Positions 1-64,000 of a stretch of 64,000 bases of DNA are shown piece by piece. Origin of the DNA: Mobula hypostoma (Eukaryota); the NCBI RefSeq assembly GCF_963921235.1, contig NC_086097.1:9052001-9116000 (forward strand), read 5' to 3'. The notes under the pieces are model-generated. The model was not told the origin of the DNA and ran no database searches. It saw only the letters and a list, made by a program, of their open reading frames with translations. Position numbers and translations under genes: made by a program. How positions within the stretch are numbered: the first letter of the stretch is position 1; every line of letters begins with the position of its first letter.

Positions 1-60
1 TTTCCACGGATGCTGCCCGACCTGCTGAGTTCCTCCAGTGTGTTGTGAGTGTTGCTTTGA
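1..60 (+). mobile_element. Penelope-like pseudo-LTR 3' tail fragment
   Basis: GATGCTGCCCGACCTGCTGAGTTCCTCCAG, the same tail as 646-700, 41300-41335 and 57104-57150. Confidence 0.7.
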
Positions 61-455
61 ACCTAACTCCTCTCACCTTCAAAGCATGACTGCTGATATT
101 AGAGATCTCAATCCTGGGAAATAGATACTCTGTCCGTTCTAAATATGCGTCCCATGATCTTGTAAACATTTATCAGATCTCTCCTCAGCCTAGTGCTTCA
201 GAGAAAACAAACCCAGATTATCCTACCTGTCATGATAACACATGCTCTCTAAATCAGGGAGCATCCTGGTAAAGCCTCAACGTTCTTCCTTTCGTAGGGT
301 GACCAATACTCCAGATGTGGCCTAGAGCTGCATAATGTTGCAACACAACCTCTTGACTTTTGAACTCAATGCGTTGACTAATAAAAGTAAGCAATCCATA
401 AGCTTTCTTAACCAGTTTATCGACCTGTGTAGCCGCTTTCAAGCAGCTATGAACA
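61..455 (-). mobile_element. CR1 LINE 3' fragment
   Basis: ORF 254..442 (QVDKLVKKAYGLLTFISQRIEFKSQEVVLQ) is the CR1 ORF2 post-RT region. Confidence 0.85.
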
Positions 456-519
456 CAGAAGAATCGGAATAATTTTAATGGCTGTCAATGCAACAGAAAT
501 TCATTTTTGAGCCTGTCCT

Positions 520-725
520 CCTTCCCCTTAACCTTCCCCTCCCCACCCCGACAACCATCTGATTCTAGGTTCTACCCCACTTTCTTCCCAGTACTGGTGA
601 AGGGTCTTGGCCTGAAAAGTCAACTGCTTATTAATTTTGATAGAAGCTGCCTGAGCTGCTGAGTTCCTCCAGCATTTTGTGTGCTGCTCTGGATTTCCAG
701 CATCTGCAGGATTCTTATGTTTAGA
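520..725 (+). mobile_element. Penelope-like pLTR fragment with degenerate hammerhead
   Basis: CTGGTGA-AGGGTCTTGGCCT-GAAA-AGTC at 594-621, followed by the shared tail ending CAGCATCTGCAG. Confidence 0.7.
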
Positions 726-1119
726 AATTCACTGCATCTCTGTTTATCAAATAATGCAATCTTAACAATTATTAAATTGAGTTTCCAGAAAACTTTCACA
801 TTCTCTGTTCCTCAAAGTCAAGCAGTCCCAACCAGGCTTCAGATAGTAAATGATAAACACTATTCCTGACAACAAGTAGTAGTTTGTGAACAACTCCAAC
901 AAGGGAACTTAACATAATTTTACTAATTTTAACTATTTTTAATATTGTTAATATTTAATATTTGAAATCCAGGGAGTGTGAAGCGCAGAATCAAATATCG
1001 CTGTGATGATTGTATGTTTTAGTACCAATTGTTTGGTGACAATAAAGTATAAAGTATAATTATCTCCAAGTATGAAATCATCAGCATTCAGATGGTGATT
1101 ATTGATCAATTCAGGTTTT

Positions 1120-1502
1120 ATTGATCAGGTATATAAAATTATGATGGGTATTGATAGAGTGAATACAAGCAGGTTTTTTCCGCTGAGGCAAGGGGAGAAA
1201 AAAACCAGAGGATATGGGTTAAGGGTGAGGGGGGAAAAGTTTAAAGGGAACATTAGGGGGGGCTTCTTCACACAGAGAGTGGTGGGAGTATGGAATGAGC
1301 TGCCAGATGAGGTGGTAAATGCGGGTTCTTTTTTAACATTTAAGAATAAATTGGACAGATACATGGATGGAAGGTGTATGGAGGGATATGGTCCGTGTGC
1401 AGGTCAGTGAGACTAGGCAGAAAATGGTTCGGTACAGCCAAGAAGGGCCAAAAGGCCTGTTTCTGTGCTGTAGTTTCTCTGGTTCTATGGTTCTATGGTT
1501 CT
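1120..1502 (+). mobile_element. CR1 LINE 3' end
   Basis: KKTRGYGLRVRGEKF...FFTQRVVGVWNELP; (TTCTATGG)n tail; near-identical to 47515-47838. Confidence 0.92.
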
Positions 1503-1544
1503 AATTCATTTTCAATTGGGCAATTCATATACATTTCACACGTG

Positions 1545-4500
1545 CACACCCCAATCAGATTGGATTGGTAACAACATCTCTACAATCTCCATCTGCACAA
1601 GTGCACCACAGGAATGTGAGCTTAACTGCCTGCTCGACTCACTTTACCCTTATGACTGTAAGGCTAAGCACAGCTCCAATGCTAGATTGAAGCTTGCTGA
1701 TAACACTACTGTCATTGGCAGAATCAAACATGGTGATGAATCAGTGTATGGGAGGGAAACTGAAATTCTGGCTCAGTTGTGCCAAACAACAAGCTCTCCC
1801 TCAATGTTAGCAAGACCAAGGAGAAGACTATTGACTTCAGCAGGAGGAAACCGGAGGTCTATGAGCCGTCCTCATCAGGGGATCAAAGACTGAGAGGGTC
1901 AGCAACTTTAAATTCTCGGTCTTATCATTTCCGTAAGGCCATAAGATATAGGAGCAGAAGCTGGCCATTCAGTCCATCATGTCTGCTCCGCCATTCAATC
2001 ATGGCTGATCCTTTATTCTATCTCTTCATCAACCCCGTTTTCTGGCTATCTCCCCATACCCTTTGGTGCCCTGGCTATTCAAGAACCTATCAATCTCTGC
2101 CTTGAATGTACCAATGACTTGGCCTCCAGGGCCGTTTGTGGCAACAAATTCCACAGATTTACCACCCTCTAACTAAAGTAATTTCTCTGCATCTCTGTTC
2201 TAAATGGATCCTGAAATCCTGTCCTCTTGTTCTGGATTCTCCTACCATGAGAAATAACTTGGCCATATCTAATTGGTTCAGTCTTTTTAACATTCGGAAG
2301 GTTTTTATGAGATTCCCCTTCATTCTCCTAAACTCCAGGGAATACATCAAAGAAATGCCAGACGTTCCTCATTGGTAACCCTTTCATTCCTGGAATCATT
2401 CTCGTGAATCTTCTCTGAACCCTCTCCAATGTCAGTATATCCATTCTAAAATAAGGAGCCCAAAACTGCAGACAATACTCTAAGTGTTGTCTCACGAGTG
2501 CCTTATAGAGCCTCAACATCACATCCCTGCTCTTACATTCTATACCTCTAGAAATGAGTGCAAGCATTGCATTCGCCTTCTTCACCACCCACTCAACCTG
2601 GAGGTTAACCTTTAGGGTATCCTGCACAAGGGCTCACAAGTCTTTTTGCATCTCTGCATTTTGAATTCTCTCCCTATCTAAATAATAGTCTGCCCATTTA
2701 TTTCTTCCACCAAAGTGCATGACCAGACACTTTCCAACACTGTATTTCATTTGCCACTTCTTTGCTCATTCCCCTAAACTATCTAAGTCTCTCTGCAGGC
2801 TCTCTGTTTCCTCAACACTACCTGCTCCTCCACCTATCTTTGTATCATCGGTAAATTTAGCCACAAATCCATTAATTCCATAGTCCAAATCATTGACATA
2901 CATTATAAAAAGCAGTGGTCCCAACACCGACCCCTGTGGAACTCCAGTGGTAACTGGCAGCCAGCCAGAATAGGATCCCTTTTTCCCACTCTCTGTTTTC
3001 TGCCAATCAGCCAATGTTCCACCCACGCTAGTAACTTCCCTGTAATTCCATGGGCTCTTATCTTGCTAAGCAGCCTCATGTGCGGCACCTTGTCAAAGGC
3101 CTTCTGAAAATCCAAGTACACCACATCTACTGTATCTCCTTTGTCTACCCTGCTTGTAATTTCCTCAAAGAATTGCAGTAGGTTACTCAGGCAGGTTATT
3201 TTCTTTCAGGAAACCATGCTGGCTTTGGCCTATCTTGTTATGTGCCTCCAGCTACACCGTAATCTCATCCCTAACAATTGATTCCAACACCTTCCCAACC
3301 ACTGATGTCAGGCTAACAGGTCTATAGTTTCATTTCTGCTGCCTCCCACCCTTCTTAAATAGCGGAGTAACATTTAGAATTTTCCAGTCAGCCGGTACAA
3401 TGCCAGAATCTATCAATTCTTGATAGGTCATTGTTAGTGCCTCCGCAAGCTCTCCAGCTACTTCCTTCAGAACTCGAGGGTGATTCCATCAGGTCCAGGA
3501 GATTTATCCACCCTCAGGCCTTCTCAGTTGTAAGTTACACTCCACATACTTCATTTCCCTGACACTCTTTAATATCCGGTATACTGCAGGTGTCTTCCAC
3601 TGCGAAGACTGATGCAAAATACACATTCCGTTCCTCTGTCATCTCTGCGTCTTTCATTACAATATCTCCAGTGTCTTTTTCTATTGGTCCTATATCTACC
3701 CTCAACTCTCTTTTACCCTTTACATACTTAAAAAAGCTTTTAGTATCTTCTTTGATATTAGTCGCCAGCTTCCTTTCATAATTCATCCTTTCCTTCCTAA
3801 TGACCTTCTTATTTTCCTTCTGCAAATTTTTAAAAGCTTCCCAATCCTCTGTCTTCCCACGAGCTTTGGCTTCCTTGTATGCCCTCTCTTTTGCTTTTAC
3901 TTTGGCTCTGACTTAATTTGTCAGCCACAGTAGTGTCCTTCTTCCATTCAAAAATTTCTTCTTATTTGTAATATATCTGTCTTGCACTTCCCTCATTTTT
4001 TGCAGAAACTCCAGCCATTGCTGCTCTGCTATCTTTCCTGTTAGTGTCCTTTTCCAGTCAACCTTGAACAGTTCCCCTCGCATGCCATTGTAATTTTCTT
4101 TATACCGCTGAAATAAAGACACATTGGAATTTAGTTTCTCCTTCCCAAATTTCAAAGTGAACTCAATCATCCTGTGATCACTGTTCCCCATTTCAGAGAA
4201 CCTGTCCTGGTCCCAGTGTGTAAGTGCAGTTACAAAGAAAGCATGCAGTGTCTCTACTTCTTGAGAAGTTTATGAAAATTAGTGATGAAGTTTGCATGAC
4301 AATTTTCAAGAGATGTGTGCTGGAGACTATATTGACTGGTTGCATCACAGCCTGGTATGGAAACACCAATACCTTTGAACATAAGATTTTGTAAAAATTA
4401 ATTGATACAACCTTGTCTATTGGGGTAAAATCCTTCCCACCATTGAGCACATCTGCACAGAGTGCTGTCACAGGAAATCAGCATCCATCATCAAGGAGCC

Positions 4501-4880
4501 CTCCATCCAGGACATGCTCCCTTCTCACTGCTGTCACCAGGAAGAAGGTACAAGAGCCTCAGGACCCACAGCACCAGGTTCAGGAACAGTTATTACCCCT
4601 CAATCTTCAGGCTCCTGAACCAGAGTGGATAACTTCACTCAACTTCTCTCACCCCATTGCTGAACTGTTTCCACAACCTATGAACTCACTTTTAAGGACT
4701 CTTCGCCTCATGTTCTCGAAATGTATTGCTTATTTATTTACTTATCTGTTTGTTTGCTTGTTCATTTATTTATTTATCTATCTATCTATTTATTTATTAA
4801 TTAATTATTTCTTTCTTTTTGTATTTGCACAGTTTGTTTTCTTTGTTTTTTGCTTGCACAGTTTGTTGTCTTCTGTTTGT
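1545..4880 (+). mobile_element. Rex1/Babar-type LINE RT fragment split by a CR1 insertion
   Basis: SAPQ...LADNTTVIGRI and LSLNVSKTKE motifs at 1550-1930; the sequence resumes at 4189; CATTTC duplicated at 1926-1931 and 4189-4194. Confidence 0.75.
1932..4188 (-). mobile_element. 5'-truncated CR1 LINE (ORF2 RT pseudogene)
   Basis: VYLDFQKAFDKVPH, GVPQGSVLGPLLF, FTDDTK, LEYCLQFWAP; frameshifted; 6-bp TSD CATTTC. Confidence 0.95.
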
Positions 4881-7432
4881 CACACTCCATATTAAAGGTG
4901 TGGTCATCGATGGAGTGGTCTGAGGCAGAGTGGTACGGCTTTGGCTCATTCGGGCTTCAGCGATAATGGGTCGAGGCGAGGTAAGTTACCTACGTGGAAT
5001 AGAAGCAGGAAATATGTCTGTGAGGCAGGTGTTCTATACTGGTTGTCAGATGTGGGAAATCCAGGAGACTCCCAGTCTCCCGGACAGCCATATCTGTCCC
5101 AGGTGTGATGAGCTGTAGCTCCTTAGGGACAGCGTTAGGGAACTGGAGCTGCAGCTTGATTATCTTCATCTGGTTAGGAAAAGTGAGGAGGTGATAGAGA
5201 GGAGCTCTAGGCAAGTGGTCACACCGGGACCTCGGGAGACAGATAAGTGGGTAACAGTCAGAAAAGGGAAGGGCAAGAGTCAGATATGAGAGAGTACCTT
5301 TGTGGCTGTCCCCCTTAACAATAAGTACTCCTGTTTGAGTACTGCTGGACCAATATCCTGGCAGATTGGTTTTCTAAGGCTACTGGGGAAAGTTTAAACT
5401 AGAATTGCTGGGGGGTGGGAACCAAACTGAAGAGACGGAGGAAGAGGCGGTTGGCTCACAAATAGAGAAAGCTTGGAGAGAGTACAGAGGGAGGAGAGGC
5501 AGGTGATAGAGAAGGGATACGCTCAGACAGATGGTTTAAGATGGTTTAAGATGAGCTTAGAGCGTGGATCAGTACTTGGAGCTATGATGTTGTGGCCATT
5601 ACAGAGACTTGGATGGCTCAGGGGCAGGAATAGCTACTTTGAGTGCTGGGCTTTAGATGTTTCAGAAAGGACAGGGAGGGAGGGAAAAGAGGTGGGGGAG
5701 TGGCACTGCTGATCAGAGATAGTTTCACGGCTGCAGAAAATGAGAAAGTCAAGGAGGGATTGTCTACTGAGTCTCTGGGGTGGATGTTAGAAACAGGAAG
5801 GGGTCCAAAACTCTATAGACCACCCAATAGTAACAGGGACATCGAGAAGCAGATAAGGAGACAGATTCTGGAAAGTTGTAATAATAACAGGGTTGACATG
5901 GTGGGAGATTTTAATTTCCCAAATATTGATTGGCATCTCCCTAGAGCAAGGGGTTTAAATGGGGTGGAGTTTGTTAGGTGTGTTCAGGAAGGTTCCCTGA
6001 CACAATATGTAGATAGCCTACCAGAGGAGAGGTTCTACTTGATCTGGTATTGGGAAATGAACCTGGTCAGGTGTCAGGTCTCTCAGTGGGAGAGCATTTT
6101 GGAGATAGTGATCACAATTCTATCTCCTTTACCAGAGCATTGGAGGGGGATAGGAACAAACAAGTTAGGAAAGCGTTTAATTGGAGTAAGGGGAAATATG
6201 AAGCTATCAGGCAGGAACTTGGAAGTATAAATTGGGAACAGATGTTCTCAGGGAAATGTACAGCAGAAATATGGCAAATGTTCAGGGGATATTTGCGTGG
6301 CGATCTGCATAGGTATGTTACAATGAGACAGGGAAAGGATGGGAGGGTACAGGAACCATGGTGTACAAAGTCTGTTGTAAATCTAGTCAAGAAAGAAAGA
6401 AAAGCTTATGAAAGGTTCAAAAAGCTAGGTAATGATAGAGATCTAGAAGATTACAAGGCTAGCAGGAAGAAGCTTAAGAATAAAATTAGGAGAGCCAGGA
6501 GGGGCCATGAGAAGGCCTTGACAAGCAGGATTAAAGAAAACCCCATGGCATTCTACAAGTATGTGAAGAGCAAGAGGATAAGATGTGAGAGAATAGGACT
6601 AATCAAGTGAAACAGTGGAAAAGTGTGTATGGGACTGGAGGGGATAGCAGAAGTACTTAATGAATACTCTGCTTCAGTATACACCACGGAAAAGGATCTT
6701 GGTGATTGCAGGGATGACTTGCAGTGGATTGAAAAGCTTGAGCATATAGACATTAAGAAAGACGATGCGCTGGGGCTTTTGAAAAGCATCAAGTTGGATA
6801 AGTCTCTGGGATTGGATGAGATGTACCCCAGACTACTTTGGGGTCAAGGAGGAGATTGCTGAGCCTCTGGCAATGATATTTGCATGATCAATGGGGACGG
6901 AAGAGGTTCTGGAGGATTGGAGGGTTGCAGATATTGTTCCCTTATTCATAAAAAGGAGTAAAGATAGCCCAGGAAATTATAGACCAGTGAGTCTTACTTC
7001 AGTGGTAGGTAAGTTGATGGACCTCTTGAGAGGCAGGATTTATGAACATTTGGAGAGGTATAATATGATTAGGAATAGTTAACATGGCTTTGTCAAGGGC
7101 AGGTCGTGCCTTACGAACCTAAATGAATTTTTTGAGAATGTGACTAAGCACATTGATGAAGGTAGAGTAGTAGATGTAGTGTATATGAATTTCAGCAAGG
7201 CATTTGATAAGGTATCCCATGCAAGGCTTTTTGTGAAAGTAAGGAGGCATGGGATCCAAGGGGACATTGCATTCTGGATCCAGAGCTGGCTTTGCCCACA
7301 GAAGGCAAAGAGTGATTGCAGATGGATCATGTTCTGCATGGAGGTCTGTAACCAGTGGTGTGCCTCAGAGATCTGTTCTGGGACCTCTTCTCTTCATGAT
7401 CTTTATAAATGACCTGAATGAGGAAATGGAGG

Positions 7433-7645
7433 CAACAGGAATTCTGCAGATGCTGGAAATTCAAGCAACACACATCAAAGTTGCTGGTGAACGCAGCAGG
7501 CCAGGCAGCATCTGTAGGAAGAGGTGCAGTCGACGTTTCAGGCCGAGACCTGACGAAGAGTCTCGGCCTGAAACGTCGACTGCACCTCTTCCTACAGATG
7601 CTGCCTGGCCTGCTGCATTCACCAGCAACTTTGATGTGTGTTGTT
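7433..7645. mobile_element. Palindromic Penelope-derived insertion with hammerhead core in the loop; 14-bp TSD
   Basis: Arms 7466-7549 and 7560-7643 (83/84 complementary); TSD TGAGGAAATGGAGG at 7419-7432 and 7646-7659. Confidence 0.9.
7546..7581 (+). ncRNA. Minimal type I hammerhead ribozyme motif
   Basis: CTGACGA(7550-56)-AGAGTCTCGGCCT-GAAA-CGTC/GACT; predicted cleavage after C7577; stem I has one mismatch. Confidence 0.7.
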
Positions 7646-8570
7646 TGAGGAAATGGAGGGATGGGTTAGTAAATTTGCTGATGACACAAAGGTTGGGGGT
7701 GTTGTGGATAGTGTGGAGGGCTGTCAGAGGTTGCAGCAGGACATTGATAGGATGCAAAACTGGGCTGAGAAGTGACAGATAGGATTCAACCCAGATAAGT
7801 GTGAGGTGGTTCATTTCAGTAGGCCAAATATAATGGCAGAATATAGAATTGCAGTGTGGAGGATCAGAATGATCTTGGGGTCCGAGTCCATAGGACATTC
7901 AAAGCTGCTGCGCACGTTGACTCTGTGGTTAAGAAGGCATACGGTGCATTGGCCTTCATGAACCATGGGATTGAATTGAAGAGGTGAGAGGTAATGTTAC
8001 AACTTTTTAGGACCCTGGTCAGAGCCCACTTGGAGTACTGTGCTCAGTTTTGGTCACCTCACTATAGGGAGGATGTAGAAACTATTGAAAGGGTACAGAG
8101 GAGACTTAGAATGATGTTGCCTCGGTTGGGGAGAATACCTTTTGAGAATAGGTTGTGAGAACTTGGCCTTTTCTCCTTGAAGCGAAGGAGGATGAGAGGT
8201 GACCTGATAGAGGTTTGTAAGATAATGAGAAGCATTGATCGTGTGGATAGTCAGAGGCTTTTTCCCAGGGCTAAAATGGCTAACACGAGAGGGCACAGTT
8301 GTAAGGTGCTTGGAAGTTGGTACAGAGGAGATGCCAGGGGTAAGTTTTTTGTGCAGAGAGTGGTGAGTGCATAGATTAGGCTGCCAGCAACAGTGGTGGA
8401 GGCGGATACAGTAGGGGCTTTTAAGAGACTCCTCGATAGGTAGATGGAGCTTAGAACAATAGAGGACTATGGGTAACCCTTGGTAATTTCTAAAGTAAGT
8501 ATATGTTCCACACAACATTGTTGGCCAAAGGGCCTGTATTGTGCTGTAGGTTTTCTATGTTTCTATGTTT

Positions 8571-10625
8571 CAGGTTCAGGAGAGCCAGATTTGGATAACT
8601 AAGGAAATAAAAGGTAGGATCAAGTTAAAAGCTCATGTGTAAAAAGTCACAGTGTGGGAGACTGGAGGATTGGGAAAACGTTAGAAAGCAACAGAGAACA
8701 ACTAAACAAGAAATAAGGAAAGGGAAGATAGAGTATGAAAGTAAATTAGCACAAAATATAAAAACAGATAGCAAAATTTTCTATAAATATATAAAGCAGA
8801 AGATGGTGGCTAAAGTCAACGTAGGTCCCTTGGAAGATGAGAAGGAGAATTTGATATTGGGTGATAAGGAAATAGCTGAGGTATTGAACAACTATTTTGT
8901 GTTGGTCTTCATGATGGAGGACACGTCTGATATGCCAAAGAATGATGTTATGGATCAAATGGGAGGTGAGGACCTCGATAAAATCACTGTCACTAAAGAG
9001 ATAGTGATGAGCAAACTAGAGGGCCTGAAGGTAGATAAATCCACTGGTCCTGATGGGATGCATCCCAGGGTGCTGAAGGAAATGGCAGAGGTTATAGTAA
9101 ACACATTGATAATTATTTACCAAAACTCTCTAGACTCTGGGCAGGTCCCAGCGGATTGGAAGATAGCAAATGTCACGCCACGTTTTAAAAAAAGATGTAG
9201 GCAAAAGATGGGCAACTATTAACCAATTAGCTTAACATCTGTAGTCAGGAAAATGCTTGAAGCTGTCATTAAGGAAGAAATAGCGAAACATTTAGAAAGG
9301 AGTGGTTCCATTAGACAGACGCAGCATGATTTCAGAAAGGGCAGGTCCTGTTTGACAAACTTACTGGAGTTCTTTCAGGACATAATGAGTGCAGTGGATG
9401 GGGGAACAGGTGGATGTTGTATACTTGGATTTCCAGAAGGTGTTCAGTAAGGTGCCGCACAAGAGAGTTATAAATAAGGTATGGATGCGTGGAGTCGGAG
9501 GAAGTATATTGACATGGATAGTGGATTGGTTAACCAATAGAAGGCAGAGAGTTGGTATAAATGGGTGTTTCTCCGGGTAGCAGTCAGTGGTGAGTGGGGT
9601 GTCGCAGGGGTCGGTGCCGGGCCCGCAGCTGTTTACCATTTACATTGATGATTTGGAAGAGGGGGCTGAGTGTAGCGTAACAAAATTTGCTGATGACACT
9701 AAACTGTGCAGAAAAGCAAATTGTACAGAGGAGGTGGAGAGGCTGCAGAGAGGTATAGGTAGGTTAAGTGAGTGGGCCAAGGTCTGGCAGATGGAATACA
9801 ATGTTGGTAAATGCAAGATCATCCACTTTGGAAGGAATAATAGAATAGCAGATTATTATTTAAATGATGAAATATTTAAATAATATGTTGTTGTGCAGAG
9901 GGACTTGGGAGTACTTGTTCATGAATCGCAAAAAGTTGGCTTGCAGGTACAACAGGTTATTAAGAGGCAAACAGAATGTTGCCCTTCATTGCTAGAGGGA
10001 TTGTATTCAAGAGCAGGAGGTCATGCTGCAACTATACAGGGTAATGGTGAGGCTGCACCTGGAGTACTGTGTGCAGTTCTGGTCTCCATACTTGAGGAAG
10101 GATATACTGGCTTTGGAGGCAGTGCAGAGGAGGTTCACCAGGTTGATTCCAGGGATGACAGGTTAACCTTTTAGGAGAGGTTGAGTTGCCTGGGACTATA
10201 CTCTCTGGAATTCAGAAGAATGAGAGGGGATCTTATAGAACACTACAACATTTTGAAAGGGATAGGTAAGATAGAAGTAGGAAAGTTGTTTCCATTGGTA
10301 GGTGAGACTAGAATTAGGGGACGTTGCCTTAAGATTCAGGGCAGACGATTTAGGACAGAGATGAGGAGAAATTGTTTTTGCCAGAGATTGGGAATCTGTG
10401 GAATTCTCTGCCCAGGGAAGCAGTTGAAGCTTCTTCACTAAATAGATTTAAGATACAGTTAGATAGATTTTTACGTAGTAGGGGAATTAAGGGTTATGGG
10501 GAAAAGGCAGGTAGATGGAGCCAAGTTTACAGACGGATCAGCCATGATCTTATTGAATGGTGGGGCAGGCTCGATTGGCCAGATGGCCGACTCCTGCTCC
10601 TATTTCTTATGGTCTTATGTCCTTA
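8571..10625 (+). mobile_element. 5'-truncated CR1 LINE (ORF2 pseudogene)
   Basis: KSTGPDGMHPRVLKE, GRSCLTNLLEFF, FADDTK, LGLYSLEFRRMRGDLIE; (TCTTATG)n tail. Confidence 0.95.
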
Positions 10626-12781
10626 TTGTCATGCTAACTGGATATATATTAGACCAAACGAAACAATGTTTCCCCACTGCACCCACAGCAAATAAAAAAA
10701 AAATCACCATAAATAAGTTAATAAAATATAATTCACAATGCATGTAAAGTGTGCAGTACAAGTCAACAGTAAACAGAACAGTAATCAGCTCACTGTCCTA
10801 GTGTCGAGACCTTGGTGGTGGTGGCAGGGTATTCATTAATTAGTGGGTCAAAGAGATTGTGGGATGGGTGGTAGGGTTCCTCAACAATGCTTCAAGCCCT
10901 GCATATACAATTCAGAACTATTTAGTAATAGGATCAATATACTACAAGGAGATCTTTCCCCTGTGTATTTATTGAGCAGTCTTTAATGGATGTCTGTCTA
11001 TGACTTCAAAAAGACTCCCCTTCTTCATATGAGGTTGCTCAGTATTTATTGTATCTTCCATTTACATTTGATTAGGATAAAGGACAGCAGCTAACTGGTT
11101 ACTGAAATCTTGATCACAGTTTCAGATACTTGACAAATCAAGTTCAAGTTTAATTGTCATTCAACCATATGCGAATACCCAAGACTACAGCCAAACTATC
11201 AATGTAAATGGTGTTACCCTGGGGCCAAGATGCCAAACACAGTACCAACAGTCATGCACAACACAAGGCACATATAGTTCACTTAAGATAGCAGTAAACA
11301 TATACAGTAGTCACATAAATAAAAAAATGTCCAATTCCCTGAGTCCATGAATGTCAGATTAGTCTGCAGTCACTCACAATACAGCTTGACTTCCGCTGAG
11401 TGAATACTGAAGGGCAGCACCAACATCAACCTGGACGCTGTACCACACCACTCCCAGCACTGACTCTCCTGGATGGCTGCACTGGTATCATGAGGCAGCC
11501 TTTTCTGTTAAATAATAAGAAACCAGTTAAAGGCAGTTTCTTGCAGGATTATGTCTCACAGAAGATGACATTGAAGTTGCCTTCCCTTTGTGGTGATAAA
11601 TCGCTGTCCTTCTCTGACCAGTTACTACATTGTCATGGCACCCTAAGGTAATACACTTAGGAAGGCTGCATGTCTGAGAACATAGCAAACCTCATCATTT
11701 TAAAAGCCACTTGCTCAATTCTTTATAACCTCTGAACTGCTGTCTTGTGCTACTCTACTTCCCTTAAATAAACTACTGCCTACTCAAAACACTCTAATAC
11801 ACAGGCATTCAGCAGGCAGAATGCTAAAAAAGCTCATTGGAAAGTGCATGTGATTTGGAGGTTAAAGATATTTTATATCTGAAGTTGACTGAAATATAGC
11901 AAACATCTCTGGCTTTGGTCTAATACATTATTGACATAGTGAAAGCGAGAGGATTTAGTGCTCCATGCAATAAGATTGAAGGAGTCTCTCAGGTTCTTTC
12001 TACTTTATCATAGTTAATAGACAAATATGTTCTGGGTATAGGAATTGAGTTAGTGACCTGAAATTGTTTATTTGATTGACGTAACCTTGGATTGAATATG
12101 TCTTCCATTCAACCTAATGCATGAAACAATTAAATGACGTTAATTAAGTAGACAAATTTCTCATTGTGAATTGAAAACTTGATTTTTACAGGACAGTATT
12201 GAGTTTAAGAGATGCACTTCATCCATCACCCCTTTGATTGGTAACCCATAATCACCCTGTCTAACACTAATATCAAATCAAAGTTCAAAGTACATTTATC
12301 ATCAAAGAATGTACAACCCTGTAATTCATCTTCTCCACAGACAGTCACGAAACAAAGAAAACCGTGGAATCTGTTTAAATGAATACATCAACCCCCACCC
12401 CACATGCAAAAAAAAACAAATTGCACAAATGGCAAAAAAACATCAACAGCCCCATGCACAAAAAAAAAATCCAAAAAGAGCAAATAGCAACAAGAAAGGA
12501 TGAGTGAAAGTGCAAAATATAAAACCACAAAATTGAAAGAGAAATGCAAAATTAAAATCAGGATCACGAGAAAACCTCAAAACACTCTACCCTTCTGTTT
12601 ACTGTTTATCACTTTGAATTACAGTATATTTTATTACCGTGTTTGCGGTATTATTTTGTTTATGTATTGTGGGTGCACCACAGTCTGGCGGAATGTAATT
12701 TCAGTCGATTGTGCAGTGAGATGACAATAAACTTGAACACGAAATTTCTGTCCAAATTATCAATCATTCAGACTCACTCAC

Positions 12782-12841
12782 CTCGTACACATTAGTCTGT
12801 AAAATGGCATCTCTGCCAATATGTTCATTACTAGCATTGAT
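12782..12841 (-). CDS. Candidate 60-nt host exon (product unknown)
   Basis: Acceptor gtctgtcttattttcag|, donor GAG|gtgagt; open as INASNEHIGRDAILQTNVYE (phase 0) or SMLVMNILAEMPFYRLMCT (phase 2); lies in non-repeat DNA. Confidence 0.4.
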
Positions 12842-12954
12842 CTGAAAATAAGACAGACAGTGATATGACTTAGTTCATGACAAAAACATGTCAAATTACA
12901 ATACTTAGGGGTTACACTTACAGCTGAGAAATACTTTAACAATAAAACTATGTA

Positions 12955-13210
12955 TTTATTTACTTTGAGGTACAGAGCATAACAGGCTCTTCCAGCCCAA
13001 TAATCCACACCATCCAGCAACCCACCTAGCCTAATCACAGGGCAACTTATAAAAAACAATTAATCTACTAACTGCTACGTATTTGGTCTATTGGAAGGTG
13101 AACATACAAACTCTTTATCGATGATAAAACTCTGAACTCCAGAGCACTGTGAGCTGTAACAGTGCCGTGTTAACCACTATACTGCAGTAGCATTCTAACC
13201 CTACCATGCC
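12955..13210 (-). mobile_element. V-SINE/HE1-like SINE remnant
   Basis: Similar to 16320-16590 (CCTAATCAC.G..CAA.TTA, tRNA-like head near the right end). Confidence 0.55.
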
Positions 13211-13611
13211 ACTGTATCTGGAACCACAAATCACTTTACACAATAAGAGTTCACTGAAAACTCTACTAATAAAAGATTCATTGTCCACTCTGCATTGGAA
13301 TGTTATTCCAGGTTTACATTTTTGATCCCAGTGCAAAAATGGCTTAGTGTTCATCATCAGGAGAATATGGAAGGGTTCACTGCTCTTAAAGACACAGTCT
13401 CTTTCTCCCTATTCTCTGAACAAATAAATGGTCCAAATGGAAAATGGGTTGGCAAAGACACATTCAACCGAGAAAAATGCCTTTTGACCCATTGAGTCTG
13501 TACTAACTAACAACCACACATTTCATATTAGCTTTGTTATTAAAATTTCCCAGAATTCTAGTTAAACTTCACCAGATTATATCGCTCACATCCCTGCTGG
13601 ACTCAACACTG

Positions 13612-14132
13612 ACCATAAGATATAGGAGCAGAATTAGTCCATTTGCCCCACCAAATTTGCTCTGCCATTTCATCATGACTGATCCAGTCTCTTGCCTTCT
13701 CCCCATATCTCTTCATGCCCTGACTTAACACGAATCTATCAAACTCTGCTTTAAGTATACCCAATAACTTGGCCTCCACAGCCACCTGTGACAACAAATT
13801 CTACAGGTACATCACTCTCTGGCTAAAGAACTTACTCCTCATCTCCATTCTAACAGGACATCCTTCTATTCTGAGGCTGAGTGCTCTGGCCTTAGACTCC
13901 CCCACCATAGGAAACATCCTCTCCACATCCACACTATCAAGGCCTTTCAGCATTCAGTAGGTTTCAATGAGATCACCCCTCATTCTGCTGAATTCCGTGA
14001 TTAGAGGCTCAAAGCCATCAAACACTCCTCGTATGACAAGTCTTTCAATCCTGGAATCATTTCTGTGAACCTCCTTTGAACCCTCTCCAATGTCAGCACA
14101 TACTTCATTAGGTAAGGGGCCCAAAACTGCTC
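13612..14132 (-). mobile_element. CR1 3' fragment
   Basis: VEAKLLGILKAEFDRF; tail ACCATAAGATATAGGAGCAG on + strand. Confidence 0.85.
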
Positions 14133-14234
14133 ATGTAGAGTGGCTAATTATCCCACCAACTGGCACATGTTGGGAAATAGGAGGAAACTGTCACTCATGG
14201 AGGAAATTTATGCAGTCATAGAGAGAACAGAAAT

Positions 14235-14575
14235 ACAAATTTATAAGGGGAATAGATAGAGAAAATGCAAGCAGGCTTTCTCCACTGAGGTTGGGGGAAG
14301 TGACAACTAGAGGTCATGGTTTAAGTGTGAAAAGTGAAATGTTAAAGGAGAAATTGAGAGGGAAACATCTTCACAGAGGGTGCTGAGAGTGTGGAGTGAG
14401 CTGCCAGTGGAAGTGGTGAATGTGGGGCCAATTTCAACGATTAAGAGAAATTTGGATATATACATGAACGGGAGGGGATGGAAGGCTGCGGTTCAGTTGC
14501 AGGTCAACGAGGCAAGGCTGATTAATAGTTTGGCATGCATTAGTTGGGCTGTAGTGTTCTTTGACTTCTATGACT
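14235..14575 (+). mobile_element. CR1 3' fragment
   Basis: RVWSELPVEVVNVG...KRNLDIYM. Confidence 0.8.
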
Positions 14576-15009
14576 AGAAATAAAGTCACAAATTTGTATA
14601 GAACAGAAACTGGCACTTTTGTGCTCCATATCTATATTGTATATCAAGTTTCTACATAAAATACTCTCCCTTATCCTTACTTGATCTGTAGCCTTCCATA
14701 TTATGGCAGTTCAAGGGATCATCTAAATGCTTCTTGAATGTTGTGAGAATGCTTAACTGCATCACTGACTCAGCATTGTGTTCCAGATTCCAACCATCTT
14801 CTGAGTGGTAGACATTTTCCTCAGATCTCCTCTACACTAAACTCGTGCCCTTTGGAGCTTGTTACCTTTACTGTGGGTGAAAATTCCTAGTATATACCCT
14901 ATCAAGCAAGCAAGTTTTATGCTGCAAGGCTGGGGAAGGGGCGGGGGCGGGGGTGTAGGCAAAGAGACTAACAGCACTATCTGTGATAGACTGAGATCAA
15001 GAAAAATGA

Positions 15010-15460
15010 ATTCAAGATTCAAAATTGTTTGATGGCATTTCCAGTACACAAGTGTAAAGGAGAACAAAATAATTGTTATCCTGGATATGATGCAACACAA
15101 CAATTACAAGAAAATAAAGAACATAATAATAATAATAACACAGTAAATGCATAAGATAGCTTATGTACATACACAGATTGTTGGCAGGTCCATAAAGTGA
15201 TGTCAAGCATAGGAGTGTCTGAGAGTGACTGACGGGAAATGATAAAGTAGTGGTGGTGAGTGTGTGGAGGGGTGGGTTAGTAGATGGAGGTGTTGATCAG
15301 CCTTACTACTTGGGGAAGTAACTGTTTTTGAGCCTGGTGGCCTGGTGTGGATGCTACGTAGCCTCCTCCCTGATGGGAGTGGAACAAACAGTCCATGAGC
15401 AGGGTGGGTGGGATCCTTCAAGGGTTACTGGCCCTTTTCCAGTATCTTTCTGTACATATG
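15010..15460 (-). mobile_element. Rex1/Babar-type LINE 3' end
   Basis: KDPTHPAHGLFVPLPSGRRLRSI; paralogous to 55385-55935. Confidence 0.8.
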
Positions 15461-16229
15461 GCAGAAGTGGTTCTAGGACCACCTGAGAGAGGGCAGTGAG
15501 GACTTGTCAATCACAGCTGATCTTTCTGAAGAAAATCAAAGTAGATCTTAATGGGAACAGATGAGAGGAAAATAGTGCTGGCTCTGAGAGATGCAAGACT
15601 TGCTATGCTTTCTCTTCCCTAAGACTTATCACATGTTTGTTCTCTAACTTCTCTGGTTCTAGTGAAAAGTCAATTTCATAAGATATTAATTTTGTTTCAT
15701 TCTCCATCGGTTCTGCCTAAGCTGTTTTAAAGCCTGCAATTATTATTTCTTTATTTTTATTTCACATTTCTTCAGCAGAATTAAAGGTTTATTTAAATGT
15801 CACAGTGATTTCACTGATTACTGATCTCTATTCACTAACAATGGTGACATCTCTTCAAAGCAGACATTACATTGACAGAAGAATGTTGCCAAAGCTGTTT
15901 CCTATGGTGGGAGATTGTTTATATTTAAGACAGAAGTTGATAGGTTCTTGATCAGTTGGAGCATGAAGGGATACAGGGAGAAGGCAGGAGATTGGGGCTG
16001 AGAACAAAAATGGATCAACGATGATGAAATTGTGGAACAGACTCAATGGGCCAATGGTCTAATTCTGCACCTATATCTTATGGTCTTATAGATATCACTG
16101 CTTAATTAAGTTTGGCATACTACATGGTCACAATTGCGTGCTGTACTTTGTTCTTTAAATAAAGTTTGTTGAAAGTAAAGTAGTGAACTTCAAAAGGAGA
16201 ATATAATGAACCATTAATAACATAGGCAT

Positions 16230-17300
16230 AAATCAGAATCAGAATCAGGTTTATTGTTGTTGTGTTAAGCCATCTGAATTTTTTTGTTTTCTGGCAGCAG
16301 TACAGTACAAAGGCATACTTATTTATTATTTACTTACTTATTGAGATACAGCATGGAATAGCACCCCCTCCCACCCTTCAAGCTGCATCACCCATCAATT
16401 CCTCAATTTAATCCTACCCTAATCACGGAACAATTTACAGTGACCAACCGGCGCATCTCTAGTCTGTGGGAGGAAACCCCACGCAGCCATGGCAAGAATG
16501 TGCAAATTTCTTACAGGCAGCGGGATGAATTGAACCTGATCACCTGTACTGTAAAACACTGTGCTAGCCAGTACGCTACTGTGCTGCCCTTACTGCAAAG
16601 TACAAAACTGCTATAAATTACAAAATAAAATAACTCGTGCAAAGTAAAGGAGTGATGGGTTCATTGGTTCATGGACTGTTCAGAAATCTGATGACAGAGG
16701 GGAAGTAGCTGACTGAACCACTGATTGTGGGCCTACTGGCTCTTGTACCTCCTCTCTGATGGTTTACAGTCCTGAATACCGAGGGCTCTTAGTGATGGAT
16801 GACGCCATCTTGAGGCACTGTTTCTTGAAGTTGTCCCCAGTGTTGTGAAGGGTTGTGCTCATGACTAAACTGGTTGGGTCTATAGCTCTCTGCAGCTCCT
16901 TGTGATCCTGTGATTGCAGCTTCCATACCAAACTGTGACATAACCAGTCAGAACATTCTCCAATGTACTCTTTTAGAAATTTGCTAGAGTCTTTGTTGAC
17001 ATAGCAAATCTCCTCAAACTCCTCTTGAAATACAGTACAGCCATTGATGTGCCTTCTTCATTTTTATATCAACGAGTTGTGACCAGTTTATATTCCCTGT
17101 GATGATGACACCTATGAACTGGAGCTACTCACCATTTCCACCACTGACCCCTCTGTAAGGACTGTTACCTGTTCTTCTGACTTCCTTTTTCAGAAGTCCA
17201 CAATCAATTCCTTGGTCTTGGTGACATTTAGTGTGTGCTTGTAGTTACAACACCACTCATCCAGCTGATCTATCTCACTCCTGTATGCCTCTTCAACACC
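16230..17300 (-). mobile_element. Decayed Rex1/Babar-type LINE 3' part containing a SINE
   Basis: (AATCAG)n tail; antisense of the KTKELIVDF motif (GAAGTCCACAATCAATTCCTTGGTCTT at 17193-17219). Confidence 0.7.
16320..16590 (-). mobile_element. V-SINE/HE1-like tRNA-derived SINE
   Basis: TGTGGGAGGAAACC..CACGCAG core; minus-strand B-box-like CAGGTTCAATTC and head GGGCAGCACAGTAGCGTA. Confidence 0.65.
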
Positions 17301-17730
17301 ACATGATGTTAACACAAATGGATTCTATCCATGTTAATTTTTAAGGTCAAAGGTTTTGTTCCCTTATGCAACCAATAGTAATGAACTCTTTGCCAGAAAT
17401 GCTATTTTGATTTATGGAATATAATCAATTCTGATTAAGTTATCAAATGGTTAGAATCAGAATCAGGTTTAAATCACTGACGTACCATATACCATGAAAA
17501 GTGTTGTTTTGTGGCAGCAGTACAGTGCAATACACAAGTAAAATAATAAAACCCTATAAATCACGTACAATAAGTATACAATAAATATATACAAATAAGG
17601 AGTGCAAAAGGAGAGATAGTGCTCATCCGTCCACTGTCCATTCAGTAACCTGATGGTTGAGAAGAAGAAGCTGTTTCTCTAATGTTGGGTGTGTGTCTTC
17701 AGGGTCCTGTGCCTCCTCCTTGATGGTCGC

Positions 17731-18297
17731 TGTCACGGTGATCCTCAGGACTGGACCCAAGTGCAAAAGAACAGCAGACTCTCTCTGTCATAGTGAGCGC
17801 TCTCTGGACTGGACCCGAATGCAGAAGAAAGGCAGACTGTTACGCTGAGCGCTGGCAGGACTGGACCCAAGTATGGAGGAATGGCAGACTATCACAGCGA
17901 GCGCTCTCTGGACTGGACCCAGATGTGGAGGGATGGAAGACTACCATGGTGAGTGCTCTCAGAACTGCACCTCAGTATGGAACAATGGCAGACTCTCTAT
18001 GAAGAGACGGAAACAAAAGGTTAGGCATAGGAATACGAACAGAGCCTTGGAGGCACGAGTGACACAGCTATACAAATCATTCTGCAACACACACTAAAAC
18101 TCCATTTACAGAGGACAACAAGTCCCCTTTAAATAATCATAGAAAGTGCTACAACTCACTTGACAGGGTTAAGCAGAAAGCATTTGGGCCTAACATTGCT
18201 AACAATTAGAAAAGGTAGGTGGTCAAGAAATCCAGAGTCCAACACTCTACAGCAAACTGAAGAGGCCCCCAGGGCTCATGACTGTACCTTCCTCCCT
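17731..18297 (-). mobile_element. Gypsy-type 3' LTR with adjacent polypurine tract
   Basis: Starts TGTCA at 17731 and ends CATGACT at 18283; followed by GTACCTTCCTCCCT (minus strand AGGGAGGAAGGTAC, PPT-like). Confidence 0.6.
17732..17993. repeat. Five diverged ~52-bp tandem units at the LTR end
   Basis: Recurrent GAGCGCT..GGACTGGACCC...GGCAGACT. Confidence 0.85.
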
Positions 18298-19775
18298 GAG
18301 GCCAGTACTTGAAAACCCAGGAAACCTTGGGGAACTAGAGTACTGGAAAAACCTGGAACAGACCTGATGCTCTCATGACAGGACTGAAAAGTCCCCAGCA
18401 GACCTGAATCTCCACGCCCCCCCCTCCCCATGAGATGGCGATACAACCAGTTACTGTACAATGCTCTTCATGGTGCATCAGTAGAAATTTTCTAAAGATC
18501 TTTGGTGACATTCCAAGTCTCCTCAAACTCTTAATGCCATTGGGCTTTCTTTGTAATCGCATCAATATGTTGGTCCTAGGATTCATCTTCAGAGATGTTG
18601 ACACCCATAAACTTGAAACTGCTCACCTTTTCCACTTCTGATCCCTCGATGAGGACGGGTGTATGTTCCCTTGGCTTCTGTTTCCTGAAGTCCACAATCA
18701 ATTCATTGGTCTTATTGACATTGAGTACAAGGTTGTTGATGCAACACCACCCAACTAGATAATTTATCTCACTCCAGTGCTGATTGTCAGTGAGGAGGAG
18801 ATTTTATTTCTGAACTGTGCTGATGGTCTCCTGGAGAGAAAGTCAAGGATCCAATTGCAGAGGGAGATGCAGAGGCCCAGGATTTCGAGCTTGCTGATTA
18901 GAACTGAGGGTATGCCTATGTTGAATGCTGATCTGCAGCTTGACTTTGGTATTGTTATTGTTCAGGTGATGTATGGCCAAGTGGAGAGCCAATGAGATTG
19001 CATCCTCTGTAGACATATTATTGCAATAGGCAAAATGCAGTGGGTCCAGATCCTTGATTAGACAGAAGTTAATTCTAGCCATGATCAATCTCTCAAAGCA
19101 CTTCATCACAGAAGATGTGAGTGCGGCTGGGCAATATTTGTTGAGGCAGCTTACCCCTCTCTTTTTGGACACTGGCATAATGTGAGGCAGGTAGGATTTT
19201 TCCTCCTGCAGCAGTGAGGCACTGAAGATGTCCTTGAACATTCCAGCCAGTCGGTTGGGCTAGGTTTTTAGTTCCTTATCTGATAAACTATCAGGGCCTG
19301 ACACCTTCTGAGAGTTCACTCTCTTGAAAGATGTTCTGATGTCTCAAACCTGCTCTCATGGTTTGAAACACCCACCTGTCAAATGTCATCCATTTTATCT
19401 GCCTAGGGAGTTTTCCACCGTCATCCGTTGACATGGGGTCATACCAACACAGAAACAGGTCCTTTGACCCATCGCACCCACGCCAACCTTTTTGCCCATC
19501 TATACAAATCCCATTTGTCTATAGTAGGAATTCATCGTCTATGCCTTGTCTATATGTGTGTCCGTGTAAATGTCTCTTAAATGTAGTCTGTGTATCTAAT
19601 TCCAACAATTCCTCTGGCACTATGTTCAGATATTAAGCACTCTCTGTGTGAAAAAACTTGCCCCTTGCGTCCCTTTAAAACTTCTTCCCCAAACCTTCAA
19701 CCTATTTCTTTTTGTTTTTGATAATCCCGACCAAGATCTGGCCTTCTTGCCTCTCATCACCCTCATATACTTCTC

Positions 19776-20125
19776 AGCAACACACACAAAATGCTGGAGG
19801 AACTCAGCAGGTCAGGCAGCATCTTATGGATTGTTGGCATTTCAGGCTGAGAACCTTCATCAGGACTGAGAAGGAAGGGGGAAGATGCCAGAATAAAAAG
19901 GTGAGGGGAGGGGAAGAAGGCTAGCTAGAGGTGAATCTAGATGGGTGGGGAAGTTAAAGGGCTGGAGAGAAAGGAATCTGATAGGAGAGGAGAGAGGACC
20001 ATTGGAGAAATGGAACAGGAGAAGATACAGGGGAGAAACGATAGGCAGATGAGAAGAGGTAAGAGGGAAATAGAGGAAGGGTGGGGAGAATTAGTTTACC
20101 GAACAAAGAAATCAATATTCATGCA
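19776..20125 (-). mobile_element. Penelope-like 3' end/pLTR inserted in a CR1 fragment
   Basis: Minus strand CTGATGA-AGGTTCTCAGCCT-GAAA-TGCC (19836-19863); purine-rich tract like 24940-25290. Confidence 0.75.
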
Positions 20126-20399
20126 ATTAGATGTATATGTCTCTATCAGGTCACCACTAACAGTCCTTTGAACCAGGGAGTACAAGCCAAGCCTATCCAA
20201 TTTTTCATGATAACTAAAGTGCTCTAGCCCAGTCAGCATCCTGCTGAATTTCCTCTGTTTTCTCTCAAATGCACTTGCTTCCTTCCCATTGTGTTCTGAC
20301 TGCAACTAAAACCAATACTTTAATTCCAACCCAAATGAAAACAGGAGTACAAATCCCATCACAGTAAGCAGGAAATTTCAATATTATGAATTACATAAA

Positions 20400-21030
20400 T
20401 CCAAAAATAAAAGGCTTGTATCAGCAATGTTGTTCACAACACCGCCAGATTGTTGTACAATCTCAACTGGGTCACCCATACCGTTCAGAGAAAGAAATTT
20501 GTTGTGCTTATCCAATCTGATCTATATGTGACTCATTTTAATAATGTGAGTCACTCTGAACTTATGGGTGTCAGGGTTGGAGATACATTTCTACCAAAGG
20601 AAGTGTAAGGCACTGTTTTCCTTCACTAACCTGCAGGCTACCCTCGGGCAAGGTGTAGCACACGCTTAGCCCCCCAACTCTAATCAGGATGTGGTGGATG
20701 GTCGTACGAGCAGCTGGTGCATATCACAAGTCCTAGGCAGTGCAACCACTGACACTAGACAGATAATCCCTGAAGAGTATTGATAAAGACTGGGGTCACC
20801 TGTCTTGTAAAGACACTCCGGAAGAAAGCAATGGCAAACTACTTCTGCAGGAAAATTTGCCAAGAAAAACATTGGTCATTGAAATACCATAATCACCCAT
20901 GTCATATGACACGGCACATAATGATGGTGATGACTCTTAACTGCTCTGTGAAGGACCAAAAGGTCCTCAGCGTGTGGGTTCTTTGGAGCAGGCAATAACT
21001 GTCAGCGATGTTTACATCCTTCATGCAAGA
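20400..21030 (+). mobile_element. Ancient SINE-like remnant split by an RTE-derived insertion
   Basis: TATATGTGACTC...ACTCTTAACTGC core and GGCAATAA..CAGCGATG..CATCC tail; family recalled, not verified. Confidence 0.4.
20563..20932 (+). mobile_element. Non-autonomous RTE-related element
   Basis: RTE-type 3' motif GCAATGGCAAACTACTTCTG..TTTGCCAAGAAAA; (GAT)n tail; ~10-bp TSD ACTCTGAACT/ACTCTTAACT; further copies at 26610-26980 and 59230-59425. Confidence 0.65.
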
Positions 21031-21939
21031 ACATTTCAAATCTAGTCACACAGATCAATGCACATTCTGTTTAATGGCATTTTATTCTTGAACAAATCAT
21101 GAACTCTCTCATGTATTACAGATTATACAAATTAGTATCTTTCCTATTATGCAAGTACACATTGTCACCATCATTGTTTAATTGCTTTCAAAATGATCTG
21201 TAAGTGTTGACTTTGCTTGTCTTAGATAAGTTGAACCAAACAAAATGTAGCCAATGCAGCTGAAGGTCTGACCTTTTTATCAGTTGTACTCTGATCCGTG
21301 GAGTCCTCATCAATTGCCAAGTAGCTGACCTTCCCCCTGCCTACTTCAAAGTTTAAAGTACATTTATTATCAAGGTGTATATACCATATACAAACTACAG
21401 GCAGCCACAAAACAAAAAACACAATGGAATCCACGAAAATACACACACAACCAAAACTGAAAAACATCCAATGTACAAAAGGGGACAGATTGTGCAAATA
21501 ATACATAAAATATGAGCTGCAGAGCCCCTGAAAGAGAGTCCACAGCTGTTGATTCTGTTCCGCGCTGGGGTGAGTGAAGCCTGTCTAGGAGCCCAATAAC
21601 TGGAGGGCAACAACAGCTCCCAAACCTGGTGGCGTGGGACTTCAGACTTCTGCAGTCCCCACCCAGCAGGTTCCACACGAGGAGCTGAATCTGTTTGTTT
21701 ATGAGTGGACAGACAACCATTTTCCCACTGTTTTAGGCTTCACTGAAGATTACTCAAAAACAGAAGGTCTGTGACTCAGGAAAGAAAAGCGTTTTCTGGC
21801 AGACATTTTGCCATGACAATATGTGACAAAGACTCTGTTCCTACCTGGAGGATGGTAGGAGGCTGGAATGTGGAAAACCTTTTAAGACCAGTTCAAAGAA
21901 TCTCCAAAGCTGCCTCAACTTAATGGTATTTCATCCAGA

Positions 21940-22410
21940 CGAGGTTCACAAGAATGTTTCCAGGAAGGAAAGGGTTAACCTATGAGGAGCTTTAGATTAC
22001 TCTGGGCCCGCACTCATTGGAATTTAGAAGAATGAGATGTGTTCTCATTGAAATCTATTGAATATTGAAAAGCCTAGGTAGAGTGGATGTGGAGAGGACG
22101 TTTCCTATAGTGGGGGAATGTAGAACCAGAAAGCACAGCCTCTGAATGGAGGGATGAGGAGAAATTCCTTTGGCCAGAAGATGGCGAATCTAAGGAATTC
22201 ATTGCTACAGTTGGCTGTGGAGACTGTCATTGGGTATATTTAAAGCAGAGGTTGATAGATTCATGTTTAGTCAGGGTGTCAAAGGTTGCTGGGAGAAGGT
22301 AGGAGAATAGGATTAAGAGGGATAATAATTCAGCTATGATGAGATGGCAGAGAAGCTCAATGGGCCAAATAACCAAATTCAGCTCCTATGTCTTTTCGTC
22401 TTGTGGTCTG
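21940..22410 (+). mobile_element. CR1 3' fragment
   Basis: Decayed RRFTRM..LEFRRMR..; CR1-type tail. Confidence 0.75.
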
Positions 22411-22767
22411 AGACTACTGTGATGTAAGGGACTCAGTGTGAAATGTTTTCTCTCAAAACACTGCTATATTTTATTGAATTGGAAATGCTGATATTTTTGT
22501 ACTTTATTAAATTAGTGCTATCTCTTGAAGGCCATGCAATAAATCCTCACCAATAGTTGGACTGATTTTGCAATGCTGTGATCAGACACTGTATGAAACA
22601 ATACCAGGGCACCAAAGATCTATTGCAGTGTTTCTACTTACAATATCTTCCATTGTAAAGGTTTCTTACTGTTCTTGACACTCTAATTCAGTAAATTCCT
22701 ATGCAACAATCTTACAATCCTTCATCATGTTAAATGAGATTGTTTTAATCACATAAATGTTCATTTA

Positions 22768-23930
22768 CACTGAATGGCCAGTTTATCATGTACTCTGAAT
22801 TATAGGAAAGATGTCAATAAAATTGAGAAAGTACAGAGGAGATTTACTAAAATATTGCCTGGGTTTCGTCTCCTAAGTTACAGAGAAAGGTTGAACAAGT
22901 TAGGTCTTTATTCTTTGGAGTGTAGAAGGTTGAGGGGGGACTTGATAGAGGTATTTAAAATTATGAGGGGGATAGATAGAGTTGATGTGGATAGGCTTTC
23001 TCCATTGAGAGTGGGGAAGATTCAAACAAGTGGACATGAGTTGAGAGTTAAAGGGCAAAAGTTTAGGGGTAACATGAGGGGGAACTTCTTTACTCAGAGA
23101 GTGGTAGCTGTGTGGAATGAGCTTCCAGCAGAAGTGGTTGAGGCAGGTTCGATGTTGTCATTTAAAGTTAAATTGGATTGATATATGGACAGGAAAGGAA
23201 TAGAGGGTTATGGGCTGAGTGCAGGTCGGTGGGACTAGGTGAGAGTAAGAGTTCAGCACAGACTAGAAGGGCCAAGATGGCCTGTTTCCGTGCTGTAATT
23301 GTTATATGGTTATTATATATGGTTATCTGTATATCTGCTCATTAATGCAAATATTTAATCACCCAATTGTGTGGCAGCAACCCTGTGCATAAAAGCATGC
23401 AGACATGTTCGAGAGGTTCAGTTGTAGTTCAGATCAAACATCAGAAAGGGAAAGAACAGGTGATCTAAGTGACTCTTACCCTTGAATGATTATTGGTTCT
23501 GGATGGGGTGTTTTGAGTATCTCAGAAACTGCTGGTCTCCTGGGATTTTCACTCAGCAGTCTCTACAATTTACAGAGAATGGTGCAAAAAACAAAAACAC
23601 ATCCAGTGAGCAGCGTTCTGTGATGAAACTGCCTTATTAATGAGAGAGTTCAGAGAGGATTAATCAGACTGGTTCAAGCTGACAGGAAGGCGACAGTAAC
23701 TCAAGTAATCATGTCTGTATGTTTTAGTGCACAGAGTTGCTGCCACACAATTGGCTAATTAAATATTTGCATTAATGAGAAAATATACGGATTTTATACA
23801 TGAAAAATATACAGAAAATATACATGATAAACTGGCCATTCAGTATATGCAGCCTTGATGTGGATGGACTACAACAGCAGAAAACCATGACCATACCCTC
23901 AATGGCCACTTTATTAGGTACAAGTGGTAT
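22768..23930 (+). mobile_element. Tc1-family non-autonomous element with long inverted termini, interrupted by CR1
   Basis: TA|CACTGAATGGCCAGTTTATCATGTA (22768) versus its reverse complement ending 23845|TA; internal decayed transposase N-terminus (SISETAGLLGFS). Confidence 0.7.
22793..23325 (+). mobile_element. CR1 3' fragment
   Basis: ORF 22774..23181 VQRRFTKILPG...RGDLIEVFKIMRG; (TTATATGG)n tail. Confidence 0.92.
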
Positions 23931-23944
23931 TTTATATCATTCTT

Positions 23945-24500
23945 ATCGTATGACGGGTGATTGATGGCTCTGGGCCTTTGCTCACTGGAATTTAGAACAA
24001 TGAGGGGGATCTCATTAAAACTTATCAAATGTTGAAGGGCTGAAATAGAGTGGATGTGGAGAGGATGTTTCCTACGGTGGGGAACCTAGGATGAGTGGAC
24101 ACAGCTTCAGGATAGAGGGACATCCATTTAGAAAGAAGACGAGGAGGGATTTGTTTAGCTAGAGAGTGGTGAATCTGTGGAACTCATTGCCACAGGCAGT
24201 CGTGGAGTACAGGTCATCGGGTGCATTTAAGGTGGAGGTTGATAGATTCCTGATTAGTCAGGGCTTCACAGTTTACGGGGAGTATGCAGCAAAGGGAGAT
24301 GAATCAGTCCTGATGCAGGGTCTCGGCCTGAAACTTCGACTATACTCTTTGCCTGTCCTGCTGAGTTGCTCCAGCACTTTGAGCGTGCTGCTTGGATTTC
24401 CAGCAACTGCAGATTTTTTCTTGTCAGACATGATGAAATACCTGAGCAAATTCAAGGGGCCAAATAGTCTAATTTTACTCCGATGTTTTGTGGTCTTATA
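23945..24500 (+). mobile_element. CR1 3' fragment containing a short Penelope pLTR (~24310-24422)
   Basis: VVNLWNSLPQ; insert AGTC-CTGATGC-AGGGTCTCGGCCT-GAAA-CTTC-GACT. Confidence 0.75.
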
Positions 24501-24849
24501 GTCTATTGTAAAGTCGCCACTAAGTGTACGAAGGGAACCTGGCATGTGTTAAATTTCTAAGGGAAGTCTTACATTTGATCAATTTTTGAACAGAGACAGA
24601 AGACTACATTTCTTTAGTAATAACAATTCTTCCCTGAATTACAGCTAATTTTGAAATATAAATGTCTTCCAATATTGCCATAGGCATGTTTTCAGACAAT
24701 TTGAGATTGAAGCATTGACTAAAATGTTCCATTTGTTCCACAAAGTGTATTTGCAAATTGATTGTTTAGTACTTGATGTTTTCATTTGTCTGATAAAAGA
24801 CTTCAATAAAATTGGGCTATATTCCTTAAAACTAATATGAAACAAGATT

Positions 24850-26026
24850 CACACACAAAAAGCTGGTGGAATACAGCAGGCCAAACAGCATCCATAGGAA
24901 GAAGCACAGTCGAAGTTTTGGGCCGAGACCTTTCGACAGGACTAACTGAAAGAAGAGATAGTAAGAGATTTGAAAGTGGGAGGGGGAGGGGAAGATCCGA
25001 AATGATAGGAGAAGAGAGGAGGGGGAGGGATGGAGCCAAGAGCTGGAAAGTTGATTGGCAAACGAGGTACGAGGCTGGAGAAGGGAGAGGATCATGGGAC
25101 GGAAGGCCTAGGGGGAAAGAAAGGGGGAGGGGAGCCCAGAGGAAGATGGAGAGCAGGTAAGGAGTTATTGTGAGAGGCACGGAGAGAGAAAAAAGAGGGA
25201 GAAAATAAATAAATAAATAAATAAATAAATAAGGGATGGAGTAAGAAGGGGAGGAGGGGCATTAACGGAAGTTAGAGAAGTCAAAGTTCATGCCGTCAGG
25301 TTGGAGGCTACCCAGACGGAATACATCGACCTCTCTAACTTCCATTAATGTCCCTCTTCCCCTTCTTACCCCATCGCTTGCTTATTTATTTATTTATTCA
25401 GGACTAACTGAAAGAAGATATAGTAAGAGATTTGAAAGTGGGAGGGGGAGGGGGAGGGGGAGATCCAAAATGATAGGAGAAGAGAGGAGGGGGAGGGATA
25501 GAGCTAGGAGCTGAAAAGTTGATTGGCAATAGGGATAGAAGGCAGGAGAAGGGAGAAGATCATGGGACGGGAGGCCTAGGGGGAAAGAAAGGGGGAGGGG
25601 AGCCCAGAGGAAGAGGGAGAGCAGGCAAGGAGTTATTGTGAGAGGGACAGAGAGAAAAAAAACTCCTTGCCTGCTCTCCCTCTTCCTCTGGGCTCCCCTC
25701 CCCCTTTCTTTCCTCCTAGGCCTCCCGTCCCATGACCTTCTCCCTTCTCCTGCCTTCTATCCCTTTTGCCAATCAACTTTCCAGCTCTTGGCTCCATCCC
25801 TCCCCCTCCTCTCTTCTTCTATCATTTCGGATCTCCCCCTCCCCCTCCCACTTTCAAATCTCTTACTATCTCTTCTTTCAGTTAGTCCTGACGAAGGGTC
25901 TCAGCCAGAAATGTCGCCTGTGCTTCTTCCTGTGGATGCTGTCTGGCCTGCTGCGTTCCACCAGCTTTTTGTGTGTATTGCTTGAATTTCCAGCATCTGC
26001 AGATTTCCTCGTGTTTGCGTTTTTAA
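24850..26026. mobile_element. Complex fold-back Penelope-derived insertion; 13-bp TSD
   Basis: TSD ATGAAACAAGATT at 24837-24849 and 26027-26039; outer inverted pLTRs; hammerhead motifs at 24907-24943(-) and 25884-25919(+). Confidence 0.88.
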
Positions 26027-26609
26027 ATGAAACAAGATTGCCTTTTTCACCTTTTACTTTAGGATAGCTGATATTTTAAGTGTAGCCAAAATATGGTAGC
26101 TTGTTTAATGCTACAATTACTTCTGGTATTGAATTCATGTAAGCCTATGATTAGAAAGAACCAATATGCTGTTTTTTGTTACTCTATACTTACATCAAAT
26201 TTATTTTTTACTGATTTTATGGGCCGGTGACCAATAGTTAATGATTTTAGCTGAATTAACTTTCCACTAGAGCCAGCAATGTTTTAGTCGTAGAGTCATA
26301 GAACTCTACAGAGCAGAAACAGTCCCTTTTGCCCATTTAGTGAGTGATAAACTATTAATCTGTCTGCTTGCATCAACCTGCACCTGTACCATACCCATCC
26401 ATGTACCTATCCAAAGTTCTCTAAAATGTTGAAACTGAACCTGCATCAAAACCTTCCACTGGTAGCTTGTGTCACAGTCTCACCTCCCTCTGAGTGCAGA
26501 AGTTTGCCCTTATATTCTCCTTAAATATCTCACCTTTCACCCAAAGCTTAGTCTCACCTAATCTCAAAGGAAAAAGCTTGCTTGCATGTACCTCATCTAT
26601 ACTCCTCAC

Positions 26610-26980
26610 TGGGCGGTGGGATGGAGATATGTCTCTACCAAAGAGGTGTGAGGCTGTAGGCTGCAGGTCATCCTTGGGCAAGGTGTAGCACCTGCTTAGC
26701 ACACCCCTGCCCCAACCAGGTTTACGAGAAGCCATGGGGGCAGGTGGTGGATGGTCGTATGAGCAGCCGGTGAATATCACAAGTCCTGGTTATGTGACCA
26801 TTGACTCTAGGCAGACAATCTCTGAAGAGTATTGATAATGGCTGGAGCTACCCATCTTGTAAAGACACTGCCCAGAAGAAGGCAATGGAAAACCACCTCT
26901 GTAGAAAAAATTGCCAAGAACAATCATGGTTCTGGAAAGACCATGATCGCCTAAGTCACGCAACATGGTACATAATGAAC
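26610..26980 (+). mobile_element. Non-autonomous RTE-related element (copy 2)
   Basis: Collinear with 20563-20932. Confidence 0.7.
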
Positions 26981-27440
26981 TAATAAAACCTTTTATAATT
27001 TTTTTTCAACATTATGTGCCATGATGTATGACTCGGTCGATCATGGCCCATGACCATGATTGTTCTTGGCAACTTTTTTCTACAGAAGTGGTTTGCCATT
27101 GCTTTCTTCTAGACCACTGTACTTTTCTATACCACTAGCAAATCTCCCCTCATTCTTCAACACTCCAGGGAATAAAATCCTCACCATTCCCTGCAACTCA
27201 TGTTACTTATTGTGTTTCATCCAGAACTTTTCACTCCCCTGTGTATGAACAAAATGGTGAGTTTTTAATTGTTAGACTCTGGTGTAAATCAGCTTTTGAA
27301 GGTGTGCCTTGCACACTGCTGTCATCAGTCGTTATGGAGACTGGTTATGTGCTCTCCCACATGCATCACCAAGTCTAGCCTGGAATGTGCTGAATTAGAG
27401 AATGCCATATTGTCAGGAATGTGCCAAGTTTGCAACACTC

Positions 27441-27930
27441 ATGGTGACCTGGTGAGTAGTCTTGCTTCCTCATACCTCCAGAGATTCCAGGTTCAATCTT
27501 GACTTTGATTCAAGAGTCAGGAATCAACATTGTTTAATATCATTTCCAGTACTCAAGTGTAAAGCAGAACAAAATAATTGTTACTCTGGATCCGATGCAG
27601 CAGAAAAAAGAGACAATAAGATAAACAGCACAAGAATAAAAATATAACAATAAAAATAAATATATAAGATAACATACACTTATAGATCGATTGTATGTCC
27701 AAAAAAGTGGCGGAGTTTCTCATCTCTTTCTGTGCATTCATTTGTGAGTCCACTCAGTGAATCCATTTTATTTTCTTGTGAGCGGACGTTGGCGTGGAAA
27801 AGTGACGGCACCAGCAGTCTTTTTGGGTTAACTCTCGGCCTAGCAGGAATGCCATGTGTGTAGATCTTACACATTTTCCCCTGGCCACTGTTGATCCCTT
27901 CCACATCCCAAAGATGTACTCTTATTTTAA
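27441..27930 (+). mobile_element. Degenerate HE1/V-SINE interrupted by a Rex-type tail
   Basis: tRNA-like head ..CCAGAGATTCCAGGTTCAATCTTGAC; CCACATCCCAAAGA at ~27901. Confidence 0.45.
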
Positions 27931-27939
27931 ATTAATTGG

Positions 27940-28450
27940 TTGGTTTTCTGTCATATCCAACAATGCCAAGAGACCTGTGCCAGAAATTTTTTAAAGCAGA
28001 AAAGCACTAGGACAGTTTCACTCTCAACCGCAAAAGTCCATGTCCAGTAGTCGGCAAGAACTGAGGCCTTCCTTGCTTGCAGTAGATGACCATGACTTTT
28101 TCTGTGCCTTGTCATGCCCTTTGCTCTCTACAAAGTATTGCAGAGCCATCTTCCTGGCTGTTGGATCTCATTGTTAATCTCATCCACCAGGTTAGCCTGG
28201 GCTGACTTCACATGCTAGGACAGGCTTGTCACTATCTCAACCAGGGTATGAGGCCCACCGGCTACCGTCACCTGGGTTTAGGCTACCTGGCAAAGCAGCG
28301 TATCAAGGTCTGGCGGCTGTGGCATGCAAGCACCTACTTGGAGCCACAGGTGAGATCTGAGTGTTCTGTGGGGTCCAACTGTGAGTGAGCTGCCCCAGAC
28401 TGGACACAAAACCCATTTCATCAGAAGTGCCCTGGACACCCCATACACCT
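27940..28450 (-). mobile_element. Probable RTE-related non-coding repeat
   Basis: Recalled resemblance to RTE 5'UTR motifs (GGGCCTCATACCC on minus strand). Confidence 0.35.
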
Positions 28451-28475
28451 CGAAGGGGAGTACTGGAGGGAATAA

Positions 28476-28719
28476 TATCATGTTTTGTAACTTTAAAACA
28501 TAAAACCAATTCAAAGTAAAACACGGGAATCCATAATGCAGGTCTAACTTCGAGCTTACATTAAGCAAGGCACACACGTATCGCATGGTAGCATGATTGA
28601 CCTATGCAATTGAAATATTTATGAGATAACCTCAGATTAATTATTTAAATGAATAAGAAGCTTAATAAAACAATATATGCAGGATTAATCAAATATTATC
28701 AAAATATTAATACCCAACA
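28476..28719 (-). mobile_element. Short AT-rich solo LTR inserted in a CR1 fragment
   Basis: Inverted homologue of 53953-54147; flanks AATAA/AATAG; host CR1 reads through (..GGGAATAGCTTTGAGGTGAGAGGG..). Confidence 0.7.
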
Positions 28720-28801
28720 AATAGCTTTGAGGTGAGAGGGGAGAAATTGAGTAAGATCCTGACTAGCAAGAATTTTATCCAGACATTGCTCAGTACATAT
28801 G

Positions 28802-28887
28802 CAAGGGTTCCCAGCACTTTTTAATATCAAGGACCCCCCCCCTACCATTAACCGACAAGTCTGTGGAATCCAGGTTAGGAACTGCTG
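28802..28887. mobile_element. hAT/Charlie-like MITE
   Basis: Imperfect TIRs CAAGGGTTCCCA / TAGGAACTGCTG; flanks ACATATG/ACATAGA. Confidence 0.5.
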
Positions 28888-28976
28888 ACATAGAATGAGC
28901 TGCCAGTGGAAGTGGTTGAAGCAAGCACACTAAAGGTTATGTGGACAAGTACATGAATAGGAAAGGTTCAGAGGGA

Positions 28977-29102
28977 TGGAAATGATTTGGAAAATGTGTG
29001 TCAGGTGGTTGACGATTGGCTTGAGTTGTTGTCCGATCCTGGCAATTCATTCGCAAACGTTTTGTCACCATATGAGATGTACGCAGGATAACTCAACCCA
29101 CT
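28977..29102. mobile_element. Short Penelope pLTR remnant (second family); 11-bp TSD
   Basis: GTTCAGAGGGA duplicated at 28966-28976 and 29103-29113; minus strand resembles 48495-48545. Confidence 0.6.
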
Positions 29103-29423
29103 GTTCAGAGGGAAATCGGCCAAATGCAAGCAAATAGAATCAGCTCAAATGGGAATCTTGGATGGAGTGAAACAGATGAGCCATAGGGCTTGTTGCTGTT
29201 CTGTAGTATCCCAAAGAGTCACTTAGTAATGCAACACAAAAACTGGCCCTTCGGCCCAAATGCTCCATACCGTCCACAGCATCCAGTTCCAGTTGCCCAT
29301 GTTTGGCCCATAACCTTCCAAGCTTCTCTCCTACGTGTACTTAAATGTTGCAAATATCCCCACTTAGACCACTTTTCCTGTCAGCTCCCTGTGGGTACTC
29401 ACTACCCCTGTGTAAAGTAGTTA

Positions 29424-31310
29424 CAGTGCCCATAAAAAGGATTCACCCCTTGGTTGTTTTCTTGTTTTATTGTTTTACAACATTGAATCACAGTGAATTC
29501 ATTTTGACTTTTTTGACACTGATCAACAGAAAAAGACTCTTTTGTGTCAAGATCTCTACTAAGTGATCTAAACTAGTTATGAATATAAAACATAAATTAA
29601 TTGATTGCATAAGGATTCACTCCCTTCAACATGGGGGCTCACGGGAATGTATTGGCTCCCTTCCTGTTTACCCTGTTTCCCTCGGATTTTAGATACAACA
29701 CTGATTTAGATGTCAACTGCAGAAATTCTCTGATGATTCAGTAATAGCTGGGTGTATAAAGGGAGGATGAGAGGATGAATACAGGGCCCTGGTGGGAAAT
29801 TTTGTCAAATGGTGCAAGCTGAATCACCTGCAGCTCAACATCAGTAAAACAAAGGAGATAGTGATGGACTTTAGGAAGACTAAGCCTACATTGCACCCTG
29901 TTACGATTGATGGTGAGAACATGGATGTGGTGAGAATCTACAAATACTTGGGGGTGCAACTGGATGACAGACTTGAGTGGAGCATCAACGCGGAGATTGT
30001 GTAAGAAGAGCCAGAGAAGCCTCTACTTCCTGAGGAGACTGAGGTCCTTTGGAGTACGCAGGCCTCTCCTTCACATGTTCTACCAGTCTGTTGTCGCCAG
30101 TACAATCTTCCATGCAGTGGTGTGCTGGGGCAATGGCATCAACACCGGTGAAGCCAGCAGGCTCAATAAACTGATTAGAAAGCCTGGCTCTGTTATAGGA
30201 GTCAAACTGGACACACTGGAGGCTGTGATAGAACAAAGGATCTTACGGAAAATCCTGGAAATACTGGACAATGTTTCACAACTTCAGCAAGCCACATTGG
30301 CTGAGCAAAGGAGTACTTTCAGTAATAGATCAAGACAAACTGTACTGCTCCAAAAAGTGCTTTATGAAGACATTGTTACCCTCAGCCATTAGGCTCTATA
30401 ATGAGTCAACCCAAAGCTGAGGAAATGATAACCTCCTCCTCTTAGAATGTTTGTGGTAACTTATTTTTTTATTCTTTCTACCTCCCTTCTAATATTTATG
30501 TCTGTGCACTTTGAATGCTACTGTAACACTGTAATTTCCTTTGGGATCAGTAAAGTATCTATCCATCTATCTTTAATGTGACACATCAAGTTATCACTGG
30601 TGTAACCAATGGTTTTAGAAGTTACATAATTAGTTAAACAGAGATCACCTGTGTACAGCCAAGGTGTTTCAAATGATTATAGTAAAAATACACCTGTATC
30701 TGAAAGGTCCAACTGCTTGTGAGTCAGTATCCTGGTAAAAACTACACCATGAAGACAAGAGAACACTCCAAACAATTCAGTAAAAAAGGTTATTGAAAAG
30801 CACAAGTCAGAAGATGGATGCATGAAAATTCCTGAGTCACACAATACCCCTTGGAGTACAGTCAAGTCAATCACCAAGAAATGGAAAGAATATGACAAAA
30901 TGGTAAATCTTCCTGGAGCAGTCATCCTCAAAAACAGAGTGATCATGCAAGAAGGGGACTAGTGAGAGAGGCCCCCAAGAGACCTATGACAACTCTGGAT
31001 GAGTTACAAGCTTCAGTGGCTAAGATGGAGAGACTGTGCTATCATATTTGATCTACCAAAATGAACCAGCTCACACTTATCTGGGTTGAACTCATCTGCC
31101 ACTTCTCAGCCCAGTTTTGCATCCTTTCGATGTCCCACTGTAACCTCTGACAGCCCTCCACACTATCCACAACATCCCCGACCTAGAATTTGTGACTGGA
31201 TTTGAAAAGGGCTGTTCTCTCATGATCCCCATGCAATCTGACAGAGCTTGAGCAGTTTTGTAAAGAAGAAAGGGGATAATTGCAGTGTCCAGATACGCAA
31301 AGCTCAAAAC
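29424..31310 (+). mobile_element. Tc1 (IR/DR type) transposon remnant
   Basis: TA|CAGTGCCCATAAAAAGGATTCACCCC left end; inner DR at ~29607; transposase MKTREHSKQ..KVIEKHKS..PWSTVKSITKKWKEY from 30749; C-terminal CNLTELEQFCKEE at ~31230. Confidence 0.85.
29630..30572 (+). mobile_element. Rex1/Babar-type LINE 3' half inside the Tc1
   Basis: LQLNISKTKEIVMDFRK, YKYLGVQLDDRLEWS, QRSLYFLRRLRSF; (TATC)n tail. Confidence 0.9.
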
Positions 31311-31319
31311 TCACAAATA

Positions 31320-34300
31320 TGTACAAAGGCTGTTGAAAATCTAGTCAGGAAGAAAAGAAGAGCTTACGAAAAATTCAGAAGGCTAAGTAATGATAGAGAA
31401 CTAGAAGATTATAGGGCTGGTAGGAAGGGGCTCAAGAAAGAAATTAGGAGAGCCAGAAGGGGCCATGAGCAGGCCTTAGCGAACAGCATTAAGGAAAACT
31501 CCAAGGCATTCTACAAGTATGTTAAGAGCAAGAGGATAAGATGTGAGAGAATAGGACCAATCAAGTTTGTCAGTGGAAAAATGTATATGGAACTGGAGGA
31601 GATAGCAGAGCTACTTAATGAGTACTTTGCTTCAGTATTCACTACGGAAGAGGATCTTGCCTTTTGTCGGGATGACTTACAGTGGACTGAAAAGCTTGAG
31701 CATGTAGATATTAAGAAAGAGGATGTGCAGGAGCTTTTGGAAAACATCAAGTTGGATAAGTCACCGGGACTGGACGAGATGTACCCCATGCTACTGTGGG
31801 AGGCAAGGGAAGAGATTGCTGAGCCTCTGGTGATGATCTTTGCATCATCAATGGAGACAGGAGAGGTTCTGGTAGATTGGAGGGTTGTGGATGTTGTTCT
31901 ATTATTCAAGAAAGGGAGTAGAGATAGCCCAGGAATTTATAGACCAGTGAGTCTTACTTCAGTGGTTGGTAAGTTGATGGAGAAGATCTTGAGAGGCAGG
32001 ATTTAGGAACATTTGGAGAGGCACAATAAGTTTAGGAGTAGTCAGCATGGCTTTGTAAAAGGCAGGTCATGCCTTACGAGCCTGACTGATTTTTTTGAGG
32101 ATGTGACTAAACACATTGATAATAGTAGAGCAGTAGATGTAATATATATGGATTTCAGCAAGGCATTTGACAAGGTACCCCATGCCATGCTTATTGAGAA
32201 AGTAAGGAGGCATGGGATCCAAGGGGACATTGTTTTGTGGATCCAGAACTGGCTTGCCCACAGAAGGCAAAGAGTGGTTGTAGATGAGTCATATTCTGCA
32301 TGGAGGTCGGTCACCAGTGGTGTGCCTCAGGGATCTGTTCTGGGACTCCTACTCCTTGTGATTTTTATAAATGACCTGGATGAAGAAGTGGAGGGATGGG
32401 TTAGTAAATTTGCTGATGACACAAAGGTTGGGGGCGTTGTGGATAGTGTGGAGGGCTGTCAGAGGTTACAGCGGGGATTGATAGGATGCAAAACTGGGCT
32501 GAGAAGTGGCAGATGGAGTTCAACCCAGATAAGTGTGAAGTAGTTCATTTTGGTAGGACAGCTAGGCTGTCGGAAGCAGGTTGTTGGGTGACAGTCAGAG
32601 AGGGGAAAGCGAAGGTGAGCAGACAGGTAATGCAGAGCACCCCTGTAGCCATTCCCCTGAATAATAAATTTACTGTCCTGGATACTGTTGGCGGGGATGA
32701 CTGACCAGGTGTGAGCCATGGTGGCAAGGCCTCCGGCATTGAGTCTGACCCAGTGTGCAGAAGCGTGGGACGGAGAAGAGGAGAGCTGTTGTCATTGGAG
32801 ACTCTATAGTCAGGGAAGCAGACAGGAAATTTTGTGGACGTGAGAAGGACACCCGCATGGTTTGTTGCCTCCCGGGTGCCAGGGTCCGGGATGTCTCTGA
32901 CCGAGTGAACGACATCCTGGTACAAGAGGGAAAGCAACCAGAAGTTGTGATACATGTTGGGACCAATGACATCGGCAGGAAGAGGGATGAGGTCCTGAAG
33001 TGTGAGTTTCGGGAACTAGGCAGAAGACTGAAGAACAGGACCTCAAGGGTGGAGTTCTCAGTATTGCTGCCAGTACTATGCGACAGTGATGGTAAGAATT
33101 GGAGGAGATGGCAGTTGGATGCGTGGCTGAGGAGTTGGTGCAGGGAGCAGGGTTTTAGATTTTTGGATCATTGAGATCTCTTCTGGGGAAGGTGGGACCT
33201 GTACAGATTGGATGTGTTGCACCTGAACTCGAGGGGGAGCAATATCCTTGCGGGTAGGTTTGCTAGCATGGTTCGGGACGGTTTAAACTAATTTGCAAGG
33301 GGGATGGGACCCAGAGCGATAGAGCAGTGAAAGAAGTGCATGGAGTAAAGCCAGATCTAACATATAGAGAGGCTTTGAGGAAAGAAAAGCAGAATAAACG
33401 GTGTAAAGACAATAAGGTAGAAGGACTGAAATGTGTGTACCTCAATGCAAGAAGCATCAGGAACAAAGGTGATGAACTGAGAGCTTGGATACACACATGG
33501 AATTATGATGTAGTGGCCATTACAGAGACTTGGCTGGCACCAGGGCAGGAATAGATTCTCAATTTTGCTGGATTTCAGTGCTTTAAAAGGGATAGAGAGG
33601 GTGGAAAAAGGGGAGGAGGGGTGGCATTACTGGTCAGGGATACTATTACAGCTACAGAAAAGGTGGGTAATGTAGCAGGATCCTCTTTTGAGTCAGTATG
33701 AGTGGAAGTCAGGAACAGGAAGGGAGCAGTTACTCTGTTGGGGGTATTCTATAGTCCCCCTGGTAGCAGCAGAGATACAGAGGAGCAGATTGGGAGGCAG
33801 ATTTTGCAAAGGTGCAAAAATAACAGGGTTGTTATCATGGGTGACTTTAACTTCCCTAATATTGATTGGCACCTGATTAGTTCCAAGGGTTTAAGTGGGG
33901 CAGAGTTTGTTAAGTGTGTCCAGGACGGACTTCTGTCACAGTATGTTGACAGGCCGACTAGGGGGAATGTCATACTAGATCTAGCACTAGGTAATGAACC
34001 AGGTCAGGTCACAGATCTCTCAGTGCGTGAGCATCTGGGGGACAGTGATCACAGCTCCCTGGCCTTTAGCATTATCATGGAAAAGGATAGAATCAGAGAG
34101 GACAGGAAAATTTTTTAATTGGGGAAGGGCAAATTATGAGGCTATAAGGCTAGAACTTGCGGATGTGAATTGGGATGATGTTTTTGCAGGGAAATGTACT
34201 ATGGACATGTGGTCGATGTTTAGAGATCTCTTGCAGGATGTGAGGGATAATTTTGTCCTGGTGAGGAAGATAAAGAGTGGTAGGGTGAAGGAACAATGGG

Positions 34301-37034
34301 TGACAAGTGAGGTGGAAATTCTAGTCAGGTGGAAGAAGGCAGCATACATGAGGTTTAGGAAGCAGTGATTAGATGGGTCTACTGAGGAATATCAGGAAGC
34401 AAGAAAGGAGCTTAAGAAGGGGCTGAGAAGAGCAAGAAGGGGGCATGAGAAGGCCTTGGTGGGTAGGGTAAAGGAAAACCCCAAGGCATTCTTCAATTAT
34501 GTGAAGAAAAAAAGGATGACAGGAGAGAAGGTAGGACCGATTAGAGATAAAGGTGGGAAGATGTGCCTGGAGGCTGTGGAAGTGAGCGAGTTCCTCAATG
34601 AATCCTTCTCTTCGGTATTCACCAATGAGAGGCAACTTGATGATGGTGTTGACAATATGAGTGAGGTTGATGTTCTGGAGCATGTTGATATTAAGGGAGA
34701 GGAGGGGTTGGAGTTGTTAATATACAGTAGGACGGATAAGTCCCCTAGGTCTGACGGAATATTCCCCAGGCTGTTCCACAAGGTGAGGGAAGAGATTGCT
34801 GAGCTTCTGGCTAGGATCTTTATCTCCTCGTTGTCCATGGGAATGGTACTGGAGGATTGGAGGGAGGCGAATGTTGTCCCCTTGTTCAAAAAAGGTATTA
34901 GGGATAGTCCGGGTAATTATAGACCAGTGAGCCTTACATCTGAGGTGGGAAAGCTGTTGGAAAAGATTCTTAGTGATAGGATCTCTGGGCATTTAGAGAA
35001 TCATGGTTTGATCAGGGACAGTCACCATGGCTTTGTGAAGGGCAAATCGTGTCTAACAAGCCTGATAGAGTTCTTTGAGGAGGTGACCAGGCATATAGGT
35101 GAGGGTAGTGCAGTGGATGTGATCTATATGGATTTTAGTAAGGCATTTGCCAAGGTTCCACACGGTAGGCTTATTCAGAAAGTTAGAAGGCATGGGATCC
35201 AGGGAAGTTTGGCCAGGTGGATTCAGAATTGGCTTGCCTGCAGAAGGCAGAGGGTGGTGGTGGAGGGAGTACATTCAGATTGGAGGATTGTGACTAGTGG
35301 TGTCCCACAAGGATCTGTTCTGGGACCTCTACTTTTCGTGATTTTTATAACGACCTGGATGTGGGGGTAGAAGTGTGGGTTGGCAAGTTTGCAGATGACA
35401 CAAAGGTTCGTGGTGTTGGGGATAGTGTAGAGGATTGTGAAAGATTGCAGAGAGACATTGATGGGATGCAGAAGTGGGCTGAGAAGTGGCAGATAGAGTT
35501 CAACCCGGAGAAGTGTGAGGTGGTACACTTTAGAAGGACAAACTCCAAGGCAGAGTACAAAGTAAATGGCAGGATACTTGGTAGTGTGGAGGAGCAGAGG
35601 GATCTGGGGATACATGTCCACAGATCCCTGAAAGTTGCCTCACAGGTGGATAGAGTAGTTAAGAAAGCTTACGGGGTGTTAGCTTTCATAAGTCGAGGGA
35701 TAGAGTTTAAGAGTCGCGATGTAATGATGCAGCTCTATAAAACTCTGGTTAGGCCACACTTGGAGTACTGTGTCCAGTTCTGGTCGCCTCACTATAGGAA
35801 GGATGTGGAAGCATTGGAAAAGGTACAGAGGAGATTTACCAGGATGCTGCCTGGTTTACAGAGTATGCATTATGATCAGAGATTAAGGGAGCTAGGGCTT
35901 TACTCTTTGGAGAGAAGGAGGATGAGAGGAGACATGATAGAGGTGTACAGGATAATAAGAGGAATAGATAGAGTGGATAGCCAGTGCCTCTTCCCCAGGG
36001 CACCACTGCTCAATACAAGAGGACATGGCATTAAGGTAAGGGGTGGGAAGTTCAAGGGGGATATTAGAGGAAGGTTTTTTTATTCAGAGAGTGGTTGGTG
36101 CGTGGACTGCACTGCCTGAGTCAGTGGTGGAGGCAGGTACACTAGTGAAGATTAGGAGACTACTAGACAGGTATATGGAGGAATTTAAGATGGGAGCTTA
36201 TATGGGAGGCAGGATTTGAGGGTCGGTAGAACATTGTGGGCCAAAGGGCCTGTACTGTGCTGTACTATTCTATGTTCTATAAGTATGATGACAGAATTTA
36301 GTAATAATGGTAAGACTCTTGGCAAAGTGGAGGATCAGAGAGATCTTGGCGTCCAAGTCCATAGGACACTCAAGGCTGCTGCGCAGGTTGACTCAGAGGT
36401 TAAAAAAGCATACTGTGCATTGGCTTCATCAATCGAGGGACTGAGTTTAGGAGCCCAGAGGTAATGTTGAAGCTATATAGGACCCTCACTTGGAGTACTA
36501 TGCTCAGTTCTGGTTGCCTCTCTATAGGAAGGATGTGGAAACGATAGAAAGGGTGCTGAGTAGATTTACAAGGACGTTGCCTGGATTGGGGAGCATGCCT
36601 TATGAGAATAGGTTGAGTGAACTCGGCCTTTTCTCCTTGGAGCGACGGAGGGTGAGAGGTGACCTGATAGAGGTGTATAAGATGATGAGAAGCATTGACG
36701 TGTGGATAGACAGAGGCTTTTTACCAGGGCTGAAATGGCTAACATGAGAGGTCATAGTTTAAAGGTGCTTGGAAGGAGGTACAGAGGTGATGTCAAGGGT
36801 AAGTTTTTTACGCAGCGAGTGGTGAGTGCGTGGAATATGCTGTCGGTGACAGTGGTGGAGGCGGATACTAAAGGGTCTTTTAAGAGACTCCAGGACAGGT
36901 ACATGGAGCTCAGAAAAATAGTGCGCTATGGGTAACCCTAGGTAACTTCTAAGGTAAGGACATGTTTGGCACAGCTTTGTGGGCCGAAGGGCTTATATTT
37001 TGCTGTAGGTTTTCTATGTTTCTATGTTTCTATG
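31320..37034 (+). mobile_element. Outer CR1 ORF2 (31320-32557 and 36281-37034) split by a second CR1
   Basis: RT motifs in ORFs 31248 and 32013; VVHFGR at 32555 continues at 36281; (TTTCTATG)n tail. Confidence 0.9.
32558..36280 (+). mobile_element. Inner near full-length CR1 with SGNH-esterase ORF1 and APE-RT ORF2
   Basis: GDSIVR, LPGARV, HVGTNDIG; YLNARSIRNK, ITETWL, GDFNFP, GDSDH; RT motifs to FADDTK; only a few stops/frameshifts. Confidence 0.95.
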
Positions 37035-37219
37035 CATTAGTCAAATGAACATACTCTGAACCACTTCCAATACATTAACATTTTCCATAATTAATACCAA
37101 TACAGTGTTCAATACTCCAGATGTGGCCTCACCCAGGCTCTATAATAGTGAAGCACCACCTCCTTACTTTTATGGCCAAATTTCCCAGTGATAAATGGTA
37201 ACATTCTGTTACTCTCTCC

Positions 37220-38450
37220 AATTACAGTTGTTTCATTTTTTATGTCATCTGTTAATAAGGGCTGGCACTTATTTGGGACAATGGTTAGGGCAAAAACTAA
37301 TTGAGAATATACCCTTTGTTTATTTGGGACAACGTGACAATTGGTACAGGACACTGTTGCTGAACAAGTTCTAAATAGCATCAGTCAGGTGCACTAGAAC
37401 CATAGAACCATAGAACACTACAGCACAGAAAACAGGCCATTTGGCCCTTCTATTCTGTGCCAAAACGTTATTCCACTAGTCCCATTGACCTGCACCCAGT
37501 CCATAACCCTCCAGACCTCTCCCATCCATGTATCTATTCCGTTTATTCTTTAAACTTAAGAGTGAGCCCACATTTACCACGTCAGATGGCAGCTCGTTCC
37601 ACACTCCCACCTCTCTCTGAGTGAAGAAGTTACCCCTCATATTCCCCCTAAACATTTCCCCTTTCACCCTGAGGCCATGTCCTCTCATATTTATCTCTCC
37701 TAACCTAAGTGGAAAGAGCCTACTCGCATTTACTCTGTCTATACCCCTCATAATTTTGTAATCCTCTATCAGATCCCCCCTCATTCTTCTATGCAAAGTG
37801 TGGCTGTTAGAAACTTCACTGTGCTCAGAGTGAACAGTTTTTAAACAACTTCAGTTTTGTGTGCTTATGTTCAAACAGCAGTGTTTTCTCCGCTGATAGT
37901 TGGTGAGAAATAAGCAGTAAGACAGTTCTGACCTGTTCTGCTCACTGCAGCTTCAAGTACTCAGGCTTGGAGATGCCAGAAATGGCTGAGAGTGAAAATG
38001 AAATGATTTTGTTACTTCAATAAGTTAGGAAGTACAAAGAATTTTTTAAGGTACTAACAATCATCTTGAATGTTGCAATGAAAATGAGAATTTGGAGGAT
38101 GCAAATACAGAAAACATTGTATGAAGGCAGTCCATTACCTATAATAGGTGCTGCACTGATTTAGTGAATTTACAGTCAATCAAAAGAACACCGCATTGTA
38201 CATTGTATGAGTTCTTCTGTCAATATCTATTAGGAACTAATTCGATTTTATAGTAGTGTAGTAGCATAGGTAGTATTCTAATTTGTTCTGTATTTCATTT
38301 AAATACATAATTTGTTACTCAGTTAAATGGCAGTTTGTCTTTTTTATACCTTTTTAACTACTTCCATGAAACTTCAGCTAATTGGAGCTGCCGCTTAATT
38401 GGGCAAAGAGGTACCTGTCTAGATTCATCCCAATTAACTGGAATCCACAA
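37220..38450. mobile_element. Tigger/pogo-like MITE remnant interrupted by a CR1 tail
   Basis: Repeated TTATTTGGGAC near left end; CCCAATTAACTGGAATCCAC at right end. Confidence 0.4.
37396..37793 (-). mobile_element. CR1 3' fragment
   Basis: ORF 37476..37796; (AGAACCAT)n tail. Confidence 0.9.
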
Positions 38451-38689
38451 TGTTTTCATATTAGCCATTGAAATACCATGTCTCTCAGCATCTCAGAGCT
38501 CTGTAATCTCTCACTTTTCAGATTTCTTTAATCTTCCTGTATTGTACTCCATTTGCCAGATTCGCCCACTCACTTAACATATCTACCCCTCAAGCCCCAC
38601 TTCTATGTTATGACCCGAATTAGGATCTTCTTATCAAAGAGACTGAAACATCTAGTCCCATGAGCTCGAAACTTTGAGACTCTGTGTCT

Positions 38690-39478
38690 TCTTCATGTCT
38701 TCCCACATGTATTTGTGTCATCACCAAATCCTTCACCGTCTTTATCCAAGTCATTTATATAAACTGGAATAAATTGTGACTCAGCGCTGATCCATAATAG
38801 CAATTCAATCATAGCTGAACCTTTTAACCCCTCCACCCCGTAACTTTTGATGCCGCGGCCAATCAAGAACTTATTAAGCTCTGCCTTAACTATACCCAAT
38901 GAGGTGGCCTCCACAGTTGCCTGTGGTAACAAATACCACAAATTCACCACCCTCTGGCTAAAGAAATGTCTTTGCATCTAATTTTTAAATGGACACCCCT
39001 CTATCCTGAGGCTGTGTCCTCTTGTCCTAAACATTCCCAGCATTTTATCATTTAAATCGTTGATATACACCATAAAAGGAAGCGGTCCCAACACCAACCC
39101 CTGGAGAATACCATTAGTCACTGGTAGCCAACTGGAAAATAACTCTTTTATTCCCACTTGCTGTCTCGTACCAATCAGCCAATGATCTAACCATGCTAGT
39201 AACTTTACTCTAATGCCATGGTCTCTTAACTTGGTAAGCAGCCTCATGTGTGGCACCTTGTCAAAGGTCTTCTGAAAGTCCAAATATACAACATCCATTG
39301 CAGCCCCTTTATCTACCCTATTTGCAATCTCCTCAAAGAATTTCAATAGGTTTGTCAGGCAAGATTTTCCCTTGAAGAAAGCATGCTGACTTTGTACTAT
39401 CTTGCCCTGTGTCACCAAGTACTCCATCACCTCATCCTTAACAATTGACTCCAGCACTTTTCCTACCACTGAGGTCAG
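38690..39478 (-). mobile_element. Rearranged CR1 RT and 3' fragments
   Basis: KGKSCLTNLLKFF, VYLDFQKTFDKVPH, FFSQRVVNLW. Confidence 0.85.
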
Positions 39479-40083
39479 ACTCGAGTCTCTCTGATACACA
39501 CTGCATCGTGTCAATGGCGGGGGTGGGGGTGGGGGTGGAATCATTTCTGTCATCTCTGTTTTCTGTTTTTCAGCTATTCTTATATCTATGCCAATGTTTT
39601 ACTCACTGTAACATTGAAACAGTGAGCTGTTGCATTCCTCCCTTGCTATGGCAGGAGAAATATCTCTCTTTCCCCCATTAGTGAGAGAGAGGGTCTGTTG
39701 AGATTTTGAGGTGACTGGATGAACAGTAGTTTTTGATGGACTATAGATCATTGTCTTTTGGGGACTTGCTATTGCTTGCAAGGTAGGTTGGGGGGGGCTT
39801 ACACTTTCTGCTGGAACAATTCAGCAAAGCTGGGGAGGGCTGATGCTTTGCTGCTATTTGTGTGTGGGAAGCAGAGGGGGCTTTGGTACTTTTCAGTCTT
39901 TATATATTTTCGCTCTGTTTCATGGATGTCTGCAAAGATTACGGATTTCAGGTTGTATACTGTATACAGTAGTTTCTCTGATATTAAATTGAACTATTGA
40001 ATCATTGAACTGACACCATCAATGAGCATAAAGGTCTTGCTTGACGACTGAACAGTTCAGGAGGCATCTATGGAAAGAACAAT

Positions 40084-40121
40084 CAGTTGACATTTCAAGC
40101 TGAGATTCTTCATCAGAACTG
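40084..40121 (-). ncRNA. Minimal hammerhead motif in a Penelope pLTR remnant (40050-40200)
   Basis: Minus strand CAGTT-CTGATGA-AGAATCTCAGCTT-GAAA-TGTC-AACTG; perfect 5-bp stem I and intact core. Confidence 0.65.
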
Positions 40122-41117
40122 GAGTGTATTAGGGAAATGCCAGAATAAGAAGGAGGGGGGAAGGGAAGCTAAAATTGTTGAGGGTGGGATTGAGCCAGAG
40201 AGAGGGAGAGGGCAGTGTGTTCGGAGGGGGCAAGTTAGAATAGGAGAGATTTTTGATTAAATCAGTGCCTTTATTCGATGTGTGCAAACAGCCATTTCAG
40301 CACAAGCTTTGCAGGCAGTAGCTCTTTGAAATGGTTCAGATTTTGGCTCCAATTAATTTGCATAATCAGAACATAATTTCTAACAGTGGATCAGTGCAAT
40401 CTGATTGCATTTTAAAAGATAATTGTATTGCTTCCTTCCATTAAAACATAGTTTGACATGTTTAATTGTGGTAAACTGGCGTGTTTTATTAATATACAAA
40501 TGCAAGTGAGTTTATCACCAGCAATAAGCCTTTTTCTAATGTGTCTGGTCTACCATCCATGAATAATCAGGTTTTAAATCACTGGAAATTAGAGGTACAT
40601 TTAGAGCTTGCATGTCATAGAGTCATAGAACGCAAGAGCACAGAAATAGGCCCCTTGGCCCATCTTGTCTGTACCAAACTGTTCATCTACATGGTCTTAT
40701 TGACCTGCACCTGGACCATAGTCTGCCTGCTATACCCCTCCCATCCATGTACCTATCCAAATTTTTCTTAAATGTTGAAATCGACCCTGTACAATCATAT
40801 TTTTATTTATAAATTAAGAATTTTCTGGAACATCTAAACACTATCTTTTTGTGCTGGTGTGTTTTGAAAGTGCTTAATTTTGATAGCCTCATCAAAGTCT
40901 CACAACTGCTTTTGGCAGAAACACACTGATTAATCTGGTCTGGTAACCTTGGCCATTTTGATCACTAAATCCCAGCATGATACTTTATAAACTCGCCTCG
41001 CTTAGAATTTAAATTGTAAATTAACTTTTACTGTTCATTTCAGTTGATTTGGCAGACTTTGCCTGAACTACAGACACCAGCACAAACAGGCTGATATCAA
41101 TAGGCACAGTACTCTTC

Positions 41118-41345
41118 AAAACAAAAGATTCGGCAACTGCTGGAAATCCAGAGCAACACACGCAGAATGCTGGAGCAACTCAGCTGATCAGACAGCATCC
41201 ACAGAAACCAGTAAACAGTCGACATTTGGGCCGAGACCATTCATTAATCCTGATGAAAAGTCTCAGACTGAAACATCAACTGTTTATTCATTTCCACAGA
41301 TGTTGCTTGACCTGCTGAGTTCCTCCAGCAATTTGTATCTTGTTC
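41118..41345. mobile_element. Older palindromic Penelope-derived element
   Basis: Diverged inverted arms around CTGATGA-AAAGTCTCAGACT-GAAA-CATC (41250-41277). Confidence 0.75.
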
Positions 41346-42074
41346 TAACCTCCTTCAGATGGGAAAGCAGAGGATACTGGAACAGGAGGAGGGGATTTCA
41401 CTAACCAAGAGCATTACGCCATCTCAGTATATAATATCTAATCCAAATGTCAGTCCATTTAACTGTATGCTCTCAATATTCATTCATATCCTCAAGAATC
41501 AAAAACTAACTGACCTCATTCCTGAACACAACTTTCTGAGAGAGAGCTCCAAGTATCTATTATTCTTTGTGTGAAATGAAAAAAAAGCTGTTAATATTTC
41601 AGGCCAAGAGCCTTCATTAGATCTGGCCATTCTTAGATGGCCCACTTCTGTTTTCAAGATTACATCTTACTGGAAAAAATTCTTAACCTTAATAGAATCG
41701 GGGTTGCTTGGCTCGGCTCAAAGCGCTGGAAGGACCTATTCTGTGCTGTATCACAATAACATAATTTAAAAATAAATTTAAAAAAAGATATTCTGTGCCA
41801 AAATCAAAACATTTTATAAGATATGCCAGATAATATTCCAGATACTTATTCTGATATGACCTGTATGGCAAGATTACTGGGAAAATTGATTTGATTGTGA
41901 AAGTTTGGCAACAAATCAGTGACCTCCTGTGTAGAACAGTTAATTAATCCCATTGTAGATTGTCCATACAGCTGGGTGAAGCATGGAATGGGAAGTTATG
42001 TGGTCCGTCCTGTAAAATCACATTGAATCATCTTTTTAAACTACCTCAGAAAACTCTAGAGCAGCAAATTAGTC

Positions 42075-42680
42075 AGAGTCATAGAAAAGTACAGCGCAGA
42101 AACAGATCTTTTGGTCCATCTAGTCGGTGTTGGCTATTCCTATTGACCTGCATTAGAACCATGGCTCTCCTGTCTCTACCCTCCATGTACCTATCCAAAC
42201 TTCTCTTAAACGTTGAAATCGGGTTCTCACGCACCACTTGTGCTGGCAGTGCATTCCACAGTCTCACCATCCTCTGTGTAAAGAAGTTTCCCCTCATGAT
42301 CCCCTTGAACTTTTACCTTTCACCCTTAACCCATGACATCTGGTTGCAGTCCCACCCAACCTCAGTGGAAAAAGCCTGCTTGCATTTACCCTATCTATAC
42401 CCTTCATAATTTTGTATACCCTTATCAAATCTCCAATCAATCTTCTATGTTCCAAGGAATAAAGTACTAACCTATTCCATCTTTCTTTACAGCTCAGGTC
42501 CTCCCAGTCCTGGCAACATCCTTGCAAATTTTCTTTGTACCCTTTCAATGTTATTTACATCTTTCCTGTAGGTTAGTGACCAAATCTGCTTATAATACTC
42601 CAAAGCAGGCTTCACCAAAGTCTTATACATCCCATCTCCTGTACTCAATACTTTGATTTATGAAGGCCAATGTGCCAATA
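42075..42680 (-). mobile_element. CR1 3' fragment
   Basis: LYSLEHRRLIGDLI, NFFTQRMVRLWNALP. Confidence 0.88.
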
Positions 42681-43194
42681 GCTTTAAAAAGCAACTGGTG
42701 TTGCTTGTATCTGAAGTCAATGTTCAGTTATCAGTGCCATCACTTCAGGGTTAAAGACCCAGAAGCTCTTCAATATTCTGTGTTATTACCATGGCTTGGA
42801 TTTCTCGAAAGTTTCAGGCCAGTTATAGCTACTGCTCAGGGACTAGTATTATAAGATACTAAGTGAGTGTTTTTCAATATTTATGATTTCTTTGATAAGT
42901 GGAGTATTTTTGTGGGCTTAATAAGTTGCATTTATGAATAAGTAATGTTAATAACTTTTAATAAAGCAGTTTAAATGAGCCACCTGATTATCGAAGTTCC
43001 CAGTGAGAGGTAATTGCAATAACTGTGAAAATTTGAGAGTTGTAAAGGGATATGAACAAGCAAAAGCAAAACCTGTAGATACTGGAAATTAAAATAAAAA
43101 CAGAAAATGGTCAAAACACTCAGCTGCTCATTTACATAAAGGAACAAAATTAATGTCTATAGATAGTTAGTTATTGCCTGTTATGCTGCTGGCA

Positions 43195-44160
43195 TTTGAA
43201 TTGGATTGACTTTATTACTTACATCCTTCATATACATGAGGAGTAAAAATCTGAATGTTATATCTCCGTCTAAAAGTGCAATGTGAAATTATAGTAATTA
43301 ATAATAAATATTATGCATGACAGGATAGTCAGTATAACATAGAAATACAATTGCGTCAGCATGAATTAATCAGTCTGATGGCCTGGTGGAAGAAGTTGTC
43401 CTGGAGCCTGTTGGTCCTGGCTTTTCTGCTGCAGTACCGTATCCCAGACAGTAGCAGCTGGAATAGTTTGTGGTTGGGGTGACTCAGGTCCGCAATGATC
43501 CTGTGGGCCCTTTTTACACACCTGTCCCTGTAAATGTCCTGAATAGTGGTAAGTTCACATCCACAGATCCGCACCACTCTCTGCAGAGACCTGTGATTGA
43601 GGGAAGTACAGTTACCATACCAGGCAGTGATGCAGCCAGCCACGATGCTCTCAATTGTGTCCCGATAGAACGTTCTTAGAATTTGGGGTCCCATACCAAA
43701 CTTCCTCAACTGTGTGAGGTGAAAGAGGCGCTCGAGTGCCTTTTTCATCACACAACCCAAATGTACAGACCGCGTGAGATCCTCGGTGATGTTTATGCCG
43801 AGGAACTTAAAGCTGTTCATCTTCTCAACCCCAGATCCATTGATGTCTATAGGGGTGAGCCTGTCTCCATTCCTCCTGTAGTTCACAAACAGCCCCTTTA
43901 TTTTTGCGACATTGAGGGAGAGATTGTTTTCTTGACACCGCTGTGTCATGGTGATGACTTCCTCTCTGTAGGCTGCCTCGTTGTTAGCTGAGATTAGGCC
44001 AATCAGTGTAGTGTCACCAACAAATTTAATTAGCAGATTGGAACTGTGGGTGGTGACACAGTCATGGGTATGCAGAGAGTAATAGAGGGGTCTTAGGACA
44101 CAGCCCTGAGGGGCACCTGTGCTGAGGGTCAGAGGGGCAGAGTAAAGGAGCCCACTCTTA
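43195..44160 (-). mobile_element. Rex1/Babar-type LINE RT 3' half
   Basis: ORF 43356..44276: TGAPQGCVL.P, KFVGDTT, FKFLGINI, ILRTFYR..IESI. Confidence 0.92.
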
Positions 44161-44164
44161 CCAC

Positions 44165-44610
44165 CTTTAGGGCAACAATGAAGATCCTCCATCTTTGTCT
44201 GTCCTTGTCCATCTTCTCTATTGTGCCCCAAGTGTGGTTCAGTGTCCTCATTTCTGCCCTTATGGTAGGGCGCCAAATTGCCTTTAGTGTTAAAGCTTTC
44301 CTCTGCCCTTCAGGGGTTAGTCATGCAAATCCCTGACGGAGACACTGTAGTACCATTGCACACAGATATAAGATTCTTTATTGCTATTTCTGTAGCAATT
44401 TTTTGGTCCAGTCAGGGTTTCTAGCCCTGAGCTGAACCCAACCACCCCCCAGCCTGGAGGTCCGGTGGACCACTCGCACTTTGACCAGTTTGGCAAGGGT
44501 GACCCGACCAAGAGTCGAAGCATAAAACCCTGATTCCAGCTAACATAGCTCTACCTGTTATTGAGGCATGCAAGCCTCAAACCCCTATAACAGGATTGTG
44601 TCCTCTTGAA
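44165..44610 (-). mobile_element. Internally deleted RTE-type element
   Basis: Minus strand WGTIEKMDKDRQRWRIFIVAL (RTE ORF C-terminus) joined to an RTE-like 5'UTR (GAGGCTTGCATGCCTCAAT..GAGCTATG). Confidence 0.6.
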
Positions 44611-44729
44611 GGCAGAGATCCTTTGACAGATCTCAAATGCTAACTTAGTTTCTCACAGATACTGCCTGACGTTCTGAGTATTTTCAGCAATTTGTTTTAG
44701 ACTAAACATAAAAGGGAAGTGTTGGAGAC

Positions 44730-45150
44730 TGTCATTACCACGGATTCAGAAGCGCAGCAGATACGTCAATTGCACTCATGAAAATACACTTGTCAGCTAA
44801 TTATTATTTCATTGTGATGGTACTTAACTCCATTCTTTTCGTCGTAGTGCTTGCAGAGACTTGAGCAAAGCACTGCAACGTTTCGCTGCCTGCTTGCATT
44901 CAGCCTTGCCTGAGAAATTGGACTGTTGAGTCAACTGACTCTGAAGACTATTCATATTATATTTAGTTATTCTTTTCAACCACAGTGTTGTCTTTGTTTT
45001 CCATTTAAGAGTTTCAGTTAACAGCCCTATTTGGCCTGGCATTTATTGTTTTCCTTTCCCTCTAACTCTGTTTGCATTAAAGTCTGTGAACTTTCAACCT
45101 ACTTCAGTGTCTCTCAATCTGCACTTGGGCCATATCCGAACATAGTGACA
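44730..45150 (+). mobile_element. Gypsy-type solo LTR (421 bp) with 5-bp TSD
   Basis: GAGAC|TGTCATTA...TAGTGACA|GAGAC; ATTAAA near 45077. Confidence 0.85.
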
Positions 45151-45420
45151 GAGACAACTCCAAGATAAAAACAGAGCATATTTTCCAGTGCATTTCTCTA
45201 GAGTTCGCATATAACTTCTGAATCACATTGAAGGATAACATTTTCATCAGGTCTATCTAACCTGAAAGCCAGTTCAGAGTAGAGTCCACATAACTTCTCA
45301 TACTCTCTGCATGCAGTTCTGGTCACTTACCTACAGGAAATTGTCAAGAAATTTATTATTTTGCGGCAGCAGTACTTGCAATACATCGTAATAAAAACTA
45401 TAAATTACAATAAGAAATAT

Positions 45421-48400
45421 TTGGAAGTCTTGTTGATCACTGAACTTGGAAAAATTGAAGCAGATGTTTCAGCTCTAATCGAGAAACCATCATCAGTGTT
45501 CAGTTGAGGGTATTGACTACTCAGAAGGCCTGCTTATATATTCCTCTGGAGTCTGAATGGATATTGATTAGACGTTGTGATCCGGTTGACTGGTTCAAAA
45601 CACAGTGAACAGTTTAGCAGTAGAAGATTCTGATTGACTAGCTTCGAGGGAGGTCCAGTGGAAGTGATTGTTTCACTGTTCAGATCCTGAGAATACTGGT
45701 GATTCATTGATTGTTGATGTTGTTGTTTCTCGTTTCTGCGTAAGGGTTCATATACCAGACCTACGTTGATGTGTTTGTTGATGGATCCTTCTGCAGAGAA
45801 CCGCACTTTGATAAAATCTTGTTCTTTTCTTGTTCTTGCTTGAGTCAAGATTCTGGATGTCGTCCATTTGCAATAGTGCCCTTCTTCAGAAGAAGAAGGA
45901 GTTGTATGACGTGTATAGGAAGCAGGGAGTAAATAAGGTGCTTGAGGAGTATAAGAAGTGCAAGAAAATACTTAAGAAAGAAATCAGGAGGGCTAAAAGA
46001 AGACATGAGGTTGCCTTGGCAGTCAAAGTGAAGGATAATCCAAAGAGCTTTTACAGGTATATTAAGAGCAAAAGGATTGTAAGGGATAAAATTGGTCCTC
46101 TTGAAGATCAGGGTGGTCGGCTATGTGCGGAACCAAAGGAAATGGGGGAGATCTTACATAGGCTTTTTGCGTCTGTGTTTACTAAGGAAACTGGCATGAA
46201 GTCTATGGAATTAAGGGAAACAAGTAGTGAGATCATGGAAACTGTACAAATCGAAAAGGAGAAAGTCCTTGCTGTCTTGAAGAAAATTAAAGTGGATAAA
46301 TCCCCGGGACCTGACAGGGTGTTCCCTCGGACCTTGAAGGAGACTTGTGTTGAAATTGCAGGGGCCCTGGCTGAAATATTTAAAATGTCACTGTCTACAG
46401 GTGAGGTGCCGGAGGATTGGAGAGTGGCTCATGTTGTTCCGTTGTTTAAAAAAAGATTGAAAAGTAATCCGGGAAATTATAGGCCAGTAAGTTTAACGTC
46501 GGTAGTAGGTAAGTTTTTTGGAAGGAGTACTAAGAGACAGAATCTACAAGCATTTGGATAGACTGGGACTTATTAGGGAGAGTCAACATGGCTTTGTGCG
46601 TGGTAGGTCATGTTTGACCAATCTATTGGAGTTTTTCGAGGAGGTTACCAGGAAAGTGGATGAAGGGAAGGCAGTGGATATTGTCCACATGGAGGTAAGG
46701 CCTTTGACAAGGTCCCGCATGGGAGGTTAGTTAGGAAAATTCAGTCGCTAGGTATACATGGAGAGGTGGTAAATTGGATTAGATATTGGCTCGATGGAAG
46801 AAGCCAGAGAGTGGTGGTAGAGAATTGCTTCTCTGAGTGGAGGCCTGTGACTAGTGGTGTGCCACAGGGATCAGTGCTGGGTCCATTGTTATTTGTCATC
46901 TATATCAATGATCTGGATGATAATGTGGTAAGTTGGATCAGCAAGTTTGCTGATGATACAAAGATTGGAGGTGTAGTAGACCGTGAGGAAGGTTTTCAGA
47001 GCCTGCAGAGGGACTTGGACCAGTTGGAAAAATGGGCTGAAAAATGGCAGATGGAGTTTAATACTGACAAGTGTGAGGTATTGCACGTTGGAAGGACAAA
47101 CCAACGTAGAACATACAGGGTTAATGGTAAGGCACTGAAGAGTGCAGTGGAACAGAGGGATCTGGGAATACAGATACAAAATTCCCTAAAAGTGGTGTCA
47201 CAGGTAGATAGGGTCATAAAGAGAGCTTTTGGTACATTGGCCTTTATTAATCAAAGTATTGAGTATAAGAGCTAGAATGTTATGATGTGGTTGTATAAGG
47301 CATTGGTGAGGCCGAATCTGGAGTATTGTGTTCAGTTTTGGTCACCAAATTACAGGAAGGATATAAATAAGGTTGAAAGAGTGCAGTGAAGGTTTACAAG
47401 GATGTTGCCGGGACTTGAGAAACTCAGTTACAGAGAAAGGTTGAATAGGTTGGGACTTTATTCCCTGGAGCGTAGAAGAATGAGGGGAGATTTGATAGAG
47501 GTATATAAAATTATGATGGGTATAGATAGAGTGAATGCAAGTAGGCTTTTTCCACTGAGGCAAGGGGAGAAAAAAACCAGAGGACATGGGTTAAGGGTGA
47601 GGGGGGAAAAGTTTAAAAGGAACATTAGGGTGGGCTTCTTCACACAAAGAGTGGTGGAAGTATGGAATGAGCTGCCAGACGAGGTGGTAAATGCGGGTTC
47701 TTTTTTAACATTTATGAATAACTTGGACAGATACATGGTCCGTGTGCAGGTCAGTGGGACTAGGCAGAAAATGGTTCGGCACAGCCAGGAAGGGCCAAAA
47801 GGCCTGTTTCTGTGCTGTAGTTTCTATGATTTCTATGGTTTCATCTTCATGAGCTGATACTAGCGAGAATGGGTTGTGCCTTGTGTGCGCTAGCTGATGT
47901 TCATGTAGATTGGTCCACAGTTTTCTTCCTCTTTGACCAATGCAGTACTTGTTGCAGTCACTACACTGATTTTGTAGATAACATTTATTATATCAGTCAC
48001 ATTTTGTTGCCCTTTGAGTTTTGAATGGTTCCTCCTCAAAGTAGCAGTCAGTTTGTGAGCAACTGTGGTGTTACTGAAGAAGTCTGACTCTCATTTTTGA
48101 GATATTCTTTATGAAAAGCGATACTATTCGTTTATTTATAGTTTGTGTAGTTTGCATATTCAGATTTCTGACCTTGAGGCACCTTTGGATAAAGCATCTT
48201 GGATATCTGTTCTGTTGGAATATTTTGAAGAGGCGCTTTCCTTCTTCAAGTTCTTTCATAAAGAAAATCTCAAAAATTACAGTAAGACTGCTTCAGCAAT
48301 CACCTGCACTGGACCTCCCTTGAAGCTGGCCAACCAGAATCTTCTACTGCTAAACTGTTCATGGTGTTTTGAACCAGCCACCTGGATCAGGACAGCTAAT

Positions 48401-48580
48401 TAATATCCATTCAGACCCTGGAGGAGTATGTAAGCTGGCATTCTGAGGAGATAACACCCTCAATTGCGCACTGAGGATGGTTTCTCTATTGGAGCAGAAA
48501 CATCAGCAAACATTTTGTCAAGCTCAGCGTCAACCAAGCTTCCAAGTAGCCAACTGAGCTACCAATCCATAATTTTCCAA
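45421..48580 (-). mobile_element. Penelope element: GIY-YIG end plus inverted pLTR, split by CR1
   Basis: FQQNRYP..IQRCLK..FIKNISK..RLL (48071-48259); HNPFSLVSAHEDE|EGH..W..QARTRK..SINKHI; inverted repeats 45421-45670 and 48295-48546, each with a hammerhead motif. Confidence 0.82.
45889..47839 (+). mobile_element. 5'-truncated CR1 LINE
   Basis: ORFs 45830, 46518, 46766 and 47402 carry CR1 RT motifs; TTCA at both junctions. Confidence 0.95.
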
Positions 48581-49724
48581 ACAAGAAGTATACTTAAAAA
48601 ATTAAATTGAAAAATTAGTGCAAAAAATAGTGAGGTAGTGTACATTCAGACTAGTAGGGTTCATTGTCCATTCAGAAATCTGATGGTAGAGAGGAAGAAG
48701 CTGTTTCTGAAACATTGAGTGTGTGATCAGACTCCTGTCCCTCCTCCTTATTGAGAAGTGCGAACGTCCTAGGAGATGGGGGGTCCTTAAAGATGGATTC
48801 CGCCTTTCTGAGGCATTGATAGAGAGGGCTATAGATGTAGATATATATGAGGAGTACAGATATAGATATAGATATATATGAAGAATATAGATATAGATGT
48901 GGAAATATATGAGGAGTATAGATAGGAAAAAAGCAAGCAGTTTTTTTTTCCATTCAGGTTGGATGAGACTACAACTAGTGGTCATGGGTTTAGGGTGAAA
49001 AGGTGAAAGGTGAACTGTTTAAGTGAAACATCAGGGGGAACATCTTCACTCCGAGGGTGGTGTGAGTGTGGAGTGAGTTGCCAGTGGAAGTGGTGGAATA
49101 TAGTTCAATATTCATAGTTAATAGAAATTTGGATAGGTACATGGATGGGAGGAGTGTAGAGAGCTATGGTCCAGGTGCAAGTCAATGGGACTAAGCAGGT
49201 TATAAGTTCAACGTAGACTAGTTGGACCAAAAGGTCTGTTTCTGAATGGCAGTGGTCTATGACTCTACGACTATAACCTGCTTAAAAATATCTAACTGTT
49301 ACAGTAATTTCCAGCGGTATTTAACTGTGGCACGTGAACATTTATGCAACAGGAACAGATTGCACATAGAGCAATGGTGTTTTCAACCTTGCACGCAAAA
49401 TGTGAACAATTCACTCCTGGTGTCTATTATCTAGAGCAATTTTGAGGTTTTTATTTCCAACCATACTGTTATAGTCAATGAAGCAATCACAGCCAGAGAT
49501 CAGCAATGTATTCTTCTAACAAAATGTGTAACCATTATTTGAAAAATGACATTAAAAGAGGTTGAGTGGCAAGCCATACTGATATGTAGAAAATAGGTTG
49601 CAAAAGTAGGTTGTTAAACGGGAAATAAAGTACTAGAAGTAAAGATGCTACAAAATAGCAAATTTCATGACTTACTCCAGTGACAAGAAAACTGATTCTC
49701 ATTTTGATTCTGTATTCCATGAGA

Positions 49725-52330
49725 TCAGAAGATCAGAAGATATAGGAGCAGATGTAGGCCATTTGGCCCATCAAGTCTGCTCCTCCATTCAATCATGGGC
49801 TGATCCAATTCTTCCAGTCATCCCAACTCCCTTGTTTTCTCCCCATACCCTTTAATGGCCAGGCTAATCAAGGACCTATCTATCTCTGCCTTAGATGCAC
49901 CCAGTGACTTGGCCTCCACAGCCACTCGTGGCAACAAATTCAACAGATTTACCACCCTCTGACTAAAGTAATTTCTCCGCATCTCAGTTCTAAAAGGACG
50001 TCCTTCAATCCTGAATTCGTGCCCTCTTGTCCTAAATTCCCCTGCCATGGGAAATAACTTTGCCATATCTAATCGGTTCAGGCCTTTTAACATTCGGAAT
50101 GTTTCTATGAGACCCCCTTCATTCTCATGAACTCCAAGGAATACAGACCAAGAGCTGCCAGATGGTCCTCATACCCTTTCATTCCTGGAGACATTCTTGT
50201 GAATCTTCTCTGAATCCTCTCCAACGTCAATATATCCTTTATAAAATAGGGAGCCCAAAACAGCACACAATACTGTGCGGTTATAATAGTGGTTAATAAT
50301 AGTGTGGTTTCATGAGTGCCTTATAGAGCCTCAACATCACATCCCTGCTCTTATATTCTATACCTTTAGAAATGAATGCCAACATTGCATTCACCTTCTT
50401 CGCAAACAACCCAAACTGGAGTTTAACCTTTAGGGCATCTTGCACAAGGACTTCCAAGTCCCTTTGCATCTCTGCATTTTGAATTCTCTCCCCATCTAAA
50501 TAATACTTTGCCCGTTTATTTCTTCCACCAAAATGCATGACCATACACTTTCCAACGTTGTATTTCATTTGCCACTTCTTTGCCCATTCCCCTAAACTAT
50601 CTAAGTCTCTATGCAAGCTCTCTGTTTCTTCAACACTACCCGCTCCTCCACCTATCTTTGTATCATCGGCAAATTTAGCTACAAATCCATTAATCCCATA
50701 GTCCAAATCATTGACATACTTCGTAAAAAGCAGCAGTCCCAATACTGACCCCTGTGGAATGCCACCGGTAACCGGCAACCAGCCAGAATAGGATCACTTT
50801 ATTCCCACTCTCTGCTTTCTGCTGATCAGCCATTACTCCACCCATATTAGTAACTTGTCTGTAATTCCATGGGTTCTTATCTTGCTAAGCAGCCTCCTGT
50901 GTGGCACCCTGTCAAAGGCCTTCTGAAAATCCAAGTACACCACATCCACTGCATCTCCTTCGCCTACCCTGCTTGTAATTTCCTCAAAAAATTGCAGTAG
51001 GTTAGTCCGGCAAGATTTCCCTTTCAGGAAACCATGCTGGCTTTGGACTATCTTGTCATGTGTCTCCAGGTACTCCGTAATCTCATCCCTAACTATCGAT
51101 TCCAACAACTTTCCAACCACTGATATCAGGCTAACAGGTCATAGTTTCCTTTCTGCTGCCTCCCACCCTTCTAAAATCGCAGAGTAACATTTGCAATTTT
51201 CCAGTCATCCGGGATAATGCCAAAATCTCTCAATTCTTGAAAGATCATTGTTAATGTCTCCGCAATCTCTCCGACTACTTCCTTCAGAACCCAAGGGTGC
51301 ATTCCATCAGATCCAGGAGATTTATCCACCCTCAGACCATTAAGCTTCCTGAGCACCTTTTCAGTCGTAATTTTCACTGCACATACTTCACTTTCCTGAC
51401 ACTCTTGAATGTCTGATATACTGCAGACGTCTTCCACTGTGAGGACTAATGTAAAATATGCATTCAGTTCCTCTGTAATCTCTGTGTCTCTCATTATGAT
51501 ATCTCCAGTGTCATTTTGCATTGGTCCTATATCTACCCTTAACTCTCTTTTACCCTTTATATACTTAAAACAGCTTTTATTCTTTGATATTAGTCACCAG
51601 CTTCCTTTTATAATCCATCTTTTCCTTCCAAATGACTTTCTTCGTTTCCTTCTGCAAGTTTTTAAAAGCTTCCAAATCCTCGATCTTCCCACTAGCCTTG
51701 CCTTCATTGTATGCCCTTTCTTTTGCTTTTGCTTTGGCTCTGACTTCATTTGTCAGCCATGATAGTGTTCTTCTTCCATTTGAAAATTTCTTCTTACATA
51801 GAAACATAGAAAATAGGTGCAGGAGTAGGCCATTCGGCCCTTCGAGCCTGCACCGACATTCAGCATAATCATGGCTGATCATCCAGCTCAGAACCCTGTA
51901 CCAGCCTTCCCTCCATACCCCCGATCCCTTTAACCACAAGGGCCATATCTAACTCCCTCTTAAATATAGCCAGTGAACTGGCCTCAACTGTTTCCCGTGG
52001 CAGAGAATTCCACAGATTCTTATTTGGATATATCTGTCTTGCGCTTCCCTCATTATTCACAGAAACTCCAGCCATTGCTGCTCTGCTGTCCTTCCTGCTA
52101 GTGCCCCTTTCCAGTTAACCTTGGCCAGTTCCCCTCTCATACCATTGTAATTTTCTTTATTCCACTGAAATACCCATACATTGGAATTTAGTTTCTCCTT
52201 TTCAAATTTCAAAGTGAATGCGAGCATATTGTGATCACTGTTCCCTAAGGGTTCCTTAAACTTAGGTTCTCTGGATCATTGCACAATACCCAATCCAGCA
52301 CAGCCGATCCCTTAGTGGGCTCAACAACAG
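49725..52330 (-). mobile_element. 5'-truncated CR1 (same subfamily as 1932-4188) with a CR1 tail inserted at 51797-52016
   Basis: RT motifs; TTCTTA duplicated at 51791-96 and 52017-22; empty site visible at ~3955-3970. Confidence 0.93.
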
Positions 52331-52814
52331 CAAGCTGTACTAGATAGTGGTTCCCATTACAATGGGGAGATGAAGGAAGAGGTCTTCTTTCTCTGTTCAT
52401 CTAATTAGTGAACTAGAACACAGAACAGTTTCAGCCCACAATGTTGCACCAATCAGCTGAAAAGTAAGTCAAAAACCCCCAAACATTGATCCCTCCTCTC
52501 TCCATAATGTCCATACCCTCCATCTCCCTCATTCATGTGCCTACCTAAACATCTGTTAAAAGACTTTAATGTATTTGCCTCTGCTGGCATACCAGGCATC
52601 CACTGCTCTCTAGTAGAAAGCTAACCCCTCACATCTCCTTTGAACCTACCCCTATCCTATGAATATGTTTTCAGTCTGGATTTGAAAGAAATTTAGTCCA
52701 AAATTTTATCCACATGGCAGCCCTGTGTGTATTAACATTGGGTGACATACAACAACCAGGACTTTCAGTTGTTTCACATTACTGTAGACATTTGACTGGT
52801 AATATCCATGTCTC

Positions 52815-53072
52815 AATGGGTAACGTTGGGTACCCACATGGGCGCCAGCCATATCTGCCGTTTTGTTGGCTACATAGAACAGTAGGTAGTGCTCCTCAAC
52901 TCCTTCATTGATGACTACACCGGTGCTGCTTCACGAACCCATATTCTGCTTGTCAATTTCATCAACTTTGCCTCCAACTTCCACCCTGCCGATAAGTTCA
53001 CTTGGTCCATATCTAAAACCTTTCTCCTCTTTCATCTCCTCCCTTACCTCCATTCAGGGCCCCAAACAGTAG
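52815..53072 (+). pseudogene. Penelope-type reverse transcriptase fragment
   Basis: GTHMGAS...FVGYIEQ and FIDDYTGAAS.TH..LVNFINFASNFHPA.KFTWSIS. Confidence 0.8.
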
Positions 53073-53952
53073 TAATGAGAAGAGGGCAATTGCCTGTGCA
53101 ATGGGGAGTCCTTAATGAAGGATGCTGCCTTCTTGAAGCATTGCCTTTTGAAGATGTCCTGAATGCCGTCAAAACATCTGAACAGAACTGGTCCCAAAGT
53201 GTTGGAAATCTAAGGGGAGAAACAAAAAAAATATTTGGGATAACAGCAAACAAAAATATATTGTCTTTGCAATTTTAGATTGGATGGGAAAGTAAAGATA
53301 AGTGATGAAATAAAATATTGCAACAGAAGTCTGTGATGGTTAAGTAGCAACTTATTCACTGCCAATATTAAGACAATGTTGAAAGGATGAGATGTGAAGA
53401 CAATTGGTTTATTTGACCCATCACTGACACAAGGCAACAGCGCATCAGTTGTTAGGCCAATTTCTGGTCCTCCTGGTCATGTTGGCAGGTTAGCAGAACC
53501 ACAATGATCGCATCCTTGTGTTGGCAAAAGTGCTTCACTTCATTCACGACAATCCTGGCAGCCGTCAAGATTAGCTCAGTAAACTCTCCTCCGATTCCAA
53601 ATACCAAAACTAAAACTGGCAAGGAGTAGCTTCCTGTGGTTCAGCTCTGTTTCCTAATGCATTGAACATGGTAGGGTATATGCACACAAATCAAAGTGGC
53701 CTAAGAGACACGTAATGAGAATCGTGTGATGATTTGCATTCCCCTTGAGTATAATGTGGACATGAATCATTCTTCCAAGTCATAATGAGCAGCAAAAGTC
53801 AACATGACTCAGTTAATTGATATAAAGTGGACATACAGGAAGGAATCAATCCTTTCAGCCCATCTATTCCATGTTGACCAAGATGCCCCATCAAGCTAGT
53901 ATATTTTGTCAGTATTTGGACTGTAGTCTTCTAAACTTTTTCTAGTTATAAT

Positions 53953-54147
53953 TGTTGTGCATTTAATATTTAAGTAATGTTTGAGTAATCTTGTATATGT
54001 ATGTGTTGATGAAGCATTCTTGTTCATTTAAATAACTTATTATGGGTTTTAGGCATAAGTACGATAAACTCGAAATTAGACCCACATTTTGGACTCTTGT
54101 GTCTTGCTTTTAGTTAGTCTAATGTTTTGAAATTACAAAACATAACA
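53953..54147 (+). mobile_element. Short solo LTR in a CR1 3'UTR remnant
   Basis: TGTTG...TAACA termini; homologous to 28476-28719. Confidence 0.65.
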
Positions 54148-55109
54148 TACTTGTCCAACAGTTTTTTGTAAGTTGTTATTGTACTTCCTCAACCACTTCC
54201 TTCGGCAGATGAATTCACATAGATACTCCCCTTTGTGTAGTAAAATAAAATTGCTCCTCAAGCTTCTATTAAAACTTTACCCTCTTACCTTAAACCTATG
54301 CCCTCAAGTTTTTGATTTCCCAGCTCTGAGAAGACCGAGTGTATTCCCCTATTTGTGCCCCTCACGATTTTGTACACCTCTATGAAAAAACTTTACAGTC
54401 TCATATGCTCTAAGGAATGAAGTCCTAGTTTGTTCAGCCTCTCCCTATAACTCAGATCCTGGCGGGGCAACATCCCTGTAATTGTTTTGCATATATTTTA
54501 ACTTAGAGAAGATCTTTGACAATATGCCACACAGGAGATTATTAAATAAATACGTTACTGGTTGGTTGTAGACTGTGATGCATGGAATATTGTAGGGATC
54601 AGTGCTGGAACCCTGCAATATCAATGAATTGAACGTGAGAGTCAAAAGTAATCATTTCAAGTGTGCCAATAGTATTAAACTTGGGGATGAGTAGGGACAT
54701 TAGAAAGGACACAGAGGGGCTTCACGAGGAAATAGGTTAAGGGAAAGAGCAAAGCTGTACACCTGTAACATAATGTGCAAAACTGTGAGGTCACCCATTT
54801 AGAACGTAGAAAAGAAGGAATTTCTTTATCTAGAGAATGGTGAATCTGTGGAATTCATAGCCACAGGCAGCTGTGGAGGCCAAGTCAATGGCTATATTTA
54901 AGGCAGAGTTTGATAGATTCTTAATTAGTCAGAGCATGAAGGCATACAGGTAGAAGGCAGAAATGGATCAGTTATGATGAAATGACAGAGCAGACTCGAT
55001 GGGCTAAATAACCTAATTCTGCTCCTATACATACCTTATGGTCTTAAGGCCTTACAGTGTTTTATGGTGACCAATCAAAATAGTTAGTGTTAAGAGGTGG
55101 ACTTCCAAC

Positions 55110-55320
55110 AGATTGTAGATGCTGGAATCTTGACCAAAATAAAAACCATGGAAGAACTGAATGGGTCAAGCTGTATCTGTGGATGGAAAGAATTGTTGAT
55201 GTTTTTGGATGAAACCCAGCAGCAGGATTGAATGCAGTGTTTTGACCTGAAAAAATCAATAATCCCTTTCCTCCTGTAGATGATGCTCAACTCACTGAGT
55301 TCCTCCAGCAGATTGTTAAT
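55110..55320. mobile_element. Highly decayed palindromic Penelope-derived element
   Basis: AGATGCTGGAATC..GAACTGA left arm; CTGAGTTCCTCCAGCA right arm. Confidence 0.55.
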
Positions 55321-55384
55321 TGCCAGAGTTAAGATGTCATAGATCTTGATATACATGCATTACTTCAAGAATTCATTTGGCATT

Positions 55385-56200
55385 CAAGGTTGTTCAAAGT
55401 CATTTCCAGTACACAGTGTAAAGGAGAACAAAATAATTGTTACTCTAGATCTGATGTTGCACAGAAAAACACAGTAAAATAAAGAACACAATAATAATTA
55501 AAATAATAAATATATATATATATATATATAACATAACTTATATACATAGGTTGAATGTAAGTTTATAAAGTACTTAAAGTAACTGACAGGAATGATAAAG
55601 TTGGGATGGGTTAGTCGATGGAGGCGTTGATCAGCCTTACTGCTTGGGGAAAGTAACTGGATTTGAGTCTGCTGGTCCTGGTGTGGATGTGATGTTATGG
55701 AGCAACCACCTGATGAGAGTGGTATGAACAGTCCATGAGCAGGGTGGGTGGGATCCTTCATGATGTTACTGGCTGTTTTGGGGCATCTTTCTCTATCTAT
55801 GTCCTTGATGACAGGTAGGCTAGTGTTGGTGATGCACTGGACAGTTCTGACTAGAGTTGTAGAGTTCCTGTCTGCCACAGTACAGTTTCTATACACAAAA
55901 TAAACTGCAGATGCTGGGGTCAATATACTATGCAATGATGCAGCATGTTAGGATGCTCTCTGCTGCGCATCTGTTGAAAGACATTAGCATAGATGTGCAT
56001 AGTCCAGCTCTCTTCAGCTTCCTCAGAAAGTAAAGGCATTGGTAAGCTTTCCTGATTGTGTAGAATGTGTTCTGGGACCATGAGAGGTTGTGTGAGATGT
56101 GCACTCCCAGGAGTTTGAAACTGCTTGCAGTTTTCCCTGCTCTGCCGATGATGCAAAGGGGGGTATGAATGGTGTGAGTTCTCCTGTATTTGGTAACTAC
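55385..56200 (-). mobile_element. Rex1/Babar-type LINE 3' part
   Basis: FKLLGVHIS.NLSWS, QCLYFLRKLKRAGL, KDPTHPAHGLF. Confidence 0.85.
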
Positions 56201-57051
56201 TTCTGTAACAGCAAAACAATCCAAAATCAAACCAAAACAATTGCCACTAGCCTGCGATCCTCCAGAGTCCCAATACTAGGGTGATGTGCCCTCAGCTCCA
56301 CTGAAATGTTTGTTCCAAAGAGTCAAATTCCTTATTTTGATCCTTTATTAGCAATTAGCGAACATACAGTGAAGCATTATTGAGCTTAGTTCTCAGCAGT
56401 CAGCAAAAATATGATCTCCGCAGGTCCCAGGTTGCAATCACAAAATAAGCAAGATTACCTAACTTATTCCCTTCACTTTTACCACCCCCCCCCATTCATG
56501 AGACTATTTACCATAAGAAACATAATAAACCCCAAAACACTTAACACAAAGCAGATGGAGAACAGATACATGGCCCTTATAGTCTCCCTTGCTTTGTTGA
56601 CATTGAGGAAAACGTTATTCACCTGGCACTATGTCTTGAGCAATGTGGCAAGCAATCAGGAAGGTAAATGAGATGCTGGACTTTACTGTTTAAGTATAAA
56701 GTGGCGATATGCATCGGGACAATAATGCAGGACACTGGTGATATCACATCTGGGATATGGTGAGTATGTCTGGTCACCCTATGTAAAGAAGGATATATTG
56801 CAATTGATAAAGTGTACTGACTGTCCACTCGATCAATTACTAGGTTGGAGGTGTTTGTTGTATGAGGAGAGATTACGTAATCTCGGCCTATGGTCTCTTG
56901 AGTTTAGATTAAAAATAAGTGGTCTCATTGAAACATGCAAATTCTGATAGGGCTTGGAGGGTAGATGAGTCACAGATGGTTATGCTGCCTGAAACAAAGG
57001 ATCATAGTCTCAATGTAAGAGTTTAGCCACTCAAGACAAAGATGAACAAAT

Positions 57052-57187
57052 GTACTGATGAAGGGTCTCAGCCCGAAATGTTGATTGTTTATTCATTTCC
57101 AAAGATGCTGCCTAACTTGCTGAGTTCTTCCAGCATTTTGTGTGTGTTGCTCTGGATTTCCAGTATCTGCAGAATCTCTTGTATTTT
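57052..57187 (+). mobile_element. 136-bp Penelope pLTR insertion starting at the hammerhead core; 9-bp TSD
   Basis: TGAACAAAT at 57043-57051 and 57188-57196; CTGATGA-AGGGTCTCAGCCC-GAAA-TGTT at 57055-57082. Confidence 0.8.
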
Positions 57188-58681
57188 TGAACAAATATTC
57201 CTTCTGTCTTTGGAACTCACTGCAGAAGAGGGCTGCTTTAGCTCAAAGTTCAAAGTTCAAAATACATTTATTATCAAAGTATGTACAGTTTACATTATAC
57301 AACCTTGAGATTCGTCTCTGTATTAGCAGTCACAAAACAAAGAAACCCATGAGAACCCATAAAAAAGAAGGCCAACCAACACTCCAAAGTGCAGAGAAAA
57401 GAAAAGAAGTCCACAAAGAAAGTCGAAGGCCCATAGTTTAGCACAGAGCCGAGCAACAATTGCGGAACAGTGAGCAGAACTGGCTCCTTCCTCAGTGGGG
57501 CCCTGGCATCCTGATCTTTCCAGTCTGGCCCAGCATTTATATCTTTGTCCAAACATTAAATTCAATTGCTTTGGCATGCTCTGTGGCCTGCACCCCACCG
57601 CCTCGATTCAGCCTGAACCTGACCTTTCCGTTTCAGCTTGGCACTTAAATCGTTGTCTAAACATTGGATTCACAGTGTGTATTGAAGAGTTAGATCTATA
57701 TATATATAAATTTTAATGGATTGGGTGTGAGTGTGGGAAACTAGCAGAGAGATAAAAGATCAGACAGAACGGGCCTGAGAGACTGACGAGCCTGCTCCCA
57801 TTTAGAATTTCTGATGCAATCTACATCTTATGCAATATAATGTTACAATGCAAAAAGACTTGACTGAGTAGTGCACTTACGGGCCTTATAGCATATTAAA
57901 GATTCTGTGTTGAATTATTGAATTTCTATCCCATAAAGATCCACGTCCAAAGCATTATGTAACTGAGAATGTATATCTTTCCTTTCCCTTACAAATGTCA
58001 AGAATCAGAGGTCCCATGGTTTGGCCGGTGAAGTAATTAATTTTCATGTAATTATTACTTCACCTTTAATGATGGCAGCTTGAACAAAGGTAATTAATTG
58101 AACAACTAATTATTATTTTCTGCTAGATTTGGCTTGCTCTAATGGAAGAACATTCACAGCAGGTCAACATTCAGCCTCCTAATCCATCCAAAATGTCAAA
58201 CAGAATCAGCTTTCGTTTACTTGCTGCTCATAAAAGTAAATGCATTTGTTGAGATGATGGCATCTCATTTGAATTTTATGTTCAGCTGTTTGCTCACACA
58301 AGAGCTACCACTTAAGTATTGGATCAACCATGATCTAGTTAAATGTTAGGATAAGCTCAAGAGGTTGAATGAACTATTTCTGTCCCTTTGTACTTTAAGT
58401 TTAAGGTATGGGTTGAGATTCAGCCCAGTTTATCCCATGTTTATAAAGCATCCCAGTGGCTTATTTTGTTTATTTCTGCATTAAGGCAGCTGGAGTATTA
58501 AAATTGTACAATTAACTCCATCATCTCAAGCCAAGATATGGGAAATAAACGAGGTAGAATTCCTGATGCAGATCACTGTGTTTGAGAAGGATTAGGGTAA
58601 TAACTTGGCTGATGGCATAGTGAGCCTTACTGATGTCTAAAACATAGAGGGAAGTTTAGAAGAGTTTCCCAGGTGCCTCAC

Positions 58682-58791
58682 TCTTCATCATCAGAATGAA
58701 TTCCAAAGCACTCCTGATTTTCTGATAAGCTATCTGCCCTATATGTGGCCTCGACCGAGTGGAAAGCTTTGTGAAGCTCCATATTCACTGT
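58682..58791 (-). CDS. Candidate 110-nt host exon (product unknown)
   Basis: Acceptor ctgatttttttccag|, donor GA|gtgagg; single open frame TVNMELHKAFHSVEATYRADSLSENQECFGIHSDDE. Confidence 0.3.
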
Positions 58792-58805
58792 CTGGAAAAA
58801 AATCA

Positions 58806-58819
58806 GTTGCCATGGCAAC
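58806..58819. promoter_or_regulatory. Perfect RFX X-box palindrome
   Basis: GTTGCCATGGCAAC in repeat-poor DNA. Confidence 0.6.
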
Positions 58820-59439
58820 GATCCAAATGCAGTTGGAACAAACTACTGCAGAAGAACATGAAAGTAAATCGGAGAGTGAGGAAAGGTGAAATTTCCTGTT
58901 TTGAGATTTTATATTGACATTCTAGAAAAAAAAATTTAAAGTTTTCATTTTTATGACCAAGGAATCCTCCTGCCTTTTCCTTCTTCTCTGAGTTAAACAT
59001 TGCTTGTCGATTTATTAATAGAGCCTTCTAACCTTTTGCAACCAATGGTGTCATTGGTGTACCATCTTGCAATTACATTCCAGTTAAAACAACAAAAAAC
59101 ATATTCTTTCAAATGCATTTGTCATATTTATGATTATAACTGAGTATCTTTTCAGAAATATTCTATGACCTCCAGTTGAAAGAACACATATAATCGCCGT
59201 TGTCCCAGGAGGTTATGAAATGCTCATTTGCTCATTACATGCTATGCCTTATGACATGGCAATCATGGTCTTTCCATGACCATAATTATTCTCGGCAAAT
59301 TTTTCTACAGAGGTTCTTTGTCATTGTTTTCATCCAGGTGGTGTCTTTACAATACAGGTGACTTCAGCCATTATCTATATGCTTCAGAGGTTGTCTACCA
59401 GGCAACAGTAGTCGCTTAACCAGGACCTCAATGTACATA

Positions 59440-60165
59440 ATTCAACAGGACCAGATGAACTGCACCCTAGGGGTCAATTGTTAAGGATAAAGTTATGGAG
59501 TACTTGGTGACACAGACAAGATAGGACAAAGTCAGCATGGTTTCCTTAAGGGAAAATATTGTCTGAATTATTGTTCGGAAAATATTGTTGGAATTCTTTG
59601 AGGAGATCACAAGTAGGATATATAAAGGGGATATAGTGGATGTTTTATATCTGGACTTTCAGAAGGCCTTTGACAAGGTGCCACACATGAGGCTGCTGAC
59701 CAAGTTAAGAACCCATAGCATTATAGGAAAGTTACTAACAAGGTTAGAGCATTGGCTGATTGGTAGGAGGCAGCAAATGGGAATAAAAGGATTCTTTTCT
59801 GGTTGGCTGCCAGTGACTATTGGTGTTCTGCAGGGGTGGGTGTCCAGACCGCTTCTTTTTGCGCTGTATATCAATGCTTTAGATGATGGAATAGATAACT
59901 TTGTTGCAGATGATTACAAAGTTTGCAGATGATACAAAGATTGGTGGAGGGGAAGGGAGTGTTGAGAATACAGGTAGGATGCAGAAGGACTTAGACAGAT
60001 TAGGACAATGGGCAAGGAAGTGGTAAATGAAGTACAATGTTGGAAAATGCATGGTCATGCACTTTGGTAGTAGAAATAAATGTGCAGACTACTTTCTAAA
60101 TGGGGAGAAAATCCAAAAATCTGAGATTGAAAGGGACTTGGGAGTCCTTCTGCAGAGCACCCTGA
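59440..60165 (+). mobile_element. CR1 RT fragment
   Basis: LEFFEEITSR..YLDFQKAFDKVPH; KYNVGKCMVMHFG. Confidence 0.9.
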
Positions 60166-60167
60166 AG

Positions 60168-62815
60168 ATTTTTTTCTTCAGCAGTTCGAACGAGGCACAA
60201 CTGAGCAGGTGTGTGGACGTCAGTGAGTTAGACCAGTGGCAAGAATTTAAAAGGAGATAATTTTTTCTTCAGCAGTTTGATTGAGGCACAACTGACAAGG
60301 ATGTCAGCGAGTTAGACCAGCGGGAAGAATTTTAAAAGAAGACAGTTTTATAGAGCGGGCACTGGAGTAGAGGGAGTCAGACCAGGAATGCTTTGGCTCA
60401 ATGGCGCTTTGGCGATAACGCTTCAAGGCAAAGTTATTTACTTGTGAGGAATAGTGTTGCAAGGACAAGGCTGAGGATGAACCCAAGTGCAGGACACAAG
60501 CACGGAGGCAGAGTCATGAGGCATTAACACTGCCGCAAACGGGGAACTGGTATCCAGGAGAGTCTTTACATGGAGACAAGATTTATGTAGAGTATCCAGG
60601 AAATGATGCAGAGCTTAGAACTGACAGTCCCAAGGAATCAGGAAACAAGGTTTATTCACACTAGAGTCAACCAACAAACTGGCAAAGCCTGGTTGTGCTG
60701 CCCGAGTTTTATCCAATGTTCGCTAATGGGAACCAGGTGTGCTGTAATTAGTGGAACTGGGAATGATTAGAAATCAGACAAAGGGATTAAGGCCCAATTA
60801 AGGAGGTAATAGCAAGATGGGGAATTGCTAGACAGGACCATGACAAATATGAATAGGAAGTATGTCTGTGAGGCTGGTATTCTGTATTGGGCGTTGGATG
60901 TGGGATGTCTGGGAGACTCCCAGCCTCCTGGACGGCCACGTCTGCGCCACATGCATCAAGCTGCAGCTCCTCAACGACAAGGTTAGGGAACTTGAGATGC
61001 AGCTCGATGATATTTGTCTGGTCAGGGAAAGTGAGGAGGTGATGGACAGGAACCATAGGCAAGTAGTCGCACCAGGGCCTCAGGAGACAGATAAGTGGGT
61101 AACTGTCAGGAGAGGGAAGGGCAAGAGTCAGATACCAGAAGGTACACCTGTGGCTGTCCCCCTTAACAATAAGTACTCCTGCTTGAGTACTGTTGGGGGG
61201 ACAGCCTACCTGGGGGAAACAACAGCGGCCTCGCCTCTGGCACAGAGTCTGGCCCTGTGGCTCAGAAGGGTAGGGAAAGGAAGAAGGCAGCAGCAATAGA
61301 GGACTCTATAGTTAGGGGGTTAGACAGGCGATTTTGTGGATGCAAGAAAGAAACACAGATGGTAGTTTGCATTCCAGGTGCCAGGATCCGGGATGTTTCT
61401 GATCACATCCACGATAACCTGAAGTGGGAAGGTGAACAGCCAGACGTCATGTACATATTGCTACCAACGATATAGGTTGCAAAAGGAAGGAGGAAGGAAG
61501 TTGAGAAGCAGGACTACAGGGAGTTAGGAAGGAAGTTGAGAAGCAGGGCCTCAAAGGTAGCAATCTCCAGATTACTGCCTGTTTCACATGGCAGTGAGTA
61601 TACGAGTAGAGTGAGGTGGAGAACAAATGCTGATTCAGATTTCTCGATCATTCGGACTTCTTTTGGGGCAGGTGTGACCTGTACAATAAGGATGGGTTGC
61701 ACTTGAATCTGAAGGGGACCAATATCCTGGCAGGGAAGTTTGCTAAGGCTATTGGGGAGAATTTAAACTAGAATTGCTGAGTGGTGGGAACTCAACTGAA
61801 GGGACGGAGGAAGGGGCTGTTGGCTCACAAATAGGAAAAGCTTGTACACAGTGTGAGAGGGAAGATAGGCAGGTAATGGATTGAGATATGTCTATTTTAA
61901 TGCAAGCAGTATCATGAACGAAGCAGATGAGCTTAGAGTGTGGATCAGTACTTGGAGCTATGATGTTGAGGCCATTACAGAGACTTGGGTGGCTCAGGGG
62001 CAGTGATAGCTATGTGGAGTGCCAAGCTTTAGATGTTTCAGAAAGGACAGGGAGGGAAGCAAAAGAGGTGGGGGCATGGCACTGCTGATCAGTGATAGTG
62101 TCACAGCTGCAGAAAAGGTGGACGCCATGGAGGGATTATCTACTGAGTCTCTGTGGGTGGAGGTTAAGAACAAGAAAGGGTCAATAAATCTACTGGGTGT
62201 TTTTTATAGACCACCCAATAATAACAGGGACGTAGAGGAGCAGATAGGGAGACAGATTCTGGAACGGTGCAACAATAACAGGGTTGTCATGATGGAAGAT
62301 TTTAATTTCCCCAAAATTGATTGGCATCTCTCTAAAGCAAGGGGTTTATATGGGGTGGAGTTTGTTAGGTGTGTTCAGGAGGTTTTCTGACTAAATATGT
62401 AGATAAGCTGACAAGAGGAGAGGCTGTACTTGATCTGGTATTGGGAAATGAACCTGGTCAGGTGTCAGGTCTCTCAGTGGGAGAGCATTTTTGGAGATAA
62501 TGATCACATTTCTATCTCCTTTACCATAGCATTGGAGAGGAATAGGAGTAGACAAATCAGGAAAACATTTAATTAGAGTAAGGGGAAATATGAAGCTATC
62601 AGGCAGGAACTTGGAAGCATACATTGTGAGCAGATGTTCTCAGGGAGAGGTATGGCAGAGGCAGGGAAAGAATGGTAGGGTAAAGGAACCATGGCGTACA
62701 AAAGCATTGGAAACTCTAGTCAAGAAGAAAAGAAAAGCTTATGAAAGGTTCAAAAAAGTAGGTAATGATAGAGATCTAGAAAATTATAAGGCCAGCAGGA
62801 AGGAGCTTAAGAATG
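60168..62815 (+). mobile_element. 5' part of a CR1 LINE (5'UTR repeats, ORF1, APE)
   Basis: ORF1 VFC..WMW..HVCATC plus heptad leucines; EDSIVR/IPGARI esterase; APE YRPPN and DFNFP. Confidence 0.92.
60455..60845 (-). mobile_element. Gypsy-type solo LTR (391 bp) in the CR1 5' region
   Basis: AATAG|TGTTG...TGACA|AATAT; AATAAA on minus strand at 60651-60656; the CR1 sequence (cf. 4995-5030) resumes afterwards. Confidence 0.75.
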
Positions 62816-64000
62816 TGTAACGTTCCGTTATATTGGCCCGTATATGTCTAGGGGAAATCCCACACAGCACCTGCCTCAACACTCCCCACACTGTCGGTCG
62901 CCGCCCGAATCAAGCCCAAACATCAATCATCAGCCAGCACACCCAGTAAATTTTAACAAGTTCACTTTATAGATATTACTAATTCTATGACATTAATATA
63001 AATTTGATACAGAGAGGAAAGTAATGAAAAAAAAAGGCGCCAGACTTATCAAAGTCCAAGTACTTCGTGCACAACCGTTGGAGCTCAATCAATTCCTGTT
63101 GACCACCCGGATCCTGTCGACTCACCGCTCGGGACCACCCGGAGTGATCGACCGGAGCCTCTCCGCACGTCGGCCGTCCTCCCCGTCTCTCCACCGCCCT
63201 CCCCGTCTCTCCTCCGACTCCCCGTCAAAAACCCCCGCACGTCCACCATCCTTCTCGTCTCTCCTCCGACTCCCCATCTCTCCTCTGACTCCCCGTCTCT
63301 CCTCCAACTCCCCATCTCTCCACAGTCCTCCCCGTCTCTCCTCCGACTCCCCGTCTCTCCTCCGACTCCCCGTCTCTCCACCATCCTCCTCGTCTCTCCA
63401 CCGTCCTCCCCATCTCTTCTGAACTCCCCATCTCTCCTCCGTCTCCCCGTCTCTCCTCCGACTCCCCGCCAAAACCCCGTCCGCCGTCTTCTCCGTCTCT
63501 CCTCCGACTCCCCGTCTCTCCACCATCCTCCCCGTCTCTCCTCCGACTCCCTGTCAAAAATCCCCGCACGTCCACCATCCTTCTCGTCTCTCCTCCGACT
63601 CCCCATCTCTCCTCTGACTCCCCGTCTCTCCTCCGACTTCCCATCTCTCCACAGTCCTCCCCGTCTCTCCTCCGACTCCCCGTCTCTCCTCCGACTCCCC
63701 GTCTCTCCACCATCCTCCTCGTCTCTCCACCGTCCTCCCCATCTCTTCTGAACTCCCCATCTCTCCTCCGTCTCCCCGTCTCTCCTCCGACTCCCCGCCA
63801 AAACCCCGTCCGCCGTCTTCTCCGTCTCTCCTCCGACTCCCCGTCTCTCCACCATCCTCCCCGTCTCTCCTCCGACTCCCTGCCAAAAATCCCCGCACGT
63901 CCACCATCCTTCTCGTCTCTCCTCCGACTCCCCATCTCTCCTCTGACTCCCCGTCTCTCCTCCAACTCCCCATCTCTCCACCGTCCTCCCCATCTCTCCT
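62816..64000. mobile_element. Probable LTR-element end (TGTAAC) interrupting CR1, running off the window
   Basis: Abrupt switch from CR1 ..CTTAAGAATG to TGTAACG; CpG-rich, suggesting young age. Confidence 0.55.
63170..64000. repeat. C-rich minisatellite (19-20-bp monomers) with 329-bp higher-order period
   Basis: Monomer CCCCGTCTCTCCTCCGACT; marker CCCGCAC ends at 63240, 63569 and 63898. Confidence 0.92.

What the first reader, a model, noticed from the sequence alone, without database searches (positions are those of the whole stretch)
594..57187. About a dozen minimal hammerhead-ribozyme motifs carried by short Penelope-derived mobile units
Seen: the motif [stem I]-CTGAnGA-[stem II]-GAAA-nnTC-[stem I'] recurs at 594(+), 7550(+), ~19836-19863(-), 24310(+), ~24907-24943(-), 25888(+), 40084-40121(-), 41250(+), ~41600-41622(-) and 57055(+), and in a second family at 45463-45496(-) and 48471(+). 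Several copies have core or cleavage-site mutations. Known: Penelope-like elements carry minimal type I hammerheads in their pseudo-LTRs, with a tiny palindromic stem III (GAAACGTC) thought to need dimerisation. Inference: most copies here have no ORF, are 130-1200 bp long and have their own 9-14 bp TSDs, so they behave as a prolific non-autonomous ribozyme-bearing retroelement population (about one per 5-6 kb).
Basis: partly seen in the sequence, partly recalled or inferred. Interest (0 to 1): 0.8.

Follow-up and report, generated by a model that had tools for sequence, protein, structure and literature searches.

The report
Decayed hammerhead motifs in Penelope tails
The window is sprinkled with short, broken tail-end copies of Penelope-like jumping genes, each carrying a worn remnant of the small hammerhead self-cutting RNA motif that such elements are already known to carry, so the catch is correct but of a known kind.

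Summary
The motifs are real. All 12 listed sites hold a recognisable hammerhead (HHR) homologue, and 6 keep both conserved boxes against 0.56 expected. A profile search finds 16 family-1 arms in the window. They are the last 100-135 nt (HHR plus tail) of a Neptune-like Penelope-like element (PLE). In 8 of 12 genome loci with long RT+GIY-YIG frames, the same HHR lies about 300 nt downstream of the frame. The insertions show the published PLE signatures: 5' truncation, head-to-head fold-backs, two alternative 3' ends, and exact TSDs of 9-14 bp. The second family is the tail of another, decayed PLE. No window copy keeps a complete HHR fold. There is no stem covariation among 65 copies, no Rfam hit, and no RNA data. 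A separate non-autonomous family is not needed, though it is not excluded. One point goes beyond the routine: of the first 100 sites on one contig that keep an HHR 22-mer intact, 28 begin within 4 nt at the HHR's 5' edge. Earlier notes of this scan reached the same reading on other, shark-type genomes.

The parts
1..60 (+). Family-1 tail fragment with no HHR, cut by the window start
   Evidence: nhmmer profile positions 47-106, E 2.1e-10
533..722 (+). Old family-1 (1B-type) arm. HHR remnant at 594-628 with core A6>G. It extends about 55 nt upstream of the HHR and ends at the long 3' end.
   Evidence: 73% identity to the L013 tail. No TSD found.
7433..7645 (.). Young fold-back insertion inside a LINE RT frame. 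The minus arm 7433-7550 has the long tail end and starts inside helix II. The plus arm 7546-7645 has the short end and starts at CCUGACGA. The TSD TGAGGAAATGGAGG lies at 7419-7432 and 7646-7659.
   Evidence: Arms 98% complementary (I25). 98-99% identity to L013. TSD exact, 14 bp.
19776..20066 (-). Old 1B-type arm of about 290 nt. HHR remnant at 19826-19868, short 3' end.
   Evidence: 75% identity over 307 nt to the ORF-linked 1B copy in L018..
24304..24424 (+). Single short unit that starts at the HHR's 5' edge. The HHR remnant has core A9>C. Long 3' end.
   Evidence: The upstream flank is an unrelated repeat. Only a 6-bp candidate TSD.
24850..26026 (.). One complex fold-back insertion of 1.18 kb. 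Minus arm 24850-25323 holds an HHR remnant at 24907-24943. Inner inverted pieces lie at 25323-25661. Plus arm 25684-26026 holds an HHR at 25888-25915. The TSD ATGAAACAAGATT lies at 24837-24849 and 26027-26039. A remnant of the ORF C-terminus lies at 25265-25363(-).
   Evidence: (I1, I10). 79-81% identity to L013.
40018..40174 (-). Old 1B-type arm. The HHR at 40084-40121 is the best preserved in the window: core intact, helix I 5 bp, helix II weakened.
   Evidence: The only pass of the relaxed descriptor..
41119..41346 (.). Old fold-back. Minus arm 41119-41253 has the long end, plus arm 41248-41346 has the short end. The two arms are joined at the HHR's 5' edge, and both HHRs are mutated.
   Evidence: No exact TSD.
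41580..41625 (-). Isolated 45-nt HHR-like fragment without a tail. Core G5>A.
   Evidence: nhmmer E 2.8e-6, profile positions 2-46..
45418..45888 (-). Family-2 long arm, 3' part. HHR remnant at 45463-45496, short 3' end.
45889..47839 (+). LINE fragment (RVT_1 80.9 bits) inserted into the family-2 long arm. It is not part of the Penelope element.
   Evidence: L036 has the same family-2 sequence uninterrupted.
47840..48252 (-). Family-2 long arm, 5' part. It is homologous to the stretch that carries a decayed GIY-YIG remnant in genomic copies.
   Evidence: The remnant itself is not detectable in the window at E<=1.
48295..48582 (+). Family-2 short arm. HHR remnant at 48471-48504 and a 3' extension of about 40 nt. 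The candidate TSD is AAGAAATAT / AAGAAGTAT.
52811..53069 (+). Fragment of a PLE RT coding region with an internal deletion and no tail attached.
   Evidence: tblastn with the L013 frame, aa 477-559, 54% identity, E 6e-19..
55114..55314 (.). Minus arm 55114-55227, plus arm 55232-55314.
   Evidence: nhmmer E 2.2e-8 and 1.5e-5. Sequence read. The 8-bp TSD candidate is ambiguous.
57052..57187 (+). Single short unit that starts at the HHR's 5' edge. The HHR at 57055-57082 has intact boxes and a 4-bp helix II, but helix I is lost. Long 3' end. The TSD TGAACAAAT lies at 57043-57051 and 57188-57196.
   Evidence: The upstream flank is unique.

Best explanation
The motifs are relics of minimal type I hammerheads that sit in the 3' untranslated tail (pseudo-LTR region) of Penelope-like retrotransposons in this 3.48-Gb animal genome.

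Family 1 belongs to an abundant PLE with features of the Neptune clade. [quoted passage not shown] At least three lineages are seen: 1A is young, 1B and 1C are older. The order of a unit is: short 5' leader, frame, about 300 nt of 3' UTR, HHR (38 nt), about 65 nt, first cDNA end site, about 35 nt, second cDNA end site. Family 2 is the tail of a second, decayed PLE.

Shown here:
- the linkage of the HHR to the frames;
- the pseudo-LTRs;
- the inverted truncated arms;
- the two alternative 3' ends;
- the TSDs.

Inferred from the published in-vitro work on the Anolis PLE:
- The endonuclease cuts both DNA strands at the target.
- Each 3' end primes reverse transcription at one of two internal sites in the RNA tail.
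- cDNA synthesis mostly aborts, or runs off the template, early.
- The two cDNAs are joined head to head.

This leaves single or fold-back tail copies of 100 bp to 1.2 kb that are dead on arrival. In the window they then decayed, to my reading largely by CpG transitions, so none can fold into a complete hammerhead.

In active elements the HHR is kept nearly unchanged between lineages whose frames differ by 23-33% in nucleotides. It is therefore useful to the element. Whether its use is self-cleavage of multi-unit transcripts is not shown.
For: - Pattern enrichment: 6 matches against 0.56 expected.
- 16 arms in the window and 14 in 100 kb of randomly placed genome.
- GIY-YIG family hits: 149 at E<=0.01 among 150 scored candidates, from 27,350 first-look candidates.
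- In 8 of 12 loci chosen for long frames, the family-1 HHR lies 272-541 nt downstream on the same strand.
- Pfam on the L013 frame gives GIY-YIG 23.6 bits (cut-off 22.6) and RVT_1 20.8 bits (below cut-off 29.6). The frame also reads YIDD, CKRNKCYTC and YIG.
- L015 has direct 446-nt repeats (94% identical) on both sides of the frame, each with an HHR.
- L013, L014, L015, L017, L018, L020 and L023 carry inverted truncated arms next to the frame.
- 3' ends fall in two groups. Of 30 arms, 7 are short, 11 are long and 12 are other or cut. All 3 of the window's 3 well-kept fold-backs have one end of each kind.
- Exact TSDs of 14, 13 and 9 bp.
- The window's youngest copy is 98-99% identical to L013.
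- An exact 22-mer of the HHR occurs 62,809 times in the genome; the reversed control occurs 0 times.
- A 100-nt piece of the frame has 40 of 40 scored hits at 99-100% identity.
- The 1B lineage copy in L018 runs from the HHR up into a frame that is 67% identical to L013.
- Family 2: one arm of each pair carries a 40-nt extension. tblastn links it to RT (E 6.6e-7) and to GIY-YIG in 6 of 6 loci (E 0.001-0.35).
- Published signatures match. I read passages of PMC8557442, PMC11167929 and PMC8969392, and two of the four parts of the text of PMC4209133.
Against: - No Rfam hammerhead model recognises either family.
- Folding energy of the best copies is not unusual. z is -1.05 and -1.44, and 28 and 14 of 200 shuffles fold as well. 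The minimum-energy fold pairs core bases.
- There is no compensatory change among 65 family-1 copies: 84.4% of cells are paired against 84.7% in shuffles.
- Cleavage was not tested and no RNA data could be had.
- RVT_1 is below Pfam's cut-off for family 1, and both domains are below it for family 2.
- 5' ends are not spread at random. 28 of 100 young copies start within 4 nt at the HHR's edge. A plain 'random truncation' picture does not explain this, and it could instead mark a short RNA that propagates on its own.
- Family 1 has U rather than C at 11.1 in its commonest form, so the usual G10.1-C11.1 pair is a G-U wobble. A C variant exists.
Confidence: 0.85

Rival explanations
1. The short units are a distinct non-autonomous retroelement: a SINE-like 'mini-Penelope', or monomers of a retrozyme. 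It has its own internal promoter at the HHR's 5' edge, is transcribed from its own copies, and is mobilised in trans by PLE proteins.
For: - 5' ends cluster sharply. 28 of the first 100 exact HHR 22-mer sites on contig C1 start 0-3 nt upstream of GTCC. Of these, 11 have unrelated flanks and 17 are in fold-backs.
- By my manual classing, about 12-13 of about 21 insertion events in the window plus 100 kb of random genome start there.
- The start sequence YYAGTCC fits the initiator consensus YYANWYY. That is my recollection of the consensus; no tool tested it.
- Only 1 of 20 copies that keep the frame's 5' region begins at that point. So the short class is not simply the 5' end of the full-length RNA.
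- Non-autonomous PLE derivatives are in print (abstract and Results of bioRxiv 10.64898/2026.07.22.740005; passages of PMC7229834).
Against: - The units hold no sequence of their own. They are collinear with the autonomous tail at 98-99% identity in the youngest case.
- Short and long copies share the same tail variants, by my reading on small numbers.
- None is in a direct tandem of 170-400 bp as retrozymes are. The only same-strand pair under 1 kb in the window is 41242/41600, 358 nt apart, and one member is a 45-nt fragment.
- The HHR is the minimal type, not the canonical type I of retrozymes.
- Family 2 shows no such pile-up among its 8 arms of 155-880 nt.
Confidence: 0.13
2. The motif matches are chance resemblances in a repeat. 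The repeat has nothing to do with ribozymes.
For: No Rfam hit. No covariation. Unremarkable folding energy. No window copy has a complete fold.
Against: - Both conserved boxes, the spacing, the unpaired base after A9, the register-specific helices and the ACGU palindrome are all present in the best genomic copies of two unrelated-looking families. The helices are 84% paired against 17-44% when the partner is slid.
- The two families have different helix sequences: AGUC/GACU and GGGU/GCCU against GCA/UGC and GGCUUC/GGAGCC.
- The motif sits where published PLE hammerheads sit, and 18 copies in 276 kb of held genome pass the strict descriptor.
- The HHR differs at 3 of 37 positions between lineages 1A and 1C, whose frames are 77% identical.
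Confidence: 0.01
3. Some of the window's copies have been taken over by the host as working ribozymes, for example in transcript processing.
For: None found. Conserved intronic hammerheads in amniotes are mentioned in a passage of PMC7229834.
Against: Every window copy is defective. Copies diverge at the rate of the surrounding repeat (72-81% identity to L013). No RNA evidence.
Confidence: 0.01

Closest known systems
Minimal hammerheads (min-HHR) in the pseudo-LTRs of metazoan Penelope-like elements (Cervera and de la Pena 2014, PMC4209133; parts 1-2 of 4 of the text read)
   Same: - Type I topology.
- CUGANGA and GAAA boxes.
- An unpaired base after A9.
- No helix III, but the palindromic ACGU.
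- Location in the repeat that flanks an RT+GIY-YIG frame.
- Thousands of dispersed single copies, put down to truncated PLEs.
- Pairs 100-700 bp apart on opposite strands.
   Different: - Family 1 has a short helix II (4 bp with two wobbles) and mostly U at 11.1. Family 2 fits their consensus well, with a 6-bp helix II and G10.1-C11.1.
- Their supplementary figures of vertebrate families were not seen, so I cannot say whether these exact families are listed.
Poseidon PLE of Anolis carolinensis, PAc (Frangieh et al. 2024, PMC11167929; passages read)
   Same: - The HHR lies about 70-100 nt upstream of two adjacent internal sites where reverse transcription starts.
- There is an optional 30-40 nt 'tail' between the two sites.
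- Both DNA strands are cut and extended, which explains fold-backs with one long and one short end.
- Uncleaved RNA is the main template. Here 0 of 30 arms begin at the cleavage site, and 1 of 20 copies that keep the frame's 5' region does.
   Different: - In PAc the frame starts inside the HHR. Here the frame starts about 45 nt after the long tail end.
- The clade differs: a CX4CXXC linker is present here.
- Nothing was tested biochemically here.
Non-LTR retrozymes of animals (Cervera and de la Pena 2020, PMC7229834, passages; Li, Clavereau and Pollet 2026, bioRxiv 10.64898/2026.07.22.740005, abstract and Results)
   Same: ORF-less, HHR-bearing sequences related to PLE pseudo-LTRs. They co-occur with PLEs. 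Monomer derivatives are dispersed in genomes.
   Different: - Retrozymes are direct tandem repeats of 170-400 bp (51-972 bp in the preprint). They carry canonical type I HHRs and are expressed as circular RNAs.
- The units here are single or inverted, 100-135 bp at the smallest, with minimal HHRs, and no RNA data.
- The preprint's one cartilaginous-fish entry is in supplements I could not open.
Penelope of Drosophila virilis (Schostak et al. 2008, PMC2377424; passages read)
   Same: - The transcription start lies inside the pseudo-LTR, from a TATA-less internal promoter with an initiator.
- According to PMC4209133, an intron ends at the 5' edge of helix I.
- Here a pyrimidine tract plus CAG, and in 1A a UACUAAC-like box, precede the HHR's edge (read).
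   Different: No transcript data here. The start site or splice site at the HHR edge is inference only.

Membership tests
min-HHR of metazoan PLEs (Cervera and de la Pena 2014) | Conserved core boxes CUGANGA and GAAA with H at position 17 | tested here: met
   Exact in 6 of the 12 listed window sites. Exact in 18 strict hits in 276 kb of held genome. One HHR 22-mer occurs 62,809 times genome-wide.
min-HHR of metazoan PLEs (Cervera and de la Pena 2014) | Helices I and II that close on the core, with an unpaired base between A9 and 10.1 | tested here: met
   Best genomic copies: family 1 has helix I of 5 bp and helix II of 4 bp after an unpaired A. Family 2 has helix I of 3-4 bp and helix II of 5-6 bp after an unpaired U. 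In the window, 0 copies meet this.
min-HHR of metazoan PLEs (Cervera and de la Pena 2014) | G10.1-C11.1 pair | tested here: inconclusive
   Across 65 family-1 copies: GU in 35, GC in 23, AU in 1 and unpaired in 6 (pair 19/30). Family 2's best copies have G-C or G-U.
min-HHR of metazoan PLEs (Cervera and de la Pena 2014) | Palindromic 15.2-16.2 (ACGU) in place of helix III | tested here: met
   GAAACGUC in the best genomic copies of both families. It is lost by CG>TG/CA changes in most window copies.
min-HHR of metazoan PLEs (Cervera and de la Pena 2014) | [quoted passage not shown] | tested here: not met
   Within family 1: 3 compensatory cells against 3.2 in shuffles, and 84.4% paired against 84.7%. 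Only the comparison between families 1 and 2 shows different helices that still pair.
min-HHR of metazoan PLEs (Cervera and de la Pena 2014) | Self-cleavage at the site after H17, as dimer | not testable with these tools
   No assay was possible, and no RNA runs were available.
Canonical endonuclease-positive PLE (Neptune-type) | Single frame with RT followed by a C-terminal GIY-YIG endonuclease | tested here: met
   L013 frame of 871 aa: GIY-YIG 23.6 bits, over the cut-off. RVT_1 20.8 bits, under the cut-off, with YIDD read in the sequence. For family 2 both domains are under the cut-off.
Canonical endonuclease-positive PLE (Neptune-type) | [quoted passage not shown] | tested here: met
   CKRNKCYTC at aa 738 of the L013 frame, upstream of the GIY-YIG stretch. 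No phylogeny was made, so the clade name rests on this motif alone.
Canonical endonuclease-positive PLE (Neptune-type) | Pseudo-LTRs from partial tandems, an adjacent inverted 5'-truncated copy, and a 30-40 bp tail at one end only | tested here: met
   - L015 has direct repeats of 446 nt.
- 10 of 20 copies that keep the frame's 5' region are preceded by a copy reaching back into its own frame.
- Inverted arms are present in 7 loci.
- All 3 of the window's 3 well-kept fold-backs have one long and one short end.
Non-LTR retrozymes | Direct tandem repeats of a 170-400 bp unit, each with an HHR | tested here: not met
   There is no direct tandem in the window. The one same-strand pair under 1 kb (358 nt apart) includes a 45-nt fragment.
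Non-LTR retrozymes | Expression as linear and circular RNAs | not testable with these tools
   No RNA holder was listed, and only contigs could be laid.
Rfam hammerhead families | Match to a curated covariance model | tested here: not met
   No hammerhead family at gathering score or at E<=10 in the window, in L013:5540-5740 or in L036:2660-2860. My inference is that the models miss these motifs because the motifs lack helix III.

The most novel reading that the evidence does not exclude
The 5' edge of the hammerhead is the 5' end of the element's template RNA, either a start site in the pseudo-LTR or a processing site. The 100/135-nt stretch from the HHR edge to the two cDNA end sites would then stand at both ends of the transcript, like the R region of a retrovirus. 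About a quarter of all young insertions would be run-off cDNAs of that stretch, often joined to a second, shorter cDNA by a template jump. In that case:
- the hammerhead sits at the very 5' end of the PLE messenger, where cutting would remove the cap;
- the HHR-to-tail module is the minimal unit that the PLE machinery copies;
- such a unit could also propagate from its own copies if the promoter is internal.
Probability: 0.3. Interest if true: 0.55.

Novelty: new member of a known kind. Interest (0 to 1): 0.28.

Why it matters
As it stands, this is a correct but routine annotation. A large animal genome carries tens of thousands of tail-end copies of Penelope-like elements, and their hammerhead motifs are mostly dead. 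Three things are useful:

- **Annotation.** Hairpin-like fold-backs at 7.5, 25, 41 and 55 kb, which also draw false microRNA-model hits, should be masked as PLE debris.
- **A natural record of insertion.** The genome appears to record the PLE insertion mechanism at scale: two cDNA end sites, priming on both strands, and no use of hammerhead-cut RNA as template. This agrees with the single in-vitro study.
- **A testable handle.** The sharp pile-up of 5' ends at the ribozyme's edge could show where PLE transcripts begin and what the ribozyme is for, which is still an open question in the papers I read.

Tried and rejected
- **Rfam.** No hammerhead family at any threshold. The many microRNA-model hits at 25.2-25.8 kb and 7523-7586 are the fold-back arms, all below gathering score.
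- **RNA evidence.** No RNA holder was listed. The four runs laid were Logan contigs, probably DNA. They show no starts or ends, and their depth cannot rank parts of the element. No joint consistent with an intron ending at the HHR edge appeared among the 15 joints shown; 695 were not shown.
- **Thermodynamic folding.** Folding of the unit and of single HHRs gave no signal. z was +0.79 for the 141-nt unit, and -1.05 and -1.44 for the best copies.
- **Covariation within family 1.** None.
- **Copy number by DNA search.** The 100-nt unit returned 0 candidates, because very common words are skipped. Counts for neighbouring pieces (133 and 1,303 candidates) are therefore not comparable. Exact pattern counts were used instead.
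- **Larger random sample.** Only 10 random 10-kb pieces were obtained.
- **'Start site at the HHR edge' tested on copies that keep the frame's 5' region.** Only 1 of 20 begins there. 10 of 20 run back into the previous copy's frame, and 1 begins exactly at the HHR cleavage site. The test does not support the simple form of the idea.
- **Structure-induced RT stop.** Rejected by reasoning: a stop would fall on the 3' side of the HHR, not on its 5' edge.
- **Cleaved RNA as template.** 0 of 30 arms start at the cleavage site.
- **Family 2 as a DNA transposon with long inverted ends.** Rejected. The junction points of the arms differ between loci, and one arm per pair carries the 40-nt extension.
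- **Family 2 frame by Pfam.** Only sub-threshold hits.
- **Earlier findings of this scan.** Searches by sequence and by place gave nothing.

Full report
**1. Observation**

The window lies in a 3.48-Gb, 200-contig genome. The plain pattern CTGANGA-N4-30-GAAA-NN-TC has 6 exact matches, against a mean of 0.56 in 100 dinucleotide shuffles; no shuffle reached 6. Each holds the motif or a mutated copy of it.

Alignment of the copies shows a shared unit. It begins a few bases before the CUGA box and runs for about 100 or about 135 nt. A profile built from 18 such units finds 16 arms in the window and 14 in ten randomly placed 10-kb pieces of the genome.

**2. State of the window copies**

I applied a structural descriptor: exact boxes, helix I of at least 4 bp, helix II of at least 3 bp with at most one unpaired base, and 15.2/16.2 able to pair. 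It passes no window copy and no site in 200 shuffles. A relaxed version passes only 40089-40116(-), against a shuffle mean of 0.025.

Read against the commonest genomic form, every copy has a defect:
- Core changes at 594, 24310, 24907, 41242 and 41600.
- Loss of the ACGU palindrome at 594, 19836, 24310, 24907, 41250, 41600, 45463 and 48471.
- Loss of one strand of helix I, or a mismatch in it, at 7550, 19836, 25888 and 57055.
- A weakened helix II at 7550, 25888, 40084 and 41250.

By my reading, many of the differences are CG to TG or CA changes. Rfam finds no hammerhead family in the window or in the best genomic copies.

**3. What family 1 is**

The genome is full of GIY-YIG coding remnants: 149 matches at E<=0.01 among 150 scored candidates, from 27,350 first-look candidates. 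I fetched 12 loci chosen for long open frames. In 8 of them (L013, L014, L015, L017, L018, L019, L020, L023) the sequence CTGACGAAGGGTCTCGGCCYGAAACGTY lies 272-541 nt downstream of the frame on the same strand.

The L013 frame (871 aa, stop to stop) scores GIY-YIG 23.6 bits, over the cut-off. It scores RVT_1 20.8 bits, under the cut-off. It reads HYIDD, then CKRNKCYTC, then the GIY-YIG stretch. PMC8557442 (passages read) gives a CX2-5CxxC linker as the mark of the Neptune and Nematis clades. I made no tree.

L015 has direct 446-nt repeats (94% identical) on either side of its frame, each with an HHR. Seven loci carry an inverted, 5'-truncated copy next to the frame; in L013 it is 705 nt at 95.7%. 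The frame starts about 45 nt after the long tail end (MPTPKKF...).

The family looks recent:
- 40 of 40 scored hits to a 100-nt piece of the frame are 99-100% identical.
- 40 of 40 scored hits to the tail-to-frame junction match end to end at 97-100%.

An older lineage (1B) has the same HHR and tail below a frame that is 67% identical to L013 in nucleotides. Most of the window's copies resemble this lineage. A third lineage (1C, L019) is 77% identical in the frame. Its HHR differs from 1A at 3 of 37 positions (my count). Upstream of the HHR the lineages no longer align.

**4. Insertion anatomy in the window**

- **7433-7645** is a fold-back with 89-nt arms, 98% complementary. It is 98-99% identical to L013 and is flanked by an exact 14-bp TSD. 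It lies inside a LINE reverse-transcriptase frame.
- **24850-26026** is one complex fold-back of 1.18 kb with an exact 13-bp TSD.
- **57052-57187** is a single unit with an exact 9-bp TSD.
- **41119-41346 and 55114-55314** are older fold-backs without a clean TSD.
- The remaining family-1 pieces are single arms.

Across the 30 arms, 3' ends fall into two groups about 30 nt apart: 7 short, 11 long, and 12 cut or decayed. In all 3 of the window's 3 well-kept fold-backs, one arm has the long end and the other has the short end.

These are the published marks of PLE insertions:
- heavy 5' truncation, partial tandems, an adjacent inverted truncated copy, and a 30-40 bp tail at one end only (PMC8557442 and PMC8969392, passages);
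- dual minimal hammerheads 100-700 bp apart on opposite strands, and most motifs as single, probably truncated, elements (PMC4209133, parts 1-2 of 4 read).

The in-vitro study of the Anolis element found two adjacent internal sites of cDNA initiation about 90 nt past the HHR cut site. It found cutting and extension of both DNA strands. It also found that uncleaved RNA is the main template (PMC11167929, passages). The arms here fit that picture. None of the 30 arms begins at the HHR cleavage site.

**5. Family 2**

The two sites at 45463(-) and 48471(+) are the two arms of one fold-back, and a LINE has since inserted into its long arm:
- Long arm, minus strand: 45418-45888 plus 47840-48252.
- LINE: 45889-47839, RVT_1 80.9 bits.
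- Short arm, plus strand: about 48295-48582.

The family has at least 368 first-look candidates in the genome. Other loci show pairs whose arms meet at different points, and single arms of 880 nt or more. These are therefore independent two-armed insertions, not an element with fixed inverted ends.

One arm of each pair carries an extension of about 40 nt. The family's commonest form is a textbook PLE minimal hammerhead: CUGAUGA, an unpaired U, a helix II of GGCUUC/GGAGCC, then GAAACGUC. Two of the held arms pass the strict descriptor.

Upstream of the tail, genomic copies keep faint coding remnants:
- tblastn with the L013 frame gives E 6.6e-7 over its RT part in L039.
- It gives E 0.001-0.35 over the GIY-YIG part in 6 of 6 loci.
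- Pfam gives only sub-threshold GIY-YIG (16.9 and 17.0 bits) and RVT_1 (19.6 bits).

The link to a PLE frame is thus likely, but weaker than for family 1.

**6. Is the ribozyme reading sound?**

For:
- Both boxes, their spacing, the unpaired base after A9, helices that pair in register and the ACGU palindrome are all present. The helices are 84% paired, against 17-44% when the partner is slid.
- These features occur in two families whose helices differ in sequence.
- The position in the element is the published one.
- The motif is held nearly constant between lineages whose frames have diverged by 23-33%.

Against:
- No compensatory change among 65 distinct family-1 copies: 3 cells against 3.2 in shuffles.
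- Ordinary folding energies, and a minimum-energy fold that pairs core bases.
- U at 11.1 in the commonest family-1 form.
- No cleavage or RNA data.

The lack of covariation is what neutral decay of dead copies would give.

**7. Non-autonomous family, or debris of the autonomous element?**

The short copies hold only sequence found at the 3' end of ORF-bearing copies. The youngest is nearly identical to that tail. The same tail variants occur in short and long copies, by my reading on small numbers. That favours debris.

The 5' ends, however, are not random. The exact 22-mer GTCCTGACGAAGGGTCTCGGCC occurs 62,809 times; the reversed control occurs 0 times. 37,243 of these (59.3%) are preceded by the element's own CTTCAGTYA.

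For the first 100 sites on contig C1, 57 have that 9-mer. I fetched 60 nt upstream of the other 43:
- 13 have variants of the same UTR.
- 1 has another lineage's UTR.
- 1 stops 13 nt upstream.
- 28 begin 0-3 nt before GTCC. Of these, 11 have unrelated flanks and 17 are joined to an inverted arm whose own end varies.

So 28 of 100 young copies end within a 4-nt span, 3-6 nt before the CUGA box. In the window plus the random pieces, my manual classing gives about 12-13 of about 21 events at that point. This count came after I removed cases where the alignment stopped there only because lineages diverge upstream. Family 2 shows no such pile-up among 8 arms.

**8. What the pile-up may mean (inference)**

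A cDNA that regularly ends at one base, and then often continues on a second cDNA, is what a reverse transcriptase does on reaching the 5' end of its template and jumping. The simplest reading is that a template RNA begins at the HHR's edge.

Published work places the start site of Penelope and of a green-algal PLE inside the pseudo-LTR (PMC2377424 and PMC8557442, passages). In D. virilis an intron ends at the 5' edge of helix I (PMC4209133). The local sequence YYAGTCC fits an initiator as I recall it. A pyrimidine tract plus CAG precedes the edge.

Against the simple form of this idea, only 1 of 20 copies that keep the frame's 5' region begins at the edge, and 10 of 20 run back into a preceding copy's frame. 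That could be reconciled if new copies land in the tails of old ones, but I did not test this.

I could not get RNA data. My rough odds for the cause of the pile-up:
- 0.35 for a start site;
- 0.25 for another RNA 5' end or a protein-bound boundary;
- 0.15 for a self-propagating short element;
- the rest unknown.

**9. Comparison and novelty**

The kind is in print:
- minimal hammerheads in PLE pseudo-LTRs and their mass of solo copies in fish, coelacanth and frog genomes (PMC4209133);
- the insertion anatomy (PMC8557442, PMC8969392);
- the two cDNA start sites (PMC11167929);
- PLE-derived non-autonomous retrozymes (PMC7229834; bioRxiv 10.64898/2026.07.22.740005).

Retrozyme membership fails here on the tandem criterion. 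Earlier notes of this scan on other, shark-type genomes reached the same reading. I formed mine before seeing them and tested it independently here.

I found no statement in print that insertion 5' ends pile up at the hammerhead's edge. Supplements of PMC4209133 and of the preprint were not seen, so this is not a firm claim of novelty.

**10. Verdict**

The catch is correct, and the Penelope origin is supported. The idea of a distinct non-autonomous population is neither needed nor shown. All window copies are relics. This is a new member of a known kind, with one quantitative side result worth an RNA-end experiment.

Noticed in passing
L053 (G000:C45:79427349-79427869): In 1 of 20 copies that keep the frame's 5' region, the forward copy begins exactly at the base after the HHR's GUC cleavage site and is joined to an inverted arm. 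This is the only case seen of an end that a cleaved RNA would give.
   Followed up: partly
L084/L085 (G000:C1:2546781-2546898): A fold-back in which both arms run to the HHR edge and overlap by the self-complementary dinucleotide TA (GGAC-TA-GTCC). It looks like a junction made through microhomology.
   Followed up: no
genome places listed (C11:106 kb, C21:15 kb, C75:4 kb, C5:9-12 kb, C1:34 kb, C12:20 kb and the last 10 kb of C12; C130:559-575 kb): Many of the best GIY-YIG matches lie within about 100 kb of contig ends, or in an array of five matches 2-6 kb apart on C130. This suggests tandem arrays of PLE copies near chromosome ends.
   Followed up: no
window 25443-25852 and 7523-7586: The fold-back arms draw dozens of sub-threshold microRNA-precursor model hits (best 121 bits against a gathering score of 168). 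These are artefacts of long perfect hairpins.
   Followed up: yes
window 6362-8539, 31320-33000, 34300-36998, 45889-47839, 43356-44309(-): Several copies of LINE-type retrotransposons with KFADDTK reverse-transcriptase frames (RVT_1 up to 80.9 bits). One hosts the young Penelope fold-back, and one sits inside the family-2 element.
   Followed up: partly
window 63179-64000: A tandem repeat of 329 bp, with at least 2.5 copies at 96-98% identity, runs off the window's end in a stretch of higher G+C (0.50). A 247-aa open frame overlaps it at 63008-63751.
   Followed up: no
window 32001-36000: Strong G over C skew (+0.38) across a LINE-rich stretch.
   Followed up: no
L013 5586-5626 and the unit in general: GUCGAC, formed by the cleavage triplet plus helix I, is a 6-bp palindrome that competes with the 4-bp ACGU pairing assumed for the active dimer. 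The tail also holds CAGAUGCUG ... CAGCAUCUG, a 9-bp complement that brackets the short cDNA end site.
   Followed up: no
window 2353-2454 (-): A weak U6 snRNA-like match (20.1 bits against a gathering score of 44, E 1.8), possibly a decayed U6 retrocopy.
   Followed up: no
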